Notes under the pieces: generated by a model
Databases searched by the model: none
What the model was told of the DNA's origin: nothing
Seen by the model: the letters and a program-made list of their open reading frames with translations, nothing else
Translations under genes and position numbers: made by a program
In this document: piece after piece, positions 1 to 64,000 of the stretch
How positions within the stretch are numbered: position 1 is the stretch's first letter
Layout of the letters: every line of letters starts with the position of its first letter
Source: Trueperaceae bacterium
Lineage (GTDB): Bacteria; Deinococcota; Deinococci; Deinococcales; Trueperaceae
Assembly: GCA_040905465.1 (NCBI GenBank)
Contig: JBBDRK010000036.1
Span: forward strand, 59,375 to 123,374
Direction of reading: 5' to 3'
DNA length: 64,000 nucleotides

Positions 1-89
1 GTCTCATGCGCCACGATAACCGTTCGTCGCGCGCTCCCGAGTACCGCGACCGCCGCTCGCCGACGGGACCGTTCGCGGCCGAACGATCT

Positions 90-545
90 TCAAGGTACCT
101 GATAGCCGCCGAAGCGGACTTCCGGCCGGTACCGTCCAGGATCTTCATCGAGAATCAGGACGACGCTGCGACTGGAGCCCTCCGGAAGCCAATCGACAGT
201 GGTCGCAGAGGTGTCCACCAGGGATTCGTCTTCGTCGAGCAGGTCGACCGACACGCCCAGGGTCTGCACGCTCTCGTCGCCGTGGTTGCGAACCAGCAGT
301 GGCAGGTAGTAGCGGCCGCCCGCTTCCCGCACCGCACCGAGTTCGCCACTGAACTCGGTTGGGGCAGGGGTACGAGTTCCTTCCCATACCAGATAGCCCG
401 CCGCCGCCAGCAGCAGCAGGCCACTCAGCCAGGTGACCGCGATCTGCACCTTGCTCTCGCGGCTCAGCGGGCCGCCATTGCGGCGCTCACGGCCCTCCAC
501 GACGTTGTCGCGCCCCTGGCGGTCGTCCGGCTCCACGGTCTCCAT
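90..545 (-). CDS. TIGR02588-like membrane-anchored protein (151 aa)
   Basis: ATG at 545 just after the upstream stop. One TM segment (IAVTWLSGLLLLAAAGYLVW), then RYYLPLLVRNHGD, DWLPEGSSR and a C-terminal GYQVP. Typical partner of TIGR02587. Confidence 0.75.
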   Translation of the reverse strand: METVEPDDRQGRDNVVEGRERRNGGPLSRESKVQIAVTWLSGLLLLAAAGYLVWEGTRTPAPTEFSGELGAVREAGGRYYLPLLVRNHGDESVQTLGVSVDLLDEDESLVDTSATTVDWLPEGSSRSVVLILDEDPGRYRPEVRFGGYQVP

Positions 546-547
546 GG

Positions 548-1387
548 CTAGATGATCAACTTCGCGGCGGCCGAACCGAGAGCGTTGACGAACCCGAGAG
601 TGACGATCATATGGAGCGAAGGCACCAGGGCCGTCTCGCTGTCGATGCGACCGAACACCCACAGCAGGAACGCGGTAACCGCGAGCGCCCCGACATAGGA
701 GACGGTACCGGTGCGGAGCAGCGACGCCCACCAGGTAGTTCCGCCCGGCAACCGGTAGCCGCCGGCAAACCCGACCGAGTACACGATGGCGTGGGTCAGG
801 AGGAGTCCGAAAAGGACCAGCAGGATTGCGTGCCACCACAGGAGGCCGAGGGCGATCATCACCGGTTCTTCGGTCGGGGCGATATTCAGGCCGAAATAGG
901 TGGCGCCGGCCAGCCCGATGAGTTGACTGCCCCAGAACCCGGCGCGCCGCTTGCGCCGTTCCCGCCGGGCGTCGTGATCGCCGAACACCGAGATCGCGAT
1001 CGAGGCGCCGATGCTGAGCGGAATAGCCTCCAGGATCACCTTGCCGGCGACCTCGCGAAACGACATGCTCCCGTCTATGACGCCGAACAGGAAGAGCACC
1101 ACTACCGCCACCAGCAGCCCGATCCCATAGGCGTCGACAGCGTCCTGCACCTCCTCCCAGAACAACACGTGGCCCTTCTGGAAGCCGCTGTAGTATTCCA
1201 GCAGGATCAGCAAGCCGAAGTTGGCCACCAGAAACACGAGCAGCTTCAGCGGCGGCATGGTGAAGCCCAGCCACCACATCTCCATGGTGGCCAGTAGCGG
1301 CATGCTCACCAGCAAAGCGCCGAACACGCCGCGGGAGTAGCCGCGCAACGCGCTCCGCAACTGCTCAACCGCTTCGGTCTCGGCCAC
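548..1387 (-). CDS. TIGR02587/DUF2391 family integral membrane protein
   Basis: Motifs MPLLATMEMWWLG, QDAVDAYGIG, NIAPTEE, ALGSAAAKLII; many TM helices. Start (GTG 1387) is estimated. Confidence 0.8.
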   Translation of the reverse strand: MAETEAVEQLRSALRGYSRGVFGALLVSMPLLATMEMWWLGFTMPPLKLLVFLVANFGLLILLEYYSGFQKGHVLFWEEVQDAVDAYGIGLLVAVVVLFLFGVIDGSMSFREVAGKVILEAIPLSIGASIAISVFGDHDARRERRKRRAGFWGSQLIGLAGATYFGLNIAPTEEPVMIALGLLWWHAILLVLFGLLLTHAIVYSVGFAGGYRLPGGTTWWASLLRTGTVSYVGALAVTAFLLWVFGRIDSETALVPSLHMIVTLGFVNALGSAAAKLII

Positions 1388-1475
1388 AGCATCCGTTATA
1401 CGGCCCAGATCAGCCGTTCGCTGTGGCCGAAGAGGGAAACTACCGGCCGGCACTCGCCCTCTAGCGGTGGCCCGC

Positions 1476-1706
1476 TCAGGCCTGCAACAGGTCCCCCTCG
1501 CGCCAGATGATCTCGATTTCGAGCTCGGATCCCTGCAGCGTGCGCACCAGGTCCTCGAGAGCCTCGATCGAGGTCTCGGCAGTAACCAGCAGTGTGCTGG
1601 GGTCCGCCTGGTACACGGCACCGCTCGCCTGATGGCGATACTGCCAGCGGCTGACCAGGTTGCGAACGTTCGGCGATTCCGATCGGATTCTAACCAGCCC
1701 GCTCAT
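1476..1706 (-). CDS. Small hypothetical protein (76 aa)
   Basis: GAGGGGG RBS-like sequence before ATG 1706; globular composition; same strand as neighbours. Confidence 0.55.
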   Translation of the reverse strand: MSGLVRIRSESPNVRNLVSRWQYRHQASGAVYQADPSTLLVTAETSIEALEDLVRTLQGSELEIEIIWREGDLLQA

Positions 1707-1859
1707 GCCCCCTCGCTTTCCCCCGGGCACCCGCGCCAGGGACATCAGCTTACTCGCGAACCAGGACGGGGACCTGGTGTAGGGTCACGCTGCCCGGCGC
1801 TCGCTGTGTGGATGCGCGCGGCCTGCGCCGCCTGCCCCTCGCCAACGGTGCCGGGCCCG

Positions 1860-4271
1860 TTATTCGCCGTACGGCACCCAGATGTTCTTCACTTGCGTGG
1901 CGCGCCGCAGGTACTCGCGTCCCTGTGCTTGCCGAACGTCGAACCAGTCGCGCCGCTTGCCGTTGCTGACCCAGGTGGCCTTCAGGTTGCCGGCCGAGGC
2001 CTCCTCCACCTTCGCGCTTCCGGCCTTCCCGGCCATGTACCACATGCAGGCGACCTCGTCGTGGTCGGCCAGGACCGCCGCCAGCTCGTCGCGGTCACCG
2101 GTCACGATGTTCACGACCCCGCCGGGGACGTCGGACGTCTCGAGCACCTGGTAAAGATCGGTGGCAGCCAGCGGCCAGCGGGCCGAGGGAACCGCCACCA
2201 CCCGGTTCCCCATGGCGATCGCCGGCGCCACCAGCGACACCAGCGCCAAAAGCGGCGCCTCGTCCGGGCACACCAGCGCCATGACTCCCCAAGGTTCCGG
2301 CATTGCCAAGGTCACATTGCGGAGCGGGGTGTGGTGCACGGCGCCGTCGTACTTGTCGGCCCAGGCTGCGTAGGTGAAGAGCCGCTCGACCGAGCCGTCG
2401 ACCTCCTGGCGGGCCACGGCCGCCGACACACCTGTCATCGCCGTGATCCGGGCTTCGAACTCACCGGAACGGGCGGCGAGGTTCTCGGCCAGGTAGAAGA
2501 TCACCTGCGCCCGGTTGTGGCCGGTGGCCTGGCTCCAGGCCGACGCCTTGCTGGCCGCCTCGACCGCGTTGCGCACGTCCTTGCGATTGCCCTTGCCGGC
2601 CTCGCCGACGATCGACCCGGTGGGGCTCACCACCGGGTAGCTGTAACCGCCATCGGGACGCGCCTGCTTGCCGCCGACATAGAGCTTGGCGGTGCGGTCG
2701 ACGGGCGGAACGCCGCCGCTGCCGTTGCCGCCGGGAACCGCCGGCAGCCCCTCCACTCCCGCCGCTACGGCGTAGTCCGCCTCATACTGCGGAAGTCCCG
2801 CCTCCCAGCCGGGAACCAGGTACTCGTGGAGCCCTTCGCGGCCTCCCTCACGGCCGAAGCCGCTCTCCCGGTAGCCGCCGAAACCGGCCGCCGCGTCGAA
2901 CAGGTTGGTGCTGTTGACCCATACCACTCCGGCGGCGAGCCTGGGGGCGATGTCGAGCGCCAGGTCGATATTCTCCGTCCAGACCGAAGCCGCCAATCCA
3001 TAGCGCGAATCGTTGGCCAGCTCCACGGCCTCTCGCGGCGTGCGGAAGGTCATCGAGGCGAGGACCGGACCGAAGATCTCCACCTGAGCCAGCAGCGAAG
3101 CCGGTTCGACATCGGTGAAAAGCGTCGGCGGATAGAACAGGCCCTCCGCCGGCACCGCCCACGACGGTTGCCAGCAACGGGCGCCCTCCGCCTTGCCCTC
3201 CTCGACCAGCTGCTCGATTCGCTGGAGCTGTACCGGAGCGATGATCGCGCCCAGGTCGATGGCCTTGTCCAGCGGGTCGCCCATCCGCAGGGTCTCCATG
3301 CGGGAGCGCAGCTTGGCGTGGAGCTTGTCGGCGACGCCCTCTTGCACCAGCAGCCGGGAGCCGGCGCAGCAAACCTGGCCCTGGTTGAACCAGATCGCGT
3401 CTACCACGCCCTCTACCGCGGCGTCCAGATCGGCATCGTCGAAGACCAGGAAGGGGCTCTTGCCGCCGAGCTCGAGCGAGAGCTTCTTGCCGCTGCCGGC
3501 ACTGCTCTTGCGGATGATCCGGCCCACCTCGGTGGAACCGGTGAAGGCGAGCTTGTCGATGTCGGGATGGTTGACTATCAGCTCGCCGGTGCTGCCGTCG
3601 CCGGTGACGACGTTGAACACGCCGTCCGGCAGTCCCGCGTCGCGGGCGATCTCGGCGAATAGCAGCGCCGTGAGCGGCGTGTATTCGGCCGGCTTGAGCA
3701 CGACCGTGCAACCGGCGGCCAGCGCCGGAGCCACCTTCCAGGAGAGCATCAGCAGCGGGAAGTTCCAGGGGATGATCTGACCGCACACCCCCGCCGGCCG
3801 GTAGTCGGGGAACTCCTCGCTCAGCAACTGCGCCCAACCGGCATGATGGTAGAAGTGCCGCGCCGCCAGCGGTATGTCCAGATCTCGCGTCTCGCGGATC
3901 GGCTTGCCATTGTCCAGAGTCTCGACCACGGCGAACAGGCGGCTGTGTTTCTGCAGCTTGCGCGCCAGGGCGTAGAGGTAGCGGGCCCGGGCGTGCGGCG
4001 CCAACGCGGCCCAGTCATCCTGGGCAGATCTGGCCGCGGCGACAGCCTGCTCGACATCGTCGGCGCCACCTTGCGCCACCGCCGCCAGCACCTGGCCGTC
4101 GGCGGGGTTGACCGATTTGAAGGTCTCTCCGGCTACCGGCGGCTGGAAGCGTCCGGCGATGAAGTGGCCGAAGTTCCGTTCATGGCGGTCGAGCCACAGG
4201 ACCGCCTGCTCGCGCCCTTCCGGCGCCGGTCCGTACTCCATCGTCGCGAAGATCTCCTTGACGCTGCTCAC
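1860..4271 (-). CDS. Aldehyde dehydrogenase, ALDH16-like (catalytic ALDH plus a second partial ALDH domain)
   Basis: IIPWNFP, FTGSTEVG, LELGGKSP, catalytic NQGQVCCAG, EIFGPV, FGGYRESGFGREGG. About 280 extra C-terminal residues repeat the NAD-binding fold; 803 aa. Confidence 0.9.
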   Translation of the reverse strand: MSSVKEIFATMEYGPAPEGREQAVLWLDRHERNFGHFIAGRFQPPVAGETFKSVNPADGQVLAAVAQGGADDVEQAVAAARSAQDDWAALAPHARARYLYALARKLQKHSRLFAVVETLDNGKPIRETRDLDIPLAARHFYHHAGWAQLLSEEFPDYRPAGVCGQIIPWNFPLLMLSWKVAPALAAGCTVVLKPAEYTPLTALLFAEIARDAGLPDGVFNVVTGDGSTGELIVNHPDIDKLAFTGSTEVGRIIRKSSAGSGKKLSLELGGKSPFLVFDDADLDAAVEGVVDAIWFNQGQVCCAGSRLLVQEGVADKLHAKLRSRMETLRMGDPLDKAIDLGAIIAPVQLQRIEQLVEEGKAEGARCWQPSWAVPAEGLFYPPTLFTDVEPASLLAQVEIFGPVLASMTFRTPREAVELANDSRYGLAASVWTENIDLALDIAPRLAAGVVWVNSTNLFDAAAGFGGYRESGFGREGGREGLHEYLVPGWEAGLPQYEADYAVAAGVEGLPAVPGGNGSGGVPPVDRTAKLYVGGKQARPDGGYSYPVVSPTGSIVGEAGKGNRKDVRNAVEAASKASAWSQATGHNRAQVIFYLAENLAARSGEFEARITAMTGVSAAVARQEVDGSVERLFTYAAWADKYDGAVHHTPLRNVTLAMPEPWGVMALVCPDEAPLLALVSLVAPAIAMGNRVVAVPSARWPLAATDLYQVLETSDVPGGVVNIVTGDRDELAAVLADHDEVACMWYMAGKAGSAKVEEASAGNLKATWVSNGKRRDWFDVRQAQGREYLRRATQVKNIWVPYGE

Positions 4272-4281
4272 CTCATGCTCC

Positions 4282-5274
4282 TCAACCTTGCGGGTGACGG
4301 AAATTGGCCGAGTACCGCCCCGTCACGTAATGCTCGAGCTGCCGCTCGATGTCGGCCAGCAGGCTCGACGCACCGAACCGGAAAAGCTCGGGCTCGAGCC
4401 AGGGGTTGCCGAGCTCCTCCTTTAGCAGGAACAGCCACGTAAGTGCCTCCTTGGCGGTCTTGATGCCGCCCGCCGGCTTGAGCCCGACTCGGTAACCGGT
4501 GCGCTCGAAATAGTCGCGGATCGCCCTGGCCATGGTGAGCCCAACCGGCAGCGTGGCGTTCACCGGTTCCTTGCCGGTGGAGGTCTTGATGAAGTCCGCA
4601 CCCGCCATCATCGCCACCATCGAGGCCTTGTAGACGTTGCGCAGCGTTCCCAGCTCGCCGGTCGCCAGTATCGTCTTCATGTGCGCCTCGCCGCAGGCGT
4701 CGCGGAACGCTCGCACCTCGTCGTAGAGCGCCGGCCAGTCGCCCAGCAGGACATGCCGGCGGCTTACCACGATGTCGATTTCGTCGGCGCCGGCGGCTAC
4801 CGAAGCGCGGATCTCGGCGACACGCTGCTCGAACGGGCCGAGCCCCGCCGGAAATCCGGTTGACACAGCCGCCACCGGGATATCGCTCCCCTTCAGGGCG
4901 GCCACGGCAGCGTGAATCATCGAGTGATACACGCACACTGCAGCGACGGTGACGCCTTCGTCGGCAACGCCGAGTTGCTCGAGCAGGTCGGCTCGCACCG
5001 GATTGCGCGCCTTGGCGGCCAGGCGCTTCACGCGCCCCGCGGTGTCGTCACCCGATAGCGTCGTGAGGTCGATCAGGGTCACCGCTCGCAGCAGCCAGCC
5101 CGCCTGCCAGGCCTTCTTGACGCTGCGCCGCGTCCCCATCGTTGCGCTGCGCCTTTCGGCCGCCGACAGGTTCACCTGGGCATGCCGGAACCAGCCCTCC
5201 TCGAGGGGGATACCAGGATTGCGCGCAACCGAACCGTCACCGGCCGATCGCCCCTGGCGCTCGCGTATCGCCAC
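4282..5274 (-). CDS. deoC: Deoxyribose-phosphate aldolase (long type)
   Basis: IDLTTLSGDDT, AAVCVY, TGFPAG, GADEIDIV, GADFIKTSTGK, KPAGGI, FRFGASSLL. Confidence 0.95.
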   Translation of the reverse strand: MAIRERQGRSAGDGSVARNPGIPLEEGWFRHAQVNLSAAERRSATMGTRRSVKKAWQAGWLLRAVTLIDLTTLSGDDTAGRVKRLAAKARNPVRADLLEQLGVADEGVTVAAVCVYHSMIHAAVAALKGSDIPVAAVSTGFPAGLGPFEQRVAEIRASVAAGADEIDIVVSRRHVLLGDWPALYDEVRAFRDACGEAHMKTILATGELGTLRNVYKASMVAMMAGADFIKTSTGKEPVNATLPVGLTMARAIRDYFERTGYRVGLKPAGGIKTAKEALTWLFLLKEELGNPWLEPELFRFGASSLLADIERQLEHYVTGRYSANFRHPQG

Positions 5275-5413
5275 CTCATGCCCCTTTCGAAATTAATCGT
5301 CGGCAACAGCCGTACACAATGTACTCAGTCTACACCCGCTCGAGCCCCGGGGCCCGGCCGGCACGCGGTATCGTTGCAAGGAATCGCGATCCTCGACCAG
5401 CAAAGGAGCTGCC

Positions 5414-6412
5414 ATGAACCTCGCCCGCTTCGCCAGGCGCAGATACACCCCGGAACCGACGCCGCTGGAACCGCTGGAGCATCTCAGCAAACACCTCGGG
5501 GGCCCGGAGATCTGGATCAAGCGTGACGATCTGCTCGGCCTCGCCGGCGGAGGCAACAAGACCCGCAAGCTGGAATTCCTGGTTGCCGACGCCCTGGCCG
5601 AAGGTGCCGACACGCTGGTCACCGTCGGCGCCGTGCAGTCGAACCATTGCCGCCTCACGCTGGCGGCAGCCGTGAAGGAAGGGCTGCGCTGCCGGCTGGT
5701 GCTCGAGGAACGCGTGGCCAACTCGTACGACCCCGACGCCAGCGGCAACAACTTCCTGTTCCGCCTCCTGGGGGTCGAAGCGATCACAGTCGTGCCCGCC
5801 GGCACCGACCTGGCCGATGCTGTCGGCGAGGTGCTCGCCGACCTCGAGGCCGAGGGCCGCAAGGGTTACGCGATTCCGGGAGGAGGGTCCAACGCGCTCG
5901 GCGCGCTAGGTTACGCAGCCTGCGCTCAGGAGATCCTGCACCAGATGTTCAGGCAGAGCCTGACCTTCGACCGGCTCGTATGCGCGAGCGGATCGGGCGG
6001 CACACACGCCGGACTCGTCGCCGGCCTCCACGCCGACTCGGCCGGCCTGCCGGTAGTCGGAGTGAGCGTGCGGGCGGAGCGCGGCCCGCAGGAAGAGAAG
6101 CTCCACGCACTGGCGTTGCAAACGGCCGAACTGGCCGGAAGCCGCAGCGGAGTGCCGCGCGAGGCGATCGCGGTGGTGGACGACTACGTGGGACCTGGTT
6201 ACTCGCTGCCTACCGAGGACATGGTGGAGGCCGTGAGGCTATTCGCGCGACTCGAGGGCATCTTGCTCGACCCGGTCTACACCGGCAAGGCCGCCGCCGG
6301 TCTCGTCGGGATGGCAAGGGGTGGCCAGTTTGACAGCGATGAGCGGGTCCTGTTCCTGCACACCGGGGGCGCACCCGCGCTCTACGCCTACCAAAGCGTG
6401 ATACTCGAGTAG
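5414..6412 (+). CDS. PLP-dependent D-cysteine desulfhydrase / cysteate sulfo-lyase (CuyA/DcyD family)
   Basis: KRDDLLGLAGGGNKTRKLEF (PLP Lys), QSNHCR, SGSGGTHAG, LDPVYTGKA, FLHTGG; AAGGAG RBS. Confidence 0.9.
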   Translation: MNLARFARRRYTPEPTPLEPLEHLSKHLGGPEIWIKRDDLLGLAGGGNKTRKLEFLVADALAEGADTLVTVGAVQSNHCRLTLAAAVKEGLRCRLVLEERVANSYDPDASGNNFLFRLLGVEAITVVPAGTDLADAVGEVLADLEAEGRKGYAIPGGGSNALGALGYAACAQEILHQMFRQSLTFDRLVCASGSGGTHAGLVAGLHADSAGLPVVGVSVRAERGPQEEKLHALALQTAELAGSRSGVPREAIAVVDDYVGPGYSLPTEDMVEAVRLFARLEGILLDPVYTGKAAAGLVGMARGGQFDSDERVLFLHTGGAPALYAYQSVILE

Positions 6413-7146
6413 TGAGCCGGCCGACTCCAACTCTTACGGTGGGAGTGCTCGGCGGTATGGGTCCCGACGCCACCCTCGACTTCTTCGCCAAGTTGCTGGC
6501 GGCGACGCCCGCCGAACACGATCAGGACCGGCTGCGGGTGTTGATCGACAACAACCCGAAGGTGCCGAACCGCAACGAGGCGGTGGCCGGGACGGGACCC
6601 TCGCCGGGTCCGCTGCTGGCCGAGATGGCACTCGGGCTCGAGCGCGCCGGGGCGGACTTCCTGGTGATGCCGTGCAACGCCGCTCACGCCTTCGCGCCCG
6701 AGATCGAGGAGGCGGCGAGCATCCCCTTCGTGAGCATCATCGACGAGACCGTGGCCGCCACGTTGGCGGCGCGGCCCCCTCTCGATCGGGTCGGAGTACT
6801 GGCCGCAGCCGGCTGCCTGGACGCGCGGCTCTACCACTCGGCGTTCGCCCGACATGGCGTGGAGGTGGCAGAGCCCGAGGGCGCGCAGCGCGAGACATTC
6901 ATGGAGCTGCTGTACCGGATCAAGACCGGCGACCGGGGTGCCGAGGTGCGCGCCCGCATGGCCGAGCTGGCCGGACGCCTGATCGACGGCGGCGCCCAGG
7001 CGATCGTGGCCGGCTGTACCGAGGTTCCGCTGGTCCTGGCCGAAGGCGACGTGCCCGGCGTACTGGTGAACTCCACCGACGTCCTCGTGAAGGCGACGGC
7101 GGCGATTGCCACCGGCGAACGATCGTTTGCGGCGACGATCCGATAG
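6412..7146 (+). CDS. PLP-independent amino-acid racemase, Asp/Glu racemase family (candidate cysteate racemase)
   Basis: GVLGGMGPDAT; both catalytic Cys motifs present (MPCNAAH, AGCTEVP); start overlaps the upstream stop. Confidence 0.88.
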   Translation: MSRPTPTLTVGVLGGMGPDATLDFFAKLLAATPAEHDQDRLRVLIDNNPKVPNRNEAVAGTGPSPGPLLAEMALGLERAGADFLVMPCNAAHAFAPEIEEAASIPFVSIIDETVAATLAARPPLDRVGVLAAAGCLDARLYHSAFARHGVEVAEPEGAQRETFMELLYRIKTGDRGAEVRARMAELAGRLIDGGAQAIVAGCTEVPLVLAEGDVPGVLVNSTDVLVKATAAIATGERSFAATIR

Positions 7147-7186
7147 CGGGCCGGAGCGGCGCCCGCCGGCAGATGCCCGTGAATCG

Positions 7187-7214
7187 AGTGAGGAAGCAAC
7201 AAGTGAGGAAGCAA
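7187..7214 (+). repeat. Direct duplication of AGTGAGGAAGCAA containing the RBS
   Basis: Identical 13-mers at 7187-7199 and 7202-7214, immediately before ATG 7214. Confidence 0.7.
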
Positions 7215-8173
7215 TGAACAAGATCGTCGTCTCCGAGTTCCTTCACCGGGACGCGCTCGACCTGCTGGCCGACCGGGCCGACCTCGAGTACGATCCGGGG
7301 CTGCACGAGCGGCCGGTGGACCTGAAGGCCGCGCTCACGGGCGCCGCGGCCCTGGTGGTGCGCAATCAGACGCAGGTCACGGCTCCTCTGCTGGCCGGTA
7401 CCTCGCTGCGCGCGGTGGGCCGGGTCGGTGTCGGCCTCGACAACCTCGACCTGACCGCCTTGCGCGAGGCAGGCGTGACCGTCACCTGGGCGCCCGGCAC
7501 CAACGCCACCAGCGTGGCCGAGTACGTCATCGGAGCGATGCTGTCGCTGGCCCGGCTCTTCCCCGAGACCTCGCCCAAGGTCCACGCCGGGCACTGGGAC
7601 CGTCAGGCGGCGATCGGGTTCGAGCTAAAGGGCCGCACCCTCGGGATAGTCGGACTGGGCGATATAGGCTCGCGTGTGGGCAGGCGCGCTCAGGCCCTCG
7701 GCATGCGGCTGTTGGCCAGCGACCCGGCACTGGGGCCCGAGTCGCCCGCCGTGCGGGAGCTCGGCGCGCGCCTGGTGCCGCTCGCGGAGCTGCTGGCCGA
7801 AGCCGACGTGGTGTCGCTGCACGCTCCGCTGCTGCCATCGACCCTGGGGATGATCGGCAGCGAGACGCTGGCGCTGATGAAGCCCGGCGGCTACTTGATC
7901 AACACCGCCAGGGGCGAGCTGGTGGACGAGAGGGCACTGGCGAGCGTGCTGCGCGACGGCAGGTTGGCGGGAGCCGCGCTCGACGTGCGAGACCCGGAGC
8001 CGCCCGGTGCGAGCGATCCTCTCAAGGGTCTGAGGAACGTGCTGCTCACGCCGCATATCGCCGGAGTGACCGAGGAGTCGCTGCGGCGGGCCTGCACTCA
8101 TGTGGCGGAGGATGTGCTGCGGGTGCTGAGCGGCGAAAGACCGGTGAGCGAGGTGCCGGAAGCAGCGGCGTGA
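7214..8173 (+). CDS. D-isomer-specific 2-hydroxyacid dehydrogenase, (S)-sulfolactate dehydrogenase SlcC-like
   Basis: IVVSEF start, ALVVRNQTQV, AVGRVGVGLDN, NATSVAEYV, GIVGLGDIG, INTARG, LLTPHIAGVTEES. No ACT domain, so not a full-length SerA. Confidence 0.85.
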   Translation: MNKIVVSEFLHRDALDLLADRADLEYDPGLHERPVDLKAALTGAAALVVRNQTQVTAPLLAGTSLRAVGRVGVGLDNLDLTALREAGVTVTWAPGTNATSVAEYVIGAMLSLARLFPETSPKVHAGHWDRQAAIGFELKGRTLGIVGLGDIGSRVGRRAQALGMRLLASDPALGPESPAVRELGARLVPLAELLAEADVVSLHAPLLPSTLGMIGSETLALMKPGGYLINTARGELVDERALASVLRDGRLAGAALDVRDPEPPGASDPLKGLRNVLLTPHIAGVTEESLRRACTHVAEDVLRVLSGERPVSEVPEAAA

Positions 8174-8185
8174 GGGCCCGACGCA

Positions 8186-8229
8186 TTGCGTCCAAAACCT
8201 TGACCCAATGGGACGCAAACCGCTAGGAT
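8186..8229 (+). promoter_or_regulatory. Sigma-70-type promoter overlapped by a TTGCGTCC-N17-GGACGCAA inverted repeat
   Basis: TTGACC 8200-8205, TAGGAT 8224-8229; repeat arms at 8186-8193 and 8211-8218. Confidence 0.55.
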
Positions 8230-8266
8230 TGCACCACACCACCCCCAGGTCAGGAGCGTCGCCCGT

Positions 8267-8767
8267 TTGAAGCCCGCCCCTTACGCACAGCTCGACTCTA
8301 CCGACAGGACGATCGTCGACTTCCTCCGTGAAGACGGCCGGATGCCCTACCGCGAGATCGCGCGGCGACTGGCCGTTTCGGAAAGCATGGTGCGCAAGCG
8401 GGTCAACCGGCTTCTCGACGAGGGCTGGATGCGCATCCTGGCGATCAGCGACCCGTTGCAACTGGGAGTGCCGATCCTCGCCACGACCTACCTGAACGTA
8501 AGCCCTCGGGCGGTGGAAGAGGTTACCGACAGCATCGCCCGTTGCGAGGCGGTGCGTTACGTTGCCCTCGGCATCGGCGCTCACAACGTGGTGGTCGAAT
8601 CGCTTCATGTCGACAACTCGGAGCTGCACCGGTTCATCCAACGCGAGTTGGGATTGGAGGGGATAATAAGCAGCGAGACGATTCAAGTGGTGAAGATCAA
8701 GAAGAGCGTGTGGGACTGGGAGATCAGGACCACACTCCAACCGACAGCTTCCTCAGAATCGGAGTGA
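8267..8767 (+). CDS. Lrp/AsnC family transcriptional regulator
   Basis: LDSTDRTIVDFLREDGRMPYREIARRLAVSESMVRKRVNRL HTH plus C-terminal RAM-like domain; TTG start. Confidence 0.9.
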   Translation: MKPAPYAQLDSTDRTIVDFLREDGRMPYREIARRLAVSESMVRKRVNRLLDEGWMRILAISDPLQLGVPILATTYLNVSPRAVEEVTDSIARCEAVRYVALGIGAHNVVVESLHVDNSELHRFIQRELGLEGIISSETIQVVKIKKSVWDWEIRTTLQPTASSESE

Positions 8768-8772
8768 TCCCA

Positions 8773-10281
8773 ATGATTCGAAACCGTTGCCGCCCCTTGC
8801 TCGCGCTCCTGCTCGCTGCCCTGCTCGGCCTCGCCACCGCTCAGCAGCAGGGCGGAACGCTGACGGCCGCCTGGGCACAGGACCCGGTGGGGCTGGACCC
8901 CCACCTGACCAGCGCCTATTCCAGCTTCCAGATCCTCGAAAACGTCCTGGACACGCTTGTTACGCTCGACGCTGGCCAGAACGTCGTGCCGTCGCTGGCT
9001 GAGTCGTGGGAGTCATCGGAGGACGGCCTGCAGTGGACATTCCACCTCAGGAGCGGCCTCAGCTTCTCGAACGGCCGGGCGCTCACCGCCGACGACGTGG
9101 TGTACACCTTCGAGCGGATGCTCGATCCGGAGACGGGCTCCGGCAACGCCTACCTGCTGGCGGGAGTAACCGACGTGGAGGCGGTCGACGACAGCACTGT
9201 CGTTCTCACGCTCGACGCCCCCAACGTCGCCCTTCTCGGACACCTGGCCGTGAACAAGTCGGTCGGGATCATCGCCCGCGAAAGCGTCGAAGACGGCACC
9301 ATAAACACCCGGCCGATCGGCAGCGGTCCGTTCAGGATCGCCGACTTCCAGCCGGGCACCCTGGTGCGGCTCGAGCGCAACGAGCACTACTGGCAAGATG
9401 GGCTCCCCTACCTCGACGCCATCGACATCCGAATCATTCCCGACGAGTCGGTGCGGCGCACGGCGCTGGTAACGGGCGACGTAGACTGGTCGATCAGCGT
9501 GCCTGCGCAGAGCGTGAGCGATCTCGACAGCAGCGACGAGGTAGTGATCGACCAGACCACGGCCGGCGCCTACTGGTACCTGGGAGTGAATACCGAGCGT
9601 GAACCGCTCGACGATCCCCGGGTGCGGCAGGCACTGTCGTACGCGCTGCAACGCGACAACATCGCCTTGGCAGCCGCTTTCGGCAACGCCCAGGCGACGC
9701 AGGACCCGATCCCCTCGTCGAGCTCGTGGGCGTTCGATTATGCGCCTTACGACTACGATCCGGAGCGCGCTCGTGAGCTCCTGGCCGAGGCCGGAGTCGG
9801 TGACGATTTCGTGCTCGAGCTCATGCCCACCACTCAGTACGAGGAGTCCATCCGCGTCGCCCAGGTGGTGCAGGCCAACCTTGCCGACATCGGCGTACAG
9901 GCGAGCATTCGAACCCTCGAATGGGCCGAATGGCTGGAGGAAGAGGGCGCCGGCAACTACGACACCTACGTGTGCTCATGGAACGCGCTGGTGGACCCCG
10001 ACGACTACTTCTACGCCCAGCACAAGACCGGCGAGGTCTTCAACTTCACCGGCTACAGCAACGACACCGTCGACGAGCTGCTCGAGCGGGGACGCGGCAC
10101 CGAAGACCTGATAGAACGCCTCCCCATCTACGAGCAGATCAACCGCATCATCGTCGATGAGGCTCCCTACATCTACCTCTACAATCCGCTCAACATCCAT
10201 GCCTACCGGCCTTATGTCGAAGGTTTCGAGGCGCGCCCGGATCAGGCCGTGCGCTTCGCGGAGACCTGGCTCGATCGTTGA
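8773..10281 (+). CDS. ABC transporter substrate-binding protein, family 5 (Dpp/Opp/Nik type)
   Basis: Signal peptide, GGTL, LDPH, PSLAESW, TADDVVYTFER, PIGSGPF, VRQALSYA. Confidence 0.92.
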   Translation: MIRNRCRPLLALLLAALLGLATAQQQGGTLTAAWAQDPVGLDPHLTSAYSSFQILENVLDTLVTLDAGQNVVPSLAESWESSEDGLQWTFHLRSGLSFSNGRALTADDVVYTFERMLDPETGSGNAYLLAGVTDVEAVDDSTVVLTLDAPNVALLGHLAVNKSVGIIARESVEDGTINTRPIGSGPFRIADFQPGTLVRLERNEHYWQDGLPYLDAIDIRIIPDESVRRTALVTGDVDWSISVPAQSVSDLDSSDEVVIDQTTAGAYWYLGVNTEREPLDDPRVRQALSYALQRDNIALAAAFGNAQATQDPIPSSSSWAFDYAPYDYDPERARELLAEAGVGDDFVLELMPTTQYEESIRVAQVVQANLADIGVQASIRTLEWAEWLEEEGAGNYDTYVCSWNALVDPDDYFYAQHKTGEVFNFTGYSNDTVDELLERGRGTEDLIERLPIYEQINRIIVDEAPYIYLYNPLNIHAYRPYVEGFEARPDQAVRFAETWLDR

Positions 10282-10284
10282 ATC

Positions 10285-10321
10285 GGTTGCGTCCGGGCGG
10301 TTCCTCCGCCCGGACGCAACC
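10285..10321 (+). terminator. Perfect 16-bp hairpin after the SBP gene (terminator or mRNA stabiliser)
   Basis: GGTTGCGTCCGGGCGG-TTCCT-CCGCCCGGACGCAACC; no strong U tract. Confidence 0.65.
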
Positions 10322-10391
10322 CTCCCTCCATGACCATCCGGCCGGTCCCTAGCTCCCCGGGGCGCCCCGCCCCGAGCCTCCGGAGGCGAAG

Positions 10392-11342
10392 ATGACCCTC
10401 CGCTATCTCATGCAACGAGTCGGCAGCCTGATCCTCGTGCTGTTCGGCGTTTCTCTTCTTACCTTCGCGATCATCCCGCTCATCCCCGGCAGCCCCGCGA
10501 GGGTTCGCCTGGGCGTGCAGGCCACGCCCGAATCGGTCGCCGCCGTGGAGCGTCAACTGGGTCTCGACCGGCCGCTCCCGGTTCAATATGTCGACTGGTT
10601 GGGTGGGATCGTGCTGCACGGCGACTTCGGCGAGAGCCTGATCACCGGCACGCCGATCTCGGGCGAGGTGGCGCGGCGCCTGCCGGCAACCCTGGCACTC
10701 GCCTTCACGGCACTGCTGTTCGGCCTGCTGATCGCCCTGCCTTCCGGTATCATCTCGGCGCTGAAGCCCGGCGGACGGCGTGACCTCACGGTATCGCTCA
10801 TGAGCCAGATAGGAGTCTCGGTCCCTGACTTCTGGATGGGGATACTGATGATCCTGCTGTTCGCCGAGACTCTCGACTGGCTCCCATCCAGCGGCTACGT
10901 CCCCTTGGCGCAAGGCTTCCTGCCGTGGCTCAGCCATATTTTGCTTCCGGCCGCCACCGTCGGCATCATCAGCGGCTCGATCATGGCTCGCTTCGTGCGC
11001 GGCGCGATGCTGGAGGTGCTGCGTAACGACTATGTCCGCACGGCCCGGGCCAAGGGCCTGCGCGAAGGCGCGATACTCGTCAAGCACGTCTTGCGCAACG
11101 CGGCCATTTCGGTGGTCACCATCGTCGGCCTGCAGATGGCCACGCTCTTCTCCGCCGTCGTAGTGGTGGAGATCATCTTCGCCTGGCCCGGGCTGGGGTC
11201 GATGGCGCTCAATGCCACGCTGCAGCGAGACTATCCGCTGCTGCAGGCCGCGGTGCTGAGCGCGGCGGGAGCGTTCGTTATCATCAACCTCCTCACCGAC
11301 CTGTCCTACGTTCTCCTGGACCCGAGCGTCGAATATGCCTGA
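10392..11342 (+). CDS. Peptide/nickel ABC permease (DppB type)
   Basis: LGLDRPLPVQY, GDFGES, EAA loop DYVRTARAKGL, RDYPLLQ. Confidence 0.93.
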   Translation: MTLRYLMQRVGSLILVLFGVSLLTFAIIPLIPGSPARVRLGVQATPESVAAVERQLGLDRPLPVQYVDWLGGIVLHGDFGESLITGTPISGEVARRLPATLALAFTALLFGLLIALPSGIISALKPGGRRDLTVSLMSQIGVSVPDFWMGILMILLFAETLDWLPSSGYVPLAQGFLPWLSHILLPAATVGIISGSIMARFVRGAMLEVLRNDYVRTARAKGLREGAILVKHVLRNAAISVVTIVGLQMATLFSAVVVVEIIFAWPGLGSMALNATLQRDYPLLQAAVLSAAGAFVIINLLTDLSYVLLDPSVEYA

Positions 11343-12237
11343 GGCCGGCAGGACCGAGACGGGCTCGCTCACCACGACGCCGTCACGTGGCGCAGGCACG
11401 AAGGGCGCCGCGGCACGCTTCTTCGCCCGCTTCCTGCGCCACCGCCTGGCCCTGGCCGGCACCCTGATAGTCCTCCTGCTCACAGTTACCGCCCTGTTCG
11501 GCGGCGCCTACGCCCCTTACAGCCCAACCACCATGGATTTCAGCGCCCAGTTCGCGCCGCCCAGCCTGGCCCATCCCTTCGGCACCGACGAGTTCGGACG
11601 CGACCTGTTCTCACGCGTTCTGCACGGCGCAGCCATCTCCTTGCGGGTGGCGTTGATCGCCGTCGGCATCTCATCGCTGGTCGGCGTGACGCTCGGGGTC
11701 CTGGCGGGCTTCCTGGGCGGCTGGGTCGACGAGCTGACTATGCGCTTCATGGACGTCCTCTTCGCCTTCCCGGCGGTCCTGCTGGCGATAACCGTGATGG
11801 CGATCCTCGGACGCGGCGTCGGAAACGCGATGATCGCCATCGCCATCGTCTACATCCCGATCTTCGCGCGGATAACGCGAGGAGCGGTAATCGGCGTGCG
11901 TGGCCGGGAGTTCGTCACTGCCGCCAGGGCTCTGGGCGTGCGTCCGGGCGGCATCATGCTGCGCCACGTGCTCCCCAACGCCACCGGTCCCATCATCGTA
12001 CAGACCTCGCTGAGCCTGGCGTTCGCCATCCTCGCGGAGGCGGCGCTGTCGTTCTTCGGCCTGGGAACCCAGCCTCCCGCTCCGTCGTGGGGCAGGATGC
12101 TGGCAGAGGGCCGGGCGTACCTGGGGCAGGCACCCTGGATGGGTATCTTCCCGGGGCTGGCGATAATGGTGTCGGTGATGGGCTTCAACCTCCTCGGTGA
12201 CGGACTGCGCGACCTGCTCGACCCGCGCCTCAAGTGA
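11335..12237 (+). CDS. Peptide/nickel ABC permease (DppC type)
   Basis: HPFGTDEFGRDLFSR, EFVTAARALG, HVLPN, EAALSFFGLG, NLLGDGLRDLLDP. Confidence 0.93.
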   Translation: MPEAGRTETGSLTTTPSRGAGTKGAAARFFARFLRHRLALAGTLIVLLLTVTALFGGAYAPYSPTTMDFSAQFAPPSLAHPFGTDEFGRDLFSRVLHGAAISLRVALIAVGISSLVGVTLGVLAGFLGGWVDELTMRFMDVLFAFPAVLLAITVMAILGRGVGNAMIAIAIVYIPIFARITRGAVIGVRGREFVTAARALGVRPGGIMLRHVLPNATGPIIVQTSLSLAFAILAEAALSFFGLGTQPPAPSWGRMLAEGRAYLGQAPWMGIFPGLAIMVSVMGFNLLGDGLRDLLDPRLK

Positions 12238-14525
12238 CCGACAGAGAGACGACGGATAGCGCCCCGAAGCTGCCCAGGGTGGCGTTCGCCCTGGCACTCC
12301 TGACGGGTGGCGGACTGCTGTTCGAAATTGCTCTCACCCGCGTGCTGTCGGTCCTGTACTTCTCGACATTCAGCTATCTGGTCCTGTCGATCGCCGTGCT
12401 CGGCCTGGCGGCCGGGGCAGCACTGGCGGCGCTGTGGCCGCAGTTGCGCCAACCTCGGCACTGGCCGCTGTGGGCCGTTCTTGCCGGCGCCGGCGCGCTG
12501 CTTCTCACCCTGATCCCGCTGGCGGGAGCCGCCGCCGGGCTGCGCTCGTTCCTGTTTCCCCTCACGGCACTCCCTTACCTCTTCCTCGGACTGGCGGTGG
12601 CGGGCATCTTCGCGATGCGGTCGGAATCCAGTCCACGCCTGTACCTCGCCGACCTGGCGGGGGCCGGTCTGGGAGCGCTGCTTGCCGTGCCGCTCCTGGA
12701 CTGGTTGGGAGGCCCTGGCGGAATGCTGGCGGCGGCGTGCGCGGCGGCGCTGGCGGCGGTGGTGCTGGCTCCGGGCAAGGCGCTGTCGACCGCAGCGCTC
12801 GCCGCTTGCGTGGCGGCGCTGGCCCTGCACTCGGCCGGGCTGGGCCCGCGGCTCGACCTCCGCGAGATGGCGAGCCCCAAACCGGTACGCCAGTCGCTGC
12901 GGGCGGGTGGCGAGGTGGCCTCCACCCGCTGGGACTCGTTCGCCCGCAGCGACCTGATCCGTTTCGAGGAGGACGACCGGTACCTCATCTACCTCGACGG
13001 CGCCGCCGGCTCGCTGGTCCCGGACGCGGACCGTCAGGAAACCTGGCTGACGGACGTCGGAGCGCTTGCCTTTGCGGTCGACCCGCCCCGCAGCGCCTTC
13101 CTGATCGGACCGGGCGGCGGACTCGACCTGGCGCTGGCGCGCCGGTTCTCTGTTCCCAGGGTGGTCGCGGCCGAAATCAACCGCGGCGCCGTGGAGCTGA
13201 CCAGAGCCCTGGAGCATCACGCCGGCGACCTCTACGGTTCCCCCACCGAACTGCACATCGACGACGGCCGCAGCGCATTACGGCGGCTGGACGAGCAGTT
13301 CGAGCTGATACTGCTGTCGCAGGTGGTCAGCCAGGCCGCCGAAGCCCGTGGCCTGGCGCTGGTGGAGAACGGCCTCTACACCGTAGAGGCGTTCGACGCC
13401 TACCTCGACCACCTGGCCCCCGGCGGCCGCGTCGCCCTCAAGCTCTACGACGAGCTCACGCTCACCCGCGCGATCGTCACCGCGCTGCGCACCCTGACGG
13501 AGCGGGGGGTTCCGCTGGCAGTGGCGCCACGTCACCTCTTCGCCGCGCTCGACACCCGCGCGTCTCCTCCGGTGCCGCTGCTCATGGTGTCCGCCGAACC
13601 ACTGTCCGACGAGCGGGCCGTCGACTGGGCGCGCGCTGGCGAAGCACGGGACCTGGGGCTGTTGTTCGTTCCCGGCCTTCTTGCACCGCCGGCGCTGGCC
13701 GCACTTCTGGACGGAAGCGCCGGCATCGCCAGCATCGCCCGGGGAGCGAGCGATCTGGATCTCAGCGCCACCCGTGACGACCGGCCGTTCTTCTATCAGT
13801 TCGAACGCGGCCTCCCACGACCGCTCCGGCCGCTGGTCGTCGGGGTGCTCTCCTTGCTTGCGCTTGCCCTGTTGGCAGGCGGCTGGTGGACGCGCCGCCG
13901 ACCGGCGGAACTGCGCGCCGCTCCCGTGCTCTTCGCAGCCCTCGGTTCGGGCTTCATGCTGGTCGAGATAACGGTTCTGCAGCGAACCCAGCTCCTGATC
14001 GGACATCCGGCGCTGGCGCTGGCGGCGATCCTGGCCGCCCTCCTGCTGGGCGCGGCAACCGGTTCCGGTTTGGCGAGCCGTGCCGCGGGCGGCCGCGAAT
14101 ACCCGTGGGTGGCGAGGGCCGCCGGAGCTACGGCACTCCTCGTGCTGGCATGGCTCTTCGCCTGGCCCGCCGCCGCTGACGCGATGGGCTCACTGTCGCC
14201 TGTGTCGGCGTCCCTCGGCTCGGCGCTCTCGATACTGCCGCTGGCGGTGATGATCGGCGCGCCTTTTCCGCTGGCGTTGCGCTCGATCGGCCGCCACGGT
14301 CCGCGCGAAGTGGCGCTCGCCTGGGCCATGAACGGCGTCGCCACGGTTGCCGGAGCGGTCGCCGCGACCGCCCTCGCCATCGTATTCGGATTCTCGGCGG
14401 CACTGGCAACCGCGGCGATTATCTACGCCGTGACCGCCATGACCGCCTGGCTCCTGACCAGGCAACGCGCTTCGCCGTCCGGCTACGGCTCTACCAGCAC
14501 GCTGCCCGCCTCCAGCGACTTCTGA
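12234..14525 (+). CDS. Polytopic membrane protein with a central class I SAM-dependent methyltransferase (spermidine-synthase-like) domain
   Basis: TM bundles at both ends, LYLADLAGA, IGPGGGLD, AAEIN, DDGRS, LYTVEAF, ATRDDRPFFY, AWAMNG; GTGA overlap with the permease. Confidence 0.8.
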   Translation: MTDRETTDSAPKLPRVAFALALLTGGGLLFEIALTRVLSVLYFSTFSYLVLSIAVLGLAAGAALAALWPQLRQPRHWPLWAVLAGAGALLLTLIPLAGAAAGLRSFLFPLTALPYLFLGLAVAGIFAMRSESSPRLYLADLAGAGLGALLAVPLLDWLGGPGGMLAAACAAALAAVVLAPGKALSTAALAACVAALALHSAGLGPRLDLREMASPKPVRQSLRAGGEVASTRWDSFARSDLIRFEEDDRYLIYLDGAAGSLVPDADRQETWLTDVGALAFAVDPPRSAFLIGPGGGLDLALARRFSVPRVVAAEINRGAVELTRALEHHAGDLYGSPTELHIDDGRSALRRLDEQFELILLSQVVSQAAEARGLALVENGLYTVEAFDAYLDHLAPGGRVALKLYDELTLTRAIVTALRTLTERGVPLAVAPRHLFAALDTRASPPVPLLMVSAEPLSDERAVDWARAGEARDLGLLFVPGLLAPPALAALLDGSAGIASIARGASDLDLSATRDDRPFFYQFERGLPRPLRPLVVGVLSLLALALLAGGWWTRRRPAELRAAPVLFAALGSGFMLVEITVLQRTQLLIGHPALALAAILAALLLGAATGSGLASRAAGGREYPWVARAAGATALLVLAWLFAWPAAADAMGSLSPVSASLGSALSILPLAVMIGAPFPLALRSIGRHGPREVALAWAMNGVATVAGAVAATALAIVFGFSAALATAAIIYAVTAMTAWLLTRQRASPSGYGSTSTLPASSDF

Positions 14526-15484
14526 GCAGCCAGGCAGAGCGCCACCGCCGCACAGCCGTCCTCGGCCGTGGCCGGCGTTGGCCCCCATCCGTAGATAGCC
14601 GCCAGGAACGCCCTGGTCTGCCGCGGCACGTCGAAGGCATGTCCGGTCTCCCGCGATAGCGGCACGACCTCGGTCCCGCCAGAGTCGTGACGAGTGAGGC
14701 TCACCACCGGTTCCGGGTCCATGTCGGACTTACCGCGCCAGGAGGCGCGAAGAGCACCCTCCTCGGCTATCAGCATGAGCGTCACCTGGTGTCCGAACGC
14801 CGCTATCGAGCGCGTGACCCAGGAACGCCCGTCCGATTCGTGCTCGAGCCTTATCTCCAGGTTCTCCCACAGGTCCTCGCGGCCGGCCCGGCTGCTGCCC
14901 CATGCCTGCACGCCCGCGACCGGCCCTAGGTACCAGCGCGCCAGGTCGAGATAGTGGATCGGTTCCTCGAGTATCGTCGATCCCAGCTTGCCCGGGTCGG
15001 ACTTCCAGCCCCCAGAACCGGAGCGGTAGGGCCGCCGCCACAGGTCGAGCTTCAGATGCAGCGGCGCCCCCAGGTCACCAGAATCCACGATCCGCCTTAC
15101 CTCGGCGAAGAGACCGAAGACCCGCATCTCGTGGCCCACCGCAACCAGCCGCCCGGTCCTCTCGCCGGCGTCCAGGACCTCTCGACATTCGGCGTTGCTC
15201 AACGCCATCGGCTTCTCGATCAGCACGTGCCTTCCGCTCGCGAGGACAGCGAGCGCATGGCCGGCGTGGAGGTAGTTGGGGCTGGCGACGATAACGGCCT
15301 CGCTCGCTATCCCCAGGAAGGCGTCCAGATCGGTTTCCACGGGAACGCGCCACTCCTGGCGCAACCGCTCGGCGCTGCTCTCGCTCTCGACCAGGACTGC
15401 CGCGAGCTCGCCGCCGACGGCTCGCAACGCGTTGCGGTGAACGGCCCCCCAGCGTCCGCCGCCGATGAGCCCGACTCGGGTCAC
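14483..15484 (-). CDS. Gfo/Idh/MocA family NAD(P)-dependent oxidoreductase
   Basis: VGLIGGGRWG, ASPNYLH, VLIEKPMA, EEPIHYLD. Confidence 0.9.
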   Translation of the reverse strand: MTRVGLIGGGRWGAVHRNALRAVGGELAAVLVESESSAERLRQEWRVPVETDLDAFLGIASEAVIVASPNYLHAGHALAVLASGRHVLIEKPMALSNAECREVLDAGERTGRLVAVGHEMRVFGLFAEVRRIVDSGDLGAPLHLKLDLWRRPYRSGSGGWKSDPGKLGSTILEEPIHYLDLARWYLGPVAGVQAWGSSRAGREDLWENLEIRLEHESDGRSWVTRSIAAFGHQVTLMLIAEEGALRASWRGKSDMDPEPVVSLTRHDSGGTEVVPLSRETGHAFDVPRQTRAFLAAIYGWGPTPATAEDGCAAVALCLAAQKSLEAGSVLVEP

Positions 15485-16551
15485 GGCGACGGCGCCCCAT
15501 CAGCCGGAGTGAGCGAACCGAGCAGTTCGGGATGCACGTCGCAACGCCCTTCCACCGAACCGAGAACGGCCAACGAGATACGCAATGCCGCTATGCCGTC
15601 GTCGATCGTCGCCAGCCTGCCGAACAGCGGGTCGCCGCTATCGGCCGCTGCCGGATCTCCCCTGATCTCGGCGGCGAAGGCGTCGATCTCGGCCCGCCAC
15701 GGATCCAGGTCCCCGCTGCTCCATCTGGTTACGCCGTCGGCGCCGTGCAGGCTTACCTCATCGGGCCAGTCCACGCTCAGCAGTCCGTTTGGCCCAATAT
15801 AGCTGTGGCGCTCGATCGGAACGATCCCGCTGGGCAACCCCCACGAAACCTGCACCTGCCCCACTCCGCCGCAGGGATACGCAAGCGTCAGGTGGGCGCT
15901 GTCGAGAGCCTTGCGCGCGATACTGGCCACCTCGGGCTTCTGTTCGCTGAACGTGTAGCCGTGCGCTCGGACAACCAGCGGCGGCTCGCCGAAGAGCAGG
16001 CCCCACTGATCGAAGATGTGGCAGCACATGTCGATGATGGGACCGCCGTTGGCGGCGGCGTCGTGCATCAGCAGCTTCGGGCGCACCCCGGCGGCGATAG
16101 TGGCCTGGGCCAGGAGCGGCCGGCCGATGCTTCGGCTGAATGCCAGAATCCGCTGCCAGGCGGGATCGAAGCGGCGCATGAATCCGATCCGCAACACTGT
16201 GGCGGAGTCCGCCGCCGCTTCCTTCATAGCCAGCGCCTCCTCCAACGTGAGGGCCGCCGGTTTCTCGCACAGCACATGCTTGCCGGCTTGCAGGGCGGCT
16301 ATCGTGTGCGCGGCATGCAGGAAGGTGGGGGTGCAGACCGATACCGCCTCTACCTCGGCCAGGGCCAGACCATCCTCGATCTGGCCGAGCGCTCGGGCAC
16401 CGTGCCGGGCGGCCAGGACTTCCGCCCGAATGCGGTCGGGGTCGAATACCGCAGCTATCCGGCCACCGCACTCCTTCCAGTGTCGGGCATGCCGCGTTCC
16501 CATCTCGCCGGCGCCAAGCACCATGACCCCCGGGGAAGCCGGACCGGTCAT
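15481..16551 (-). CDS. Gfo/Idh/MocA family NAD(P)-dependent oxidoreductase
   Basis: VLGAGEMG, CTPTFLH, VLCEKPAA, GFMRRFDP, IDMCCHIFD; ATGA overlap with the aldolase stop. Confidence 0.9.
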   Translation of the reverse strand: MTGPASPGVMVLGAGEMGTRHARHWKECGGRIAAVFDPDRIRAEVLAARHGARALGQIEDGLALAEVEAVSVCTPTFLHAAHTIAALQAGKHVLCEKPAALTLEEALAMKEAAADSATVLRIGFMRRFDPAWQRILAFSRSIGRPLLAQATIAAGVRPKLLMHDAAANGGPIIDMCCHIFDQWGLLFGEPPLVVRAHGYTFSEQKPEVASIARKALDSAHLTLAYPCGGVGQVQVSWGLPSGIVPIERHSYIGPNGLLSVDWPDEVSLHGADGVTRWSSGDLDPWRAEIDAFAAEIRGDPAAADSGDPLFGRLATIDDGIAALRISLAVLGSVEGRCDVHPELLGSLTPADGAPSP

Positions 16552-17624
16552 GAGCCGTACCTGCGGTGCCAGCCGCGGCCGCCCAGCTCCAGTGCGGCCG
16601 CACCACGGTAGCGCGGATGGGAGAACCATGGTCGTCCCGAGTCCGCCAGGCCGGCGATCGAGCGGAGGAACGGCAACGACTCGCTCTCCAGCTTCGCGCG
16701 CACGGCCGGGAGGTCGGGGTACGGTTCGAGCGCGCCGAACCAGACCGCCCGGCCGGCCAGGAAGCCGCTCGCTCCAGCGGCGATGGCGAGCTCGATATCG
16801 ACAGCGAACTCGCGTTGGCCCACGCCGGCCGACAGCAGCACCCATGGAACGGGACAGGACTCGTCCAACTCGCGCAGGCACGCTTCCACTTCGGCAAGCC
16901 GGTATGCGACCGGCCGCTCGCGGCCGTCGAAGGCGCCTCCGGCGAACTCACGGGTGTGCTTGAGGTCGGCCGGGAACTCGAGCTTGAAGAGATCCACGCC
17001 GAAGCGGTCCTCGGCGAAGTGCCGTAATGATGCCAGCACCCGCTGCGGCTTGAGCCTGGCGTAGTCGAGCCCGTCGCTGCGCTCGTCTCCCTTGGGGTAG
17101 AGCAGCAGTTCCAGGATGAACGGGATGTCGTGCTCTCGGCAGGCCGCACCTACGCCTTCGACGAACGCGTCCTGGTGTGCGGCCGCCGCGGCGGACAGGT
17201 CGGGCCGGTGATAGGCGAGCACCTTCACCCCCGACGCTCCGCTGCGCTTTATCTTGGCCACGCTCCAGCCCTCTATCGGCACCGAGTAGCGCTCTCCGCC
17301 CTTTTCCTCGAATGCGTAGTCCTCCAGGGTCGAGACGAGCCCTACCCGACCGGGGATGAAAGCCAGGGCGTCCGGGTGCGCCCAGATGGGATCAACCAGG
17401 ATGGCGCTGGCGTGGGAAGCGAGTCCGGCGACCAGCAGCGTCTTGACGGCGGCGATCTCCTCGTCGCGAACGTCCTCGAGGCGCCTCTCGCCGTGGCGGG
17501 CAAGGGCCCGGAACAGGGGCGGACGCTGATCGACGGCCACCATCTTGAAGAGCCCGCGGTCGTCCGCGAGCGTCTGCAGGCAGCGGAATTTGCCGGCGCT
17601 CAGAAGCGCCTTCGGCTGGCTCAT
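16548..17624 (-). CDS. Class I aldolase of the tagatose-1,6-bisphosphate (LacD) / sulfofructosephosphate (YihT) family
   Basis: KMVAVDQR, ASAILVDP, DLFKLEFP (Schiff-base Lys), PWVLLSAGV, GASGFLAGRAVW; GAGGAG RBS. Confidence 0.88.
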   Translation of the reverse strand: MSQPKALLSAGKFRCLQTLADDRGLFKMVAVDQRPPLFRALARHGERRLEDVRDEEIAAVKTLLVAGLASHASAILVDPIWAHPDALAFIPGRVGLVSTLEDYAFEEKGGERYSVPIEGWSVAKIKRSGASGVKVLAYHRPDLSAAAAAHQDAFVEGVGAACREHDIPFILELLLYPKGDERSDGLDYARLKPQRVLASLRHFAEDRFGVDLFKLEFPADLKHTREFAGGAFDGRERPVAYRLAEVEACLRELDESCPVPWVLLSAGVGQREFAVDIELAIAAGASGFLAGRAVWFGALEPYPDLPAVRAKLESESLPFLRSIAGLADSGRPWFSHPRYRGAAALELGGRGWHRRYGS

Positions 17625-17661
17625 GGTGCTCTCCTCGGTTTCGCCTGCGCAGCGCGCGAAG

Positions 17662-18639
17662 TCATCGGGCACGCCTCGGCGCTGAAGCCTGAGTCGGTCG
17701 GGCCGGGCGCTCCTTCAGCGCCTGCTCGACCTCGACCAACGTGGGTATGGCGGAGCGCCCCACCCCGGTGCACGACAGTGCCGCGCAGACGAGCGCCAGC
17801 TCGGCGCAGCGCTCCGGTCCCCAACCCGACGCCATCCCGAACGCGTAGGCGCCGTGGAACACGTCACCGGCGCCGGTAGTGTCGACCGCCTCGACCTCGT
17901 GGGCGGGAAGGTAGTGCACTCCGGCGCCGGCGTCGTAAAGATACCCTTCCGTGCCCAGCGTCACTCCCACGTACTGACCAGGCCGCCAGCGCATTGCGGC
18001 CAGGGCGGACTCGGGATCGGACCGGCCCAGCACCTCGCGCGCGCACTCTTCCGAGGCGATGACCACGTCCAGCCCCTCGCTTTCCTCCCAGTAGCGGGCG
18101 GTTCCCAAGTCGCCGATGCTCGGTACGCCTCGTGCGGCGGCCCAGTCGAGGGCCGCCCGGCACAGGTTCGGATGCCGGAAATCGACCAATAGCGCGCCCG
18201 GCGGCGGCGAAGTCACGGACGCCGGCGGCCGGTCGTCGAGGCCGGAACCGCGATAGGGAAAGATGTAGCGCTCGCCGTCGGGGGCCACCAGCACTCCGCT
18301 GACCCAGGAGACCGCTCCGGGCGTCACCCGTACGCCGCTGGTGTCCACTCCCAGCCGCTCGAGCTCCGCCAGCGCGAACCGTCCGGCCGGGTCGTCTCCG
18401 TGCAACGCCCACAGGTGCGGGCGTCCCCCCAGCCTGGCGACAGTCACGGCCGCCGTGGCAGCCGGACCGCCACCCTGCAAGCGATATCCGCTCGCGTCGG
18501 TCCGCGATCCCGCCGGCGGAAATCTCTCCACCTGCCAGATGTGATCCACACAGGAGAGTCCGGCGCAGAGCACGACCGGGGAGGCGGCTTCGGGCACAAT
18601 CGCGTTTCGCTCAGCGGGAGTATCCACCGTTGCCGCCAC
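17662..18639 (-). CDS. PfkB family sugar kinase, sulfofructose kinase YihV-like
   Basis: GGGPAATAAVTVARLG, DGER, LVDFRH, VDTTGAGDVFHGA. Start uncertain (GTG at 18639, 18627 or 18597). Confidence 0.88.
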   Translation of the reverse strand: MAATVDTPAERNAIVPEAASPVVLCAGLSCVDHIWQVERFPPAGSRTDASGYRLQGGGPAATAAVTVARLGGRPHLWALHGDDPAGRFALAELERLGVDTSGVRVTPGAVSWVSGVLVAPDGERYIFPYRGSGLDDRPPASVTSPPPGALLVDFRHPNLCRAALDWAAARGVPSIGDLGTARYWEESEGLDVVIASEECAREVLGRSDPESALAAMRWRPGQYVGVTLGTEGYLYDAGAGVHYLPAHEVEAVDTTGAGDVFHGAYAFGMASGWGPERCAELALVCAALSCTGVGRSAIPTLVEVEQALKERPARPTQASAPRRAR

Positions 18640-18836
18640 GATACCAGTGCCGCGGCCCGAAACCCTTGCCCGCCCACCGGCGGCGTGCTAGTTTCATGCC
18701 ATCGACAATCGAAATGGCCCGTACTCGCCGAGACGCGGGTGCGGATCGCCATCTGCGCTCAAGTAGCCGCCGGCAACACACCGGCCTTCAGCGACCGCCC
18801 CACAGGATCGCGTGGCCGGCACGAGAAGGAGGAACG

Positions 18837-20096
18837 ATGAGACGACGACAGTTCACCATTGTGGCGATGCTGATCCTCGTGCTGTTGGTCCCGCTGGCGT
18901 CGGCCCAAGCGCTCCGGGTTTTCATCGGCTCGACGCTGAGGCCCGACGTGATCGGTCCCATCCTCGAACAGTTCACTGCCGAGACCGGCATCGACACCGA
19001 ACTCGAACTGGGCGGAGCGACGACCGACGTTCGCCAGCAATACCTCTCAACTGTGCTCACCAGCCGCAGTGGAGAGATAGACGTGTTCCTGTTCGACGTG
19101 ATCGATCCGCCCCAGTACGCCGCCACGGGCTGGGCCGAGCCGCTCAACGATTACTTCGATGGCGAGGCGGAGATGCGGGAGTTTCTCGACCCGTACCTCG
19201 ACGGCACCGTGCAGGCGAACCTGGTCGACGGCACGCTCTACGGCATCCCTGCCTGGACCGACGCCCAGTTCCTCTACTACCGGACCGACCTGCTGGAGAA
19301 GTACGGATTCGAGCCGCCGAGCACCTGGAGCGAGCTGAAGCAACAGGCGCTGGTCATCCAGGAGGGCGAAGGCGATCCGAACCTGCAGGGCTTCAACTAC
19401 CAGGGCGCGGCCATCGAGGGCGCCAACTGCACCTTCCTCGAGCCGCTGTGGAGCGCCGGCGGCGACTGGCGCGACAGCGACGGGAACATCACCGTCGACA
19501 GCCCGGAGGGGCGAATGGTGCTCGACTGGTATCAGGAGACCATGGACTCCGGCATCACTCCGAGCAACATCGCGGAAGTGGCCACAGACGACTCGCGCCA
19601 GCAGTTCCAGGCCGGCGACGTTGTGTACATGCTGAACTGGGGTTACGCCTGGGCGCACTTCCAGGGCGAGGAGAGCCCGGTCAGGGGCATGGTCGGGGTG
19701 GCGCCGTTGCCCGCCTTCGAGGGGGGCCAGTCGGCCACCTGCGTGGGCGGATTCCAGTGGGCAATGAACCCGTTCAGCGACAACAAGGCGGATGCGTTCG
19801 AGCTCATGAAGTACATGGCCAGTGAAGACAGCCAGCGCACCCTGGCGGTCGAAGCCAGCCACATCCCGGCGCGCGACAGCCTCTACGGCGACGACGCCGT
19901 ACTCGAGGCCGCGCCGCACTTCGAGCAGTTCCATGACGTCATCGTCAACGCCCGGCCGCGACCGCAGACCGAGTTCTACAGCGAGGTGAGCGAGCTGATT
20001 CGCACCACCATGAACGCCTTCCTGGCGCAGGCGATGGACGCCGACGAAGCGCTCGACACCATGCAGACGGGCCTCGAAGACATATTCGGACTCTGA
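18837..20096 (+). CDS. Sugar ABC transporter substrate-binding protein (family 1)
   Basis: Signal peptide, LYYRTDLLEKYG, PSTWSEL, FQAGD, ARPRP; AGGAGG RBS. Confidence 0.92.
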   Translation: MRRRQFTIVAMLILVLLVPLASAQALRVFIGSTLRPDVIGPILEQFTAETGIDTELELGGATTDVRQQYLSTVLTSRSGEIDVFLFDVIDPPQYAATGWAEPLNDYFDGEAEMREFLDPYLDGTVQANLVDGTLYGIPAWTDAQFLYYRTDLLEKYGFEPPSTWSELKQQALVIQEGEGDPNLQGFNYQGAAIEGANCTFLEPLWSAGGDWRDSDGNITVDSPEGRMVLDWYQETMDSGITPSNIAEVATDDSRQQFQAGDVVYMLNWGYAWAHFQGEESPVRGMVGVAPLPAFEGGQSATCVGGFQWAMNPFSDNKADAFELMKYMASEDSQRTLAVEASHIPARDSLYGDDAVLEAAPHFEQFHDVIVNARPRPQTEFYSEVSELIRTTMNAFLAQAMDADEALDTMQTGLEDIFGL

Positions 20097-20112
20097 GGGC
20101 AGCACCCGGAGT

Positions 20113-20137
20113 CGGGGGCGCGGCTTCCGCGCCCCCG
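20113..20137 (+). terminator. GC-rich hairpin after the sugar SBP gene
   Basis: CGGGGGCGCGG-CTT-CCGCGCCCCCG. Confidence 0.6.
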
Positions 20138-20142
20138 TTCTG

Positions 20143-21243
20143 ATGGCGGCTACGTCGGCACCCTACCGCCGGCCCGGCCCCTTGCAGCGGTTGCTGCGTG
20201 GCAACCCGAGCGAGACTCAACTCGCCTGGCTGCTGCTGTTGCCGGCACTGCTGACCCTGGCAGTGGTGATGCTCTACCCGGTACTCAACGTAGTCTGGCA
20301 ATCGCTCCACTTCGAACGGCTGAACCTGCCACAACGAGGCACGCCGTTCATCGGGCTGGAAAACTTCCGCGACATGCTGTGGGGCCGGAGCATGACCTGG
20401 GGCCCCGGTCACCTGTGGGGCTGGCGGATCGCCGGACTGGCGGCGCTTGCTCCGGTCTGGTGGGCGCTGCCTTGGCGCCGGGCGCTGCCGTGGACGGTGC
20501 TGATCCTCCTGGTGTTCGCCCTCCTGCTCGGCTTCCACCCCGGCGAGGACGGCCGCTGGAACGACCGGCGTTTCTGGGGCTCCTTTCGGATCACCATGCT
20601 GATAATTATGGTCAGCGTGATCGGCTCGTTCCTGGTGGGCCTGCCGCTGGCGCTGCTGGCTAACGTGTCGTCGCGCTGGCGCTGGCTGGTTCGGGTGGCG
20701 CTGCTCCTGCCCTGGGCGATGCCGCGGGTGTTCGCCGGGCTCACCTTCGCCTGGCTGTTCCAGAGCCGCTACGGGGTGGTAAACGACCTGATCGGCCAGA
20801 TCGGCCTGACCGGGCCCCTGTGGCTCGCCCGGGTGACCCCGGCGGTGATCGCCGTCAACCTGGCGATAGTCTGGAAGACCTCCTCGTTCGTGGGCCTGAT
20901 CCTCCTGGCCGGCCTGCAGTCGATCGACCGCAGCCTCTACGAAGCCGCCACCGTCGACGGCGCCAACGCCTGGCAGCGCTTCTGGCGCATAACTCTGCCG
21001 CTTTTGCGGCCGGCCATCGCAGTGGCCCTGATCTTCCGGACGCTGACCGCGGTGCAGACCTTCGACATTCCCTACGCCATGACCCGAGGCGGGCCCGGCA
21101 GGTCGCTGGAAACCCTCGGAATCTACATCTACAACAGCACGCTGGCGCTCAATATCGGCTACGCCGCGGCCCTCTCGGTGGTCTTGTTCCTGCTCAGCCT
21201 CTCGATCACCGTCATCTATCTCCGCTGGCTCTACCGCGAATGA
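20143..21243 (+). CDS. Sugar ABC permease (MalF type) with an extra Trp-rich hydrophobic insert
   Basis: FIGLENF, LAGLQSIDRSLYEAATVDGA, ITLPLLRP, MTRGGPG. Confidence 0.92.
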   Translation: MAATSAPYRRPGPLQRLLRGNPSETQLAWLLLLPALLTLAVVMLYPVLNVVWQSLHFERLNLPQRGTPFIGLENFRDMLWGRSMTWGPGHLWGWRIAGLAALAPVWWALPWRRALPWTVLILLVFALLLGFHPGEDGRWNDRRFWGSFRITMLIIMVSVIGSFLVGLPLALLANVSSRWRWLVRVALLLPWAMPRVFAGLTFAWLFQSRYGVVNDLIGQIGLTGPLWLARVTPAVIAVNLAIVWKTSSFVGLILLAGLQSIDRSLYEAATVDGANAWQRFWRITLPLLRPAIAVALIFRTLTAVQTFDIPYAMTRGGPGRSLETLGIYIYNSTLALNIGYAAALSVVLFLLSLSITVIYLRWLYRE

Positions 21244-22106
21244 ACCGCCCTCCGTCCCGCTTCGCCCGGCTTCTCCTCGGATTCGGCCTGCTGCTGGTGA
21301 TCGTAAACGGGCTGTTCCCGCCGTTGTGGCTCATCCTCACCTCGTTCAAGCGCGAGAACGAGCTTACCCGGCTGCCGATAACCTACTGGCCCGCCGACCC
21401 GACCCTTGCCAACTACGCAGCGGTTTTCACCGAGAACCCCTTCGGGCGGTTCATGCTCAACTCGGCAGTGGTCTCGGTTGCGGCCACGCTCGTCTGCGTG
21501 CTGTTCGCGGCGCTTGCGGGCTATGCGCTGGCGCGGCTGCGCCTGCCGGGACGGCGGGGCATCCTCACCGGGATAGTGGTGACCAGCATGTTTCCGGCCC
21601 TGGTGCTGCTGGTTCCGCTCTACCGGATGTTCGTGGGTTTCGAGATTCTGGGCCTGGGCTGGTTTACGCCCAACCTGCTCAACAGCTACTGGGCGCTGAT
21701 CATCCCCTACGTCGCGCTGTCTTTGCCCATCGCCACACTGATCCTCACCAGCTTCTTCCAACTTATTCCCGACGAGCTGGAGAACGCCGCGGTAGTCGAC
21801 GGTTGCAGCCGGCTGGGCGCCCTTTTTCGGGTAGTGGCGCCACTCTCCGCACCGGGCGTGGTTACGGCGGCCATCATCGTCTTCGTGAACTCCTGGAACG
21901 AGTTCCTGCTGGCGCTCACCTTCAACAGCGCACTGAGCATGCGGACCGTCCCGGTCGGCATCACCCTCTACCAGGGCGAGTACTCTTTTCCCTGGGCGGT
22001 CATCAGCGCCGCCGTGACGCTGGGCATCCTGCCGCTGGTGGTGCTGATCATCTTCTTCCAGCAGCGGATCATCAGCGGGCTGACCGCCGGCGGGGTGAAG
22101 GGGTAG
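21240..22106 (+). CDS. Sugar ABC permease (MalG type)
   Basis: PTLANY, AGYALARL, IPDELENAAVVDG, WNEFLLAL, FQQRIISGLTAGGVKG. Confidence 0.93.
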   Translation: MNRPPSRFARLLLGFGLLLVIVNGLFPPLWLILTSFKRENELTRLPITYWPADPTLANYAAVFTENPFGRFMLNSAVVSVAATLVCVLFAALAGYALARLRLPGRRGILTGIVVTSMFPALVLLVPLYRMFVGFEILGLGWFTPNLLNSYWALIIPYVALSLPIATLILTSFFQLIPDELENAAVVDGCSRLGALFRVVAPLSAPGVVTAAIIVFVNSWNEFLLALTFNSALSMRTVPVGITLYQGEYSFPWAVISAAVTLGILPLVVLIIFFQQRIISGLTAGGVKG

Positions 22107-22185
22107 CGGTTCCGATGCGACCCCGCTCCATTGTTGTTGCTCGAGGCGGACACAGCCCTGCCGAACATGATACCATCGACTCGCC

Positions 22186-22758
22186 ATGACTGATACCATC
22201 AGCGGTGGCGTTAGCCCCTCCGGCCGCTTCATGTTGAGGATCGCCCCGAGCCTGCACGCCAGCTTGCGCAAGGCTGCCCAGCAGGCTGGACTTTCACTCA
22301 ACGACCTTTGCGCTCGCAGACTGGCGGCGCCCATAACCGACGCCGGCGGTCCGGGCGCGGCCATCGCCGCCCGCGCGGCCGGTCAGTTCGGCGATTCGCT
22401 ATGCGGGGTAATCGCCCACGGTTCCTGGGCGCGGGACGAGCTCGCCAGCGACTCCGATGTCGACGTGCTGATCGTGGTGGACGACGAGGTGCGGATAACC
22501 CGCGATCTCTACCGAGCATGGGACGACCGGACCCTCACCTGGCACTCCCGTGACGTAGACGTTCACTTCGCGCACTCGCCGGGCAGCGGCGAGCAGCCTG
22601 GAGGGATATGGCTAGAGGTCGCGATCGACGGAGTCGTACTGTTCGACCGCGACCTGCGCCTGTCCCGTACGCTTGCCGAAATCCGGTCGCTGGTAGCCGC
22701 CGGCAGAATAGCCAGGCACCGCGCCCACGGTCAGTCGTACTGGGTGGAGGCCCGCTGA
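22186..22758 (+). CDS. Minimal nucleotidyltransferase (MNT) antitoxin with an N-terminal HicB-like RHH domain
   Basis: SGRFMLRIAPSLHASL...GLSLNDLC, then HGSWARD...SDSDVDVLIV. Confidence 0.8.
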   Translation: MTDTISGGVSPSGRFMLRIAPSLHASLRKAAQQAGLSLNDLCARRLAAPITDAGGPGAAIAARAAGQFGDSLCGVIAHGSWARDELASDSDVDVLIVVDDEVRITRDLYRAWDDRTLTWHSRDVDVHFAHSPGSGEQPGGIWLEVAIDGVVLFDRDLRLSRTLAEIRSLVAAGRIARHRAHGQSYWVEAR

Positions 22759-22760
22759 CG

Positions 22761-23180
22761 ATGCGCAACCCCGACCTGGCTCGTGACCACCTGCGACGCG
22801 CCGAAGCGAGACTACGCGCCCTCGACGTCCTTTACGAGGCCGAAAGCTGGGCCGACGTAGTACGCGAGTCCCAGGAGATCGTCGAACTCACGCTCAAGGC
22901 CCTGCTCAGGGCTTCGCTCATCGAACCTCCGCGAGTCCACGACGTTTCCGACGTGCTCCGCGCCCATCGCGACAAGCTGCCGCATGCGCTCGCACACCAG
23001 ATAGAAGCCCTGGCCGCGATCTCTCGTGACCTGCGCCGCGACCGGGAGCTCGCTTTCTGTGGGGCAGAGGACCTTACCCCCTCAGACTTCTATTCCCGCG
23101 AAGACGCCGAGAGCGCACGCGCCGGTGCCCGCAAGACCGTCGAGCTGGTAGCGCCTCATGTGGCGGGAGGTCCGGCGTAG
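22761..23180 (+). CDS. HEPN domain protein (partner of the MNT)
   Basis: WADVVRESQEIVELTLKALLR, PPRVHDV, RRDRELAF, YSREDA; GGAGG RBS. Confidence 0.82.
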   Translation: MRNPDLARDHLRRAEARLRALDVLYEAESWADVVRESQEIVELTLKALLRASLIEPPRVHDVSDVLRAHRDKLPHALAHQIEALAAISRDLRRDRELAFCGAEDLTPSDFYSREDAESARAGARKTVELVAPHVAGGPA

Positions 23181-23289
23181 GCGGTAAAGCCATCGGCCAG
23201 GGAGGTGGTTGGCTTGGGAGGACCCGAAACGAAACCTTCGGTTCTCTCGCAAAGTCCCGCCGGCAATGAGGCGCACGGTAGTCTGAGGC

Positions 23290-24714
23290 ATGTCGGTACG
23301 CATCGGATTCGTGGCGGTAATACGTCCGCTGTTCAAGGGGCACTCCCCGGATGCGGCCGAGCGAAGCCGCCAAGGGCTCCTCCGGCTCGGTAGGGAGCTC
23401 GGCTTCGAGCTGATGACGCCGGCCCTGGCCCAGGACGTGACCCACATTGCGACGGGAACTCCGTTGCCGGCCTTCGCGATCCACGACCAGGAGAGCGCTG
23501 AGCATGCGGCCGCACGATTGAACGATGCCGACCTAGACCTGCTGCTGGTCCAGCACACTACCTTCGCCACCGGCGAGCTGCTGGCGCCGCTTCTGCGGCT
23601 GCCGCTGCCGCTGGCTTTGTGGGCGCTGCCCGAAGCGGCGGGCGGACGTGGAGAGCAGGGTCCGCTGCCACTCAACTCGCTTTGTGGCGTGAACATGACC
23701 GTGAGCTTCTCCGGCCGCGAGCCGGTGGGCCGCGAACTGCCGGTCAAGTGGCTGTACGGCGAGGCCGACTCCTCGTGGTTTCGTAGTCGCCTGCAACCGA
23801 CGCTGGTGGCGTTGCGCGCGCTACGGGCGCTGCGGGGCGCCAGCGTGCTGCAGATCGGCGGCACGGCACCTCACTTCTACGGCCTGGAAGAGGATCCGGT
23901 CGTCGCCGATGTGCGCGTGGAACGAATGGCGCTGGCCGAGCTGTTCGACGAAGTGGCGCGCGTGCCGGCAGCCGACGCCGCGGCCCTGGCACGGGACTGG
24001 CGCGAGCGCGAAGCCGTGGCGGTCGATCAGGAGCAACTCGAGCGCGCGGCGGCACTCGAGCTGGCGTTAGGCGAGCTGGTAGCCGGCAATGGCCACGCAG
24101 CGGTAGCCCTGCGCTGCTGGCCGGAGCTTCCGGACCGCTGCGCAACTATGGCCTGTTCGACTCTGGCGCGTCTCGGTGACGGGCGCGTGGCGGCAGCCTG
24201 CGAAGGGGACGTGATGGGAGCGGTCTCGATGCTCGCCCTGCAGGGAGCGACCGGCGACGGGGCGCTGTTGCTCGACCTTTCCGACCTCGACGACGAGCGC
24301 GGCGTTCTCTTCTGGCATTGCGGGAACAGCCCGCTCAGCTGGGCCGGCGAGTCAGGCGCCCTTCTGGCGACACACTTCAACCGCGACGGCGTCGGTACCG
24401 TGCGCGACATGGTGATCAGGCCGGGACCGGCGACCGGTTTCCGGCTGCTGGACGGCGGCAGGCGAGCCCTGCTGTTCGGCGGCAGCTTCACCGGGGAGGT
24501 CATCGGCTTCGACGGCGTGCGCGGCTGGCTGCGCGACATCAGTTGGGACGGCAGGGCGCTGACACCGCGGCGGTTCCTCGGCAACGTGCTGGACCAGCGA
24601 GTACCGCACCATTTCGCGTTCGGCAGCGGCGACGTGAGCGAGGGCCTGCGGGAGCTGTGCGGCTGGCTCGGCAGCGCGCCGCTGCCGGCGGGGCCGGAGC
24701 GCAACACGCTCTGA
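23290..24714 (+). CDS. L-fucose/L-arabinose isomerase family sugar isomerase (SqvD-like candidate)
   Basis: QHTTFATGE, LWALPE, LNSLCG, ALRCWPE, AACEGD, FWHCG, PHH; TAGTCT 5 nt before the ATG. Confidence 0.82.
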   Translation: MSVRIGFVAVIRPLFKGHSPDAAERSRQGLLRLGRELGFELMTPALAQDVTHIATGTPLPAFAIHDQESAEHAAARLNDADLDLLLVQHTTFATGELLAPLLRLPLPLALWALPEAAGGRGEQGPLPLNSLCGVNMTVSFSGREPVGRELPVKWLYGEADSSWFRSRLQPTLVALRALRALRGASVLQIGGTAPHFYGLEEDPVVADVRVERMALAELFDEVARVPAADAAALARDWREREAVAVDQEQLERAAALELALGELVAGNGHAAVALRCWPELPDRCATMACSTLARLGDGRVAAACEGDVMGAVSMLALQGATGDGALLLDLSDLDDERGVLFWHCGNSPLSWAGESGALLATHFNRDGVGTVRDMVIRPGPATGFRLLDGGRRALLFGGSFTGEVIGFDGVRGWLRDISWDGRALTPRRFLGNVLDQRVPHHFAFGSGDVSEGLRELCGWLGSAPLPAGPERNTL

Positions 24715-24730
24715 CCCGCCGCACGAAGCT

Positions 24731-26227
24731 CTAAACAGCGCCTGCGTCCGGCTGCCGCTGGTCGTTCTCGACCCGCCGCCGCAGCGCCAGCGTGCCCCCG
24801 CGGAACGAATAGGCCTCGTAACCCAACTGTTGCAGCACCTCGGCGGCGTGAGCGCTTTGCATGCCGTGGGCGCAGTACAGGACGTAGCTTCGCCCCTTGT
24901 CGAGACTGCGAGGAGACCGCACCAGTTCGGCCGGGTCGCGGTGCAGCGAGCCGGGCAGGTGCCAGGCGCGGCGGTGGTGCTCGCTCTGGCAATCGAGCAC
25001 CACGGCGGCGTCCGGAATCGAGTCGACGAACAGGTAGGGCAGCATCAGGTCGGACGGCTCCAGGGCACGTAGCTTGAGCTCCCGTGCCCTGTCCACGGCG
25101 CGGGTCGCCAACTGCCCATCGAGCCGGCTCTCCTGCCGGTCCACTACGTCCGGATCGGCTGCGACCACCGGTCGACCGGAGGCGATGGCGCAATACTCGT
25201 GCACGCGAGCCGACAGCACCTCGGTGCCCACCAGCTCCGCCTGCTTCATGATCTCGCGCTTGTCCACTCCCACCAGTGGTCGGAGCACGGGCAGTCCGGA
25301 GGCGCCCTCGATCACTCGCAGGTTCGTGAGCGTCTGCGACGACACCTGGCCTATCGACTCGCCGGTTACCAGCGCCTCGCACGCCAGCCGCCCGGCCAGC
25401 TGCGACGCGGCTCGGTACATGAGGCGCTTGAGCAGAACCTGCCAGTAGTCCTCGCGAGCGTTGGCGCGCAGGTCGTCCAGCGCGGGAGCGAAGTCGACGA
25501 CGTAAAGGCTCGGCCGCGCCCCGTGACACCACCTGTCTGCGAGGAGCTTCACGACCTGGGCAACCATCCGCTCGTATGCTGCGCCACCGAGGTTGAACAA
25601 CACGAATTCCAGCTCCACCCCGCGCCTTAGCACCTGCCACGACGCCACCGCCGAATCGTAGCCCCCAGAGATCAGGGCCAGCGCCCGCGATTCGGTGCCC
25701 GCCGGCAGGCCACCCGGCCCCGGCAGCCGAGCCTCGAACAGGTACGCCCGGTCGTTTAACACCTCCACCCGCACCTCGAACTCCGGGGTGTCGAGATCGA
25801 CCGGCCCATAACGGACGAGCGCGGCGCCGAGCTCCCTGGCCACGTCCATCGAGGAGAAGGCGTGCTGGCCAAGCCGTTTGGCCCGCACCGCGAAGCTGCG
25901 TCCCGCGATCAGATGGGCGAAGGCGGCGTGACCGGCCTCGGCTATCGCAGCGGGATCGGCGGTGCAGGTGGCGCGCACCGGCGAATACGTGCCGACCCCG
26001 AAGACCCGGCCGAGGGCTTCCTCTGCGACCTCCAGCGGTCCCTCCTCGATATACACGAAGAGCCTGCTGGGCCTGCGGCGCACCCGGCACCGCAAGCCGT
26101 TGCGCTGAAGCGCGTCCTGAACCGAACTCCGCAACGCTCTCATGAAGCGCTCCCGAGTGCGCTTAGACTTCAGCGTCACCTCGGCGGCGGGCCGGACGAC
26201 TATCAGGCGCTCAAACAGATCGGCCAT
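24731..26227 (-). CDS. thiI: tRNA 4-thiouridine synthase ThiI (THUMP + PP-loop + rhodanese)
   Basis: EVTLKS, RVFGV, GPGGLP, LISGGYDSAVA, TGESIGQVSSQTLTNL, RPLV, EYC, rhodanese LYCAHG. Confidence 0.95.
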   Translation of the reverse strand: MADLFERLIVVRPAAEVTLKSKRTRERFMRALRSSVQDALQRNGLRCRVRRRPSRLFVYIEEGPLEVAEEALGRVFGVGTYSPVRATCTADPAAIAEAGHAAFAHLIAGRSFAVRAKRLGQHAFSSMDVARELGAALVRYGPVDLDTPEFEVRVEVLNDRAYLFEARLPGPGGLPAGTESRALALISGGYDSAVASWQVLRRGVELEFVLFNLGGAAYERMVAQVVKLLADRWCHGARPSLYVVDFAPALDDLRANAREDYWQVLLKRLMYRAASQLAGRLACEALVTGESIGQVSSQTLTNLRVIEGASGLPVLRPLVGVDKREIMKQAELVGTEVLSARVHEYCAIASGRPVVAADPDVVDRQESRLDGQLATRAVDRARELKLRALEPSDLMLPYLFVDSIPDAAVVLDCQSEHHRRAWHLPGSLHRDPAELVRSPRSLDKGRSYVLYCAHGMQSAHAAEVLQQLGYEAYSFRGGTLALRRRVENDQRQPDAGAV

Positions 26228-26298
26228 CGCCTCACGATACGGCGTCGCGCACCGTCGCGCTGTCGGCCGCGTCCGAGGTCAGAGCGGTGAACTCACGG

Positions 26299-26427
26299 CG
26301 ACACTGTCAATGCGACATGTCAAGGCAACTCGGTAAAGGCGACTGGGTCAAGTCGACTGGGGTTACGGCGACTGGGTCACGACCACGACAGGGTCAAGCC
26401 GACTGGGTCAAGCCGACTGGGTCACGG
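26299..26427. repeat. Tandem array of about 9 copies of a ~14-bp unit (consensus CGACTGGGTCAAGN)
   Basis: cgacactgtcaatg / cgacatgtcaagg / caactcggtaaagg / cgactgggtcaagt / cgactggggttacgg / cgactgggtcacgac / ca / cgacagggtcaagc / cgactgggtcaagc / cgactgggtcacgg. Confidence 0.85.
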
Positions 26428-27510
26428 TGCCTGGCCGGGGAGCAGAAGCGGGCCGTCCATGCCAGGCAATACCGTAAACCCATCGAACTGAGTCACCAGC
26501 GACCCGGCGGCCTCGCCGACCTGCACGTCCGACTGCCGGCCCGCGGGGAGGTAGATGAGGAGGTGTCCCGGACCTATCTCGGCGTTTCGGTAGTGGTTGC
26601 CGTTCACGAACACCACCAGGTCAGCAGGACCGGCGTCGTACTCGAGCTCCAGCCGGACGATCTGGCCACGTGCCTCGCTGGCGCTCACGCCGGCAATCGT
26701 CAACGACGAGCGCGGCATGCTTCCGTCGGCGCGCCAACTCCCGGTCTCCGGTGTGATCCAGCCGCCGTCCTGAATCACATAGTGACCGGCGTCGTCCAGT
26801 GCCGTGGCCATGACCAACTGCTGCGCTTCGCTGCTGTCGGTGTGCAGTACCAGTTCGCTCGTGCCGGGCTCCAGCGTGAGGACCTCGCCGGTGGTGCCGG
26901 CCAGCCGTGGCAGCACCGTGAGCCTGGTGGGCACCTCCAGCAGGACGTTGAGCTCGAATCCGCCGCGCGGCTCACGGTTCACCGTGGCACGTCGCAGCGT
27001 CCGGGGCAGACGGCCGAACACCTGAGCCACCAGCGTCTCGCCCCCGGCTCCTGTCGCCACTCCGAATCCGACATGGGTGTAGCCGGTATGCAGGAGCGCC
27101 GCGCGATGTCCCGGGCTCTCCAGCCAGCCCTGGACCGCCGCCGTAGCCACGTCCTGGGGTCCCCGCAACAGTGCCAGGTTCTCGCCGGCCGTCACGCTGG
27201 GCACACCGGCGCGAGCCAGTCGGCGCGAAAGCGAGGAGCTTTCGGGGCTGGGGCTGCTGTGTGAGAAGTAGGCGAGGTTTGCCATCTCGATGGCGTGGGC
27301 GCGCGCCGCTCGCGCCAGCCCTTCGTCGTGGCCGAGGGGCGGCAGGCCATGCCGGGCTCTGGCTTCGTTAGTGGTCACGAGCAACGCAGCTTCCGCTGGC
27401 CCACTGCTTGGTGGGTCGGTCACAACCGGAAGACCGTTGGCGGCGGCGACCGACAGGAACAAGAGCAGAACGACGAGGCGGGCCACGAGGCAGTGTACGG
27501 CCGGCTCCAT
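26422..27510 (-). CDS. Secreted CAP (SCP-like) domain protein with C-terminal beta domains
   Basis: Signal peptide, TNEARARHGLPPL, AARAHA, YFSH, GENLA, WLESPGHRAALL, HVGFG. Confidence 0.88.
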   Translation of the reverse strand: MEPAVHCLVARLVVLLLFLSVAAANGLPVVTDPPSSGPAEAALLVTTNEARARHGLPPLGHDEGLARAARAHAIEMANLAYFSHSSPSPESSSLSRRLARAGVPSVTAGENLALLRGPQDVATAAVQGWLESPGHRAALLHTGYTHVGFGVATGAGGETLVAQVFGRLPRTLRRATVNREPRGGFELNVLLEVPTRLTVLPRLAGTTGEVLTLEPGTSELVLHTDSSEAQQLVMATALDDAGHYVIQDGGWITPETGSWRADGSMPRSSLTIAGVSASEARGQIVRLELEYDAGPADLVVFVNGNHYRNAEIGPGHLLIYLPAGRQSDVQVGEAAGSLVTQFDGFTVLPGMDGPLLLPGQAP

Positions 27511-27587
27511 GGGGCGCAGCGAGAGGTATTTCGCGTCGGCCGCGCAAACCCGCCCCGATGTGCGGCGCCCGTCGTCGCGTTGCGCTC

Positions 27588-27617
27588 TTGACAGCCGGGG
27601 TCCCGCCCCACTATCGT
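27588..27617 (+). promoter_or_regulatory. Sigma-70-type promoter upstream of the leader ORF and RIO kinase 1
   Basis: TTGACA 27588-27593, 18 nt spacer, TATCGT 27612-27617. Confidence 0.65.
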
Positions 27618-27647
27618 TGCCGCAACCTCAGGAAAGGTGGTGGTGTC

Positions 27648-27725
27648 ATGGGCATCCCGAAGATTGTCTTCTTACGTTTCGACAGGCACGCGCGCCTTTC
27701 CGTACCGTCCAACCCTCACAACTGA
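27648..27725 (+). CDS. Putative leader peptide MGIPKIVFLRFDRHARLSVPSNPHN (25 aa)
   Basis: AGGAAAGGTGGTG RBS, ATG about 30 nt after the -10 box, within a structured 5' leader. Confidence 0.55.
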   Translation: MGIPKIVFLRFDRHARLSVPSNPHN

Positions 27726-27839
27726 CGGCCGAGCCGAACTGCTCGATCTGAAAGGCGGCGCCCCGCATCGGGGCGAGTGGCCCGATCTGTCGCGGCCTCC
27801 GCGTGTCCCCCTGCCCGACCCATTCATCGGAGGACACGC

Positions 27840-28703
27840 TTGAAGCGAGTTGATTACGAGTTCGGCGACAGCGAGGAACGCTTCGCCCGCCGCAAGGACC
27901 GGCGCGTTCCGCGCGGGCACGTCCGGAAAAACGACCTGCTGGTCGACGAGGAGTACGCCGTTGCCAGCGGCCGGCGATTCACCGATCCCGAGTTGCAGCA
28001 CCTCTACGAGCGACGCAAGATCGACGAGTTGCTCGGCGAGGTCAAGGGCGGAAAGGAGGCGACCGTATACCTGGTCAGTGGCCCCGAGGGTCTCATGGCG
28101 GCCAAGGTCTATGCCGACCTGCGAGTGCGCGCGTTTCGAAACGACGGCGTCTACCGCAACGGGCGCTGGATCGGCGACCCACGCATCGAGAAGGCGATCA
28201 GTCAGCGTAGCGCTCAGGGGCTCGCGGCTCAGCAGGACCTGTGGGTACTGCACGAGTACGTTCAGTTGTGGGAGCTCCACGACGCGGGGTTGCCGGTGCC
28301 GAAGCCGATGATCGGACCGGACAAGGTGGACCTGGCCGACGCCGGTCGGGTAGTCCTGATGGAATACGTCGGCGATGACAGCGGCCCTGCCCCGCGACTG
28401 TCCGACGTTCGCCTCGAGGCGGCCGAGGCGCGAGCTGCGTTCGCGCAGAGCGTCGAAATCGCCGCCTCGCTGAATGCGCTGGGAAAGGTGCACGGCGACC
28501 TGTCGACCTACAACCTGCTTTGGTGGCAGGAAAAGGTGGTGGTTATCGACTTTCCGCAGATGGTAGACCTGACCGAAAACCCCGACGCGCTGAAACTGCT
28601 CGAGCGCGATGTCGTCAACCTGTGCCGGACGTTCCGGTCCCTGGGTATCGACGCCGACGCCAGACATACCCTCGACACGGTTCGACGCGAAGGTGCCGGA
28701 TGA
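27840..28703 (+). CDS. RIO1 family atypical protein kinase (copy 1)
   Basis: GGKEATVY, AAKVY, VLMEY, APRL, VHGDLSTYNLL, IDFPQ, LLERDV; GGAGGA RBS before TTG 27840. Confidence 0.92.
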   Translation: MKRVDYEFGDSEERFARRKDRRVPRGHVRKNDLLVDEEYAVASGRRFTDPELQHLYERRKIDELLGEVKGGKEATVYLVSGPEGLMAAKVYADLRVRAFRNDGVYRNGRWIGDPRIEKAISQRSAQGLAAQQDLWVLHEYVQLWELHDAGLPVPKPMIGPDKVDLADAGRVVLMEYVGDDSGPAPRLSDVRLEAAEARAAFAQSVEIAASLNALGKVHGDLSTYNLLWWQEKVVVIDFPQMVDLTENPDALKLLERDVVNLCRTFRSLGIDADARHTLDTVRREGAG

Positions 28704-28806
28704 CGCTGGCCGGACGACGGAAGCGGTTCGACCCGGTCCGCCAGCGGCTCCCCGGGCAGGCGGCAGACCGCGACCCCGCTCCCGGTGATCGGCCGGCGGC
28801 GACCCT

Positions 28807-29274
28807 ATGGTGAAGACGATGAGCGACAGAGCTGAACGCAAGTACAACCAGGAGGAGCGGGACCTGTTGATGGACGCCGCAGCCACGGTACTGTTGGCCA
28901 CCGTAGCTGCGGATCGTTCGGGACCGGTAGAGTACTTCGCCGAGATGACGGCCGCCGGAACATTCCTATACGAGGCTCGGGGCCGTTACCGGGACAACGC
29001 CTTGGTGCAGGAGCTCTACGGGCGCCAGGAGGAGAATGGCACGGCGCCGGAGCCCGAGAGCGTTACCCAGGAGACGCTCCTGAGCAACATCGACAGGGTC
29101 TCCGGGCTGCTGAGACGAGACCGGGAAGGAATCGAGTTCCGGCGCTTCCTGCTCGAGCTGGCGGAACGGGTGGCGAAGGCGTCGAGAACCGGCTGGTTCG
29201 GTCCCCGCGTTTCGGCAGAGGAAGAAAAGTTCCTGGCCGACTTGCGACACCGGCTGGGCCTGCCGGAGCAGTGA
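28807..29274 (+). CDS. Hypothetical helical protein
   Basis: Clean ORF between the two kinases (FRRFLLELAERVAKAS, VSAEE); start may be 28819. Confidence 0.75.
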   Translation: MVKTMSDRAERKYNQEERDLLMDAAATVLLATVAADRSGPVEYFAEMTAAGTFLYEARGRYRDNALVQELYGRQEENGTAPEPESVTQETLLSNIDRVSGLLRRDREGIEFRRFLLELAERVAKASRTGWFGPRVSAEEEKFLADLRHRLGLPEQ

Positions 29275-29323
29275 AGGGCAACTGCCCCACCTGCCGCCCG
29301 CCTGGCGGAGCCTATACTGCGGC

Positions 29324-30196
29324 GTGAGCGACGACGACTTCGACGGTAGCGAGGAGCGCTTCGGTGGCCGCAAGGACCGCCGGCGTCCCAAACGTGGCCG
29401 GCAGCGCAGTGAGTTGGTCGGCACCGGCGAGGCCGGCGACCGCTCCGACTTCGCCGACGCGGGACTTAGCGCGCTCCATGCCCAGGGAGCCCTGGTGTCG
29501 CTGGGGCGTCAGGTCCGCGGCGGCAAGGAAGCCACCGTCTACCGGGCCGAGGGTCCGGAGGGCCCGCTGGCGGCAAAGGTCTACAGCGACGACGAGGTGC
29601 GAGGCTTCCAGGCCGACAAGGCGTACCTGGAGGGTCGCCGGGTGTCCGACCGGCGAGTACGCAAGATGCTCGGCGACGCGCGCCGTCGGGGACTGAGCCC
29701 GCGACTCGCTCACTGGGTCTTTCACGAGTACGTGATGCTATGGCGACTGTTCGAGGCCGGCTTCACGGTGCCGCGGCCGGCGGTAGGTCCGGAAGCGGAC
29801 CGGCTGGTTGCGGCCGGCCGGGTAGTGCTGATGGAGTGGATCGGCGACGACGAGCCGGCCCCGCGCCTGGCGGACACTCAGCTGGACCCCGCCGAAGCGG
29901 AAGCGGCATGGGCACAGTCACGAGGTCTCCTCTTGGATCTGCTGAAGGAGGGACTGGTTCACGGCGACCTTTCTACCTTCAATCTTCTCTGGTGGCGGGA
30001 AGGGATCGTGCTGATCGATCTGCCGCAGACGGTCGAGTTCGAGCGTAACCAGCACGCGGCCGAGCTCCTCGAACGCGACGCTCGCTCGCTGTGCTCTTCG
30101 TTCCGCTCGTTCGGCATACAGCAGGACCCGGTACAGCTCCTCCTCGACGTTCGGCTGGCGGCCGGTCTGCCGCCGTCCGGTCCGCTGACCCGCTGA
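29324..30196 (+). CDS. RIO1 family atypical protein kinase (copy 2)
   Basis: GGKEATVY, AAKVY, VLMEW, APRL, VHGDLSTFNLL, IDLPQ, LLERDA; TATACT 5 nt before the GTG. Confidence 0.92.
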   Translation: MSDDDFDGSEERFGGRKDRRRPKRGRQRSELVGTGEAGDRSDFADAGLSALHAQGALVSLGRQVRGGKEATVYRAEGPEGPLAAKVYSDDEVRGFQADKAYLEGRRVSDRRVRKMLGDARRRGLSPRLAHWVFHEYVMLWRLFEAGFTVPRPAVGPEADRLVAAGRVVLMEWIGDDEPAPRLADTQLDPAEAEAAWAQSRGLLLDLLKEGLVHGDLSTFNLLWWREGIVLIDLPQTVEFERNQHAAELLERDARSLCSSFRSFGIQQDPVQLLLDVRLAAGLPPSGPLTR

Positions 30197-30274
30197 GGAG
30201 GGCCGCCGGTCCTCCAGAGACGATTGTCGTTGCGGTTGCGTCTCTCCCGCTTGACTCCACCTACGCTATGTCCC

Positions 30275-31360
30275 ATGGTTAGCGAACCGAGGGCGGGGAT
30301 TCGAGAAGCAGGACTTCGCTATGTGAGCGACGACAGAACCGGCATCAGCCGACGGCGACGCGGCAAGGGCTTCAGCTATCACCGTTCGGATGGAGAGCTC
30401 ATTCGCGATCCCGACGAGCGCCGGCGGATCGATGGCCTGGCGATCCCGCCTGCATATCGCGACGTCTGGATCTGCCCGGATGCGCGCGGCCACCTGCAGG
30501 CCACGGGCAGGGACGACAAGGGGCGCAAGCAGTACATCTATCATCCACAGTGGCAGGTGTTGCGCGGTCGGAACAAATTCGAACATCTGCTCACTTTTGC
30601 CGAGGTATTGCCTGGCATCCGCCACCGGGTACAGCGTGACCTCGGCCGCGAGGGGATGTCACGCGAGAAGGTGCTGGCCGCGGTGGTGACCCTGCTGGAA
30701 TCGACGCTGGCCAGGGTCGGCAATACCTCTTATGCCCGCGACAACGGTTCCTACGGGCTCACGACCATCCGCAAGAGACACGTGGAGGTCGATGAGAATG
30801 CCGTGGTGTTCGAGTTTCAGGGCAAGGGCGGCCAGGAATGGCGGGTGCAGACGGACGACGAGCGGATCGCGGAGGTAGTGCGGCAGTGCGTCGAGATCCC
30901 GGGTTACGAGCTTTTCAAGTATTTCGACGACCAGGGCACGAAGCGCGACGTCGACTCCGGAGATGTGAACGACTATCTGCGCGAACTTGCCGGGAAGGAG
31001 ATCACTGCCAAGGACTTCCGGACCTGGGCGGGCACAGTGCTGTGCGCCGAAGCGCTCTGCGAACAACCGTTCGCGAGCGACAGCCAGGCGCGCAAGAACG
31101 TCGTGGCGGCGGTGAAGAGGGTTGCCGGCACGCTCGGCAACACCCCCAGTGTGTGCCGTGAGAGCTATGTGCATCCCGTCGTGATCGAGACCTATCTGGA
31201 GGGTGCGCTGGTCGAGTCGCTGCGAACCGAGGCGCCTCGGAAGATAGCGGCGGCCGATGAGCAGGCGCTCTCCGGCAACGGCAAGGCCGGCGGACGATTG
31301 CTCCGCGGGATCGAGGCGGGAGTCCTGCGGTTGCTCGGCCTGCGGGCCGGGAACAGTTGA
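30275..31360 (+). CDS. topIB: Bacterial DNA topoisomerase IB
   Basis: LAIPPAY, GHLQATGRDDKGRKQYIYH, RVGN, SYGLTT, FQGKGG, AKDFRTW, LGNTPSVCRESYVHP (catalytic Tyr). Confidence 0.95.
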   Translation: MVSEPRAGIREAGLRYVSDDRTGISRRRRGKGFSYHRSDGELIRDPDERRRIDGLAIPPAYRDVWICPDARGHLQATGRDDKGRKQYIYHPQWQVLRGRNKFEHLLTFAEVLPGIRHRVQRDLGREGMSREKVLAAVVTLLESTLARVGNTSYARDNGSYGLTTIRKRHVEVDENAVVFEFQGKGGQEWRVQTDDERIAEVVRQCVEIPGYELFKYFDDQGTKRDVDSGDVNDYLRELAGKEITAKDFRTWAGTVLCAEALCEQPFASDSQARKNVVAAVKRVAGTLGNTPSVCRESYVHPVVIETYLEGALVESLRTEAPRKIAAADEQALSGNGKAGGRLLRGIEAGVLRLLGLRAGNS

Positions 31361-31381
31361 GGCCGGAGCGGCCGCTGCCCC

Positions 31382-32473
31382 TCAACCCTGCACCAGCCCG
31401 CGCTCGCGTGCCCACACCACGGCCTCGGCGCGATTGGTGACACCGATCTTGCGGTAGATCCGGGTAACGTAGTTGCGGACGGTCTGCGGCGTGAGAGTCA
31501 GTTCGTCTGCAATGCGCATGTTGCTGTGCCCCGCACCCACCCTTATCACTACCTCGCGTTCACGCCGGGTCAACAGGTCGATTTCGCCGCTGACGACCGT
31601 CGATCGATCCGGCGCACGCAGGCGCTCGAGCTGCTGCACGACACTCCGGCTGAACACCGACGCGCTCTGGAGTACCACCTGCGTCGCCTCGCGCAGCTTG
31701 CGTTCCATCTCCTTCTGATCGCTGATATCGACGTACACCCCGAGAATGCACTCCTCACCGCTAACCTCGACCCAGCGGTGCCACGAGAGCAGCGTCCGCG
31801 GCGCCTCGTCGCGCGCGCGCACCACCACCTCGAGCCGCTCGACCTCCTCGCCGCGGGCCAGCCGCTCGCTGGCAACCTGCAGGTGCTCGTCGTTCAGTAC
31901 CATGGAAAGCTCCGGCACTGTATGGCCGACCACTTCCGAATGCTCGTAACCGAGCAATTCCAGGAAGGCCGGGTTCGCATCGAGCACGCACTGGTCGGCC
32001 CCCCTGACGAGCGTCACCGGTACCGGCCCCCGCTCGAAGGCGGTTCGAAAGAGACTGTCGCTCTCGTGCTTGGCGGTAACGTCTTCGATGAGCAGCATCA
32101 TCAGGGGCTCGCCACTACCCTCTTCGGTGACGGTGAGCCCGGTGAACGATAGAACCGGTCGGCCCGTGGCCCAGCGCTCTTCTGCTCGCAACTCGTAATC
32201 ACGGAACGACTCACCGCGCTCGAGCCGCGCCCAGGGAAGCTCTGTCCGATCGAGGGGCGATCCTCGAAGGCAGCGCAACGGCCCCACCAGGTTGGAGAGC
32301 GACGCGATGTCCTCGACAGCGGTTTGCGGCTGCCGATCCAGGACCAGCGACGCCGCCGCCCTGTTGACAAAACGCGCTTTTCCGTTGGCATCGAAAATCA
32401 GGATCGCCTGCGGTAGGTTATCGACGACTGCCCGAAAACCGTCCGGCACGTGGTGCCCGTTTTGCACGAACAT
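31382..32473 (-). CDS. PAS-PAS-LuxR transcriptional regulator
   Basis: FVNRAA, DANPAFLELLGY, C-terminal LTRREREV...SNMRIADELTLTPQTVRNYVTRIYRKIGVTNR; GGAGGAG RBS. Confidence 0.9.
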   Translation of the reverse strand: MFVQNGHHVPDGFRAVVDNLPQAILIFDANGKARFVNRAAASLVLDRQPQTAVEDIASLSNLVGPLRCLRGSPLDRTELPWARLERGESFRDYELRAEERWATGRPVLSFTGLTVTEEGSGEPLMMLLIEDVTAKHESDSLFRTAFERGPVPVTLVRGADQCVLDANPAFLELLGYEHSEVVGHTVPELSMVLNDEHLQVASERLARGEEVERLEVVVRARDEAPRTLLSWHRWVEVSGEECILGVYVDISDQKEMERKLREATQVVLQSASVFSRSVVQQLERLRAPDRSTVVSGEIDLLTRREREVVIRVGAGHSNMRIADELTLTPQTVRNYVTRIYRKIGVTNRAEAVVWARERGLVQG

Positions 32474-32702
32474 TGGCTCTCCTCCACACCGTGGAAGGTT
32501 GGAACACACAAAGGACAGAGGAGCGTCGACTGCTGCCAGCGCCTCCCATACCTTCCCGAACTCCCCCAGGCGGTCCCGCCGAAACTAACACAAGGTCCCG
32601 GCGCTGGACAGGAGCAGACGCTTCTGCGGCAAGATAGCAGATGTCACCTCACGGGACCGAATTCCGCCGTACCCGGGGCCGGCATTGCCCCAGGGGCACC
32701 GG

Positions 32703-33497
32703 TCAACCCTGCAACAGCGACTGTCCGCCGTCGATGAAGACCTCGGCGCCGGTTATGTGCGACGCTGCGTCCGACACCAGGAACGCCACCAGCTCTGCCA
32801 CCTGTTCCGAGCTCCCCGGAACCCCGTCGGTAAGCGGGATCTCCCCTTCCGGGTACTCGACCGGCTCACGCGCCTCGCCGGCCGCCCCGCTGTCGGTATT
32901 CTCGTCGATTTCGGTCCTGATCGCCCCCGGGCACACGCTGTTCACCCGGATTCGGTACTTGGCCAGCTCGAGGGCCAGCATCCTGGCCATTGCGACCTGA
33001 GCCGCCTTGGTGGCTGCGTATGCTGTTGCCCCGGAGTTGCTGAACATGCGGGTGCCGTTCACCGACGAAGTCACCACTATCGCTCCGCCATGATCCTTGA
33101 GATGCGGGACGGCCAACTTGATCGTCGCGAAGGTTCCGAACAGATTGATGTCCACCGTCTTGCGGAATTCGTCGAACTCGAGACGCTCGATCGGCGCCCA
33201 GGTTCCGTTCACCCCGGCGTTGGCGAACACGATGTCGAGCCGTCCGTAATGGCCCGTAAGTCTCTCGACCGCCTCACCCAGGGCGCGCGGGTCGGAGATG
33301 TCGGCCTCCAGTTCGAGCGCCTCGCCGCCTGCCTCCCTTATTTCCCGGGCCACCTCGCCGAGCTCCGCCCCGGTTCGCGACAGAAGACCTACCGCAACAC
33401 CGTCGGCCGCCAGCCGTCGCGCGGCGGCGGCGCCGATTCCGGAACCGGCTCCAGTTATCAGTGCGACCCTGGATGCGACCTGTGAAACTCTCGCCAT
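32703..33497 (-). CDS. SDR family oxidoreductase
   Basis: TGAGSGIG, ANAG, YAATK, RVNSVCPG, ITGAEVFIDGG. Confidence 0.93.
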   Translation of the reverse strand: MARVSQVASRVALITGAGSGIGAAAARRLAADGVAVGLLSRTGAELGEVAREIREAGGEALELEADISDPRALGEAVERLTGHYGRLDIVFANAGVNGTWAPIERLEFDEFRKTVDINLFGTFATIKLAVPHLKDHGGAIVVTSSVNGTRMFSNSGATAYAATKAAQVAMARMLALELAKYRIRVNSVCPGAIRTEIDENTDSGAAGEAREPVEYPEGEIPLTDGVPGSSEQVAELVAFLVSDAASHITGAEVFIDGGQSLLQG

Positions 33498-33558
33498 CAG
33501 CCTCCTCCGGCCGCCACTCTAGGGCGGCAGGCGCGCCGCGACAGAGGCGCGGCACCCG

Positions 33559-34707
33559 TTAGCCGGAGCTCCGGGCCGAGGCGCGCGCGAAGAACAGCAG
33601 CAGGCTGGCAAGCAGGAGCGCCGCGGTGAGCGCCGACAGGGCGAGCGGCACCGAATCCGAGCCCAGCCCCGCCACCATGGTGCCGATGAGCGGGGAGGTG
33701 ACTACCGGACCGAGCGTGGCGCCGGCAAGCGCCAGCGGCGCCATCTGTTCCGCCCTGCGCGGGAAGGTCTCGTGCAACCAGGCGAGGGTGCTGGGGAATA
33801 TCGGCGCGAATGCCAGGCCCAGGAGGATGTAGGCGTAGGGGGCGAAGGGCACGATCTGGGTGAGCAGCGCCGCCGCCAGCGCCAGGACGGACGCAGCCAC
33901 CACCATGAGGCCGGGACGAACCACGGCGCTGATCGGGGCGGCCAGCAGCCGGCCGACGGTGATCGCCGTCCAGTAGAGCGACGTGAAGGTCGCAGCCTGC
34001 ACCGCTCCGAAGTAAGGCGTCAGGTGGGTCGTTTCCCAGGAGGCGCCCGCGACCTCGGACGAGACGTAGAGGAAGTAGATGACGACGAAGGCGAACGCCC
34101 GACCGATCGAAACCCCCATCAGCGGATCGGGCGCTTGCTGGGCGGTCGGTTCGGGGAGTCGCAGCAGCAGGAGCGTGATCACCACGCCCAGCGCCGCTAC
34201 TGCCAGGAACGCTCGTCCGACGTCGGGCACGGTGACGGCTACCAGGGCCGGACCGAGAATGGCGCCGAGGCCGAACATCGCGTTCAGCACACTCAGCACC
34301 GGGCCTATGCGACCCGCGAACGAGCGCACCACTAGCAGGTTCACGCCCACGTCCAGAACGCCGAAACCGAGACCGGCGGCGAACGAGGCGAGCAGCACGA
34401 GCGGCCACGACGAGCTCGCCCCGATCACCGCCACGCCTAGCGTCATGATCAGAGTCGAAAGGGCCAACAGCCTGGGATAGCCGAAACGGCGGATCAGCAG
34501 GCCGCTGCCAAGAATCGTGAAGAACGATCCGAGGAAGTGCAGGCTTACCGTCAGGCTCACCGATGCTGCGCTCAGGGTGAAGCGCTGCTGGAAGGTCTCG
34601 AAGGCGGGTCCGTACAGCGACTGCTCGGCGCCCACCAGCACGAAAGCCAGGAAGGAGGTCACGAGCAGGCCGCGGCGGCTGCTGGTCTTGAGTAGTCGAT
34701 TCGCCAC
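33559..34707 (-). CDS. MFS transporter (fucose-permease-like)
   Basis: About 12 TM helices, LIRRFG, LNAMFGLGAILGP, YVSSE, GRLL, APIFP. Start at 34707 or 34737. Confidence 0.85.
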   Translation of the reverse strand: MANRLLKTSSRRGLLVTSFLAFVLVGAEQSLYGPAFETFQQRFTLSAASVSLTVSLHFLGSFFTILGSGLLIRRFGYPRLLALSTLIMTLGVAVIGASSSWPLVLLASFAAGLGFGVLDVGVNLLVVRSFAGRIGPVLSVLNAMFGLGAILGPALVAVTVPDVGRAFLAVAALGVVITLLLLRLPEPTAQQAPDPLMGVSIGRAFAFVVIYFLYVSSEVAGASWETTHLTPYFGAVQAATFTSLYWTAITVGRLLAAPISAVVRPGLMVVAASVLALAAALLTQIVPFAPYAYILLGLAFAPIFPSTLAWLHETFPRRAEQMAPLALAGATLGPVVTSPLIGTMVAGLGSDSVPLALSALTAALLLASLLLFFARASARSSG

Positions 34708-34805
34708 GAGCGCCCATGATAAGCGAGCCGGTGCCACGGCCGGCGTAGGAGCCGACCGGTCTGCGAAGGTAGGGCCCGCCGCGGGGAGAGGGCCGCTATC
34801 TCCGT

Positions 34806-34811
34806 TATAAT
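34806..34811 (+). promoter_or_regulatory. -10 box (TATAAT) of alaS
   Basis: Perfect TATAAT about 30 nt upstream of the ATG, followed by AGGAGG. Confidence 0.6.
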
Positions 34812-34841
34812 CGGGGTTCGGTGCAGCAGGAGGCGTTCCCG

Positions 34842-37574
34842 ATGATCAATGAGCTGAGGCGCAGATACCTCGAGTTCTTCGAGCAGAAAGACCATCTCGT
34901 CCATCCGAGCGCTTCGCTCCGGAGCGAAGACCCGTCGCTGCTCTTCACCAGCGCCGGGATGGTCCAGTTCAAGCCCTACTTCCTGGGCGCCACCCCCAAG
35001 TTCGCCGGCGTCGAGGGGGTCTGGCACCGGGTGACGACCGCCCAGAAGTGCTTGCGCATCAACGACATCGAGAACGTGGGGCGGACCTTGCGCCACCACT
35101 CTTTCTTCGAGATGATGGGCAACTTCTCGTTCGGCGACTACTTCAAGAAGGAAGCGGCCCAGTGGGCGTGGGAGTTCCTTACCTCCGACGAATGGATGGG
35201 TCTCGACCCGGAGCGGTTGTACGTCACCGTCTATCTCGACGACGACCAGGCCTTCGACGTATGGACGAAAAACGTAGGTGTGCCGGCCTCACGGGTCTCC
35301 CGCTGGGGCGAGGACGAGAACTTCTGGCCGGCCAACGCGGTCACGGCCGGCCCCAACGGCCCGTGCGGGCCGTGCTCGGAGATCTTCTACGACCGCGGTC
35401 CCGAATACGGCAGCAGCGACGAGACCGGCCCCAACACCGGTTCCGGCGACCGCTACATCGAAATCTGGAACCTGGTGTTCACCCAGTTCAACCGCCAGGA
35501 CGGCGGCGTGCTCGAGCCGCTGCCCCAGCAGAACATCGACACCGGGCTGGGACTCGAGCGACTAGCAGCGGTGATGACCGACGCCGAGGACGCCTACGGG
35601 ACGGAGCTGTTCGGACCTACCATCCGCCGAGTGGCCGAGCTCTCGGGCAAGCCCTATGAGGGCGTGCCGAGCACTTCGCACCGGGTCATAGCCGACCATT
35701 TGCGGGCGGTCGCCTTCTGCATAGCCGACGGAATAATGCCTGCCAACGACGGCGCCGGCTACGTGGTGAAGATGCTGCTGCGGCGGGCCTCTCGGCACGC
35801 CTGGCTGCTCGGTCTGCGCGAACCGGTACTGTGGCGCCTGATCGAGCAGGTAGTCGAGGCAATGGGCGAGGCGTACCCGGAGCTCGCCGGGGGCGCGGAG
35901 AGACTCCAGGGAATCGTCCGCGCCGAGGAAGAGCAGTTCCTGCGAACGCTCGAATCCGGGATCCAACGCGTGAACCAGTTGCTCGATGACCTGGGAGCGT
36001 CCTCGCGGACCGAAACGGCCTCCGGCGAAGCGGTCATGAGCGGGGAGGTCGCCTTCGATCTATGGCAGACCTACGGCTTTCCGCTCGATCTGACCCGCGA
36101 CATGGCGGCGGAGCGCGGTTTGAGTGTCGACAGCGTGGGTTACGAAGAGGCTCAGGAGCGCGCCCGCGAAGTATCGCGCGGGGTCCGCGAGGCGCAGGCG
36201 CTCTTCGGTGCTGCCAGCGACACGCTCGGCAGCGTGGCGCGCGAAAGCGGCGAGACCCGATTCACGGGCTACGACTCGCGCGAGGGCGAAGCCCGGGTAG
36301 TGGCACTGGCCGGCGACGACGGACTGACGGACTCGGCCGCGGAAGGGAGCGAGGTCGAGGTGGTCGTCGACGCCAGCCCCTTCTATCCCGAAGGCGGTGG
36401 GCAGATAGGCGATTCCGGCAAGTTCGAATGGCCGGGCGGGGCGGCTCTGGTAGCCAATACTACGCGCTCGAGCCACGGGCTTCTGCTGCACCGCGCAAAG
36501 GTGGTGCGCGGCCGGCTCGACGTCGGCCAGCGAGTTCGTGCGCTGGTCGACCCGTCGCGGCTCGAGACGCAGAAGCACCACACCGCCACCCACCTGCTGC
36601 ACGCGGCGCTGCGCTCGGTACTGGGTACCCACGTGGCCCAGGCCGGTTCGCTGGTGACTCCCGACCGGCTCCGCTTCGACTTCTCGCATCCTCAGGCGTT
36701 GAGCGTCCAGGAGACCGAGCGGATCGAACGACTGGTCAACCGCTGGATCCAGGCGGACCTGCAAGTCGGTTGGCGGACCGTACCCATCGAAACGGCGCGT
36801 GAGCGTGGGGCGATGATGCTGTTCGGCGAAAAGTACGGCAAGGACGTACGGATGGTGACCGTGGGTAGCGGTGAAAGCGGGGGTGGCGGCGCTGACAGCA
36901 GCGACCGCGGCGATGGCACGGCGGACATATCGGTGGAACTGTGCGGCGGCACCCACACGGACCGTACCGGCCAGATCGGCTCTCTGGTACTGACCGCCGA
37001 AGAGGCGGTGTCGGCCGGCGTGCGGCGGGTAGAGGCCAGGGTCGGCATGGCGGCCGTCGAGTACCTGCGCGAGTTGCGTGGCACGGTGTACGACCTGTCC
37101 CGCGATCTCGGCGCGTCCCCTGGCGAGCTCACCGCCCGGGTCGCCCGGCTGCAGGCGGACCTGAAATCGGCCCAGCGGGAGAGCGCCAGGTTACGCGACC
37201 GGCTGGCGGCGGCGCAGACTTCCGCGGGAGAGCGGCAGGAGGTGCGCGAGGCGGGCGGCTTCCGCTACCTGTCCGCGCAGTTCAGCGGTCTCGACGCGTC
37301 GTCGCTGAGGACGGCGGCCGACAACCTGCTGCGCAGTTCGGGAGCCGAGATCGTTGTCGTCGGCAGCGACGGCCTGCTGGTGGTCAAGGCATCGGAGCAG
37401 GCACGACAGCGAGGCGCCCACGCCGGGAACCTGGTTCGCGAGCTGGCCCAGCGGGTCGGAGGCAACGGCGGCGGGCGGCCCGACATGGCGCAGGCCGGCC
37501 TGAAGGAGCCCGAGCGGCTGGCCGAAGCACTCTCCGCGTTGTCATCGGTTCTCACCGCGGCAACGGCAGGCTGA
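34842..37574 (+). CDS. alaS: Alanine--tRNA ligase
   Basis: LLFTSAGMVQFK, HHSFFEMMGNFSFGDYFK, GPCGPCSEI, EIWNLVF, IDTGLGLER, HHTATHLLH, ELCGGTH, GGGRPDMAQAG. Confidence 0.98.
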   Translation: MINELRRRYLEFFEQKDHLVHPSASLRSEDPSLLFTSAGMVQFKPYFLGATPKFAGVEGVWHRVTTAQKCLRINDIENVGRTLRHHSFFEMMGNFSFGDYFKKEAAQWAWEFLTSDEWMGLDPERLYVTVYLDDDQAFDVWTKNVGVPASRVSRWGEDENFWPANAVTAGPNGPCGPCSEIFYDRGPEYGSSDETGPNTGSGDRYIEIWNLVFTQFNRQDGGVLEPLPQQNIDTGLGLERLAAVMTDAEDAYGTELFGPTIRRVAELSGKPYEGVPSTSHRVIADHLRAVAFCIADGIMPANDGAGYVVKMLLRRASRHAWLLGLREPVLWRLIEQVVEAMGEAYPELAGGAERLQGIVRAEEEQFLRTLESGIQRVNQLLDDLGASSRTETASGEAVMSGEVAFDLWQTYGFPLDLTRDMAAERGLSVDSVGYEEAQERAREVSRGVREAQALFGAASDTLGSVARESGETRFTGYDSREGEARVVALAGDDGLTDSAAEGSEVEVVVDASPFYPEGGGQIGDSGKFEWPGGAALVANTTRSSHGLLLHRAKVVRGRLDVGQRVRALVDPSRLETQKHHTATHLLHAALRSVLGTHVAQAGSLVTPDRLRFDFSHPQALSVQETERIERLVNRWIQADLQVGWRTVPIETARERGAMMLFGEKYGKDVRMVTVGSGESGGGGADSSDRGDGTADISVELCGGTHTDRTGQIGSLVLTAEEAVSAGVRRVEARVGMAAVEYLRELRGTVYDLSRDLGASPGELTARVARLQADLKSAQRESARLRDRLAAAQTSAGERQEVREAGGFRYLSAQFSGLDASSLRTAADNLLRSSGAEIVVVGSDGLLVVKASEQARQRGAHAGNLVRELAQRVGGNGGGRPDMAQAGLKEPERLAEALSALSSVLTAATAG

Positions 37575-37613
37575 CGCCGTGGCCAGGGGCGGCCAGAGGC
37601 ATAGAAGTCGGTA

Positions 37614-38102
37614 ATGGCTGAGATCGTGATCGCCCTCGACGTGGGCGAAGCCCGCATCGGACTGGCGCGTGGCGAGCTGGGCTCCCCGTTCGCCTTCGGA
37701 CGCGGCTACCTTGAGCGCACGGGCGACGTCGACGCCGATGTCGGGGCCGTTGCCGAGGTCGTCCTCCGCGAGGGCGCGGAACGCCTGGTGGTGGGCCTGC
37801 CCCGTCGGACCGACGGACGCGACTCCAGGCAGACCCAGCGAGTCCGCGAGTTCATCGCCTCCCTGAAACAGGCCGGACAGAAAGTCGACGTGGAAGACGA
37901 GCGCTTCACCACCCGCCTGGCCACCAGCCAGATACTGGGCAGCGGGCGCAGCCGAAGCAGCCGCCGTGAAAAGGGGCGGGTCGATGAAGCCTCCGCCGTT
38001 CTGATCCTTGAGACCTATCTGACGAGGTTGGCTCGAGGCGCTGCTGACAACGAAAGTGACAACGAGAATGGCAGCGAGAATGGCAGCGAGAATGAATCCT
38101 AA
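37614..38102 (+). CDS. ruvX: RuvX/YqgF (pre-16S rRNA nuclease / resolvase-like)
   Basis: IALDVGEARIGLA, LVVGLP, DERFTT, VDEASAVLILETYL; conserved alaS-ruvX-mltG order. Confidence 0.93.
   Translation: MAEIVIALDVGEARIGLARGELGSPFAFGRGYLERTGDVDADVGAVAEVVLREGAERLVVGLPRRTDGRDSRQTQRVREFIASLKQAGQKVDVEDERFTTRLATSQILGSGRSRSSRREKGRVDEASAVLILETYLTRLARGAADNESDNENGSENGSENES
38046..38093 (+). repeat. Four 12-bp tandem units in the ruvX tail (DNES DNEN GSEN GSEN)
   Basis: gacaacgaaagt gacaacgagaat ggcagcgagaat ggcagcgagaat. Confidence 0.8.
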
Positions 38103-38105
38103 AGG

Positions 38106-39254
38106 ATGAAAGAGCACGACAAGGAATGGGCGCCGCAAGACGGCGAAGAGGCCCGCCGGCACCGGCAGACCGAACCCGACGCAGACGCCGTCGCCGGCCC
38201 AGCGGGCTCTCCCGCCCGCAGCCGTAGCAGGCACGCATGGCGAGCGCTGTTGGCCGTCATGTTGCTGGCTGCCAGTGGATTTGGCCTGCTGGTGGCCTGG
38301 GGCCTGACTCCGACCAGCCAGACGCCCGAACTCGTGGAGTTCGAGGTGCTACCGGGATGGGGCGCGAGCACCGTTTCGCGCGAGCTGGAGAGTCGGGGGC
38401 TGGTGCGCAACTGGCAGATCTTCAGCGCTTACCTGCGCATTCGAGGGCTGGACCGGTCGGTGGGAGAAGGCATCTACGACCTCGACCGCTCGTGGACCGC
38501 TCCCGAGCTGGCTGCCACTCTCGTGCGCGGTGGCCGCCCACGGACGGCGGAGGTGGTGTTTCCCGAGGGAATCCGCGGGCGCGACCTCGCCCAGCGCCTC
38601 GCCGCCTCCGGCCTTGCCGAGGCCGAGTCGTATATGGAGCTGATCGACGAACCCGGCGACCTGCGTCCGCCGTACCTCCCTCCGGACGCTACCCTCGAGG
38701 GTTATCTGTTCCCCGCCTCGTATGAGATCCCTCTTTCCGACAAGCCGGAACAGACGCTGGGCCGCCTGCTGAACCGCTTCGATGCGGAACTGACCGAAAC
38801 GGTGAACGAGGGGCTGGACGAGCTCGACCTGAGCGTGCACGAGTGGGTCACTCTCGCCTCGATGATTCAGGCGGAAGCCGGCAGCGACCAGGAGATGCCG
38901 TTGATCGCCGGTGTCTTCCTCAACCGGATGGAGATCGGAATGGCGCTGCAGTCCGATCCCACAGTGGCCTACGGCCTCGGCAAACGCTTGCCGGAACTCG
39001 ACGCCTCGGCCGGAGACCTTCGCACCGACCACCCCTGGAACACCTACACGAGGCCGGGACTGCCGCGAGGACCGATAAGCAATCCGGGCCGTGCAGCCCT
39101 GTTGGCACCCTTTACCGCCGTCCGGAATAATGAGCAGGGCCAGGAGTACCTCTACTTTCTGCACGGGACCGATGCCGGCACGCCCGTCTTCCGGCTGAAC
39201 ACCGGCCTGGACGGACACAATCAGGACGTCGTGCGCTACTTGCGGAGCCAGTGA
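38106..39254 (+). CDS. mltG: Endolytic transglycosylase MltG
   Basis: One TM helix, FPEG, LEGYLFPASY, LASMIQAEAG, LQSDPTVAY, PWNTY..PGLPRGPISNPG, YLYF. Confidence 0.95.
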   Translation: MKEHDKEWAPQDGEEARRHRQTEPDADAVAGPAGSPARSRSRHAWRALLAVMLLAASGFGLLVAWGLTPTSQTPELVEFEVLPGWGASTVSRELESRGLVRNWQIFSAYLRIRGLDRSVGEGIYDLDRSWTAPELAATLVRGGRPRTAEVVFPEGIRGRDLAQRLAASGLAEAESYMELIDEPGDLRPPYLPPDATLEGYLFPASYEIPLSDKPEQTLGRLLNRFDAELTETVNEGLDELDLSVHEWVTLASMIQAEAGSDQEMPLIAGVFLNRMEIGMALQSDPTVAYGLGKRLPELDASAGDLRTDHPWNTYTRPGLPRGPISNPGRAALLAPFTAVRNNEQGQEYLYFLHGTDAGTPVFRLNTGLDGHNQDVVRYLRSQ

Positions 39255-39370
39255 CCGCTGCCGCCCTGGCGGCCGCCCGTGACTTCGTCGCCGGCCCGAC
39301 CGCAGTGGCCGGCCAGTAGCCGAATAGAAAGCGATGCGCGCCGAGAAGCGCTGTCGGCGCTGTACGCGCG

Positions 39371-39399
39371 TTGACGCTCCCTACCCGAAAAGCTACGAT
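39371..39399 (+). promoter_or_regulatory. Sigma-70-type promoter for the TRAP permeases
   Basis: TTGACG 39371-39376, 17 nt spacer, TACGAT 39394-39399. Confidence 0.65.
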
Positions 39400-39446
39400 G
39401 CTTGAGGCAGCAGACAGCCTTTCAGTACCTCGGAGGGAGTGAGTCC

Positions 39447-40016
39447 TTGAAGTTCTTCCTGGCGGTATCTCACGGTATCGACGCCGTTACGACCGTTGTC
39501 GGGAAGGTGGCCTGGTGGACGACCCTGGTCATGGTCCTTATCGGCGTGCTGAACGTCGTGACCCGGTACGCCGGTCGAGCACTCGGTATCTCGCTGGGAG
39601 GAACTCTCTACATAGTCCTCCAGACCTACGCTTACGACTTCATATTCCTGATGGGCGCGGCTTACGTCTTTCGCAAGGACGCGCACGTTCGTGTCGACAT
39701 CATCTTCTCCAACCTGAGTCAGCGCGCCAAGGCGATAATCGACGTCCTCGGGGTGCTCCTGTTCCTGTTGCCGTTCTCCTTCATGGGCCTCTACTTCGGC
39801 CAGCGCTACGTGGCCACCTCCTGGCGCGCGGGCGAGATCAACCTCAACGCCGGCGGCATTCCGGTGTTCCCGGCCAAGACGCTGATCCTGATCGCGTTCG
39901 GGCTGTTGGTCGTCCAGGCGGCCAGCGAGCTGATCAAGAACATCGCCTTCCTGAGCGGCCATGCCGAGTCCGGCAGTGTGCACGAATCGGTGACGTCGCA
40001 AACGGAAGCGATCTGA
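39447..40016 (+). CDS. dctQ: TRAP transporter small permease
   Basis: VVTRY, GAAY, HVRVDI, four TM helices; TTG start after GGAGGGAG. Confidence 0.9.
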   Translation: MKFFLAVSHGIDAVTTVVGKVAWWTTLVMVLIGVLNVVTRYAGRALGISLGGTLYIVLQTYAYDFIFLMGAAYVFRKDAHVRVDIIFSNLSQRAKAIIDVLGVLLFLLPFSFMGLYFGQRYVATSWRAGEINLNAGGIPVFPAKTLILIAFGLLVVQAASELIKNIAFLSGHAESGSVHESVTSQTEAI

Positions 40017-40017
40017 G

Positions 40018-41379
40018 ATGGAGTACATCTCGCTGTGGATGTTCCTGGCGGCGGTGGCGCTGCTGCTGATCGGGTTTCCTGTCGCCTTCACGCTCGGTGG
40101 AACCGCCGTGCTGTTCACGCTCATAGGCAGCGACCTGCTCGGGTTCCTGCCCTGGGAGCCGGTTTTCAGGATGGCCCGGCTCAACATCCTGCCGCAGCGG
40201 ATGTACGGCACGATAATGGAGAACTACACACTCGTGGCCGTGCCGTTTTTCGTGTTCATGGGAGTGATGCTGGAGAAGTCGGGACTGGCCGAGGAGCTCC
40301 TGGAGACGATGGGGATCCTGTTCGGCCGCCTGCGCGGCGGACTGGCGATCTCGGTCGTTGTGGTCGGCGCACTGCTGGCCGCCTCGACCGGCGTGGTGGG
40401 CGCGTCGGTCGTGACGATGGGCGTGCTGGCGCTGCCGGTGATGCTCAAATACCGCTACGACAGGTCGCTCGCGTCGGGGGTGGTCGCCTCGTCCGGCACC
40501 CTGGGACAGATAATTCCGCCCAGCATAGTTCTGGTGATACTGGGCGACCAGATAGGCGTTTCGGTCGGGCAGCTCTTTCTCGGAGCGCTCGTCCCGGGGC
40601 TCGTCCTGGCGGGCCTGTTCGTGCTGTGGGTGATCTTCGTGGCGATCACCCGCCCGGCCAGCGCCCCGGCACTGCCGCCCGAGGCACGCCAGTACAGCGC
40701 TCGCGCCCTGACGGTACGCGTGCTGCTCAATCTCATTCCTCCGCTGTTCCTGATCCTGGTAGTCCTCGGCTCGATCTTCTTCGGTATCGCCACGCCCACC
40801 GAAGCTGGCGCCATGGGCGCAATCGGCGCGATGCTGCTGGCGGCGGTGAACCGCAAACTGAGCCTGAAGAACCTGAACGACACCATGGATCAGACGGTAA
40901 AGCTGACCAGCATGGTCTTCATCATCCTGGTCGGTGCGACCGCCTTCTCGATGGTGTTCACGGCGCTGCACGGCGACCGGGTGGTCGAGAACTTCCTGCT
41001 CAACCTGCCCGGCGGCCAGTGGGGTTTCCTGTTCTTCACGATGCTGGTGCTTTTCGTCCTCGGCTTCTTCATCGACTTCATCGAGATAACCTTCATCGTG
41101 GTCCCGTTCATCGCTCCCATCGCACTTCGCTTCTTCGGTCCGGAAATGATGACCTGGTTCGGGGTGATCATCGCCATGAACCTGCAGTCTTCGTTCCTCA
41201 CGCCTCCTTTCGGTTTCGCCCTGTTCTATCTCAAAGGGGTAGCGCCGCCGGAGGTCCGCACCACCGACATCTACCGCGGGATAGTGCCGTTCATCGCGCT
41301 ACAGCTGCTGGCGCTCTTCCTGATCATCGTGTTCCCGAACCTGGTGACCTGGCTGCCCTCGGTGTCGTTCGCCAGGTAG
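40018..41379 (+). CDS. dctM: TRAP transporter large permease
   Basis: GFPVAFTLGG, AVPFFVFMG, SGTLGQIIPPS, ATPTEA, FLTPPFG. Confidence 0.95.
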   Translation: MEYISLWMFLAAVALLLIGFPVAFTLGGTAVLFTLIGSDLLGFLPWEPVFRMARLNILPQRMYGTIMENYTLVAVPFFVFMGVMLEKSGLAEELLETMGILFGRLRGGLAISVVVVGALLAASTGVVGASVVTMGVLALPVMLKYRYDRSLASGVVASSGTLGQIIPPSIVLVILGDQIGVSVGQLFLGALVPGLVLAGLFVLWVIFVAITRPASAPALPPEARQYSARALTVRVLLNLIPPLFLILVVLGSIFFGIATPTEAGAMGAIGAMLLAAVNRKLSLKNLNDTMDQTVKLTSMVFIILVGATAFSMVFTALHGDRVVENFLLNLPGGQWGFLFFTMLVLFVLGFFIDFIEITFIVVPFIAPIALRFFGPEMMTWFGVIIAMNLQSSFLTPPFGFALFYLKGVAPPEVRTTDIYRGIVPFIALQLLALFLIIVFPNLVTWLPSVSFAR

Positions 41380-41424
41380 CTATGCCCGGCGGCGGCTGCC
41401 GCCGGCACCACACTCCAACACGAA

Positions 41425-41450
41425 GGGAGCCGCCCAAACGGGCGGCTCCT
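41425..41450. terminator. Hairpin between convergent dctM and dctP (probably bidirectional)
   Basis: GGAGCCGCCC-AAAC-GGGCGGCTCC. Confidence 0.7.
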
Positions 41451-41484
41451 CGGTTCCTGCCGGGCTCGTCGGCTCAGGCAGGTC

Positions 41485-42567
41485 TTACTGTTCGCGGTAG
41501 ATGTAGCTGTTGTAGGCGTGGTCTCCGGTACGGTGCCACTCCCGCACACTCGCCTGAAACGCCTGGTAGCTCTCCAGCGTGCGCCGGTAGAGCTCGTTGC
41601 CGCTGGCGTTCTGCTCGTGGATCTCGTTGGTGGCACTCTCCAGCGTCGAGAGGATGTCGTTCGACATCGTACGCACCTCGGTGCCGCCGGCGATCAACCT
41701 CTGCAGGGCCGGCTCGTTGCGGGCGTTGTACTTCGCCAGCATCCGCTGGTTCGCTTCTGCCGATGCAGCGCGGATGGCACTCTGGATGTCGGCGGGAAGC
41801 CCGTCGTAGAGCGACTTGTCGATGTACGCCGAGAGCGAGGCACCGGGCTCTGCCCAGCTCGGAAAGTAGTAGTAGCGGGCGGCGTTCTGCAGGCCCAGGA
41901 TCTCGTCGTCGTACGGTCCAACCCAGTCCGCGGCGTCGATCACACCGGTATCCAGGGCGAGGAAGATCTCGCCGCCCGGAAGGTTCTGGACATTGGCGCC
42001 GACGCGGCTCAGGACCTGGCCGCCGAAGCCCGGGAAGCGGATGGTCAGGCCCCGAAGGTCGGCCGGAGTGTTGATCTCCTTGTTGTACCAACCGCTGGTC
42101 TGTGGGCCGGTGTTGCCTGCCACGAACGTCTGCACGTTGTCCGGGTGGGTCAACTCGTCGGCCAGTTGCTGGCCGTCGCCCGAGATCATCCAGGCATCGA
42201 ACTGCTGCGCGGTCATGCCGAACGGCACGGCAGTAAAGAACGCGTGCATCGGGTCCTTGTTGATGAAGTAGTACGGTGCGGCGTGCGCCATCTGGAAGGC
42301 GCCGCTCGACACGGCGTCATAGACTTCGAAGGCTCCCACCTGGGCGCCGGCCGGGAAGACCTCCACCTGGACGTCCCCATCGGTCAACTCGCCTATCAGG
42401 GCGGCGGTGTCCACGGCCCCGCCGTAGATGGTGTCGAGGGCGGTCGGCCAGGAGGTGACCATTCCCCACTGGTAGGTGCTTCTCTGGGCGCTGGCGAACA
42501 TCAGCGGCGATAACGATGCACTCGCCGTCACCACACCGGCCTTCTTGAGGAAATCACGACGCTTCAT
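41485..42567 (-). CDS. dctP: TRAP substrate-binding protein, TakP-like (2-oxo/monocarboxylate), Tat-exported
   Basis: MKRRDFLKK Tat motif, VTSWP, AVPFG, GNTG, IRFPG, GEIFLAL, DAADWVGPYDD, WAEP. Confidence 0.92.
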   Translation of the reverse strand: MKRRDFLKKAGVVTASASLSPLMFASAQRSTYQWGMVTSWPTALDTIYGGAVDTAALIGELTDGDVQVEVFPAGAQVGAFEVYDAVSSGAFQMAHAAPYYFINKDPMHAFFTAVPFGMTAQQFDAWMISGDGQQLADELTHPDNVQTFVAGNTGPQTSGWYNKEINTPADLRGLTIRFPGFGGQVLSRVGANVQNLPGGEIFLALDTGVIDAADWVGPYDDEILGLQNAARYYYFPSWAEPGASLSAYIDKSLYDGLPADIQSAIRAASAEANQRMLAKYNARNEPALQRLIAGGTEVRTMSNDILSTLESATNEIHEQNASGNELYRRTLESYQAFQASVREWHRTGDHAYNSYIYREQ

Positions 42568-42751
42568 GCGTACCTCCAGTAGTGGATTTTCAGGTCGAAA
42601 CCGTCCCGATTATATACGTACGTGCCTCTTCGCCCGCAAGGAACGGCGTCGGGAGGGACACAAGCGGCGCGACAGGCGAACCGCTGCCGGGCGGGGCGAA
42701 CCGCTGCTCTCGCCGTCGGGCTCGCTTTTGCCGCTCCGGGTCGCGCTCCGC

Positions 42752-44446
42752 TCAGTAGCGCCCCAGTCGAACGAGAAACTCGGCGCCGCTGGCGGCAGTG
42801 TTCACCACGTCGGCCGCAGTCAGTCCAGCCTTGCGCGCCATCGTGACCCCGTAGCGAAGATCGTCGAAACCGTCGCCGCTGTGGGCGTCCGGGTCTATGG
42901 AAAAGGTGCAACCGAGCTCCTTGGCGCGAATCACCCAGCGCCAGTCGAGGTCCAGGCGGCGCGGGTTGGCGTTGATCTCTATTACCGTGCCCGTTTCGGC
43001 GCAGGCGGCTATCACCCGCTCCAGGTCCACGTCGTACCCTGGTCGCCGCAGCAGCAGCCGGCCGGTAGCGTGACCGAGAATGTTCACGTGCGGATTGGCC
43101 ACCGCCCGGACGATACGCTCGGTCTGCTCATCGCGCGTCAGGCCGAAGTTCTGGTGGACGCTCGCCACGACGTAGTCGAGCCGCGACAGCACCTCATCCG
43201 GGTAGTCGAGCGTGCCGTCGCCGCGAATGTCCACTTCGATGCCGTGGAGGAGCTCGAACGCCGACCCCTCGCTCGCCAGCTCGGCGCGGAGCGACAGTAC
43301 CTCGCCGCTCTGTGCCTTGACCCGTTCCTCCGACAGCCCGTTGGCGACCGCCGAGCTCTGCGAGTGGTCGGCCATCGCCAGATAGGCGAAGCCGAACCGG
43401 CGGGCCATGTCCAGCATCTCGCGCAGCGAGAGGGCGCCGTCGGACCAGGTCGAGTGGTTGTGCACCAAGCCCCGCACCTCGCCGAGCTCCAGCAGCTCCG
43501 GAACCGGATCCGGTCTTCTCGTTTCGCGCAGTTCGGGTGGCGCCGCCGGGAGCCCGAGCCAGACCAGGAAATCCGCCTCCTCCTCGAAGTCCAGTGACTC
43601 CAACGCCGCTCGATCGTGCAGGTCGACGCCCTCAAACTCGGCACGTAGGGCGATCTCGGCGGCGAACTCTTCGCTTCCGGTGCGCAATGCCAGGACGGCG
43701 CCGAAAGCGCCCGGTGCCGTCGGCCGAAAGCCGATCCGGCGTCCCATCAGCGTCCCGAGCACCGCGCCGTCCGGCGACTCCGCATCTACTGCGTCGAGCA
43801 GGCGCGCCGCGAGATCGGCGAGTTCGGCAGCGTCTATGCCGGTAAGCACCAGCTCGATTCCGGCGACCGTCTCCAGTCCCCGGCGGTGCTCGCCCGCCAC
43901 CGCTGCCCTGGCGGCGGGGAATTCGCTTATGACCGCCGCGAGTATCGCCTCGGCGAGCCGATCGGCTTCGTCGAGGCGCATCCGCGCGCGCGACTCGATC
44001 GCGAAGCGGGCCGATTCGAGAATCTTGGCGGCACTCTTGGCACCGAAGCCGGGCATGGCGGCCAGCCTTCCGCTCTCGGCCGCTTCCAGCAGCCCGTCGA
44101 CGCCGGCGACACCGCTGCGCCAGAGGTTCCCGATTCTCTTGGCGCCGAGGCCCGACACTGCGAACATCTCCTTTACCTCGTCCGGCACTCGTGAGCGCAG
44201 GTCGGCAAGCGTGGGCAGGACACCGCTCTCGAACATCACCTGCAGCTCGGCGGCGGTCCCCGCACCCACGCCACGCACTTCGGTGAAGCGTCCTTCCCGG
44301 TGCAGGGCAGTGACGTCGCCGCCGTACGACTCGAACGCTCGAGCCGCTGTCTGGAACGCACGGGCCCTGAACGGGTCCTCGCCGAGAACGTCCAGGAGCC
44401 GGGCGGCTTCGCCAAGCTGGGCCGCTACATCCTTCCTCGTGAACAC
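42752..44446 (-). CDS. polX: DNA polymerase X-PHP fusion with a non-canonical polymerase site
   Basis: GEDPFRARAF, HhH motifs (GLGAKR, GFGAKS), PHP motifs HNHSTWSDG, ADHS, GIEVDI, ASVH, GHATGR, EINANP, PDAH; TACACT 6 nt before GTG 44446. Confidence 0.9.
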   Translation of the reverse strand: MFTRKDVAAQLGEAARLLDVLGEDPFRARAFQTAARAFESYGGDVTALHREGRFTEVRGVGAGTAAELQVMFESGVLPTLADLRSRVPDEVKEMFAVSGLGAKRIGNLWRSGVAGVDGLLEAAESGRLAAMPGFGAKSAAKILESARFAIESRARMRLDEADRLAEAILAAVISEFPAARAAVAGEHRRGLETVAGIELVLTGIDAAELADLAARLLDAVDAESPDGAVLGTLMGRRIGFRPTAPGAFGAVLALRTGSEEFAAEIALRAEFEGVDLHDRAALESLDFEEEADFLVWLGLPAAPPELRETRRPDPVPELLELGEVRGLVHNHSTWSDGALSLREMLDMARRFGFAYLAMADHSQSSAVANGLSEERVKAQSGEVLSLRAELASEGSAFELLHGIEVDIRGDGTLDYPDEVLSRLDYVVASVHQNFGLTRDEQTERIVRAVANPHVNILGHATGRLLLRRPGYDVDLERVIAACAETGTVIEINANPRRLDLDWRWVIRAKELGCTFSIDPDAHSGDGFDDLRYGVTMARKAGLTAADVVNTAASGAEFLVRLGRY

Positions 44447-44715
44447 GTATCGAGTGTACCCATCGGCGCCGAGCGTTAGCCTGTTTCCGGCGCCCGAGGA
44501 TGAGCCGACGGTGAAGGTCCGGCCCGTCGTCAACATGCCGGCCACGTGTTAAATTCGTCACAGGGAGACAAGCGCGGCTCGTACAGACGGCCGAGGCCAG
44601 GGAACGAGTACCGGAAGGCGAGCCTCCGCTCCGATGCGGTCCGGCAGCCCGAGGCACAAGTACCTGAAGCCGTGGCGCTGGCTGGGTGCGCGACCCGACC
44701 ACGAAGGAGGAAATC

Positions 44716-45579
44716 GTGAAGCTAAAGCTATTGGTGACCATCATCCTTACGGCACTGCTGCTGGTACCGGCCTCCGGCGCCGCCCAGGGCGAGATTCCCG
44801 ACACCCTGACATTGGGCATGGTGCCCAGCCGCGAAGCCGACCGGATCGTCGACTCGCTCGATCCGCTGGCAGACATGCTGAGCGAGCGCCTGCTCATACC
44901 GGTCGAGACGTTCGTTTCGACGAACTACGTCGGTCTGGTCGAGGCGATGGGTACCGGCCGCGTCGACATCGGACTGTTCGGCCCGGCGGCACTGGTGCAG
45001 GCGATGGACCGTCACGGCGCAGAAGTGATCCTGGCTTCCGTGCGTTTCGGATCGAACACCTACAAGTCGCAGTTCACCGTCCGTTGCAACAGCGGCATCG
45101 AGAGCTTCGAGGATCTGCGCGGCAAGAGCATCGCGTTCGTCGAGCCGGGTTCGACCTCGGGATACCAGTTCCCCTACGTTTTCCTCAAGAACGAGCACGG
45201 CATCGACCCCAACACCGACATGGACCCGATCAACGCCGGTAGCCACGACGCCGCCGTTCTCGCTGTCTACAACGGCGACGTAGACGTGTCCACCACCTTC
45301 AACGACGCGCGCACCGCCATCGAGGGCGACTACCCCGACGTGATGGACAAGCTGTGCGTGCTCGGCTACACCCGAGACATCCCCAACGACGGCGTGGTGG
45401 TCCGTCCCGACCTCGACGACGACCTCAAGCAGCAGATCCAGCAGGCGCTCATCGAGATCGCCGAGACCGAAGAGGGCAAGGCGCTGACCGACGAACTGTT
45501 CAACGTCACCGGCTTCGCTCCCATCGATCCTTCCGCTTACGACGTAGTTCGTGACGTGTCACGGGAATTCCAGCGCTGA
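44716..45579 (+). CDS. phnD: Phosphonate/phosphite/phosphate ABC substrate-binding protein
   Basis: Signal peptide, NYVGLVEAM, GSTSGY..P, GSHDAA, IPND; AGGAGG RBS. Confidence 0.9.
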   Translation: MKLKLLVTIILTALLLVPASGAAQGEIPDTLTLGMVPSREADRIVDSLDPLADMLSERLLIPVETFVSTNYVGLVEAMGTGRVDIGLFGPAALVQAMDRHGAEVILASVRFGSNTYKSQFTVRCNSGIESFEDLRGKSIAFVEPGSTSGYQFPYVFLKNEHGIDPNTDMDPINAGSHDAAVLAVYNGDVDVSTTFNDARTAIEGDYPDVMDKLCVLGYTRDIPNDGVVVRPDLDDDLKQQIQQALIEIAETEEGKALTDELFNVTGFAPIDPSAYDVVRDVSREFQR

Positions 45580-45597
45580 GCTGATCGAGTTTCGGCT

Positions 45598-45632
45598 GCG
45601 GGGCCCGGGTGATCCCGGGTCCCGCTGCTTTT
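45598..45632 (+). terminator. Rho-independent terminator-like hairpin after phnD
   Basis: GCGGGGCCCGGG-TGAT-CCCGGGTCCCGC followed by TGCTTTT. Confidence 0.7.
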
Positions 45633-45713
45633 GGCCATCTCGTTGACGACGCTCGATCGGTACCGGTATGTGGTGCCACCGAACGCCTCGATGGGCTAGA
45701 CTCGTTACCGCAC

Positions 45714-46484
45714 ATGATCGAATTTCACGACGTAGAAGTCGTTTACCCGAACGGATTCAAAGCCCTGAAGGGGATCAACCTCGAGATACCGCGCGGCCAG
45801 TTCGTCGTCATAGTCGGCCTGTCCGGTGCCGGCAAGTCCACCCTGATACGCACCGTCAACAACCTGGTGGTTCCCGTTGCCGGTGACGTCCGCGTGGACG
45901 GCAAGTCGGTGACCAAGGCCACAGGCGGCGAGTTGCGGCGGTTGCGATCCGGTATCGGAATGATCTTCCAGACCTTCAATCTGGTCAAGCGCAGCACGGT
46001 GATCAGGAACGTGCTGGCGGGCAGGCTGGGCGACAACAACGCCCTGCTGAGCCTGCTGGGGATCTTCGCGAAGAGCGACGTCGCCCTGGCACACGAGTCG
46101 CTGCAGCGGGTCGGCATTCCGGAGAAGGCGTTCGTTCGGGCCGACGCGCTATCGGGCGGCCAGCAGCAACGTGTCGGAATCGCCCGCGCGCTCGCTCAGC
46201 GACCGAGCATCATGCTGGCCGACGAGCCGGTAGCGTCGCTCGATCCGCCCACGTCGCACTCGGTTATGCGCGACCTCAAGCGCATCTCGCGGGAGGATGG
46301 AATCACGACCCTGGTCAATCTGCACTTCATCGACATGGCTCGGGAATATGCCGATCGGATCGTCGGCATGAACGGCGGGGAAATCGTCTTCGACGGCACG
46401 CCCGACGAAGCCACTGACGATGTCTTCGAGCGCATCTACGGACGAGAGATCGACGAGGAGCACGACATTCGTGGGGCAGCCTGA
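45714..46484 (+). CDS. phnC: Phosphonate ABC ATPase
   Basis: GLSGAGKSTL, LSGGQQQRVGIARAL, LADEPVASLDP, VNLH. Confidence 0.93.
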   Translation: MIEFHDVEVVYPNGFKALKGINLEIPRGQFVVIVGLSGAGKSTLIRTVNNLVVPVAGDVRVDGKSVTKATGGELRRLRSGIGMIFQTFNLVKRSTVIRNVLAGRLGDNNALLSLLGIFAKSDVALAHESLQRVGIPEKAFVRADALSGGQQQRVGIARALAQRPSIMLADEPVASLDPPTSHSVMRDLKRISREDGITTLVNLHFIDMAREYADRIVGMNGGEIVFDGTPDEATDDVFERIYGREIDEEHDIRGAA

Positions 46485-47253
46485 CGCCGCTCCGGCGATC
46501 GCCGGTCGCTTACGGACGATCGGAACGGCGGCTATCTTCCTGGCGCTGCTATGGGTCGCGGGAAGGCAGACCGACTTCTCTTTCGTCGACCTGTGGACCG
46601 GGGCGAACGACTTCTTCGGTTTCTTCCTCCGGCTGAACCCCGACTGGCGGGCACTGTCGCAAATCTGGGCGCCGCTTCTGGAGACGCTGCAGATCGCCTA
46701 CCTGGGGACCGTGTTCGGCACGCTCCTGGCTGCTCCCTTAATCTTCCTGGCGTCGTTCAATACCACCGCGAACGCCCCGGTGATGTGGATCGCCCGCACC
46801 ATTCTCACGCTCATCCGCAGCATCCCCGATCTGCTCTACGCCGCGATCCTTGCTCCGATACTGTCGATAGGACCGCTGCCGGGCGTGGTCGCGCTGACGA
46901 TCTTCACCATGGCGGTGCTCGCCAAGCTGGCGTCCGAGACGGTGGAGGCGGTCGATCCGGGACCTTTGGAGGCCTTGCGGGCCACAGGAGCCGGTCGTAA
47001 CCGCATGATCGTCTACTCGGTGCTTCCGCAGATCGGCGCCACCATGACCTCCTATATCCTCTACGTCTTCGAGATCAACGTTCGCGCTTCCACGGTGCTG
47101 GGCCTGGTGGGTGCCGGCGGACTGGGACAGTTGCTGGTCACCTATCTGAACTTCTTCGACTATGAAGGCATCGCCGTCCTGATCATCGTGATCTTCGCCG
47201 TGGTGCTCCTCATCGACGCGGCCTCGGTCTACATTCGCACGAGGCTGCTCTGA
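46471..47253 (+). CDS. phnE: Phosphonate ABC permease
   Basis: ETLQIA, RSIPDL, EAVDPGPLEAL, FEINVRASTVLGLVGAGG. Confidence 0.92.
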   Translation: MGQPDAAPAIAGRLRTIGTAAIFLALLWVAGRQTDFSFVDLWTGANDFFGFFLRLNPDWRALSQIWAPLLETLQIAYLGTVFGTLLAAPLIFLASFNTTANAPVMWIARTILTLIRSIPDLLYAAILAPILSIGPLPGVVALTIFTMAVLAKLASETVEAVDPGPLEALRATGAGRNRMIVYSVLPQIGATMTSYILYVFEINVRASTVLGLVGAGGLGQLLVTYLNFFDYEGIAVLIIVIFAVVLLIDAASVYIRTRLL

Positions 47254-48077
47254 TGGCGGACGAGCGCGCCAGCGGCCGCGCGGCAAGCGTGCCGCCACTT
47301 CCGGATCGAGCCAGGCGCAGCATCGTGCTGCAGTACGTCATCGTCATCGGCATCCTCGGTTTGGCGATTCTCTCCCTCTACGCCCTGGACCTGCCTTCGT
47401 GGAGCCGTGTCGTGCGTGGGTTGGAGAACAACATGCTGCGTCTTCTGCGCGGCTTCATCGACCCGGAGTGGGGCACCGCGCCACTGGCCATCACGGCCAT
47501 GACGGAGACCTTCTTCATGGCCGTCATCGGCACCACCATAGGAGCCTTCCTCGCCTTCCCCCTCTCCTTCCTCGGCGCCGCCAACCTGGTCGGAGGCACG
47601 CGCTGGGCGTTTCCCGGGAAGACCCTGCTGGTTGCAATCCGCACGTTTCCGGAGATCCTCCTGGCCATCATCTTCGTGCTCGCCGCCGGTCCCGGCCCCA
47701 CCGCCGGAATAATGGCGATGGGCATCCACTCGATCGGCTTCCTGGGCAAGATATTCGCCGACATCATCGAGTCGATCGACCCTGGTCCCAACGAGGCGAT
47801 TCGCGCCGCCGGCGGCAACCAGCTGCACGTCTTCTTCTATTCGGTGGTGCCGCAGGTCCTTCCGGAGTTCGCCTCCACCACGCTATACCGCTTCGAGATC
47901 AACCTTCGCGCCGCAACCATCCTCGGCCTGGTCGGCGCCGGCGGTATCGGGCTGCCGATGATCCAGCGCATCCAGTTCCGCCGCTGGGACGAGGTTTCCA
48001 TGCTGCTCATCGTGATCGTCTCGGTGATCATCGTGGTGGACGCGGTGAGCTCGAGGATCAGGCGCCGGCTCGTGTGA
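47253..48077 (+). CDS. phnE: Phosphonate ABC permease (second copy)
   Basis: RTFPEI, ESIDPGPNEAI, YRFEINLRAATILGLVGAGGIG. Confidence 0.92.
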   Translation: MADERASGRAASVPPLPDRARRSIVLQYVIVIGILGLAILSLYALDLPSWSRVVRGLENNMLRLLRGFIDPEWGTAPLAITAMTETFFMAVIGTTIGAFLAFPLSFLGAANLVGGTRWAFPGKTLLVAIRTFPEILLAIIFVLAAGPGPTAGIMAMGIHSIGFLGKIFADIIESIDPGPNEAIRAAGGNQLHVFFYSVVPQVLPEFASTTLYRFEINLRAATILGLVGAGGIGLPMIQRIQFRRWDEVSMLLIVIVSVIIVVDAVSSRIRRRLV

Positions 48078-48259
48078 CCGGGACGTGAGCCGGCCACGCC
48101 GGGTGTTCGACGTATCGGAGCGGCCCTGACGGTCCTCGCTGCCGCCTCCGGTAATACCGAACCTTCGGTCGGGCGCCGCTCACAGCGGTGAATCTCACGT
48201 TCGCGGCACGACCTCACTGGCTAGACTGCCGTCCGTAGCTGGCTCTAAGGAGGCCCACA

Positions 48260-48718
48260 ATGTTGATCCGACGCGTGATTCCCGTCGCCCTGCTGCTGAT
48301 GCTCCTTTTCGGCTCGACCCAGGCGCAGAACTGGATCGGGGTTCGCTCCGGCTTCCCTTGGGGAGCGAACGTCCACTACGGCCTGGGCGACGCGTTCGGC
48401 GCCGGATCTCATGGCCGGGTGAGCCTGGCGTTGCGGGGCAGTGACTTCGGTGTCGGATTCGACTTCCTGAATACCCTCTCGGTCGAGCCGCCTTTCGAAA
48501 TCTACGTTGGCGGGGGCCCGCTGCTGCTCATCGGCGGCAACGGGCTGCTGGTGGATCTTCATGCGTTCCTGGGCGGCGAGTTCGTGCTCAGCGACCTCGA
48601 CCTCGAGGAGTTGGGCATCTTTGCCGAACTCGGCCTTGGTGGTGGTATCGGCTTCGGCAGCCGTGCGCATGAGAACGCGACAGTACGCGGCGCACTTGGC
48701 TTCAACTACCGCTTTTGA
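48260..48718 (+). CDS. Small outer-membrane beta-barrel-like protein
   Basis: Signal peptide, alternating amphipathic strands, C-terminal GFNYRF; AAGGAGG RBS. Confidence 0.75.
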   Translation: MLIRRVIPVALLLMLLFGSTQAQNWIGVRSGFPWGANVHYGLGDAFGAGSHGRVSLALRGSDFGVGFDFLNTLSVEPPFEIYVGGGPLLLIGGNGLLVDLHAFLGGEFVLSDLDLEELGIFAELGLGGGIGFGSRAHENATVRGALGFNYRF

Positions 48719-48787
48719 GAGTCAGCCGGCGGCCCATGCCGCACGGCCTGGATCAAAGGCGATCTCGGTAGCGCCCGGGGCCGCTGT

Positions 48788-49564
48788 TCAGATGCCCAGC
48801 TTGTCGGCTATGCGCCGCAACCCCTGCAGCGTGAGCAGCGGCTCGAAAGTGTCGACGTTGCGGCAGTGGCCGCGCACTACCTCGGCGAAACCACCCGTGG
48901 CGATCACCTCCACCGTACGGAACTCCGGGTCTATCTCGCGCTTTATCCTCGTCACCATGCCGTCGACCATCTCGGCGTAACCGAACACCAGTCCGGACTG
49001 AAGCGCGCTCACTGTGTTCTTTCCCACGGCCTTGGCCGGCGCCACCAGATCGACGCGTGGCAGCTTCGCCGCCCTCGCGAACAGTGCCTCGGCGGCAACC
49101 ATCGGCCCCGGCGCGAGGGCGACACCCAGCAGCCGGTTCGGCTTGACCATCAGGTCGAAGTTGGTGGCGGTCCCGAAGTCGACGATCACGAAGGCGTCGG
49201 CAGCCGGGCGCTCGAGCGCGGCGATTGCGTTGACGAGCCGATCGGCGCCCACCTCGCGAGGGTTGTCGGTCTCGACCTGCAACAGCCCGTCAAGCATGGC
49301 GCTGTTGACGAGCGCGCTCTCCGCCCGCCAATAGCGCTTCAGTGCGTAGGAGAGCTCACGCTCCACCGGAGGAGCCACGGACGACACTATCGCCCGGTCG
49401 GGCGGCGGCAGATCCTCCAATTCGAGAAGACTCTTGATGAGCACCGCATACTGGTCGGCCATGCGGATGCGGTCGGTGGCCACGCGCCAGTGGGCGGCGA
49501 GCCGCGGTCCGTCGTAGAGGCCCATGACGGTGGAGGTGTTGCCTACGTCGACGGCCAGGAGCAT
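48788..49564 (-). CDS. coaX: Type III pantothenate kinase
   Basis: [51 protein letters not shown]. Confidence 0.96.
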
Positions 49565-49728
49565 GCGGTAACTATACCGTTGGAGTCGCTGCGATCCGAG
49601 CGCCCTCCGGCGTTGCCGCCCCGACTCGCCGCGAGGCAATGTCGCTGGCGCCGCGCTCTGTCACGGCGGTCTCGGCGATTCCCCGGGCCGTAAGCGGCGG
49701 CATTGGAGCCGCTTGGTACACTCTTCGT

Positions 49729-50277
49729 ATGACCATCCAGCCCGACCGGTGGATTCGCGAGCAAGCCCTGAAGGGGATGATCGAGCCCTTCAGCGACAAC
49801 CTGGTGCGAGAGGGCGTGATCTCATACGGCCTCTCCAGCTTCGGTTACGACCTGCGCGCCGCGCCGGACTGGCGCATCTTCGTCAACGCCTTCAATACCG
49901 TGGTCGACCCCAAGCACTTCGACACCGATTCGCTGGTCGAGGCGCACGGCGACACCTGCGTGATCCCGCCCAACTCGTTCGTGCTGACCCGCTCGCTGGA
50001 GTACATGCGGATTCCCGAAGACGTCATGGTCGTGGCGCTGGGGAAAAGCAGCTATGCAAGGTGCGGGATCGTAGCGAACGTAACGCCGCTGGAGCCGGGT
50101 TGGGAGGGGCACGTGACGCTCGAGTTGTCGAACACCACGCCGCTGCCCGCCAAGGTGTATGCCCACGAAGGCATCGTCCAGCTGCTGTTCTTCAAGGGCG
50201 AGAGGCCGGAAACGACCTACGCCGACCGGAAGGGCAAGTATCAGGGCCAGCGGGGGGTGACTCTGCCGAAGCTCTGA
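49729..50277 (+). CDS. dcd: dCTP deaminase
   Basis: [42 protein letters not shown]. Confidence 0.96.
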
Positions 50278-50415
50278 TGGACATCCTCCAACCAACGGGC
50301 CGTCGACGAGTCGCGACTCCGATGTCCTCTCTACAGGAAATAACCGTGGCGGATTTAACATCGACTGAGCAGCACTATCAGTTCTTGGCCGGCCGAAGTC
50401 TGCCGGCCGAGTCGG

Positions 50416-51210
50416 TCAAGGAGAAGGTGCGCTTTCACCTTCCCCTCGTGAGGAAGAATTCCTTCCTAGATGAGCGTTCTGGATGATGTCAGCTGCCAAC
50501 GCGTACATCTCGCCTCGGGTGAGTCGCAGACCAGGTTCGAAGCCCGACGGCAGAAACCCGGCGTCCAATTCGCAGTCCTCAGTAGGGCACATACCCAACT
50601 CGATAACGGCGGCCCGCGTCATCGACAGGGCCAGTTCAGGGGAGAGCGGGGCTTGGCCGACGTCGAAGCTCGCTAGCAGAGTCTGGCCGAGAGCGTGCTC
50701 GGCAAGGAAGCGAGTGCCGACATTACTCAGGAGGTAGATGTAGTCAATAGCCCGCACAAGCTCATCGAGGCGCGGTTCGTTGTCGTAACCGCCAACCGCC
50801 AACCCGCGCGATAGTAGCAGCCGGTACGCATCATAGGACATGTGCTCACGGGGACCGACCGGCTCCCGGTTCGTGATGTCCGGCAGGTAGGCGCCGCGTT
50901 GCTCCAGCACCGTTCTAATCAGGTCAATCAGCTCGTAATCCGAGACGAGATCAAGAGGACGGACGCCCAACCGCTCTGCTTGCGCCGCCGCAACTCCGAC
51001 CGCCTCTCCCACAACCATGCCGAGCGGTACGACTCGCGCGCTCGACGCCGCTATCGGGTCGTATCCAGCCGTCTTGCCCACTACCCAAAGGTTGTCGACA
51101 CCCTTTGGAACGCTGATGCAAAGGGGTACCCCGTAGATATCGGGGACACCGAATACGAAGCCGTTATCGGACGGCGTGAGCGTCTGCACGTCCAAAGGGT
51201 AGCCCCCTGC
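50416..51210 (-). pseudogene. 3' fragment of an FAD-dependent oxidoreductase
   Basis: GGYPLDVQ, YGVP, VDNLWVVGK, ASSARVVPLGMVVGEAVGVAAA. The N-terminal FAD-binding part is missing and is replaced by antisense antitoxin sequence; junction is approximate. Confidence 0.7.
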
Positions 51211-51405
51211 GGTGACGTCAGGGCGTTGGACGCTCTGAGCGAAAAGTTGAAGATATCCCGCGCCGCATTGGTAAGAGAGGCCATCAGTGAGTACCTGGAT
51301 CGCAATCGGACAGCGCGGCTCGATGATACTTTCGGCCTGTGGAAACACAGCCAGGTCGACGGCGTCGACTATCAGCGGACCCTCCGAGACGAGTGGGGCG
51401 AGTGA
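51211..51405 (+). pseudogene. 5'-truncated CopG/RHH antitoxin (VapB-like)
   Basis: DVRALDALSEKLKISRAALVREAISEYL...FGLWK...DGVDYQRTLRDEW; no suitable start codon or first RHH strand. Confidence 0.7.
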
Positions 51406-51430
51406 GGGCGGTATTCGACACCAATATTCT
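51402..51430 (+). pseudogene. First ~10 codons of a PIN/VapC toxin (MRAVFDTNIL)
   Basis: GTGA overlap with the antitoxin stop; DTNIL PIN motif; homology ends at the duplicated kinase end. Confidence 0.65.
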
Positions 51431-51520
51431 TACCCGGGCACGTCGGCCAAAGGCAGCCGTACTCCGGAACTCGGTGAAACCGGGCCGGCTCTCCAGGTCG
51501 ACCCACCCACCGTGAGCCTC
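51430..51520 (-). repeat. Diverged copy of the histidine kinase 3' end (direct repeat of 51945-52034)
   Basis: Manual alignment gives about 12 substitutions and 1 insertion over 91 nt; encodes EAHGGWVDLESRPGFTEFR/VRLPLADVPG*. Confidence 0.9.
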
Positions 51521-51548
51521 AGTGGCGCACCAGTTCGCGGCGCTTCAT
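51519..51548 (-). pseudogene. hicA: Truncated HicA toxin (MKRRELVRH*)
   Basis: ATGA overlap with the hicB stop; typical HicA N-terminus; fused out of frame to the kinase-end duplicate. Confidence 0.7.
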
Positions 51549-51763
51549 CGAGAATGTACGACTAACTTCTCCTTGATCACGTCCCGACCGCGAAGGTGTT
51601 CATCGGCAAGCGCTCTGTTCGCCTCGAGTACAAGCTCCACCGCTTCGGCCAGGTTCTCACGAGCCTCCTCGAGCGAAGTCCCTTGGGTATTGGCGCCGGG
51701 CAGCTCCTGGATGAACGCCAGATAGCCCTCCGGCACGCGCTCGAAAACAGCCGTCCATGTCAT
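51545..51763 (-). CDS. hicB: HicB family antitoxin (72 aa)
   Basis: TAVFERVPEGYLAFIQELPGANTQGTSLEEARENLAEAVEL; GGAGG RBS. Alternative ATG at 51778. Confidence 0.88.
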   Translation of the reverse strand: MTWTAVFERVPEGYLAFIQELPGANTQGTSLEEARENLAEAVELVLEANRALADEHLRGRDVIKEKLVVHSR

Positions 51764-51944
51764 CACCTGTTCCTCCATGCCGATATTATGGGCCAGATCG
51801 CCGAGACGAGAGGGGGTACAGGCGGCAGAACACCCCGCGGCGCCGTCGAAAGCCGACCGAGTGACCACGCATTCTACGAGCCTGGCGGCTACGAAAATTC
51901 GAATCGAAGGATACCAAAGACGAGCGCACTAAAGCTTTTCCAGT

Positions 51945-53420
51945 TCACTCAGGCACGTCTGCCAGAGGCAGCAGTACCCGGAACTCCGTGAAGCCGGGCC
52001 GGCTCTCCAGGTCGACCCGTCCGCCGTGCGCCTCGGCGATCTGCTGCACGATCGCCAGTCCCAACCCCGAGCCGCCACCCGGTCCCTTGTAGAACTTCTC
52101 GAAGATGCGGTGCCTAAGGTCTTCCGCTATGCCGGGGCCGGTGTCGCGGACCAGCAGGCCGATCTCGCCGGCGCTGCGCTCGACATGGTCTCCGCCGTGC
52201 TCGGCAGCTCCGCCTCCACGAGCGCCCAGGTCCCCGCCGTGGTCGAAGTCTTCTCCGCCCCGCCCGCCGCGCTCTCGGCGGCCACCGCCCCGCCCGCCGC
52301 GGTCCCCGCCGTCATGGCAGACATCCAGGGCAAGCGTCACCGCCGCCGGCTCCCCCGCGGCACGCACCGCGTTGGCCGTCAGGTTGCGCACCAGTTGGCG
52401 CAGGCGCTCGGGGTCGCCGAGGACCATCGCCGTTGCCGGCCTCCCCTCGAGCCTGACTCCAGGAAACTCCTCGGCGATCGGCGCCAGCACATCGGCGACC
52501 GGATCGACCAGGTGGAGGGTCAGCTCCTGCACCAACTCGCCCCGCGATAGCTGAAGCAGGTCGCGTATCAGACGGGCCATGGCGTGCGAGATGCGCCGCG
52601 CGTCGCGAAGCTCACGCGCTACCTCGGGCGAGGCCTTGCGGGTTGCCCGGTCCAGGTATCCCTGCAGGCTGGTCAGCGGCGTGCGCAACTCGTGGCTGGT
52701 TTCGGCCAGGAACTGGCGCTGCGAGTCCAGCGACTCCTTGAGCCGGCCGATCAGTTCGTTCAGGGAGGTTGCCAGTTGCCCGACTTCGTCCCGCGGACCG
52801 CGGTAGCGGATCGGCTCGAGCCTCTCCGGGCCCAGGCGCGACGCCTGCCGGGCAAGATGGCGGATGGGCCTGATGGCTGCCGCCGCGATCAGGTAGGCGA
52901 CCAGGGCGCTGAACATCACCAGTACGAGCGCGGTCACCAGCAGCGCCCGACCGAGCTGGCCGAGTGCCCGGGCGATGAAGGCCGTCTCCGCAATGACGAC
53001 GGCGCTGCCGAACTCGAAAGGTGCCACGGCGGCGCGAGCCGGCCGTCCCAGGAGCTGGCCGCTCCAGTCGCGAACCCCGGCCTCGATGCGAACCGTCGCC
53101 GCCGGCAGGTTCGCACCGGATTGCTCGAACTCCTCGGTCGAAGCCGCCAGGAGCGACCCCTGCGAGTCGTACAGCTGAACGATCACGCCGCCGGTGGGCC
53201 CGGCCAACGACGCTCCGGCTACCCCGGGACCACCTGCTGCATACAGGGCGGCCACCTTGCGGACATCGGCGCGCAGAGACTGCTGCAGATCTCCGAGCAG
53301 GCTTCGCCGTACCACCCAGAAGGCGGTCAGCGATGCCAGCACTGCCAGCAGAGCGATGGCCACGCCGGCGAGCGCCGCGATTCGCCAGCGCAGGGGCAGG
53401 CCGGCGAGCGAGCGCGTCAT
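51945..53420 (-). CDS. Sensor histidine kinase (TM-HAMP-HisKA-HATPase)
   Basis: DEVGQLATSLNEL, SHELRTPLT, LRQLVRNLTANA, DTGPGI, IFEKFYK, GSGLGLAI. Confidence 0.95.
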   Translation of the reverse strand: MTRSLAGLPLRWRIAALAGVAIALLAVLASLTAFWVVRRSLLGDLQQSLRADVRKVAALYAAGGPGVAGASLAGPTGGVIVQLYDSQGSLLAASTEEFEQSGANLPAATVRIEAGVRDWSGQLLGRPARAAVAPFEFGSAVVIAETAFIARALGQLGRALLVTALVLVMFSALVAYLIAAAAIRPIRHLARQASRLGPERLEPIRYRGPRDEVGQLATSLNELIGRLKESLDSQRQFLAETSHELRTPLTSLQGYLDRATRKASPEVARELRDARRISHAMARLIRDLLQLSRGELVQELTLHLVDPVADVLAPIAEEFPGVRLEGRPATAMVLGDPERLRQLVRNLTANAVRAAGEPAAVTLALDVCHDGGDRGGRGGGRRERGGRGGEDFDHGGDLGARGGGAAEHGGDHVERSAGEIGLLVRDTGPGIAEDLRHRIFEKFYKGPGGGSGLGLAIVQQIAEAHGGRVDLESRPGFTEFRVLLPLADVPE

Positions 53421-53437
53421 TGCATCAGCCGCTCAGC

Positions 53438-54106
53438 CTAGCTCTTGATCGCGTAGCCCACGCCGCGGACAGTACGGATCACGCCGTAGCCGCCGGCGTC
53501 GCGCAGCTTGCCCCGAATGTTGGCGATGTGGACGTCCACTACGTTCGATGACGGCGGCAGCTCCTCGCCCCAGACGTTCGCCTCGATCTCCTGGCGGCTA
53601 TAGACGCGTCCCGGCTGCGAGCACAGGTAGAGGAGCAGGTCGAACTCACGCGGCGACAGGCGCAGCTCCTCCTCCGCCCAGAAGGCCTGCCGGCGAGTGG
53701 CGTCCAGAGACATATCCCCGACCTTGCGCGCCATCGCCCCATTGCGCTTGCGAAGCTGAACGTTGATGCGTGCTATCAGCTCGTCGCTGTGGAACGGCTT
53801 CGCCAGGTAGTCGTCGGCGCCGGCGTTGAGCATCTCCACCTTGGTGCCCACGTCGTCGGCCGCGGTAAGGATGATGATAGGTGTGTCGTCGGTATGGCGG
53901 ATGCGACGAGCGATCTCCGCCCCGTTCAGGTCCGGCAGGCCGAGGTCCAGCACCACCAGGTCCGGAGAGTCCTCGCGCACGGCCGACAGGCCACGCATTC
54001 CGGTGTCGTAACTGCTCACCTGGAATCCCGCATCTTCGAGCTCGAGCGTCAGGAAGCGGTTGATGTCGTGGTCGTCCTCCACGATCAGTATGTGCTTCCT
54101 CGTCAC
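53438..54106 (-). CDS. OmpR family response regulator
   Basis: ILIVEDD, LDLGLPD, LTA, GADDYLAKPF, LSPREFDLL, VVDVHI, IRTVRGVGY. Confidence 0.96.
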   Translation of the reverse strand: MTRKHILIVEDDHDINRFLTLELEDAGFQVSSYDTGMRGLSAVREDSPDLVVLDLGLPDLNGAEIARRIRHTDDTPIIILTAADDVGTKVEMLNAGADDYLAKPFHSDELIARINVQLRKRNGAMARKVGDMSLDATRRQAFWAEEELRLSPREFDLLLYLCSQPGRVYSRQEIEANVWGEELPPSSNVVDVHIANIRGKLRDAGGYGVIRTVRGVGYAIKS

Positions 54107-54498
54107 GGCTCCCTCCTGTTCTCGTCGGAGATGGGCAGGACCAACACTATCTCACGCTCCTCCGCAAGCCACTTACGCAGCGATAGCGGACCATCAAGCT
54201 CGGGAAACTCCACCAGGACGTCCTGCCCGTCCTCGGAGATTCGGCCCGTCAGTGCCTGCACGCCGGCAAGCGCCTGGGCTCGTTCCTGGTCGCTGGCGTC
54301 GGGCGGAAAGATCAGCAGCCGCAACTCCTGGTTAGGCGCCAGCGGGTTAGCGAACTCCAAGGTACCGTCGGACACGGTTGCCCTGCCGTATATCGTCAAC
54401 AAATCGTGCGACACGAGTTGGACCACGGTGCCCGGCGGCATCTGGGGAAGCCCGGCGAGTGTCTGGCTGATCAGGAACCAGAAGAGAAGATCGGTCAC
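54103..54498 (-). CDS. Hypothetical protein leading the two-component operon
   Basis: GGAGGA RBS plus GTG 54498; stop overlaps the regulator start (GTGA). Confidence 0.7.
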   Translation of the reverse strand: MTDLLFWFLISQTLAGLPQMPPGTVVQLVSHDLLTIYGRATVSDGTLEFANPLAPNQELRLLIFPPDASDQERAQALAGVQALTGRISEDGQDVLVEFPELDGPLSLRKWLAEEREIVLVLPISDENRREP

Positions 54499-54810
54499 TG
54501 GTCCTCCATCTGCTGGTGAGGTCGGCGGACCGTTGCAGCTACAACCATGGCGACATGCTACCAACGGCCCAATTAGCGTACCGACCGGTTGTCTGAAGGA
54601 GTCTTCATGGTCCCGCCGAATTTCGAACTCGGCAGCGGCTTCAGGCGCACTCCGCACCAGGCTGCCTCCGTCGCTGTGCGCCGAAGTGAATGACCTAACC
54701 CTCGGCACGGCATCGCTCTTCCATTATGTGGGTATTGCCTAACCTGCCCCAAAAGGTCGGACAAGCGATCCGCTGCACAACGGGGCAGCACGAGCACCTA
54801 CGAGGCCAAC

Positions 54811-56457
54811 ATGCGCAAAATGCCAGTCCCCCAACATCGCACCCAGGCAGGTCGCCTCACGTTCGCGCTCGTGGCGCTGCTGTGGCTCCTCTTTGCCACT
54901 GCCGCGGCCCAGACTTTCGACCCCGACCGATACCACCGGCAATGCCTGGCATTCGAGCAAGGCGGCGACTACGAGACGGCCCGCGAGAGCTGCCTGAACG
55001 CCCTGGCGGCCGATCCAGCTCATAGGCAGGCCCGTCTCTCGCTGGCCCGAATCGAGCTGGCGCTGGGCAATCTCGCGGCGGCCGAAAATGCGCTGATGCA
55101 GATCGGCAACACAGTCACGACGGCGGAGCCCCAACTCCTGCTGGCGGAGCTGCTGATACGAGGCGCGCGCTATCCGGAGGCCGAGGCGGCGCTGGCTGAA
55201 GCCGGACGACGCATCACCGCCGGGGGGGACCGGTCGGCGGCCGGACGGCACTCGTATCTCCTCGGAGACCTGGCCGAGAGGCGGGGCCGGTTCACCGAGG
55301 CCCTCGACCACTTCCGGAGCGCCGTACGGCTGGAGCCCGGCGAAAGGCGCAACAGAGTTCGTCTGGCGTCTCTCCTGTTCGAGATGGGAGACGCCGACGC
55401 GGCTCAGCGAGAGCTGCAAACGTACTTGGCGGGAGCCGGTGATACCGGCGACGTCGAGGTCAGCAGCCTGTTGGGATGGACGTTGTGGGCACAGGGAGAC
55501 CTGACCGGAGCGGCTCGCGAGTTGGAACGTTCACTGGCACTGCGAAGCGCCAGAGACGGTGAGGCTCAGGCACGGGACCTGCGCGCGCTCGGCCTGGTCT
55601 ACTACGGGCTGGGAGACGGCCGCGCCGGTGGGCTGGCGCTGCGCGAGGCGACGCGCCGCGGCAATCTGTTTACGACGTTCTTCTCGGGCAACCTCGCCTG
55701 GCTGCTCCTGCTGCTGCTGCTGTTGGCGGTGCATCTGATCGGGGAGAGCCGTATCGGCGTCACCTCGGGCGTGGACACCACCGACGGTCCGCGCCCGTGG
55801 AACGTAGGGCAGGTCTACGGGATCGTCTGGGCAGGACTCCTGACCGGCCTGCCGCTGGCAGTGCTCTACGGCGCGTATCGCTACGACAATCTGCTCGCCC
55901 TGCTCACGCCGATTCAGAGCAGCGACACGCGCGCCATATTCTTCATCGTGTTCTCGGTGATGGTGGCCTGGGGCTCGTGGCGGCGCGCCGCCCTCAACGG
56001 TTGGCAGCCTGGCGGGGTATTGCTCTCCGGCGGGGAGCGGGCGGCGCTAGGCATTCTGCTCGGCGCGGCAATGCTGGCGCTCACGCTGGCCTACCGCATC
56101 TACATGCCCGATGGTCCATGGCGGGGAGACTTCTTCCTCGACCTCGCCCACCTCACTCCGGCGGTGGCGGTGGCCATGGCGTTGATTCCGCTAAGCGAGA
56201 TCTTCTTTCGGGCGTTCGCGTTCCCGGCTTTCGAAAACCGCTACGGTACCTCGTTCGCGGTGCTGATCTCGGGGAGCTTGTCGGCGCTGGTGTTCGCCAC
56301 GCCGGCGCTGCTGCTGCTCGCCCTTGGACTCGCGCTCGCCACGATCTACCGAGGCAACCGCAGCGGGGCGATGACTTTCGCCGCGCAGCTCACCTTGCAC
56401 CTCGGCCTGCTGTTGGCGGTAGCCCTGTTGCCCTGGGCACGAAGCCTGTTCGTCTGA
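54811..56457 (+). CDS. TPR-repeat protein fused to a CPBP/Abi (CAAX protease-like) membrane domain
   Basis: Signal peptide, TPR-like helical repeats (for example EALDHFRSAVRLEP), then about 8 TM helices with SEIFFRAF. Confidence 0.75.
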   Translation: MRKMPVPQHRTQAGRLTFALVALLWLLFATAAAQTFDPDRYHRQCLAFEQGGDYETARESCLNALAADPAHRQARLSLARIELALGNLAAAENALMQIGNTVTTAEPQLLLAELLIRGARYPEAEAALAEAGRRITAGGDRSAAGRHSYLLGDLAERRGRFTEALDHFRSAVRLEPGERRNRVRLASLLFEMGDADAAQRELQTYLAGAGDTGDVEVSSLLGWTLWAQGDLTGAARELERSLALRSARDGEAQARDLRALGLVYYGLGDGRAGGLALREATRRGNLFTTFFSGNLAWLLLLLLLLAVHLIGESRIGVTSGVDTTDGPRPWNVGQVYGIVWAGLLTGLPLAVLYGAYRYDNLLALLTPIQSSDTRAIFFIVFSVMVAWGSWRRAALNGWQPGGVLLSGGERAALGILLGAAMLALTLAYRIYMPDGPWRGDFFLDLAHLTPAVAVAMALIPLSEIFFRAFAFPAFENRYGTSFAVLISGSLSALVFATPALLLLALGLALATIYRGNRSGAMTFAAQLTLHLGLLLAVALLPWARSLFV

Positions 56458-56500
56458 GCGCGACAACAGTGCTTGCCGGCCGAGCACGCTAATCTGAAGC

Positions 56501-56869
56501 ATGACCGGTGAAGTCCTTTCCATGTGGGACGTACTGGATGGCGATTGGCTCTATCTCGGCCGGCCATTGGAAGGGGTACTGGATGTAGCCACCCTGGTTG
56601 GGCAGGCCGGCAGGGTGGCGCCTCTGTTCGGCGACGAAGCCAGCGGTGAGCCGTTTCGCGCCAAGGGCCCGGCCGGTCTCGAACTGCTTCCGGTAGCGGC
56701 GGCGGATCTGCGGGGCAAGGAGGAGTGGCTACGCGCCGCTCTCGCTCAAGGCGCTACCGAGATCGCCTTCGATCCCGATCCCGTTTCGCTCGCGCCCACG
56801 CTGGCATTTCCTATCGACAAGGGGCTCTGGTACGTGCTCTCGCACCGGCGCGAAACCGCCTGCCTGTAG
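56501..56869 (+). CDS. Hypothetical protein (122 aa)
   Basis: TAATCT 5 nt before the ATG; globular composition. Confidence 0.65.
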   Translation: MTGEVLSMWDVLDGDWLYLGRPLEGVLDVATLVGQAGRVAPLFGDEASGEPFRAKGPAGLELLPVAAADLRGKEEWLRAALAQGATEIAFDPDPVSLAPTLAFPIDKGLWYVLSHRRETACL

Positions 56870-56930
56870 CCGGGCGGCGGCTGGAAGCAGGCATGCTGCT
56901 GGTGTCCGACGGCGCACCCGACAGCGCATG

Positions 56931-59720
56931 CTAGAGGGGGAGGCGCAAACCGAGGCGGTACCACCAGCGGTCGGCGTATCCCACCGTGGCGCCCACGCTT
57001 ACCGGCGCGCCGTAACGAACCATCGTGTCGGCCCAGAGCGAGAGCTCGGCGCCTCCGGCCAGTTGCCCGTCGTACCAGCCGTGCACGCGTCCCTCAGCGG
57101 TCAGGCGTTCAAGCGCCAGTACGCCATCGCCGTACCGCCAGCCTACCGGCAGATGCCGGCGCACGCCTAGCGTGCCGAATACCACCCAATCGGCTGTCTG
57201 CACCTGGACCGGCGGCGCCGGGCGGTATCCCGCCCTCACGGAAAAGTCTACGGTCAGCGGCAATTCCACCGACAACCCGGTAACCGCCAGGACCGTCGAC
57301 GCGTCGAGCCATGCGCCGATCGAGGCGGCGGTGGGGCCGGCACTCCACACCGCGTGCAGCGACAGCCTTGGCCCACGGACGCCGTAGCCCCAGAGATCGA
57401 CGTAACGACGGCTCACGAGCGCGTCCACCCGAGCATCCGGCTGTAGGCCGCCGTGCGAGGGGAGATGCAGCGCCGCGGCGCGCAGTCGCCCCAGCGCGGT
57501 CCAACTTCCGACCGCCGATCTCAACCACAACTCCGCGCTACCTCCGACGGCGACCTCACTCCTGTCGCCCAGGTGCTGCGTGTGGGGCCAGGCGCCGGCC
57601 TGGACACCGAAACCGAGCGGCGGGGGGCGTTGGAAGAGGTCGAACACGTCCACGCCTCGGTAGTCGTAACGGCCGACCAGCCAGCCGCCATCGATCGGAC
57701 CTGCGAGCGCCGGATCGTACCCGATGGAGAGTCGGTAGGAGTGGTCCCCACTGCTGTCTTGACCGAGCACGTTCGCAGCCGCCGACAGCCTGAACGGCGC
57801 CCACGACACGAGGCCAACCTCAGGCAACCAGCCGAACGGAGCCAAGGACTCCTCGGGCCGGTAGGGGCGGACCGGATAATCGACCGGGAATCCGGGCGGT
57901 GGCGGCAACGGCTCTGTCTGCAACGTAGTTCGCTCCAGCGACCGCTCGACCGGGACGGCGGCCAGGTCGTACCCTCGGCCACCGAGCCGGGCGTACACGA
58001 CGCTGCCTTCGGCCGCGCTGGGCGCGAATGCCCCGCCCGGGGCGGCCGTCAGCCGCCGCACCGTCCGCTCGCCGGGTCGCAATGCGAACAACTCGAACAC
58101 CTCGCCGCGGTCCGAGCGAAACACCAGCTCGTCCTCACCCGACCACCAGGGATCGAGGTCCTGGCTGGCATCCTGAGTGAGCCAGCGGAGCCGCTCGCCG
58201 GACCGGACGCCGGCGAGCAGCGCCAGATCGACGAAGCCGTTTCGCCAGACCGACAGCGCGATACGGCCTTCACCGCTCACCGCCAGCCCGACGATATGCA
58301 TGCCCGCCGGTGCCCTGAACAGCCGCAGGGGATCGCCGCCCGGGCAGACCCGCCGCAGTTGTGAGCCCTCGCCGATCACGTCGCGAACGTACAGGACGCA
58401 GCCGTCCGGCGCGGCGCGCGGAAACCTCACTCGCTCACCGTGGGTGAGCCTGGTTTCACGTCCACTGCCGAGATCGAGCGCGAACAGGTCGATGAAGCGC
58501 TGATCGGATCCGGGCGCCAGGCGCGAGTAGATCAGCCGTTCCGGTCCCACCCAGGCCAACGACAGCGGCCGCAAATTTGGCGGCAGCACGGCTTCGCCGT
58601 TTCCCAGTCCCGGGTCGCCGGCAGGCGAAGCCGCCTCCGCCGCTATCGCCGATGCACTTCGAGGTGTTTCGGTCGCCGCCACGGTCGCCGCCACGGTCGC
58701 TGCAACCGGCACCGTTACCGGAGCCACCATCAGCCCGGCGCCCGATGCCGGCCTCCACGCCAGCCGACGCCCGGATGGGTCCAGTGCCAACGTGGTGCTG
58801 GCCCGTCCACCCACGGTCCACCGACCGGACGGCTCGAGCCCCTCACCCGCCACCCGCGCCAGAGCGTGCTCGAACACCTCCCGGCCCCACTGCCGCCAGA
58901 GCGTATCGAGGTCGTCACCGGTGGCGCGGCGCCACGCCTGGGCGAACGATCCCGTATGCCAGCCGGCGTTCGCCTGGCGCAGGGCGGCCAACATGGTGTC
59001 CCAGCCGTAGCGGTCGATCAGCGTGCCGACGAACGCTCCGCCGAGCAGATATCGGGCCTCTCCGCCCGGCCACTCCTGGTGACTGAGCAGCGAAACGTCC
59101 GCGAGACTGGGCCACTCCCCTTCGAGGGCGAGGGCCGCCAGGGCGCCCCGGGTACGGGCGTCGAAGGGAAGATCGTCATCGAGCCCGGCCGCCAGCCGGT
59201 CGGCCGCCCACACAGCGAGCCCTTCCAGCAGCCAACCGGGAGGTACAGGCGCTACCGTTTCGCCCACCAGCCCCACACGCGGAAGCACGGGAGTGCCGGC
59301 CGGCAGCTCCAGGAAGGTGAGTTGAACGCTGTGCGTCAGCTCGTGCGTCAGGAGCGCATGGAGGGGATCGGCCGTACGGAGATCGATCTCCGTAATCGCT
59401 GGGAAGAGCGCGGGCAGAGTCACCCGCGGCCTGGGCAGTGGAGGGGCGATGGCGTTGTAGAGGTCGGTTCTGCCGTCCACGGTGATAGTTACCAGCGGGG
59501 GCGCGCTCTCGAACAGTTCCGTCAGGTCGACAAGGGCCACCTCGGCCCGGCCGGCCACTCCGAGGGCGTACCGCTCGAGAACAGGATCGGCGTACAACAC
59601 CCGCACGTGGGGAGCAACTACCTCGTGCCAGCCGGACTCGGGAGGCTCGGCAGCAGCAACGTGGCAAGCCGCCGCCAGGGCGATCGAGGTCAGGATGGGA
59701 ACGATGCCTAGACGGAGCAC
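56931..59720 (-). CDS. Large exported protein: HExxH metallopeptidase-like domain, TolB/PD40 beta-propeller and beta-rich C-terminus
   Basis: Signal peptide, LLTHELTH...WLLEGLA, PD40-like LDPWWS..ELVFRSDR and AFAPS, amphipathic strands ending YRLGLRLPL; TACAAT 5 nt before GTG 59720. Confidence 0.75.
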   Translation of the reverse strand: MLRLGIVPILTSIALAAACHVAAAEPPESGWHEVVAPHVRVLYADPVLERYALGVAGRAEVALVDLTELFESAPPLVTITVDGRTDLYNAIAPPLPRPRVTLPALFPAITEIDLRTADPLHALLTHELTHSVQLTFLELPAGTPVLPRVGLVGETVAPVPPGWLLEGLAVWAADRLAAGLDDDLPFDARTRGALAALALEGEWPSLADVSLLSHQEWPGGEARYLLGGAFVGTLIDRYGWDTMLAALRQANAGWHTGSFAQAWRRATGDDLDTLWRQWGREVFEHALARVAGEGLEPSGRWTVGGRASTTLALDPSGRRLAWRPASGAGLMVAPVTVPVAATVAATVAATETPRSASAIAAEAASPAGDPGLGNGEAVLPPNLRPLSLAWVGPERLIYSRLAPGSDQRFIDLFALDLGSGRETRLTHGERVRFPRAAPDGCVLYVRDVIGEGSQLRRVCPGGDPLRLFRAPAGMHIVGLAVSGEGRIALSVWRNGFVDLALLAGVRSGERLRWLTQDASQDLDPWWSGEDELVFRSDRGEVFELFALRPGERTVRRLTAAPGGAFAPSAAEGSVVYARLGGRGYDLAAVPVERSLERTTLQTEPLPPPPGFPVDYPVRPYRPEESLAPFGWLPEVGLVSWAPFRLSAAANVLGQDSSGDHSYRLSIGYDPALAGPIDGGWLVGRYDYRGVDVFDLFQRPPPLGFGVQAGAWPHTQHLGDRSEVAVGGSAELWLRSAVGSWTALGRLRAAALHLPSHGGLQPDARVDALVSRRYVDLWGYGVRGPRLSLHAVWSAGPTAASIGAWLDASTVLAVTGLSVELPLTVDFSVRAGYRPAPPVQVQTADWVVFGTLGVRRHLPVGWRYGDGVLALERLTAEGRVHGWYDGQLAGGAELSLWADTMVRYGAPVSVGATVGYADRWWYRLGLRLPL

Positions 59721-59834
59721 GCCCGATTGTACGAGTGACAACGCTCGGCAGGCGGGCGATTTAGCGCATGGACGCCGGCCTGCCGGACGGCCGGCGGGTC
59801 GCGGCCAACGCACCGGCGCCGGTAGAATGTCCGG

Positions 59835-60776
59835 ATGCCCGTATATGTGGTCGACAAGCCTCTGCACGCGACCTCGCACGACGTCGTCGCACAGGCGCGC
59901 CGCCTGCTGGGCACACGCCGTGTCGGTCACGGGGGCACTCTCGACCCGTTGGCGTCCGGGGTGCTTGCGCTGCTAGTGGACGACGGCACCAAACTCTCGC
60001 CATTCCTGACCGACTCGCGCAAGCGCTACGTTGCCTGGGTGTCGTTCGGGGCCACGACCGCCACTCTCGATGCGGAAGGGCCGTTGCTGGCAGGCCCATC
60101 CGGCAAGGACGTCGACGGCGAGTCGATAGAGAGGGCCCTGCCGGACTTCCTCGCGTTGAGTGAGCAGGTGCCGCCGCAGTACTCGGCGGTAAAGCGGCAA
60201 GGGGTCAAGGGGTACGAGGCCGCCCGCAAAGGCGAGCGGCTCGATCTTCCCGCCCGGCCCGCCGGATACCACCGCATCGACTTGCTGGCGTTCGCCGCCG
60301 AGCGGGACGCCTTGCCCGACAGGGTCGCCTTCAGCCACGATCGCTGGCTGCCGCACCGCCAGGGGCGCGCCGTGCCGCTGCCCGATCCGCTGGGAGTCTT
60401 CCCGACAGCGCTCATATCGTTGGAGGTACGTGCCGGCACCTATGTTCGCTCCTTCGCACGCGACCTGGGCGAAGCCGTGGGTGCGCCCGCTTTCCTCAGC
60501 GGCCTGCTTCGTACCGGCGCAGGACCGCTGGACCTGGCCATGGCCGTGCCGCCCTCGCGGATGCTCGAATCGTCTCCTGTCGCCGCGGCAGACGCCCTCT
60601 CCTATCCCCGGATCACGCTCGACAGCCAGCAGGTCGGCAGGGTGCGGCAGGGTCAGCGCTTGCCAGTGCGGTTGAACGGGCGAACCGCACTGGTCGATGG
60701 CGGCGGCGACCTCGTGGCAGTGGCCGAGATTAAGGACGGCCGCATGACCTTCCTGCGCGTCTGGGGTGGGCACTAG
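59835..60776 (+). CDS. truB: tRNA pseudouridine(55) synthase
   Basis: VDKP..TSHDVV, VGHGGTLDPLASGVL, QVPPQYSAVK, AGTYVRS..RDLG. Confidence 0.96.
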   Translation: MPVYVVDKPLHATSHDVVAQARRLLGTRRVGHGGTLDPLASGVLALLVDDGTKLSPFLTDSRKRYVAWVSFGATTATLDAEGPLLAGPSGKDVDGESIERALPDFLALSEQVPPQYSAVKRQGVKGYEAARKGERLDLPARPAGYHRIDLLAFAAERDALPDRVAFSHDRWLPHRQGRAVPLPDPLGVFPTALISLEVRAGTYVRSFARDLGEAVGAPAFLSGLLRTGAGPLDLAMAVPPSRMLESSPVAAADALSYPRITLDSQQVGRVRQGQRLPVRLNGRTALVDGGGDLVAVAEIKDGRMTFLRVWGGH

Positions 60777-60934
60777 ACGCAACCGCAAGCGTCTGTCGGC
60801 CCGAAGAATGGCCACGACGCGGCGACGACGGAACTGGGGAGACTGCTACGAGACTGTTATCGTCCGACTGCTCTAGACTGGAGTAAACGCAATAACCCAC
60901 GGGCTCGCGGGGCCCCTAACGGAAAGAGGGATAG

Positions 60935-62062
60935 ATGAACATCGGGATTCCGAAGGAGACGAAGACCCACGAGTACCGTGTGGCCGCCACGCCGGGAGCC
61001 GTACGGGCGCTGGCCGAAGCCGGACACGAGGTTTTCGTCGAGGCCGGCGCGGGCGTGGGCAGCGGCTTCGGGGATGAAGATTATCGCGAACAGGGCGCCA
61101 CCACGGTCGACAGCGCGGAGCAGGCGTGGGCTCACCAGCTGGTGCTGAAGGTCAAGGAGCCGGTAGCGAGCGAGTACGGCTATCTGCGCGACGACCTCCT
61201 CCTGTTCACATTCCTCCATCTGGCTGCCGATCAGCCGCTTACCGACGCACTCTTGAATGCCGGTACCACCGCCGTGGCTTACGAGACCGTGCAACTCGAC
61301 GGCGGCGGGCTTCCACTACTCACGCCGATGAGCGAAGTTGCCGGGCGCATGGCCAGCCAGGTGGGTGCTCACTACCTCAGCCGCTTCCTGGGCGGACGCG
61401 GCCTGCTGCTCGGCGGGGTTCCAGGAGTACCGGCAGGCAATGTAGTGATACTGGGCGGCGGCGTTGTCGGCATCAACGCCGCCAAGATCGCGCTTGGCCT
61501 GGGCGCCAGGGTCACCATCCTCGACGTGAGCCACTCGCGGCTGCAGTACCTCGACGACGTCTTCGGTGGCCGCATCCAGACGCTCGCCAGCAACGTCGCC
61601 AACGTAGCCGATATGACTCGGCAGGCGGACCTGCTGATCGGAGCGGTGCTGATTCCGGGTGCCCGCGCGCCCCGGCTGGTGCGCCGCGACATGCTCGCCG
61701 AGATGAAGCAGGGCAGCGTCATCGTCGATGTCGCCGTCGATCAGGGGGGCTGCATCGAGACGATCCGGCCGACCACCCACGATCGGCCGACCTTCGTCGT
61801 GGACGGCATTGTCCACTACGGGGTCGCCAACATGCCGGGCGCGGTACCCAATACCAGCACTACCGCCCTGTCGAACCAGACCCTTCCCTACACGCTGCGG
61901 CTGGCGAGCAAGGGCTCGGCAGCGCTTCTGGAGGATCGCGCGCTTTTGCGCGGGCTCAACGCGCACCAGGGCTTGTTGACCCACAGGGCGGTTGGGGAAG
62001 CGTTCGGGATCGATGTCACGCTCCCGGAGACCGCCCTGGAGCAGAGACCGGTTCCGGCCTGA
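60935..62062 (+). CDS. ald: Alanine dehydrogenase
   Basis: [56 protein letters not shown]. Confidence 0.97.
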
Positions 62063-62070
62063 ACCGGCCT

Positions 62071-62664
62071 TCAGCGAAGCCGGCCCAGTGCCTTGCGTAT
62101 CAGGGTCTCGGCCGCCTCGTCGGGGTTGGCGAGGGCCAGTTCGGCGACCGCTTGCTTGACCTGCCCCTCGCGGTAGCCGAGAGCCAGCAGGGCCTGGACG
62201 GCGTCGTCGCCGGCGCCCGAAAGCACCGACTGGGGACGGTGTCCCCCGGCTGTAACCGTTAGCGCCTCCGGCAGCTTGCTGCCCAGTTCCAGGACGATAC
62301 GCTCGGCAGTGCGCTTGCCGACCCCCGGCGCGCTCGCCAACAGGCCGGCGTCCCCCTCGATGATCGCGCCGGCCAGGACCGTCGACGGTATGGCGGACAG
62401 CACCGCCAGCGCCAGCTTGGGACCGATCCCCGCCACGGAGATCAGGTGCCGGAACAGCTCGAGCAGGTCCTTTTCGTGAAACCCGTAGAGGGCCAGCAGG
62501 TCCTCCTTGACAACCAGATGAGTATGGAGCCGGACGGCGTCCCCTTTGCTAAGGTTCACCAGGGTGGATTTGGCTGCGAAGAGCTCCAGGCCCATCGGAC
62601 CCGCCTGTACGATCACGCTCGCTTCGCGTATCTCCGCGACAATTCCGTCGACGAAGGCGATCAT
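62071..62664 (-). CDS. ruvA: Holliday junction branch migration protein RuvA
   Basis: MIAFVDG, VKEDLLALYGF, VAGIGPKLAL, PGVGKRTAERIVLEL, ALLALGY, LIRKAL. Confidence 0.96.
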   Translation of the reverse strand: MIAFVDGIVAEIREASVIVQAGPMGLELFAAKSTLVNLSKGDAVRLHTHLVVKEDLLALYGFHEKDLLELFRHLISVAGIGPKLALAVLSAIPSTVLAGAIIEGDAGLLASAPGVGKRTAERIVLELGSKLPEALTVTAGGHRPQSVLSGAGDDAVQALLALGYREGQVKQAVAELALANPDEAAETLIRKALGRLR

Positions 62665-62747
62665 CTCGGGCGCCGATGGCGTGCGGGGTGAGGTGGTCGA
62701 CTGGCGCACGACGGCCGCAGGGCACGGGAAAAACCGAATTGCTCCAT
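62661..62747 (-). CDS. Putative leaderless uORF (28 aa) coupled to ruvA
   Basis: TACAAT 6 nt before ATG 62747; its TGA overlaps the ruvA ATG (ATGA). Confidence 0.45.
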   Translation of the reverse strand: MEQFGFSRALRPSCASRPPHPARHRRPR

Positions 62748-62760
62748 GACGCCATTGTAG

Positions 62761-62860
62761 CTGCCGGCGAGATTCCGCAGCCGGCGAGTATCCAGGACGC
62801 GCGAGTCCGCCGCGGGCGAGTCTCCGCTCCGGCGAAGCTGCACTGCCGGCGAAACTCGGC
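62761..62860. repeat. Degenerate tandem repeat (core GCCGGCGAG, about 6 units, 15-18 nt period)
   Basis: gccggcgaga, gccggcgagt, acgcgcgagt, gcgggcgagt, tccggcgaag, gccggcgaaa between the AI-2E stop and the ruvA promoter. Confidence 0.55.
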
Positions 62861-62880
62861 GGCCGGAACAAGGTATGCCG

Positions 62881-63969
62881 TCAGGCGCGCTCCCTGGTGG
62901 AATCGCCGCGGTACCAGGAACTGGTGAGGTAGTAGTCGCGGTAGGCAAGGCTCAGTAGCACCGCCACAGGTACGGCAGCGACCGCTCCCCACAGGCCGAA
63001 CAAGACTGAGCCGAACAGAATCGCCATCAGCACGGTTACGGGGTCGAGCGAAATGATTCGCGAGTAGACCATCGGTGTGAGGAGGTTGCCGTCGATGATG
63101 TTGACGAGCAGCAGTACTCCGATGGCAACGAGCGCATGGACCCAGCTCTCGGTGAGCGCGAACAGGAAGGTCGGAACCGAAGCGACTATCGGCCCCACGA
63201 ACGGGATCAAGTTGCCCACCCCCGCCAGGAGCCCCAGGCCGGCGGCCAGCGGTATCCGCAGCAACGCCAGGCCGGTACCCACGAGCAGTCCCACGATCGC
63301 GGCGATGACCAGCTGACCGCGGATGTAGCCGCCCACAGCGAAGCCGACGCTATCGAGCACCTCGAGAGCGGTCCCGCGGTGGCGCTCGGGGAACGCTTGC
63401 AGGATCGTACGGTTGTAGCGGGGAAAGTTGTAGACGAGATAGAGCGACAGCACCATCACGATCACGACCTGCAGGCCGCCGCTGGTAACGACAGTGAGAC
63501 TCTCCACCAGTCCGCCGCGAAAGGCGGCCAGGGAGGGCAACACCTCTTCGGTCAACTGGCGGGCGGCAGCGGTGAGGTTCTGGAACACCTGCTGGAAGGT
63601 GGTCCCAAAGCTGGGGTCGATCGCCCGCGCCATGATGAACGGCAACTCCTCGAGCGTGGAGACGAGTTGCGGCAACTCCTCGACGAATAGCGAGAGTTGG
63701 GCCGCTATCTGGATGCCGAGAAACCACAGTCCGGCCAGCAGGGCGATAAGCAGTAACGCCACCAGGGCCACGCCGGTAGCCCGGTTGGTGCGGCGCTCGG
63801 CCCAGGCCACCAGCGGATGGAGGATGAATGCGATCAGGTAGGCGGCCAGCACCGCCCCCCAGACCGGTCTGGACCAGTACAGGAAGCGGTAGAGCAGATA
63901 GAGGATCAGCAGTCCGACGGCGACCCGCACGTAGGGATTGCGCCATACCTGTTGCGCCGCGTGCAGCAC
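62881..63969 (-). CDS. AI-2E family transporter
   Basis: AYLIAFILHPLV, VGGYIRGQL, NLIPFVGP, IDGNLLTP, LFGLWGAVAAVP. Confidence 0.93.
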   Translation of the reverse strand: MLHAAQQVWRNPYVRVAVGLLILYLLYRFLYWSRPVWGAVLAAYLIAFILHPLVAWAERRTNRATGVALVALLLIALLAGLWFLGIQIAAQLSLFVEELPQLVSTLEELPFIMARAIDPSFGTTFQQVFQNLTAAARQLTEEVLPSLAAFRGGLVESLTVVTSGGLQVVIVMVLSLYLVYNFPRYNRTILQAFPERHRGTALEVLDSVGFAVGGYIRGQLVIAAIVGLLVGTGLALLRIPLAAGLGLLAGVGNLIPFVGPIVASVPTFLFALTESWVHALVAIGVLLLVNIIDGNLLTPMVYSRIISLDPVTVLMAILFGSVLFGLWGAVAAVPVAVLLSLAYRDYYLTSSWYRGDSTRERA

Positions 63970-64000
63970 GCTTCAGTGCCTCACGGACAACAGCAGGTCC

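Follow-up and report, generated by a model that had tools for sequence, protein, structure and literature searches.

The 64,000-nucleotide stretch of Trueperaceae DNA analysed here (the window) carries two joined modules which, with a probability of roughly two in three, together break a 6-sulfonated hexose down to sulfite; the likeliest substrate is sulfoquinovose (SQ) or a glycoside of it. Module 1 (14483-24714) would import the sulfosugar and convert it to DHAP and sulfolactaldehyde, and Module 2 (5414-8173) would convert sulfolactate to pyruvate, ammonium and sulfite. The two would be linked by an aldehyde oxidation, from sulfolactaldehyde to sulfolactate. The family assignments of CuyA and CuyB, the likeness of the binding protein to SmoF, synteny and co-occurrence were computed; all substrates, the oxidation of the aldehyde, the transamination and the part played by the two Gfo/Idh/MocA enzymes are inferred.

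Gene content of the locus

Coding frames were picked among the open reading frames by third-position GC, and families were assigned with Pfam and NCBIfam (Table 1). Every gene named in an earlier, sequence-only reading of this DNA was found in its place by these means. Within the span 5414-24714 that reading did not mention the peptide-type ABC set, the 763-aa membrane protein or the MNT/HEPN pair; the aldehyde dehydrogenase (ALDH) and the DeoC-type aldolase lie immediately to the left of the span.

Table 1. Genes of the locus, with positions in the window, strand and basis of assignment.
Feature	Position	Strand	Basis
Aldehyde dehydrogenase (ALDH)	1860-4271	-	Pfam Aldedh
DeoC-type class I aldolase	4282-5274	-	TIGR00126
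CuyA, PLP-dependent D-cysteate sulfo-lyase	5414-6412	+	NCBIfam NF052482
CuyB, cysteate racemase	6412-7146	+	NCBIfam NF052483
HADH, PGDH/SlcC-like D-2-hydroxyacid dehydrogenase	7106-8173, likely start 7214	+	Pfam 2-Hacid_dh
Family-5 (peptide/opine-type) ABC binding protein	8542-10281, likely start 8773	+	Pfam SBP_bac_5
DppB/DppC-type permeases, two	10392-11342; 11335-12237	+	Pfam BPD_transp_1, OppC_N
763-aa membrane protein	12234-14525	+	Predicted spermidine-synthase-like fold
Gfo1, Gfo/Idh/MocA oxidoreductase	14483-15484	-	Pfam
Gfo2, Gfo/Idh/MocA oxidoreductase	ORF 15481-16881, likely start 16551	-	Pfam
Class I DeoC/LacD-family ketose-phosphate aldolase	16548-17672	-	NCBIfam PRK12858
PfkB-family kinase	17662-18639	-	PDB sequence matches
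SmoF-like binding protein, CUT1 sugar ABC	18630-20096, likely start 18837	+	PDB match SmoF
Sugar ABC permeases, two	20143-21243; 21240-22106	+	Pfam BPD_transp_1
MNT nucleotidyltransferase/HEPN pair, toxin-antitoxin type	22186-23180	+	Pfam NTP_transf_2/HicB, HEPN
Fucose-isomerase-superfamily aldose-ketose isomerase	23290-24714	+	NCBIfam SftI match only

Proposed import and cleavage of the sulfosugar

The binding protein of the sugar ABC system is SmoF-like. Its top PDB match was SmoF (7nbz; E 1.5e-99, 337 bits, with the runner-up at 245 bits), which binds sulfoquinovosyl-glycerol. Five of the nine SmoF ligand contacts are identical (D67, D113, G166, T220 and R345), and D67, D113, T220 and R345 are kept in 23/23 family members. 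In SmoF, D67 and R345 hold the C3/C4 hydroxyls of SQ and D113 the C2 hydroxyl; all three are kept here. The system would import SQ or SQ glycosides.

The isomerase, predicted to convert SQ to sulfofructose, had no Pfam match, and its sole NCBIfam match was SftI, at 124 bits far below the cut-off of 700. The catalytic residues E337, D361 and H528 of FucI are matched by E, D and H in all 60 members of the isomerase family, and a quick tree placed the protein as sister to the isomerases of Deinococcus peraridilitoris and Fervidifonticultor. By sequence it is a distant relative of SftI/SqvD in the fucose-isomerase superfamily.

The PfkB kinase, which would phosphorylate sulfofructose to sulfofructose-1-phosphate, matched the PDB entry 2rbc at 139 bits, YihV at 112 bits and ribokinases at no more than 88 bits. 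It shares 35% identity with E. coli YihV, a sulfofructose kinase and its closest characterised relative. Two cationic YihV positions for the sulfonate are retained: R138 is kept in 26/26 kinase family members, and the position of K27 is R in 22 members and K in the other 4, whereas E. coli ribokinase carries E and T at these positions. The kinase lacks the YihV triad residue N109.

The aldolase would cleave sulfofructose-1-phosphate into DHAP and sulfolactaldehyde. It scored 302.8 bits on PRK12858 (cut-off 184), a model on which E. coli YihT scores 137 bits, and with PDB matches to 8tnf at E 8.6e-69, LacD at about 1e-39 and YihT at about 1e-15 it is far nearer LacD and 8tnf than YihT. Residues K193, S226 and R253 of YihT are kept in 35/35 family members, and the enzyme is a class I (Schiff-base) aldolase of the LacD/YihT superfamily. 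The low isomerase score, the closeness of the aldolase to LacD and the missing N109 of the kinase count against the sulfosugar route.

Desulfonation genes

CuyA and CuyB belong to their respective NCBIfam equivalog families, scoring 517.7 bits (cut-off 450) and 270.7 bits (cut-off 190). CuyB would racemise L-cysteate to D-cysteate, from which CuyA would release pyruvate, ammonium and sulfite. Earlier in the route, the SlcC-like HADH would convert sulfolactate to sulfopyruvate, and transamination to L-cysteate would fall to a housekeeping aminotransferase encoded elsewhere in the genome. The best NCBIfam match of HADH was PGDH (275 bits; cut-off 454). In this it resembles characterised SlcC, which falls within the SERA/PGDH clade or next to it (PMC6303947). 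HADH is 43-49% identical to homologues in Alicyclobacillaceae/Sporolactobacillaceae loci (L065, L066, L071, L076 and L077) and 44-45% identical to those in Proteobacterial SQ clusters.

Remaining steps and accessory genes

No aminotransferase and no sulfite exporter were found in the 64-kb window, and the cluster holds no GabD-type sulfolactaldehyde dehydrogenase. Nor did a sulfoquinovosidase turn up: the sole full-length GH31 of the genome (95% complete) lacks YihQ R301, W304 and Y508, and the best genomic relative of SqgA showed Gfo/Idh/MocA similarity of a generic kind (29% identity, E 1e-13). The list of missing parts drawn up earlier thus stands for the glycosidase, the aminotransferase and the exporter; it needs amending for the aldehyde dehydrogenase, one of which adjoins the span, its role unproven.

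In this ALDH the Pfam Aldedh domain spans residues 48-485, and an extra half-ALDH-like domain lies at the C-terminus, where the last 346 aa gave a second, partial Aldedh match with a self-similarity of 26%. The protein does not belong to the GabD/SSADH type. Located next to the CuyAB module, it is a possible but unproven candidate for the sulfolactaldehyde dehydrogenase. The neighbouring aldolase, divergently oriented from cuyA, scored 142 bits on TIGR00126 (cut-off 117.3) and is by this match of the deoxyribose-phosphate aldolase type.

The two Gfo/Idh/MocA oxidoreductases form a conserved, lineage-restricted pair; orthologues of Gfo1 were found in Trueperaceae/Deinococcales records only. The likely start of Gfo2 overlaps the aldolase stop. 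The closest solved structures were 1,5-anhydro-D-fructose reductases for Gfo1 (E 5.5e-20) and inositol 2-dehydrogenase for Gfo2 (E 3.3e-21). In an alignment with GH188 SqgA, a conserved WRRPYR loop of Gfo1 falls on the SqgA sulfonate loop; Gfo2 has a conserved RPK loop. Our leading guess is that the pair processes the incoming sulfosugar, or a glycoside of it, in an NAD-dependent way; alternatively, it may oxidise sulfolactaldehyde or sulfolactate.

Between the modules lies the peptide-type ABC set. From its likely start the SBP_bac_5 protein has a predicted signal peptide; its closest solved structures were dipeptide-, glutathione- and opine-binding proteins (E about 1e-60), and among relatives it is linked to CuyAB both with and without the sugar genes. 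No ATPase gene for this transporter was found nearby. The final gene of the operon encodes the 763-aa membrane protein, which had no Pfam or NCBIfam match and is kept in 13/52 related loci; its Atlas model (TM 0.92 to 'spermine/spermidine synthase family' clusters) predicts a fold resembling spermidine synthase. The MNT/HEPN pair, between the second sugar permease and the isomerase, was absent from 79/79 related loci and is an insertion outside the pathway.

Linkage of the two modules among relatives

In 52 related loci (isomerase at least 43% identical; many on short contigs) the kinase was found within at most 10 kb in 44, Gfo2 in 39, Gfo1 in 36 and the aldolase in 35, an arrangement beyond chance. 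Counting against the proposed route, seven variant loci lacked isomerase, kinase and aldolase but carried the SmoF-like ABC together with the Gfo pair, and in four of these an IolE-like gene was called (237.5 bits; cut-off 290).

The foremost alternative to a continuous route is that both sulfonate pathways are real and uncoupled, sharing a 'sulfonate island': SQ would be converted to an excreted C3 sulfonate, and CuyAB would act on imported cysteate or related sulfonates. CuyA was present in 103/121 genomes of the family and the isomerase in 60/121 (counts from related genomes, which are not independent samples). Moreover, at 12 CuyA loci of relatives without the isomerase, CuyB was retained at 10 and DeoC plus ALDH at 9. 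Since CuyA is commoner than the isomerase and keeps DeoC and ALDH without it, CuyA probably serves other substrates too. The aminotransferase missing from the window and the continuation of the CuyAB operon into a peptide-type importer of its own also fit uncoupled pathways, as do five linked clusters without HADH. These five were among six isomerase-CuyA clusters chosen because an ortholog search had given no HADH there; one of the five is from the same genus, and the sixth cluster holds an HADH fragment.

Against this, the two halves are linked across Trueperaceae: the isomerase and CuyA shared a contig in 18 genomes, and in 15 of these, from 8 genera, they were 6.6-17.9 kb apart, within 20 kb. 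HADH tracks the isomerase and not CuyA, as 36 of the 38 genomes with an HADH orthologue (out of 121 related, non-independent genomes) also have the isomerase, and the 12 CuyA loci without an isomerase yielded no HADH orthologue. In two genomes (G003 and G038) HADH adjoins CuyB although the sugar genes are far off, and no exporter gene was seen in the sugar module with Pfam. Uncoupled pathways are considered unlikely.

Homologous clusters and the nature of the sugar

Two Proteobacterial loci (L078/L079) carry ABC, kinase, aldolase and isomerase genes with 32-55% identity to those of the window. Their neighbours include a GH188 SqgA sulfoquinovosidase, which matches 8qc2 at E 3.4e-145, a SuyAB-like dehydratase of two subunits, a ComC-like dehydrogenase, an HADH homologue and a YeiH exporter. 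In Alicyclobacillus loci the isomerase is accompanied by genes resembling SqiK and SqiA, by an aldehyde dehydrogenase and by an HADH homologue, and one of these loci (L065) has a GH31 above the YihQ model cut-off (907 bits; cut-off 553). These proven SQ markers support a sulfosugar as the probable substrate.

The substrate might instead be a different hexose that is sulfonated or otherwise anionic (for example sulfofucose, sulforhamnose or one particular glycoside of SQ), with the Gfo pair redox-converting it ahead of the isomerase, kinase and aldolase. The great divergence of the isomerase from SftI, the LacD-like, tagatose-type aldolase and the two extra oxidoreductases, conserved and lineage-restricted, would suit such a sugar. 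A paper on sulfofucose also describes an orphan PfkB and PF01791 pair next to SlcC/ComC/SuyAB, with sulfotagatose as a possible substrate (PMC12421959). Against this stand the invariant binding-protein residues that contact the C2, C3 and C4 hydroxyls of SQ in SmoF, and the SQ-specific glycosidases SqgA and YihQ in the homologous clusters; we regard another hexose as distinctly improbable.

The least probable reading is that the sugar module serves a neutral sugar or a cyclitol (of the inositol, tagatose or deoxyhexose kind) and lies by chance next to a cysteate operon: it could draw on the IolE-like protein of the variant loci, on the failure to find a sulfoquinovosidase in the genome, on the DUF2090 label of the aldolase's best solved relative (a domain reportedly proposed to be the aldolase of the inositol pathway) and on generic top family matches (IolG-like for the Gfo pair, 'tagatose 1,6-diphosphate aldolase', ribokinase-like), but the last carry no weight because E. 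coli YihT and YihV receive the same ones, the cluster has no IolD or IolB by Pfam, and the SmoF match and pocket, the cationic YihV positions of the kinase, the linkage to CuyAB and the SlcC-like gene and the SQ markers of homologous clusters would all go unexplained.

Comparison with known systems

The route from sulfosugar to desulfonation put forward earlier is well supported in silico by several independent lines: the CuyAB scores, the PGDH-like HADH, the likeness to SmoF and YihV, the SQ-marked homologous clusters and the linkage. Breakdown of SQ, a plant sulfosugar, to sulfite is usually split between two kinds of bacteria, and in classical sulfoglycolysis the C3 sulfonate is excreted. 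As the genes for import and splitting adjoin those for sulfite release, one cell might carry out both tiers. The sequence-only reading knew of no description of the enzyme combination; mosaic sulfo-EMP1/2 clusters have, however, already been published (PMC9594981, PMC10665668), so the hybrid in itself is not new. What is new compared with these systems is the phylum, the coupling to CuyAB and the Gfo pair.

A candidate sulfoquinovose locus in Trueperaceae

The gene cluster at 5414-24714 is a real, conserved locus, probably directed at sulfoquinovose (SQ), and its proposed chemistry is that of the sulfo-EMP pathway; its functions are read here from sequence and genomic context. The proposed route runs from SQ over sulfofructose and sulfofructose-1-phosphate to DHAP and sulfolactaldehyde, and from there over sulfolactate, sulfopyruvate and cysteate to pyruvate and sulfite.

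Because the G + C content of the window is 64-70%, coding frames were selected by third-position G + C content, after which Pfam and NCBIfam scans were performed. All genes named in the sequence-only reading, which had proposed a hybrid of sulfoglycolysis and sulfolactate/cysteate desulfonation, were found at the correct place. Within its span it had left unmentioned a peptide-type ABC set, a 763-aa protein and a toxin-antitoxin pair, and it had missed the aldehyde dehydrogenase gene just beyond that span.

Genes called in and next to the candidate locus (window coordinates)
Gene or product	Position	Strand	Remark
Aldehyde dehydrogenase	1860-4271	-	
DeoC aldolase	4282-5274	-	
CuyA	5414-6412	+	
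CuyB	6412-7146	+	start overlaps cuyA stop at 6412
D-2-hydroxyacid dehydrogenase (HADH)	7106-8173	+	likely start 7214
Family-5 ABC binding protein	8542-10281	+	likely start 8773
Two Dpp-type permeases	10392-12237	+	
763-aa protein, no family match	12234-14525	+	
Gfo1	14483-15484	-	
Gfo2	15481-16551	-	
Class I aldolase	16548-17672	-	
PfkB kinase	17662-18639	-	
Family-1 sugar-binding protein	18630-20096	+	likely start 18837
Two permeases of sugar ABC system	20143-22106	+	
MNT/HEPN pair	22186-23180	+	
Fucose-isomerase-like gene	23290-24714	+	
ThiI	24731-26227	-	

Several other features of the window were recorded. The aldehyde dehydrogenase ORF encodes 803 aa: behind a full Aldedh domain, and in the same frame, lies a second ALDH-like domain of half length, which shares 26% identity with the N-terminal half of the full domain. 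The MNT nucleotidyltransferase/HEPN pair sits between the second sugar permease gene and the isomerase gene and was present in 0 of 79 related loci. The peptide-type ABC importer (8542-14525, + strand) has no ATPase gene and is found downstream of CuyAB in many relatives, with sugar genes present or absent. It ends in the 763-aa protein, for which a role as hidden glycosidase was ruled out by its Atlas fold, which shows a membrane protein bearing a domain similar to spermidine synthase. About 600 bases between the HADH stop and the likely start of the family-5 binding protein (8173-8773) hold no called gene, and an Rfam scan of the window gave no match, here or elsewhere. Further along lie a TRAP transporter (DctQ, DctM, DctP; 39375-42609), a phosphonate-type ABC system (PhnD-like binding protein, ATPase and two permeases; 44668-48077) and, at 56931-59972 on the - strand, a 1013-aa ORF with coding-type third-position G + C content and no Pfam match.

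Proposed sugar binding and sugar-splitting enzymes

The closest solved relative of the family-1 sugar-binding protein was SmoF of Agrobacterium (E 1.5e-99, 337 bits), followed by a trehalose/maltose binder (245 bits). SmoF is a sulfoquinovosyl-glycerol binding protein, whose contacts are listed in passages of PMC8940949. Five of these nine residues (sulfonate pocket Q12-S43-G166-T220; sugar contacts H13, D67, D113, W276 and R345) are identical in the window protein, namely D67, D113, R345 and, from the sulfonate pocket, G166 and T220. S43, which makes its contact through the backbone, is replaced by T, and Q12, H13 and W276 by T, L and F, respectively. D67, D113, T220 and R345 did not vary across 23 family members, which represent four phyla, and S43, G166 and W276 hardly did; most members retained these seven of the nine contacts, and about half had Q12 in addition.

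For the kinase, the top solved relatives were an uncharacterised Agrobacterium kinase (139 bits) and the sulfofructose kinase YihV of E. coli (112 bits, 35% identity), with ribokinases at 88 bits or lower. YihV binds the sulfonate by the triad K27-N109-R138 (PMC8006165). Alignment of 26 family members to YihV (K-12 record) showed that the catalytic D244 and the sulfonate-binding R138 were retained in all 26, the window kinase included. The position of K27 was occupied by R in 22 members, as in the window, and by K in four; that of N109 held P in 22, S in three and N in one. In E. coli ribokinase the two cationic positions are taken by E and T. Among characterised enzymes YihV is the closest relative of the window kinase; N109 of the triad is not kept. 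A second PfkB kinase of the source genome, 37% identical to YihV (contig C20, locus L084, 2686-3783), shares its cluster with genes for an enolase-superfamily protein, an MFS transporter and a sugar ABC system; it was rejected as part of the pathway, its cluster being of a sugar-acid type.

The aldolase had been proposed to be of a LacD/YihT type. It is a class I enzyme, and the Schiff-base lysine K193 of YihT and the Arg253/Ser226 anion pocket were kept in 35 of 35 members, residues that may not discriminate it from LacD; S227 and A26 of YihT are A and P here. The protein is only 26% identical to YihT, however, and much nearer to LacD enzymes and to PDB entry 8tnf, its best match (8.6e-69, compared with about 1e-39 for LacD entries and about 1e-15 for YihT entries). 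A literature search on 8tnf yielded unrelated papers only, and one on DUF2090 only GapMind papers.

As a control, E. coli YihT and YihV were run against the same type of models and reached only ribokinase (YihV) and 'tagatose 1,6-diphosphate aldolase' (YihT), in both cases under the cut-off, so that neutral-sugar names carry no weight on the window proteins. An inositol pathway was discarded, since the cluster lacks IolD and IolB and the IolC model gave 75 bits with a cut-off of 300.

The isomerase had no Pfam match and a single NCBIfam match, SftI (NF048012), at 124.3 bits, which fails the equivalog cut-off of 700. Homologues in clusters marked for SQ also fail this model (423, 292 and 269 bits in loci L077, L081 and L078, respectively), which indicates that the model is narrow. 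In 60 of 60 members an E, a D and an H align with E337, D361 and H528 of E. coli FucI, its metal and catalytic residues. Passages of PMC9594981 describe the Mn ligands as conserved in SqvD. Assignment to the SqvD/SftI family is backed by the sole model match and by the FucI-type residues, but the score is far under the equivalog cut-off. In a quick tree, with SH-aLRT support only, the Trueperaceae isomerases formed one group, sister to a pair of Deinococcus and Fervidifonticultor.

Predicted desulfonation genes

CuyA passed the NCBIfam equivalog model 'D-cysteate sulfo-lyase' (NF052482; cut-off 450) with 517.7 bits; D-cysteine desulfhydrase, the family ranked second, gave 301.7 bits and stayed under its cut-off of 429. 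The window CuyA is a predicted D-cysteate sulfo-lyase, which would release sulfite and pyruvate from D-cysteate. CuyB, whose gene adjoins cuyA, passed the 'cysteate racemase' equivalog (NF052483) with 270.7 bits at a cut-off of 190. Both models derive from work on Bilophila, in which the two enzymes convert L-cysteate via D-cysteate to pyruvate, ammonium and sulfite (PMC11193023).

The HADH contains the Pfam domains 2-Hacid_dh_C and 2-Hacid_dh, and its top NCBIfam match, PGDH, scored 275 bits, under the cut-off of 454. [quoted passage not shown] The protein is 44-45% identical to homologues adjoining ComC-like and SuyAB-like genes. Neither SuyAB nor ComC was found in the source genome (95% complete), so C-S cleavage would run via cysteate and CuyA.

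Linkage of the two halves within the family

In a sample of 121 Trueperaceae genomes, one of them flagged unpublished (G033), the isomerase was present in 60 genomes (24 of 36 genera), CuyA in 103 and an HADH orthologue in at least 38, with up to 17 HADH candidates scored per genome. Isomerase and CuyA shared a contig in 18 genomes. In 15 of these, from 8 genera, the two were separated by 6.6-17.9 kb, and in the remaining three by 46 kb, 311 kb and 1.7 Mb. Two genomes (G020 and G030) were left out of this count because their isomerase matches are only paralogues of 31-35% identity. The synteny comparison across the family agreed with the proposed coupling of a sugar half and a desulfonation half.

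The distribution of the HADH connects the two. An isomerase was present in 36 of the 38 HADH-bearing genomes; the other two are 87% and 79% complete. In 12 genomes without isomerase, the surroundings of CuyA held HADH in none, CuyB in 10 and DeoC plus an aldehyde dehydrogenase in nine. In two genomes (G003 and G038) the HADH still adjoins CuyB even though the sugar genes are distant. As the HADH tracks the isomerase, was found at none of these 12 CuyA loci and stays beside CuyB in the latter two genomes, it is marked as the link between both halves. Six linked clusters were inspected because the family search had found no HADH there; the gene was absent from five (G006, of the same genus, G027, G052, G074 and G118), and G100 contained a fragment only.

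Related clusters in other bacteria

ORFs from 79 loci around relatives of the isomerase were clustered and recurrent neighbours annotated. Two proteobacterial loci (L078 and L079) encode an ABC system, kinase, aldolase and isomerase that are 32-55% identical to the window proteins. Adjoining genes encode an NAD-dependent sulfoquinovosidase of family GH188 (E 3.4e-145 to 8qc2), small and large SuyAB-like subunits, a YeiH exporter, an HADH homologue (44-45%) and a ComC-like dehydrogenase. In Alicyclobacillus the isomerase is accompanied by a SqiK-like gene of the PfkA type, a SqiA-like one of class II, an aldehyde dehydrogenase and an HADH homologue (43-49%), to which one locus (L065) adds a GH31 whose 907 bits on the YihQ model exceed the cut-off of 553.

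A homologous isomerase-kinase-aldolase cluster is present on the megaplasmid of Deinococcus peraridilitoris DSM 19664 (L176; NC_019789.1, 91365-101607). Identities to the window were 42% for the binding protein, 40% for the isomerase, 33% for the PfkB kinase and 40% for the class I aldolase, and permeases are encoded as well. This cluster also contains a GH31, an AEC exporter, a GabD-like aldehyde dehydrogenase and a GntR regulator; a search of the plasmid gave no CuyA. As the strain is cultured, bench work is possible.

The GH31 of this plasmid (L176, 16996-19182) belongs to a clade adjoining the isomerase, with further members in L035 (11352-13565), L038 and L081, and hosts in Deinococcus, Fervidifonticultor and a Rhodospirillales MAG. 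The clade is nearer to alpha-xylosidase than to YihQ and lacks W304 and Y508 of YihQ; in the MAG its neighbours include SuyB-like and ComC-like genes. The clade may represent an unrecognised type of sulfoquinovosidase.

Proposed entry and aldehyde steps

For the window, the sequence-only reading had listed a sulfoquinovosidase, a dedicated sulfolactaldehyde dehydrogenase, an aminotransferase and a sulfite exporter as absent, and this list was borne out, except that an aldehyde dehydrogenase gene lies just beyond the span. In the source genome (95% complete) no YihQ-type GH31 sulfoquinovosidase was found; its only full-length GH31 gave 205.8 bits on the YihQ model (cut-off 553) and lacks R301, W304 and Y508. 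The same genome yielded no SqgA orthologue (best match 29% identical, E 1e-13), YihS or YihR. YihU-like matches on other contigs (36% identity or less) are generic. Neither a sulfolactaldehyde reductase nor a GabD-type dehydrogenase is encoded in 5414-24714; the neighbouring aldehyde dehydrogenase is not of the GabD type, and other contigs carry a GabD-like gene, two TauE genes and a sulfite-oxidase-type gene.

The two Gfo/Idh/MocA oxidoreductases, Gfo1 and Gfo2, were retained in 36 and 39 of 52 close loci, respectively. Gfo1 orthologues are confined to Trueperaceae/Deinococcales records, with nothing outside this lineage closer than 37% identity over partial length. Both share their fold with SqgA, the GH188 NAD+-dependent sulfoquinovosidase, and have conserved Arg/Lys residues (WRRPYR in Gfo1, RPK in Gfo2) in the loop that aligns with the sulfonate loop R166 to K172, as described in passages of PMC10755693. 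Unlike SqgA, both lack Tyr136. They were rejected as GH188 orthologues, the E values to 8qc2/8qc3 (1e-11 to 1e-14) being no better than those to many other family members.

Seven of 55 Gfo1 loci contained the SmoF-like ABC system and both Gfo genes, with no isomerase, kinase or aldolase within 10 kb, and their binding proteins keep seven of the nine SmoF contacts. That the pair stays with the transporter when the splitting enzymes are missing favours a role at the entry step, where it would act on the imported sulfosugar or its glycoside. A GabD-like dehydrogenase tends to take its place in clusters without the pair, and for this reason the pair may alternatively oxidise sulfolactaldehyde or sulfolactate. 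The favoured entry-step role may explain how Trueperaceae cope without a known sulfoquinovosidase.

The seven variant loci (L116, L119, L121, L124, L134, L135 and L161) are all from Trueperaceae, and a prolyl oligopeptidase gene lies ahead of their ABC and Gfo genes. In four (L116, L134, L135 and L161) gene calling also gave an IolE-like TIM-barrel protein.

Comparison with known pathways

Breakdown of SQ is usually seen as a relay: a first bacterium splits the sugar and gives off a C3 sulfonate, from which a second frees the sulfur. According to a 2026 review, complete SQ catabolism in one organism is undemonstrated outside oxygenolytic routes (PMC13436972). The locus provides a specific candidate, open to testing, for a route of this kind in a single cell, and roughly half of the Trueperaceae genomes in the sample have it. 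Our tentative reading, to which we would give roughly three chances in ten, is that Trueperaceae mineralise SQ completely within one cell and without oxygenolysis. An EMP-type split would be followed by the SlcC-like dehydrogenase, a transaminase, CuyB and CuyA instead of SuyAB, and the Gfo pair would serve as a novel, NAD-dependent entry step in place of the sulfoquinovosidase.

The novelty that had been suggested for the hybrid as such did not hold. Mosaic sulfo-EMP1/2 clusters with swapped non-orthologous isozymes are already documented in Proteobacteria, Actinobacteria and Firmicutes, in passages of PMC9594981 and PMC10665668, so a hybrid is not new in itself. The window locus differs from these published clusters in coming from Deinococcota. 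A poorly discriminating search for papers that combine SQ with Truepera or Deinococcus gave no report of sulfoglycolysis for this phylum, and 'Deinococc' is absent from the text of PMC12890257, PMC13436972, PMC10665668 and PMC11193023. The points of interest are the Deinococcota host, the CuyAB coupling and the Gfo pair in a setting without a known sulfoquinovosidase.

[quoted passage not shown] It differs in its isomerase, which is of the FucI/SftI superfamily and not YihS, and in import by an ABC transporter and not by YihO. The sulfo-EMP2 pathway of Bacillus urumqiensis (SqvD, SqiK, SqiA) has an isomerase of the same SqvD/SftI family, whereas the window kinase is PfkB and not PfkA-type and the aldolase class I and not class II. 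SmoF of Agrobacterium tumefaciens, in contrast to what is proposed for its window relative, belongs to an oxygenolytic and not a glycolytic pathway.

The window CuyA and CuyB pass equivalog models built on enzymes of the CuyB/CuyA pathway of Bilophila wadsworthia and Ruegeria pomeroyi. Here, however, the pair is in one operon with an SlcC-like dehydrogenase and adjoins sulfosugar genes, and the host is of an aerobic Deinococcota lineage, not a sulfite reducer. As in SlcC/ComC/SuyAB sulfolactate mineralisation in Chromohalobacter salexigens, an SlcC-like dehydrogenase would supply sulfopyruvate to a C-S lyase route. As in the tandem sulfofucose pathway of Paracoccus wurundjeri, described in passages of PMC12421959, one cluster encodes both sugar splitting and desulfonation. 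The source genome differs from these two systems in having no SuyAB or ComC and in a sugar route that is EMP-type rather than ED-type, and its locus couples sugar splitting to the CuyAB lyase rather than to SuyAB.

Follow-up and report, generated by a model that had tools for sequence, protein, structure and literature searches.

A three-gene operon in the window, the 64,000-nucleotide stretch of a Trueperaceae genome analyzed here, would encode the part of a sulfosugar pathway that removes the sulfonate, a reading to which we assign a probability of roughly two in three on the basis of sequence comparison. In the proposed route, built from homology and gene context, a cluster at 14483-24714 would import a sulfohexose, most likely the plant sulfosugar sulfoquinovose (SQ) or its glycoside, which would be isomerised, phosphorylated and cleaved to DHAP and (S)-sulfolactaldehyde. 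An aldehyde dehydrogenase encoded outside the cluster would then yield (S)-sulfolactate, which the product of gene 3 would oxidise with NAD+ to sulfopyruvate, as suggested by its clade, motif and context. An unlinked housekeeping aspartate-type aminotransferase would convert sulfopyruvate to L-cysteate, and CuyB and CuyA, given their HMM-defined families and the activities of their homologues, would racemise L-cysteate to D-cysteate and cleave the latter to pyruvate, ammonia and sulfite. Sulfosugar splitting and C3 desulfonation are usually divided between two species; here one cell may perform both sulfoquinovose splitting and sulfolactate desulfonation.

The three genes of the operon

The existence of the three-gene arrangement was confirmed as three intact open reading frames, all on the forward strand. 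The first, cuyA (5414-6412, 332 aa), is preceded by the ribosome-binding site AAAGGAG (5402-5408), and the GTG start of cuyB (6412-7146, 244 aa) shares base 6412 with the cuyA TAG stop, so that the two genes are coupled. This bears out the earlier note on this DNA, made from the sequence alone, which described a PLP lyase translationally coupled to a two-cysteine racemase. For gene 3 (7214-8173, 319 aa), the ATG at 7214 was preferred over the TTG at 7106 called by the ORF finder, which is unlikely, because the purine-rich GAGGAAG precedes the ATG and homologues align from residues 1-4. This start places gene 3 67 nt past gene 2, and it is therefore not coupled. Two copies of a 13-nt direct repeat with a period of 15 (7187-7214, forward strand) contain the gene 3 ribosome-binding site, and no terminator-like sites were found in 5100-8900.

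Upstream, a divergent deoC (4282-5274) and a double aldehyde dehydrogenase (1860-4271) flank cuyA in many relatives; they are not necessary parts of the pathway, because they are present in 5/5 and 4/5, respectively, of the CuyA-negative genomes tested. Downstream on the forward strand, family matches identified an Lrp/AsnC-family regulator (8267-8767), preceded by a single sigma-70-like site at 8200-8229 and also found downstream of the cuy genes in several relatives, including some without slcC, followed by a family-5 (peptide-type) ABC binding protein with two permeases (8773-12237).

Gene 1, which has the PLP fold-type II (PF00291), scored 517.7 bits against the NCBIfam CuyA model NF052482 (cut-off 450), and fell below all three DcyD cut-offs (301.7/429, 288/469 and 288.1/610) as well as those for ACC deaminase (246.4/392) and XcbE (276/450). 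Its Asn48, Lys49 (the PLP lysine), Ser76, Asn77, Tyr289 and Thr317 match the StDcyD/CuyA site, which includes the D-selective Tyr287; these active-site residues are common to DcyD and therefore do not discriminate between CuyA and DcyD. Gene 2 (PF01177) reached 270.7 bits against the CuyB model NF052483 (cut-off 190), carries Cys88 in a PCN motif and Cys202 in GCTE, and missed the Asp/Glu racemase equivalog cut-off. Family membership by HMM, combined with the activities known for homologues, supports the assignment of gene 1 as a D-cysteate sulfo-lyase (CuyA) and of gene 2 as a cysteate racemase (CuyB).

Gene 3 combines PF00389 and PF02826 with no C-terminal regulatory domain, in agreement with the 2-hydroxyacid dehydrogenase lacking an ACT domain described previously, and all the motifs listed for it are present (VSEF 6-9, VRNQT 49-53, GRVG 69-72, SVAEY 100-104 and TPHIAG 279-284). 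In the β3-α3 loop it has Arg50-Asn51 where SerA has Arg-Ser, and Arg50, Asn51, Arg70, Arg130, Arg233, Glu262 and His281 are invariant across all 25 aligned homologues. Its score against the SerA model TIGR01327 was 276 bits, under a length-dependent cut-off of 454 that a short type III SerA would miss too; a separate true serA lies elsewhere in the genome (602 bits, cut-off 454).

In a quick tree of 56 rows, built after the exclusion of 11 duplicate or truncated rows, gene 3 fell in a branch of 25 rows (SH-aLRT 97) comprising gene 3, 11 family orthologs, three enzymes linked to suyAB/comC in a different family within the order and 10 proteobacterial enzymes, nine of which adjoin comC. The SlcC reference here consisted of proteins defined by context (comC/suyAB-linked), which stand in for the characterised Chromohalobacter salexigens sequence. 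Among the best-ranked plasmid matches examined (H1-H4 and H7), a ComC homologue was adjacent in 5/5 and suyB in 4/5; the first match lies in S. mexicanum ITTG R7, which is listed as having SlcC, ComC and SuyAB (PMC12421959, Table S6). We accordingly set aside a SerA identity, against which the Arg-Asn replacement, the comC/suyAB-linked clade and the separate serA all speak. By tree, motif and gene context, gene 3 is an SlcC-like, probable (S)-sulfolactate dehydrogenase; the assay that defines SlcC is oxidation of (S)-sulfolactate and not of 3-phosphoglycerate (PMC6303947). A dehydrogenase from a Chlorohelix cluster, 41% identical and with no Arg-Asn motif, was for these reasons not counted as an ortholog. 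A single-sequence scan of genome contigs with the gene 3 protein returned 22 distant relatives, which served only as tree outgroups.

The earlier proposal of a C3-sulfonate module in preference to D-cysteine metabolism is thus supported, through curated HMM cut-offs for CuyA and CuyB and through tree, motif and gene context for the SlcC-like call. As it forecast, close homologues are labelled 'D-cysteine desulfhydrase' and mostly 'D-3-phosphoglycerate dehydrogenase', but NCBIfam in 2026 already names CuyA and CuyB.

Distribution in Trueperaceae and the links between the steps

We surveyed 102 Trueperaceae genomes, each at least 85% complete, with counts left uncorrected for kinship, so that related genomes are not independent. 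CuyA was found in 84 genomes, an slcC-like gene in 31 and an ortholog of the cluster aldolase in 38; slcC and aldolase occurred together in 26, slcC alone in 5, aldolase alone in 12 and neither in 59. Among CuyA genomes, slcC was present in 26/37 with the aldolase versus 5/47 without it, and three genomes of one genus carry slcC without the aldolase. All 31 slcC carriers have CuyA. In 19 of these 31, no more than 4.5 kb separates the gene 3 ortholog from cuyA, and the two are co-oriented where mapped, which argues that the three-gene grouping is not due to chance. The best reading is that slcC is an adaptor added where the sulfosugar cluster occurs, and CuyA and CuyB probably also serve free cysteate, likely their older role in this family.

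Because the genome is 95% complete, an absence from it means only 'not found'. Within it, SuyA, SuyB, ComC and ComD had no match and Xsc gave nothing over the cut-off, leaving CuyA as the sole desulfonase found. Across the slcC carriers, SuyB occurred in 3 and a ComC-family (PF02615) gene in 15, never together; ComC-family genes were rejected as partners of gene 3, which they do not track (15/31 versus 24/71, p 0.19).

Two steps of the proposed route would be served from elsewhere in the genome. In the relatives' maps examined, no aminotransferase was seen in or near the operon, apart from one class I enzyme in a single genome (L055), unlinked and 3 kb away from cuyA. The earlier description of a compact desulfonation module consequently holds for the CuyA, CuyB and SlcC-like genes but not for a self-contained route, since there is none without an aminotransferase, which the operon lacks. 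A general aspartate aminotransferase of Methanosarcina interconverts L-cysteate and sulfopyruvate (PMC12713407). Candidates in the present genome are five class I/II enzymes, with an aspartate-type aminotransferase on contig C7 at about 12450-13610. Additionally, no sulfolactaldehyde dehydrogenase or reductase was recognised in the sulfosugar cluster, and nine of the genome's aldehyde dehydrogenases gave no match to sulfolactaldehyde-specific models. The strongest candidate, on contig C27, resembles ordinary succinate-semialdehyde dehydrogenases more than it does RlGabD (8C54), and the double aldehyde dehydrogenase upstream of the operon could oxidise sulfolactaldehyde.

The missing aminotransferase linkage bears on an alternative in which the two halves are not joined: CuyA and CuyB would take only external cysteate, and gene 3 would oxidise sulfolactate to a sulfopyruvate that exits otherwise, or would run in reverse and dump sulfopyruvate as excreted sulfolactate. 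The 53 of 84 CuyA genomes without slcC, in which CuyA and CuyB evidently stand alone well, and the seven genomes with slcC near the sugar cluster and far from cuyA, would fit such an arrangement. We nevertheless consider it unlikely, given that no slcC carrier has the ComC-SuyB pair, that neither ComD nor Xsc was found in this genome and that slcC and cuyA lie close together in most carriers.

The probable sulfosugar cluster

The likely source of the sulfolactate is a probable sulfoglycolysis cluster located 6 kb downstream of the operon, which had no place in the earlier note. On the reverse strand it holds two Gfo/Idh/MocA oxidoreductases, A (14483-15484), kept behind the aldolase in relatives, and B (15481-16551); a plasmid search gave no match for A and a single one for B, in another sulfosugar-like cluster. 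A match of these Gfo proteins to the GH188 structures 8QC2/8QC3 was no better than that of unrelated Gfo proteins. The same strand carries a class I (LacD/YihT-family) aldolase (16548-17627; NF009498, 302.8 bits, cut-off 184), a probable sulfoketohexose-1-phosphate aldolase, and a PfkB kinase (17662-18639), probably a sulfofructose kinase, whose second-best PDB match is the sulfofructose kinase 7AG6 (E 3e-31). The forward strand carries a SmoF-like sugar-binding protein (18837-20096), two sugar ABC permeases identified by family match (20143-22106) and a fucose/arabinose-isomerase-like protein (23290-24714), a probable sulfoquinovose isomerase that is 40-42% identical to the isomerase of clusters also carrying comC, slcC and suyAB. 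The isomerase, kinase and aldolase families thus all occur in one cluster. Orthologs of the binding protein, isomerase and kinase, joined in two cases by the aldolase, are clustered with comC, slcC, suyB and suyA in three genomes of another family.

The identity of the sugar admits a second alternative, in which the C3 route operates as proposed but the cluster handles a different sulfosugar: sulfofucose or another epimer, or else a sulfo-polyol. The two Gfo enzymes would then adjust the stereochemistry. The aldolase is closer to tagatose-bisphosphate aldolases and to 8TNF (its best PDB match, E 1e-68) than to YihT (E 2e-15). The KRN triad of the kinase reads R-R-P, with Arg138 kept, Lys27 replaced by Arg and Asn109 by Pro, and the sole NCBIfam match of the isomerase, NF048012 (SftI), stands at 124 bits, far under the cut-off of 700. 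No sulfoquinovosidase (GH31 YihQ or GH188 SqgA) was recognised in the cluster; the genome's GH31 enzyme lies outside it and scores as alpha-xylosidase-like, below the cut-off. In a Paracoccus cluster, moreover, the PfkB kinase and PF01791 aldolase were uninduced by sulfofucose, in a strain without growth on SQ (PMC12421959). Against this, the best PDB match of the binding protein is the SQ-glycerol binding protein SmoF (7NBZ, E 1e-99; next 6e-72), with Thr220 and Gly166, its two direct sulfonate contacts, kept, although Ser43 (a backbone contact) is changed to Thr, His13 to Leu and Gln46 to Arg; SQ is also by far the most abundant sulfosugar (PMC13436972). A sugar other than sulfoquinovose is, in our judgment, quite improbable.

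That the database labels are simply correct, with gene 1 a D-cysteine desulfhydrase, gene 2 an Asp/Glu racemase and gene 3 a phosphoglycerate or hydroxypyruvate dehydrogenase of the short IIIH type, none of them linked to sulfonates, would accord with the source names of homologues, the best solved relatives (7YSK, a 'D-cysteine desulfhydrase'; 1JFL, an aspartate racemase; and 1WWK, a PGDH), the active site shared with DcyD and the activities of characterised CuyA towards D-serine (17%) and D-cysteine (4%) (PMC11193023), but it is very hard to reconcile with the equivalog cut-offs missed for DcyD, SerA and Asp/Glu racemase beside the CuyA and CuyB matches, the separate serA, the Arg-Asn motif and the tracking of the sulfosugar cluster by gene 3.

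Significance and comparison with known systems

Under the preferred reading of a sulfosugar pathway with its own desulfonating half, the locus provides a compact, testable candidate in the Deinococcus-group phylum, which the reviews and surveys that we searched do not mention, and a setting for finding the sulfopyruvate aminotransferase; the common dcyD and serA annotation would also be corrected across a family with CuyA in 84 of 102 genomes. The enzyme families are all known already, as is the C3 route, which is in print with SlcD (PMC11382572); neither SlcC as entry enzyme of the CuyA route nor a linkage to sulfoglycolysis was found in the literature searched. A wider reading, held tentatively and at somewhat less than even odds, is that 26 of the 102 sampled Trueperaceae, about a quarter, encode complete single-cell carbon-cleaving sulfoquinovose mineralisation, from a variant sulfo-EMP cluster through SlcC, a housekeeping aminotransferase, CuyB and CuyA. 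On a broader scale, this reading makes the SlcC clade a branch point from which three mutually exclusive routes lead on: one through ComC/SuyAB, one through CuyB/CuyA and one through a PLP enzyme of the threonine-synthase-like PRK08197 type, so far undescribed, which may act on L-cysteate by direct cleavage.

The CuyB-CuyA pair of Bilophila wadsworthia (Liu et al. 2024, PMC11193023) belongs to the same two families by curated HMM and is likewise encoded by adjacent genes, and Trueperaceae CuyA/CuyB already appear in the supplementary lists of that work (8 rows in one table and 7 in the next). The Bilophila locus, which serves anaerobic respiration, includes RidA and an SDF transporter, whereas here a 2-hydroxyacid dehydrogenase is next and a sulfosugar cluster nearby. 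In Chromohalobacter salexigens the system is SlcC-ComC-SuyAB, and gene 3 groups with enzymes of slcC-comC(-suyAB) clusters, including four enzymes encoded in Halomonadaceae; ComC and SuyAB were not found here, and stereochemistry would be corrected at cysteate, by CuyB, rather than at sulfolactate.

For Ruegeria pomeroyi and Roseovarius nubinhibens, PMC11382572 describes a 'CuyA pathway' that follows the same sequence from sulfolactate through sulfopyruvate, L-cysteate and D-cysteate to pyruvate, ammonia and sulfite, and there, as at the Trueperaceae locus, no aminotransferase gene is assigned. Its entry enzyme is SlcD and its sulfolactate comes from DHPS via HpsN. At the Trueperaceae locus, entry would fall to an enzyme of the SlcC clade, encoded in the same operon as cuyA and cuyB, and the sulfolactate is likely to stem from sulfoglycolysis within the same cell. 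The D-cysteinolate cluster hpsN-cuyC-cuyA-cuyB (PMC12814064) similarly joins an accessory module feeding L-cysteate to CuyB/CuyA; the Trueperaceae locus has no cuyC or hpsN, and the only HpsN-like match in the genome is 35% identical. Finally, the tandem sulfofucose pathway of Paracoccus wurundjeri (PMC12421959) likewise unites the cleavage of a sulfosugar with C3 desulfonation inside a single cell and includes an SlcC homologue, and a sulfolactaldehyde dehydrogenase is assigned in neither system; the Paracoccus route is of the Entner-Doudoroff type, acts on sulfofucose and ends in SuyAB, whereas that proposed here is of the EMP type and would end in CuyB/CuyA.

The cysteate enzymes and the adjoining dehydrogenase

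The operon consists of three intact open reading frames on the forward strand, namely gene 1 (cuyA, 5414-6412), gene 2 (cuyB, 6412-7146) and gene 3 (slcC-like, 7214-8173). The last base of the gene 1 stop codon, 6412, is also the first base of gene 2, and a gap of 67 bases precedes the start of gene 3; close homologues (73-80% identity) carry the source name Trueperaceae bacterium, so that the host most likely belongs to this family. In profile searches, gene 1 cleared the CuyA model with 517.7 bits against a cut-off of 450 and fell short of those set for XcbE, for ACC deaminase and for three models of DcyD; gene 2 scored 270.7 bits on the CuyB model (cut-off 190). Gene 1 has the catalytic residues that the accessible text of PMC11193023 lists for DcyD and CuyA, and both racemase cysteines were found in gene 2. 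The reading of these genes in the earlier note, a PLP lyase coupled to a two-Cys racemase and equated with CuyA and CuyB, is supported. According to PMC11193023, CuyA prefers D-cysteate over L-cysteate about 50-fold, with side activities on D-serine (17%) and D-cysteine (4%), CuyB racemises cysteate, and Trueperaceae occupy eight rows in one supplementary table and seven in the next. CuyA was above cut-off in 28 of 61 relatives, 26 of which also had CuyB, and it was detected in 84 of 102 family genomes; this half of the operon is another member of the already known CuyA/CuyB families. Contig C43 of the same genome encodes a second, distant DcyD/XcbE-like PLP enzyme (L094:331-1572), 36% identical to CuyA and scoring below all model cut-offs.

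Gene 3 contains only the two 2-hydroxyacid dehydrogenase domains, and in the alignment it bears Arg-Asn at the position of the SerA Arg-Ser motif (PMC6303947). Its three arginines and Arg-Glu-His triad are invariant in all 25 aligned homologues; the roles of these residues, with the arginines holding the anionic C3 group, follow PMC6303947 and the family in general. A separate long serA on another contig passes its cut-off and adjoins an aminotransferase gene. In a quick tree of 56 dehydrogenases, a branch with SH-aLRT 97 set apart gene 3, 11 family orthologs, three enzymes from another family of the same order and ten proteobacterial enzymes. Among the 13 from outside the family, a ComC homologue was adjacent in 12 and suyB near in seven, and the five plasmid matches inspected displayed, whole or mostly, the textbook suyAB-transporter-slcC-comC layout. 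Some homologues are also named (S)-sulfolactate dehydrogenase at source. Judged by clade and gene context, in a comparison with SlcC proteins that are themselves defined by context, gene 3 is most likely a member of the SlcC clade, in agreement with the earlier expectation of an SlcC-like enzyme devoid of an ACT domain.

A probable sulfo-EMP cluster and neighboring genes

Six kb downstream, at 14483-24714, lies a cluster overlooked by the earlier note, which encodes two Gfo/Idh/MocA oxidoreductases, a class I aldolase, a PfkB kinase, a sugar ABC system and an isomerase. The aldolase found its best match in 8TNF, an entry listed as a DUF2090 protein, which is probably a sulfosugar aldolase of Paracoccus strain Merri; the text of the corresponding paper does not mention this entry. 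The isomerase matched the SftI model only, far below its cut-off. The best solved match of the binding protein was SmoF, a sulfoquinovosyl-glycerol binding protein (E 1e-99), and sulfofructose kinase was the second-best match of the kinase. Comparison with published residue lists (in the accessible parts of PMC8795539, PMC8006165 and bioRxiv 2023.03.13.532361) revealed that the binding protein retains Thr220 and Gly166, which contact the sulfonate directly in SmoF, and differs at His13 and Gln46, which bind water; in the kinase, Arg138 is kept, Lys27 is replaced by Arg and Asn109 is lost. In three genomes (G047, G051, G059), comC, slcC, suyB and suyA are clustered with genes orthologous to those of the binding protein, isomerase and kinase (39-44% identity), joined in two of the genomes by the aldolase ortholog, and this clustering ties the gene set to sulfonate metabolism. 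These loci (L065, L067 and L066, respectively), which belong to a different family within the order, hold sugar ABC, isomerase, kinase and aldolase genes together with the four sulfonate genes and GntR. From sequence comparison, 14483-24714 is a probable sulfo-EMP cluster, in which the Gfo proteins, unsupported by sequence in these roles, are candidates for sulfolactaldehyde dehydrogenase and sulfoquinovosidase.

Between the two clusters, 8267-14525 encodes an Lrp regulator, an ABC binding protein of the peptide type with two permeases but no ATPase, and a membrane protein of 763 aa that matched nothing in Pfam or NCBIfam at the thresholds used. This block, found 3' of cuyAB in several relatives, including ones without slcC, possibly serves uptake of cysteate or a cysteate-peptide. 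A divergent deoC and an aldehyde dehydrogenase with two domains lie at 1860-5274, and CuyA-negative genomes have them too. Between the permeases and the isomerase, two short ORFs (22186-23180) resemble by eye a nucleotidyltransferase/HEPN toxin-antitoxin pair, which was not found at the same place in the relatives mapped. Also by eye, two consecutive RIO1-like kinase ORFs (27777-30196) are followed by a topoisomerase IB-like ORF (30224-31360), and 44686-48077 holds a phosphonate/phosphate ABC set (PhnD, C, E, E), the like of which adjoins cuyAB in L070-L072 and L208.

Co-occurrence in the family and other exits in metagenomes

In 102 family genomes, each at least 85% complete, orthologs of gene 3 (E up to 1e-75) were present in 31 and those of the aldolase (E up to 1e-80) in 38. 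Both occurred in 26, gene 3 only in five, the aldolase only in 12 and neither in 59, a distribution for which Fisher values are too strong, as kin are counted as independent; per genus, 14 of 35 held both, and two and one a single gene. Without the unpublished genome G034, included in these counts, both were found in 25 and carriers of gene 3 numbered 30. Two genomes with gene 3 and no aldolase retain other sugar genes: G124 keeps the remainder of the cluster, which abuts slcC-cuyB-cuyA (L201), and in G127 both Gfo genes adjoin gene 3 on a short contig. CuyA was detected in 31/31 carriers, with gene 3 at most 4.5 kb from cuyA in 19 and at most 12 kb from the aldolase in 16 (near both in nine, near neither in five). 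SuyB was restricted to seven family genomes, all of one genus and three of them carriers, and a ComC-family gene was found in 39, including 15 carriers; no carrier (0/31) had both. In the SuyB-bearing genus, G149 has a separate locus (L198:4450-12429) in which suyB and suyA accompany a tripartite transporter, Gfo and a distinct 2-hydroxyacid dehydrogenase, and no ComC-family gene was found in that genome.

Of 443 metagenome loci matched by a gene 3 alignment, we also surveyed the 80 best (38-61% identity), each a putative member of the clade, for desulfonation exits. Among these 80, a ComC homologue appeared in 23 (three of them weak and 5-8 kb off), suyB in 11 and cuyB in three, and nine (L125, L126, L127, L128, L145, L149, L152, L174, L179) had a PRK08197 threonine-synthase-like gene immediately upstream; none had two exits, and 45, many of them short, had none. 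The nine PRK08197 loci never carried comC, suyB or cuyA, and often had sulfoglycolysis-like genes (transaldolase, isomerase, kinase or aldolase). This pattern suggests the PRK08197 PLP enzyme as a candidate third C3 desulfonase exit, against which stands a Bilophila "threonine synthase" described as lacking cysteate lyase activity in the accessible text of PMC11193023. A Candidatus Chlorohelix allophototropha plasmid (L213:1-14669) combines a GabD-like dehydrogenase, sulfite reductase and siroheme genes, PFK, an SftI-like isomerase, an ABC system, a Gfo protein, a PRK08197 enzyme and a 2-hydroxyacid dehydrogenase in which the Arg-Asn motif is missing, and looks like a cluster using a sulfosugar as sulfur source. 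L189:1134-14627 holds YihQ above cut-off, an SftI-like isomerase, a kinase, a class II aldolase and an aldehyde dehydrogenase with slcC, comC and suyAB, which makes it another candidate for single-cell sulfoquinovose (SQ) mineralisation.

Proposed route and known systems

SuyA, SuyB, ComC and ComD were not found in the genome of the operon (95% complete), and Xsc had no match above cut-off. (S)-Sulfolactate, the SlcC substrate, is thought to be a sulfoglycolysis product (PMC11193023, accessible text). The sulfosugar cluster would supply it, and gene 3 would make sulfopyruvate, which, without ComC/SuyAB or ComDE/Xsc, could reach the one desulfonase found, CuyA, only by transamination. An unlinked aminotransferase may convert sulfopyruvate to L-cysteate; since transamination gives the L form, the racemase is placed before the D-selective lyase, so that CuyB would racemise L-cysteate and CuyA cleave D-cysteate. 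In Methanosarcina, a general aspartate aminotransferase performs the sulfopyruvate-cysteate transamination (PMC12713407, accessible text), and in this genome five genes of the class I/II aminotransferase family gave full-length matches; one is aspartate-aminotransferase-like, and none is linked. Elsewhere, also unlinked, are two TauE-family genes, one PF03601 exporter-family gene and one sulfite-oxidase-family gene. Gene content, family scores, clade and co-occurrence are observed, and each reaction of the route we infer; the scores, clade and co-occurrence with the sulfosugar cluster agree with the compact sulfolactate/cysteate desulfonation module predicted earlier.

In the literature covered, neither a cuyA-cuyB-slcC operon nor Deinococcota sulfoglycolysis was found, although the subscription papers (Denger 2009, 2010; Liu 2021) and supplements could bear on this. 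A search for "Deinococc" gave no hit in the accessible main texts of PMC13436972, PMC12890257, PMC13372026, PMC9594981, PMC12421959 and PMC11382572. As far as their accessible texts go, sulfolactate to sulfopyruvate to L-cysteate, then CuyB and CuyA, is one of three known routes (PMC11382572), which there begins with SlcD and has no assigned aminotransferase gene, whereas the entry enzyme here would be SlcC-like; PMC12421959 combines sulfofucose cleavage with SlcC/ComC/SuyAB homologues in one cell, PMC12814064 describes a cysteinolate feeder into CuyA/CuyB, and PMC13436972 states that carbon-cleaving SQ catabolism in a single cell is yet to be shown. The single parts and the C3 route are already known; what is new is the arrangement, in which an SlcC-like enzyme would feed CuyB/CuyA and is linked to a probable sulfo-EMP cluster.

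Follow-up and report, generated by a model that had tools for sequence, protein, structure and literature searches.

A conserved upstream reading frame with alternative RNA pairings ahead of a RIO kinase gene in Trueperaceae

The gene for a RIO-family kinase in a Trueperaceae bacterium is preceded by a conserved leader, very probably regulatory, in which a short upstream open reading frame (uORF) with an extreme Shine-Dalgarno sequence (SD) is separated by a spacer from the kinase ribosome binding site (RBS). Judged by sequence comparison, the conserved core of this leader is RNA and not peptide, with the C-rich 3' part of the uORF predicted to pair with either its own SD or the spacer. We estimate at slightly better than even that the leader acts as an erm-like, peptide-independent sensor of early ribosome stalling, with the kinase gene ON when a ribosome stalls early in the uORF. 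No description of a bacterial RIO leader or of its regulation was found in the literature searched, the coverage of which stopped short of subscription journals and bioRxiv supplements.

The window, a 64,000-nt stretch of DNA, carries the kinase gene (287 aa) at positions 27840–28703 of the + strand. The protein contains the motifs HGDLSTYN and IDF, which we take to be the catalytic loop and the metal-binding motif of a RIO kinase, and matches PF01163 (RIO1) with an E-value of 2e-31 and 109.4 bits against a curated cut-off of 22. It also aligns with solved Rio1 structures in the PDB (E = 2.5e-15), which together with the Pfam match bears out the identification of the gene in a preliminary description of this DNA. 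Its NF041645 score of 150.9 bits lies under the cut-off of 350, and the NF041310 cut-off was not reached either.

All features of the leader lie on the + strand. A sigma70-type promoter spans 27588–27617 (−35 TTGACA at 27588–27593, an 18-nt spacer, −10 TATCGT at 27612–27617) and is the sole promoter-like site within 2 kb, where shuffled sequences would be expected to yield 0.1. Segment 1, the extended SD of the uORF (27630–27647), has a predicted energy of −17.9 kcal/mol against the 16S tail. The uORF itself (27648–27725, ATG at 27648) consists of 25 codons and a TGA; its position and SD are conserved and its peptide is not. Within it, C-rich segment 2 (27685–27701, codons 13–18) is complementary both to segment 1 and to two spacer strands, segments 3a and 3b. 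Segment 3a (27750–27757) is a near-copy of the uORF SD and the perfect complement of 27693–27700, while segment 3b (27800–27808) is an anti-RBS strand that could pair with 27832–27839 (OFF) or with 27685–27692 (ON). Segment 4 (27829–27842) comprises the kinase RBS, with GGAGG at 27829–27833, and the TTG start at 27840, 114 nt beyond the uORF stop. The promoter, uORF RBS, 25-codon uORF, 114-nt gap and TTG start of the preliminary description were all confirmed. Three of the four pairings it listed are perfect Watson-Crick helices; that of 27685–27692 with 27800–27807, also given as a pairing, includes one G-U.

The SD of the uORF is among the 22 strongest of the 69,844 ATGs in this genome, and one as strong precedes just two of 2017 called ATG genes (median −6.5 kcal/mol). 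The 16S tail used for these energies was read and confirmed in four family genomes. Taken alone, the window would prove nothing, since the leader as a whole folds no better than shuffled sequences (z = −0.17) and belongs to no Rfam family, with no covariance model reaching its gathering score in the window and none matching 27500–27900 at E-values up to 5. The window's own SD:uORF duplex was likewise borderline by itself (p = 0.065). No intrinsic terminator was present on the + strand at the window leader, and no run of control codons for a single amino acid, as in trp- or his-type attenuators, was seen in the window or in the family leaders. A second clear combination of promoter, long SD and self-masked uORF was absent from this genome among those listed of 108 candidates obtained with a rough gene caller. 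Separately, a 19-codon frame containing Tyr and Pro codons, with a strong SD, was observed on the + strand of G000:C29 at about 8226, 113 nt before a 343-aa gene that presumably encodes a DAHP synthase; it is a possible candidate for an aromatic amino-acid attenuator.

That the leader is more than chance is argued from its conservation. RIO matches were present in 103 of 128 family genomes, and the queries used gave none in the ten genomes of genus g27 or the eight of family f3. From 105 fetched loci, 106 hits were examined, a best-hit-weighted part of the listed matches, with one further hit lacking a usable start left out; the named records among the family loci are labelled Trueperaceae. 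The layout was scored as present where an ATG whose SD is at least as strong as −13 kcal/mol opens a frame of 10–55 codons ahead of the kinase. It was found ahead of 82 of the 106 hits (81 distinct leaders), as against 593 of all 69,844 ATGs in this genome with such an SD. The 24 hits without it include second copies, the window's paralogue among them, and one leader with a GTG start that the rule missed. In a held-out test the layout was present in all 21 new loci (seven from f4 and 14 from f2), the other nine of the 30 returned loci being f1 loci already used. It was also present in 20 of 32 distant, mostly Chloroflexota loci. Family f2, one genus of which accounts for 77 genomes in the phylum sample, appears to be Deinococcaceae. 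Lack of uORF conservation, named in the preliminary description as part of what would refute its proposal, was not observed for position and SD. One leader, L013/L120 from G034, a genome marked unpublished, is one of the 81, served as a representative in the specificity tests below and is one of the 24 pattern matches that follow; no claim hangs on it alone.

A strict pattern joining promoter and SD matched 24 times in the 128 family genomes, 22 of them ahead of a RIO gene, and a reversed-pattern control gave no match. The two matches elsewhere were set aside as ordinary gene starts. In the family leaders the −10 box often reads CATACT.

The conservation extends to the pairings. The uORFs carry C-rich codons that match their own RBS as complements, and this complementarity exceeded dinucleotide shuffles (p < 0.05) in 30 of the 81 leaders, 11 of the 21 held-out leaders and 13 of the 20 distant ones. 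Across 27 diverged representatives the 1:2 pairing was leader-specific (self −22.4 against cross −18.5 kcal/mol, permutation p = 5e-5), with a null post-stop control (p = 0.48). The 2:3 pairing was also leader-specific (−24.8 against −21.3, p = 1e-4, control p = 0.32) in the 22 leaders that remained once uncertain starts (three leaders) and short gaps (two) had been excluded; leader by leader, p fell below 0.05 in 19 of 68 and z was negative in 55 of 68. The 3:4 pairing between spacer and kinase RBS was less clearly leader-specific (p = 2e-4, with a control p of 0.017), and in only 12 of the 22 leaders do the spacer strands of 2:3 and 3:4 overlap. Because relatives are not independent, these p-values overstate the significance. 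Segment 2 holds its distance from the uORF stop (21.7 ± 6.9 nt) more tightly than that from the start (48.8 ± 25.1 nt; 76 of 81 leaders). In group alignments 2:3 replaced 1:2 once the SD was blocked, in g1, g23 and g35/4, and both options of segment 3b are kept in the same-genus relative L002. Mutually exclusive helices, including one that would hide the downstream RBS, were thus found in the window and its genus; family-wide, 2:3 is specific and 3:4 moderately so. Covariation in homologous leaders, which the preliminary description had proposed to look for, did not rise above shuffles within the g29 group, where the helices are nearly invariant.

The kinase start codons are unusual. Among RIO starts led by GGAGG, picked by a rule that ignores codon identity, 64 of 66 were TTG (47) or CTG (17); the figure for this genome as a whole is 83 of 536. 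TTG or CTG also opens the kinase in 20 of the 22 representatives and in all eight leader-less copies. These starts, the extreme SD and the SD:uORF helix as the conserved core were missed in the preliminary description. As a near-cognate start codon, UUG is disfavoured only mildly. Control of the infC type works via a weak start codon; to our knowledge it has never been shown for a RIO gene. Unlike infC-type control, f2 and Chloroflexota orthologues often use AUG, the f2 starts comprising seven ATG, five TTG and two GTG of 14 and those of Chloroflexota being mixed. Most kinases behind the g29-type leaders (L067, L012, L068, L069, L070, L072, L073, L022 and L082) start at CTG.

The stretch downstream of the uORF also differs between lineages. 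Terminator-like hairpins occur in three of the 81 leaders but were flagged in 19 of the 20 long-SD distant leaders, mostly from Chloroflexota. By eye, the f4 leaders L166–L170, L172 and L174 carry a GC-rich hairpin with a U-rich tail after the uORF stop, the 5' arm of which looks complementary to uORF segment 2; the f4 RIO frames have long N-terminal extensions. Spacers of genus g2 (L007, L056, L048 and L050) were seen to contain a second SD and ATG inside a small hairpin, a possible second uORF.

Switching was assessed in folding models. For nascent RNA of the window up to 27750, the probability of the 1:2 helix was about 1, and with segment 1 blocked that of 27693–27700 with 27750–27757 was 0.97–0.99. 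Folding from 27692 or later, which represents a ribosome at codon 10 or beyond, gave a 3:4 probability of 0.98–0.99 with all three 3' ends tried. This value dropped to 0.11–0.61 when folding began at 27683 (ribosome near codon 7), and was 0.41–0.92 for a ribosome at codons 1–4 and 0.59–0.98 for naked RNA, a result that swings with the chosen 3' end. Once the spacer has been made the alternative helices are near-equal in energy, and the RBS of naked RNA, with an opening energy of 7.9, was more open than that of the codon-7 state (9.7). It is a robust prediction of the model that read-through locks the kinase RBS hairpin in the window, with the gene OFF, whereas the modelled ON state is a shift and not a clean flip. 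Across 72 leaders, the RBS had a median opening energy of 10.3 with the ribosome at codon 1 and of 10.9 with it at the stop. The codon-1 value was the lower by over 1 in 29 leaders and the higher in 16, a weak and inconsistent trend. Folding with and without uORF masking, as the preliminary description had advised, thus revealed a dependence on ribosome position in the window and little of it in the wider set.

The favoured reading is a four-segment ribosome-mediated attenuator that would read ribosome movement and not peptide. The long SD would catch a 30S subunit cotranscriptionally, at a point when segment 2 has yet to be made. Normal elongation would then strip segment 2, allowing 3:4 to form and leaving the weak UUG start unused, and the untranslated kinase RNA would be terminated by Rho or degraded (OFF). 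A ribosome held at the start or within about the first eight codons, proposed to result from translation inhibitors, cold or faulty subunits, would make segment 1 unavailable, leaving segment 2 to pair with segment 3 and the RBS to open (ON). On ribosome-free RNA, 1:2 would be the first helix to form and would favour 3:4. Other lineages would keep segments 1 and 2 and swap the output, for terminator-like hairpins in Chloroflexota and f4 or for a start near the stop in f2. In ermCL-ermC, four segments alternate between 1:2 with 3:4 (OFF) and 2:3 (ON), the downstream RBS is hidden by default and segment 1 consists of uORF codons. The RIO leader likewise places a short uORF, equipped with an RBS, ahead of the gene it would regulate, and has four segments with the same proposed OFF and ON pairings and an RBS predicted to be hidden by default, but its segment 1 is the uORF's own SD, and it has no conserved arrest peptide and no known drug specificity. 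The element would work like an erm-type four-segment attenuator and falls outside that class on the arrest peptide.

Published Deinococcus data are in line with attenuation. In D. deserti the gene of the RIO-like kinase Deide_19990 opens with TTG, and its transcript has been mapped to begin at −171 (PMC4007540). That position collected 4771 reads without irradiation and 12412 after it, compared with 334 and 697, respectively, over the gene; the product carries no mark of proteome detection. The start-to-gene ratio calculated from those data is 14–18, compared with 0.04–2.5 for 17 hand-paired leadered genes (2.4 for the attenuated tyrS), and one of about 200 rows compared had a higher start-site total (PMC4007540). 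This profile is attenuation-like, as attenuation predicts, the leader being known here from its start site and read counts (PMC4007540); main-text passages of that paper contain no mention of RIO. A 171-nt leader fits the f2 geometry of about 25 nt, 41–45 codons and 15–18 nt. In D. radiodurans, DR2209 mRNA is reported to fall 21-fold in an oxyR mutant, together with those of an RNA helicase, VacB, LigT and DR1263 (PMC2225504), which lends weak and indirect support to RNA-level control common with RNA-stress genes.

Four other explanations were weighed against this reading. The main one, rather unlikely in our estimate, is Rho-site masking as described for the Sinorhizobium meliloti duf1127(1) leader (PMC12218461): segment 2 and the spacer would form a C-rich Rho loading site that lies open once an elongating ribosome has passed (OFF) and is covered by a stalled ribosome or, when no ribosome loads, by the 1:2 helix, so that the gene would also be ON when ribosomes are scarce. 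The first 110 nt after the ATG contain more C than G in 65 of 71 leaders, against 567 of 1310 control intergenic stretches, with the window's uORF in the top 0.5% for this skew; rho is present, and C-rich leaders with rho fit a Rho-based output, as do the scarcity of terminator-like hairpins among the 81 leaders, the D. deserti read ratio and the duf1127 precedent itself. The C excess is, however, partly forced by complementarity to the G-rich SD, the leader-specific 2:3 pairing and the RBS hairpin are left unexplained, and the C-rich element is tied to the stop here whereas it occupies codons 3–10 in duf1127 (PMC12218461). Rho may instead be a downstream output of the favoured attenuator and no alternative to it. 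Translational coupling of the opposite sign, in which ribosomes at the uORF end open the kinase start or reinitiate and more kinase is made when the uORF is read through or when termination and recycling are slow, is unlikely. In the g29 group the last uORF codons pair with the kinase RBS in nine of nine sequences (7 bp, 96.8% of cells), which suggests the opposite regulatory sign there; opening energy was lowest at codon 13 in several leaders (L067, L072, L073, L022 and L012), the f2 kinase starts only 12–18 nt past the uORF stop, and the E. coli toiL-topAI leader uses direct uORF:RBS pairing (PMC12121999). The window's uORF, on the other hand, does not pair with the kinase RBS and leaves a gap of 114 nt before the kinase start, read-through there is predicted to lock 3:4, and direct uORF:RBS masking did not hold as a general rule (p = 0.09).

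It is quite improbable that there is no switch at all, the gene being constitutively damped by the long SD as a ribosome sink, the hairpin and the weak start, or the uORF being a small protein gene co-transcribed with the kinase. The unremarkable overall folding, the 24 hits without the layout and the weak equilibrium switching would suit such a gene; a segment with two mutually exclusive, leader-specific pairings of near-equal energy would not, nor would lineage-specific output modules on a common front end or a peptide that is not conserved. Sensing of the ErmCL kind, with the nascent peptide stalling in response to a specific drug or metabolite, is very improbable. The preliminary description had likened the peptide start MGIPKIVFL to MGIFSIFVI of ErmCL, which agrees in the first three residues, while allowing for coincidence, and the uORFs are rich in Arg, Ala, Thr and Pro. 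The peptides are nevertheless unrelated across the 81 leaders, including that of the same-genus relative, so the resemblance is best put down to chance: none of the homologous peptides begins MGI, no conserved nascent-peptide arrest motif or common residue pattern was found across the 81 leaders or even within the genus, and lengths range from 14 to 52 codons, the L071 and L065 uORFs differing by a 10-codon in-frame insertion. The abundance of Arg, Ala, Thr and Pro follows from the C-rich anti-SD codons. Of the attenuator put forward in the preliminary description, a conserved leader with exclusive helices able to hide the kinase RBS stands, and the likeness to ErmCL does not. Its induction by stalling is a hypothesis, and the output may be other than purely translational, given the C-rich leaders, the presence of rho and the terminator-like hairpins of other lineages.

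The favoured attenuator can be set beside three further systems. In the duf1127(1) leader, proposed to sense translation inhibition and ribosome availability, C-rich uORF codons also pair with their own RBS when ribosome-free and RNA matters over peptide, and the element is presumed to be a Rho site (PMC12218461). The RIO element is tied to the uORF stop, some 22 nt ahead of it, and can pair with the spacer as well. It would feed an RBS hairpin in Trueperaceae and terminator-like hairpins in Chloroflexota and f4, and its target is a RIO kinase. The toiL-topAI system is a broad sensor uORF with translational repression followed by Rho termination, and stalling at the start codon can induce it (PMC12121999); the counterparts of these traits in the RIO leader are proposed ones, and direct pairing with the downstream RBS is found only in g29, the window relaying through its spacer. 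The whiB7/wblC uORF attenuator responds to many ribosome-targeting drugs and to starvation (PMC12121999) but regulates transcription of a regulator, whereas the RIO leader precedes a kinase.

A bolder and rather unlikely interpretation is that the mRNA gauges the quality of small subunits in two stages. Its extra-long SD would probe the 3' end of the 16S rRNA and whether the 30S subunit can leave the start site; its conserved UUG or CUG start would probe scrutiny by IF3, a property lost in immature 30S subunits. Kinase synthesis would then coincide exactly with the entry of faulty 30S subunits into translation, bacterial RIO would be a feedback-controlled 30S quality-control ATPase like eukaryotic Rio1, and a self-masked front end with swapped outputs would be common to Deinococcota and Chloroflexota. 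This interpretation is motivated, by a link of our own, by loss of start-codon scrutiny in immature E. coli 30S subunits (PMC6868393) and by yeast Rio1, which has ATPase/kinase activity on small-subunit precursors and inspects the 18S 3' end (PMC11045238). In the manner of infC-type control and of the scrutiny lost by immature 30S subunits (PMC6868393), IF3 or 30S quality could be read out by a good SD followed by a conserved non-AUG start.

The neighbourhood of the gene gives no functional clue, since the next genes are unrelated in 20 RIO loci. No uORF precedes a second RIO paralogue (PF01163) at 29313–30196 (+), the GTG of which follows the end of a TATACT box by 5 nt, suggestive of a leaderless mRNA. 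In a quick tree, which shows only the clustering of leader-less copies, this paralogue groups with such copies in G001 and G002. A 155-aa ORF (28807–29274, +) with no Pfam or NCBIfam match separates the two RIO genes, and a similar sequence precedes RIO copies in L002, L016 and L024. The stretches 24731–27510 (−) and 30224–31360 (+) flank the pair with a divergent CAP-domain gene, then a ThiI gene with THUMP and rhodanese domains, and, downstream of the pair, a type IB topoisomerase; none of these three was conserved around RIO in the relatives checked.

The leader adds a peptide-independent design to the known attenuators, one in which the uORF's own SD serves as segment 1 and the output module varies by lineage. 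It would link the RIO kinase to ribosome trouble, with the gene probably OFF unless ribosomes stick early. For a poorly understood bacterial kinase, conserved control by a leader that senses ribosomes would point directly to function: a leader reporter offers a cheap readout, and whatever turns it on would show when the kinase is needed. Orthologues are at hand in genetically tractable Deinococcus as DR2209 and Deide_19990.
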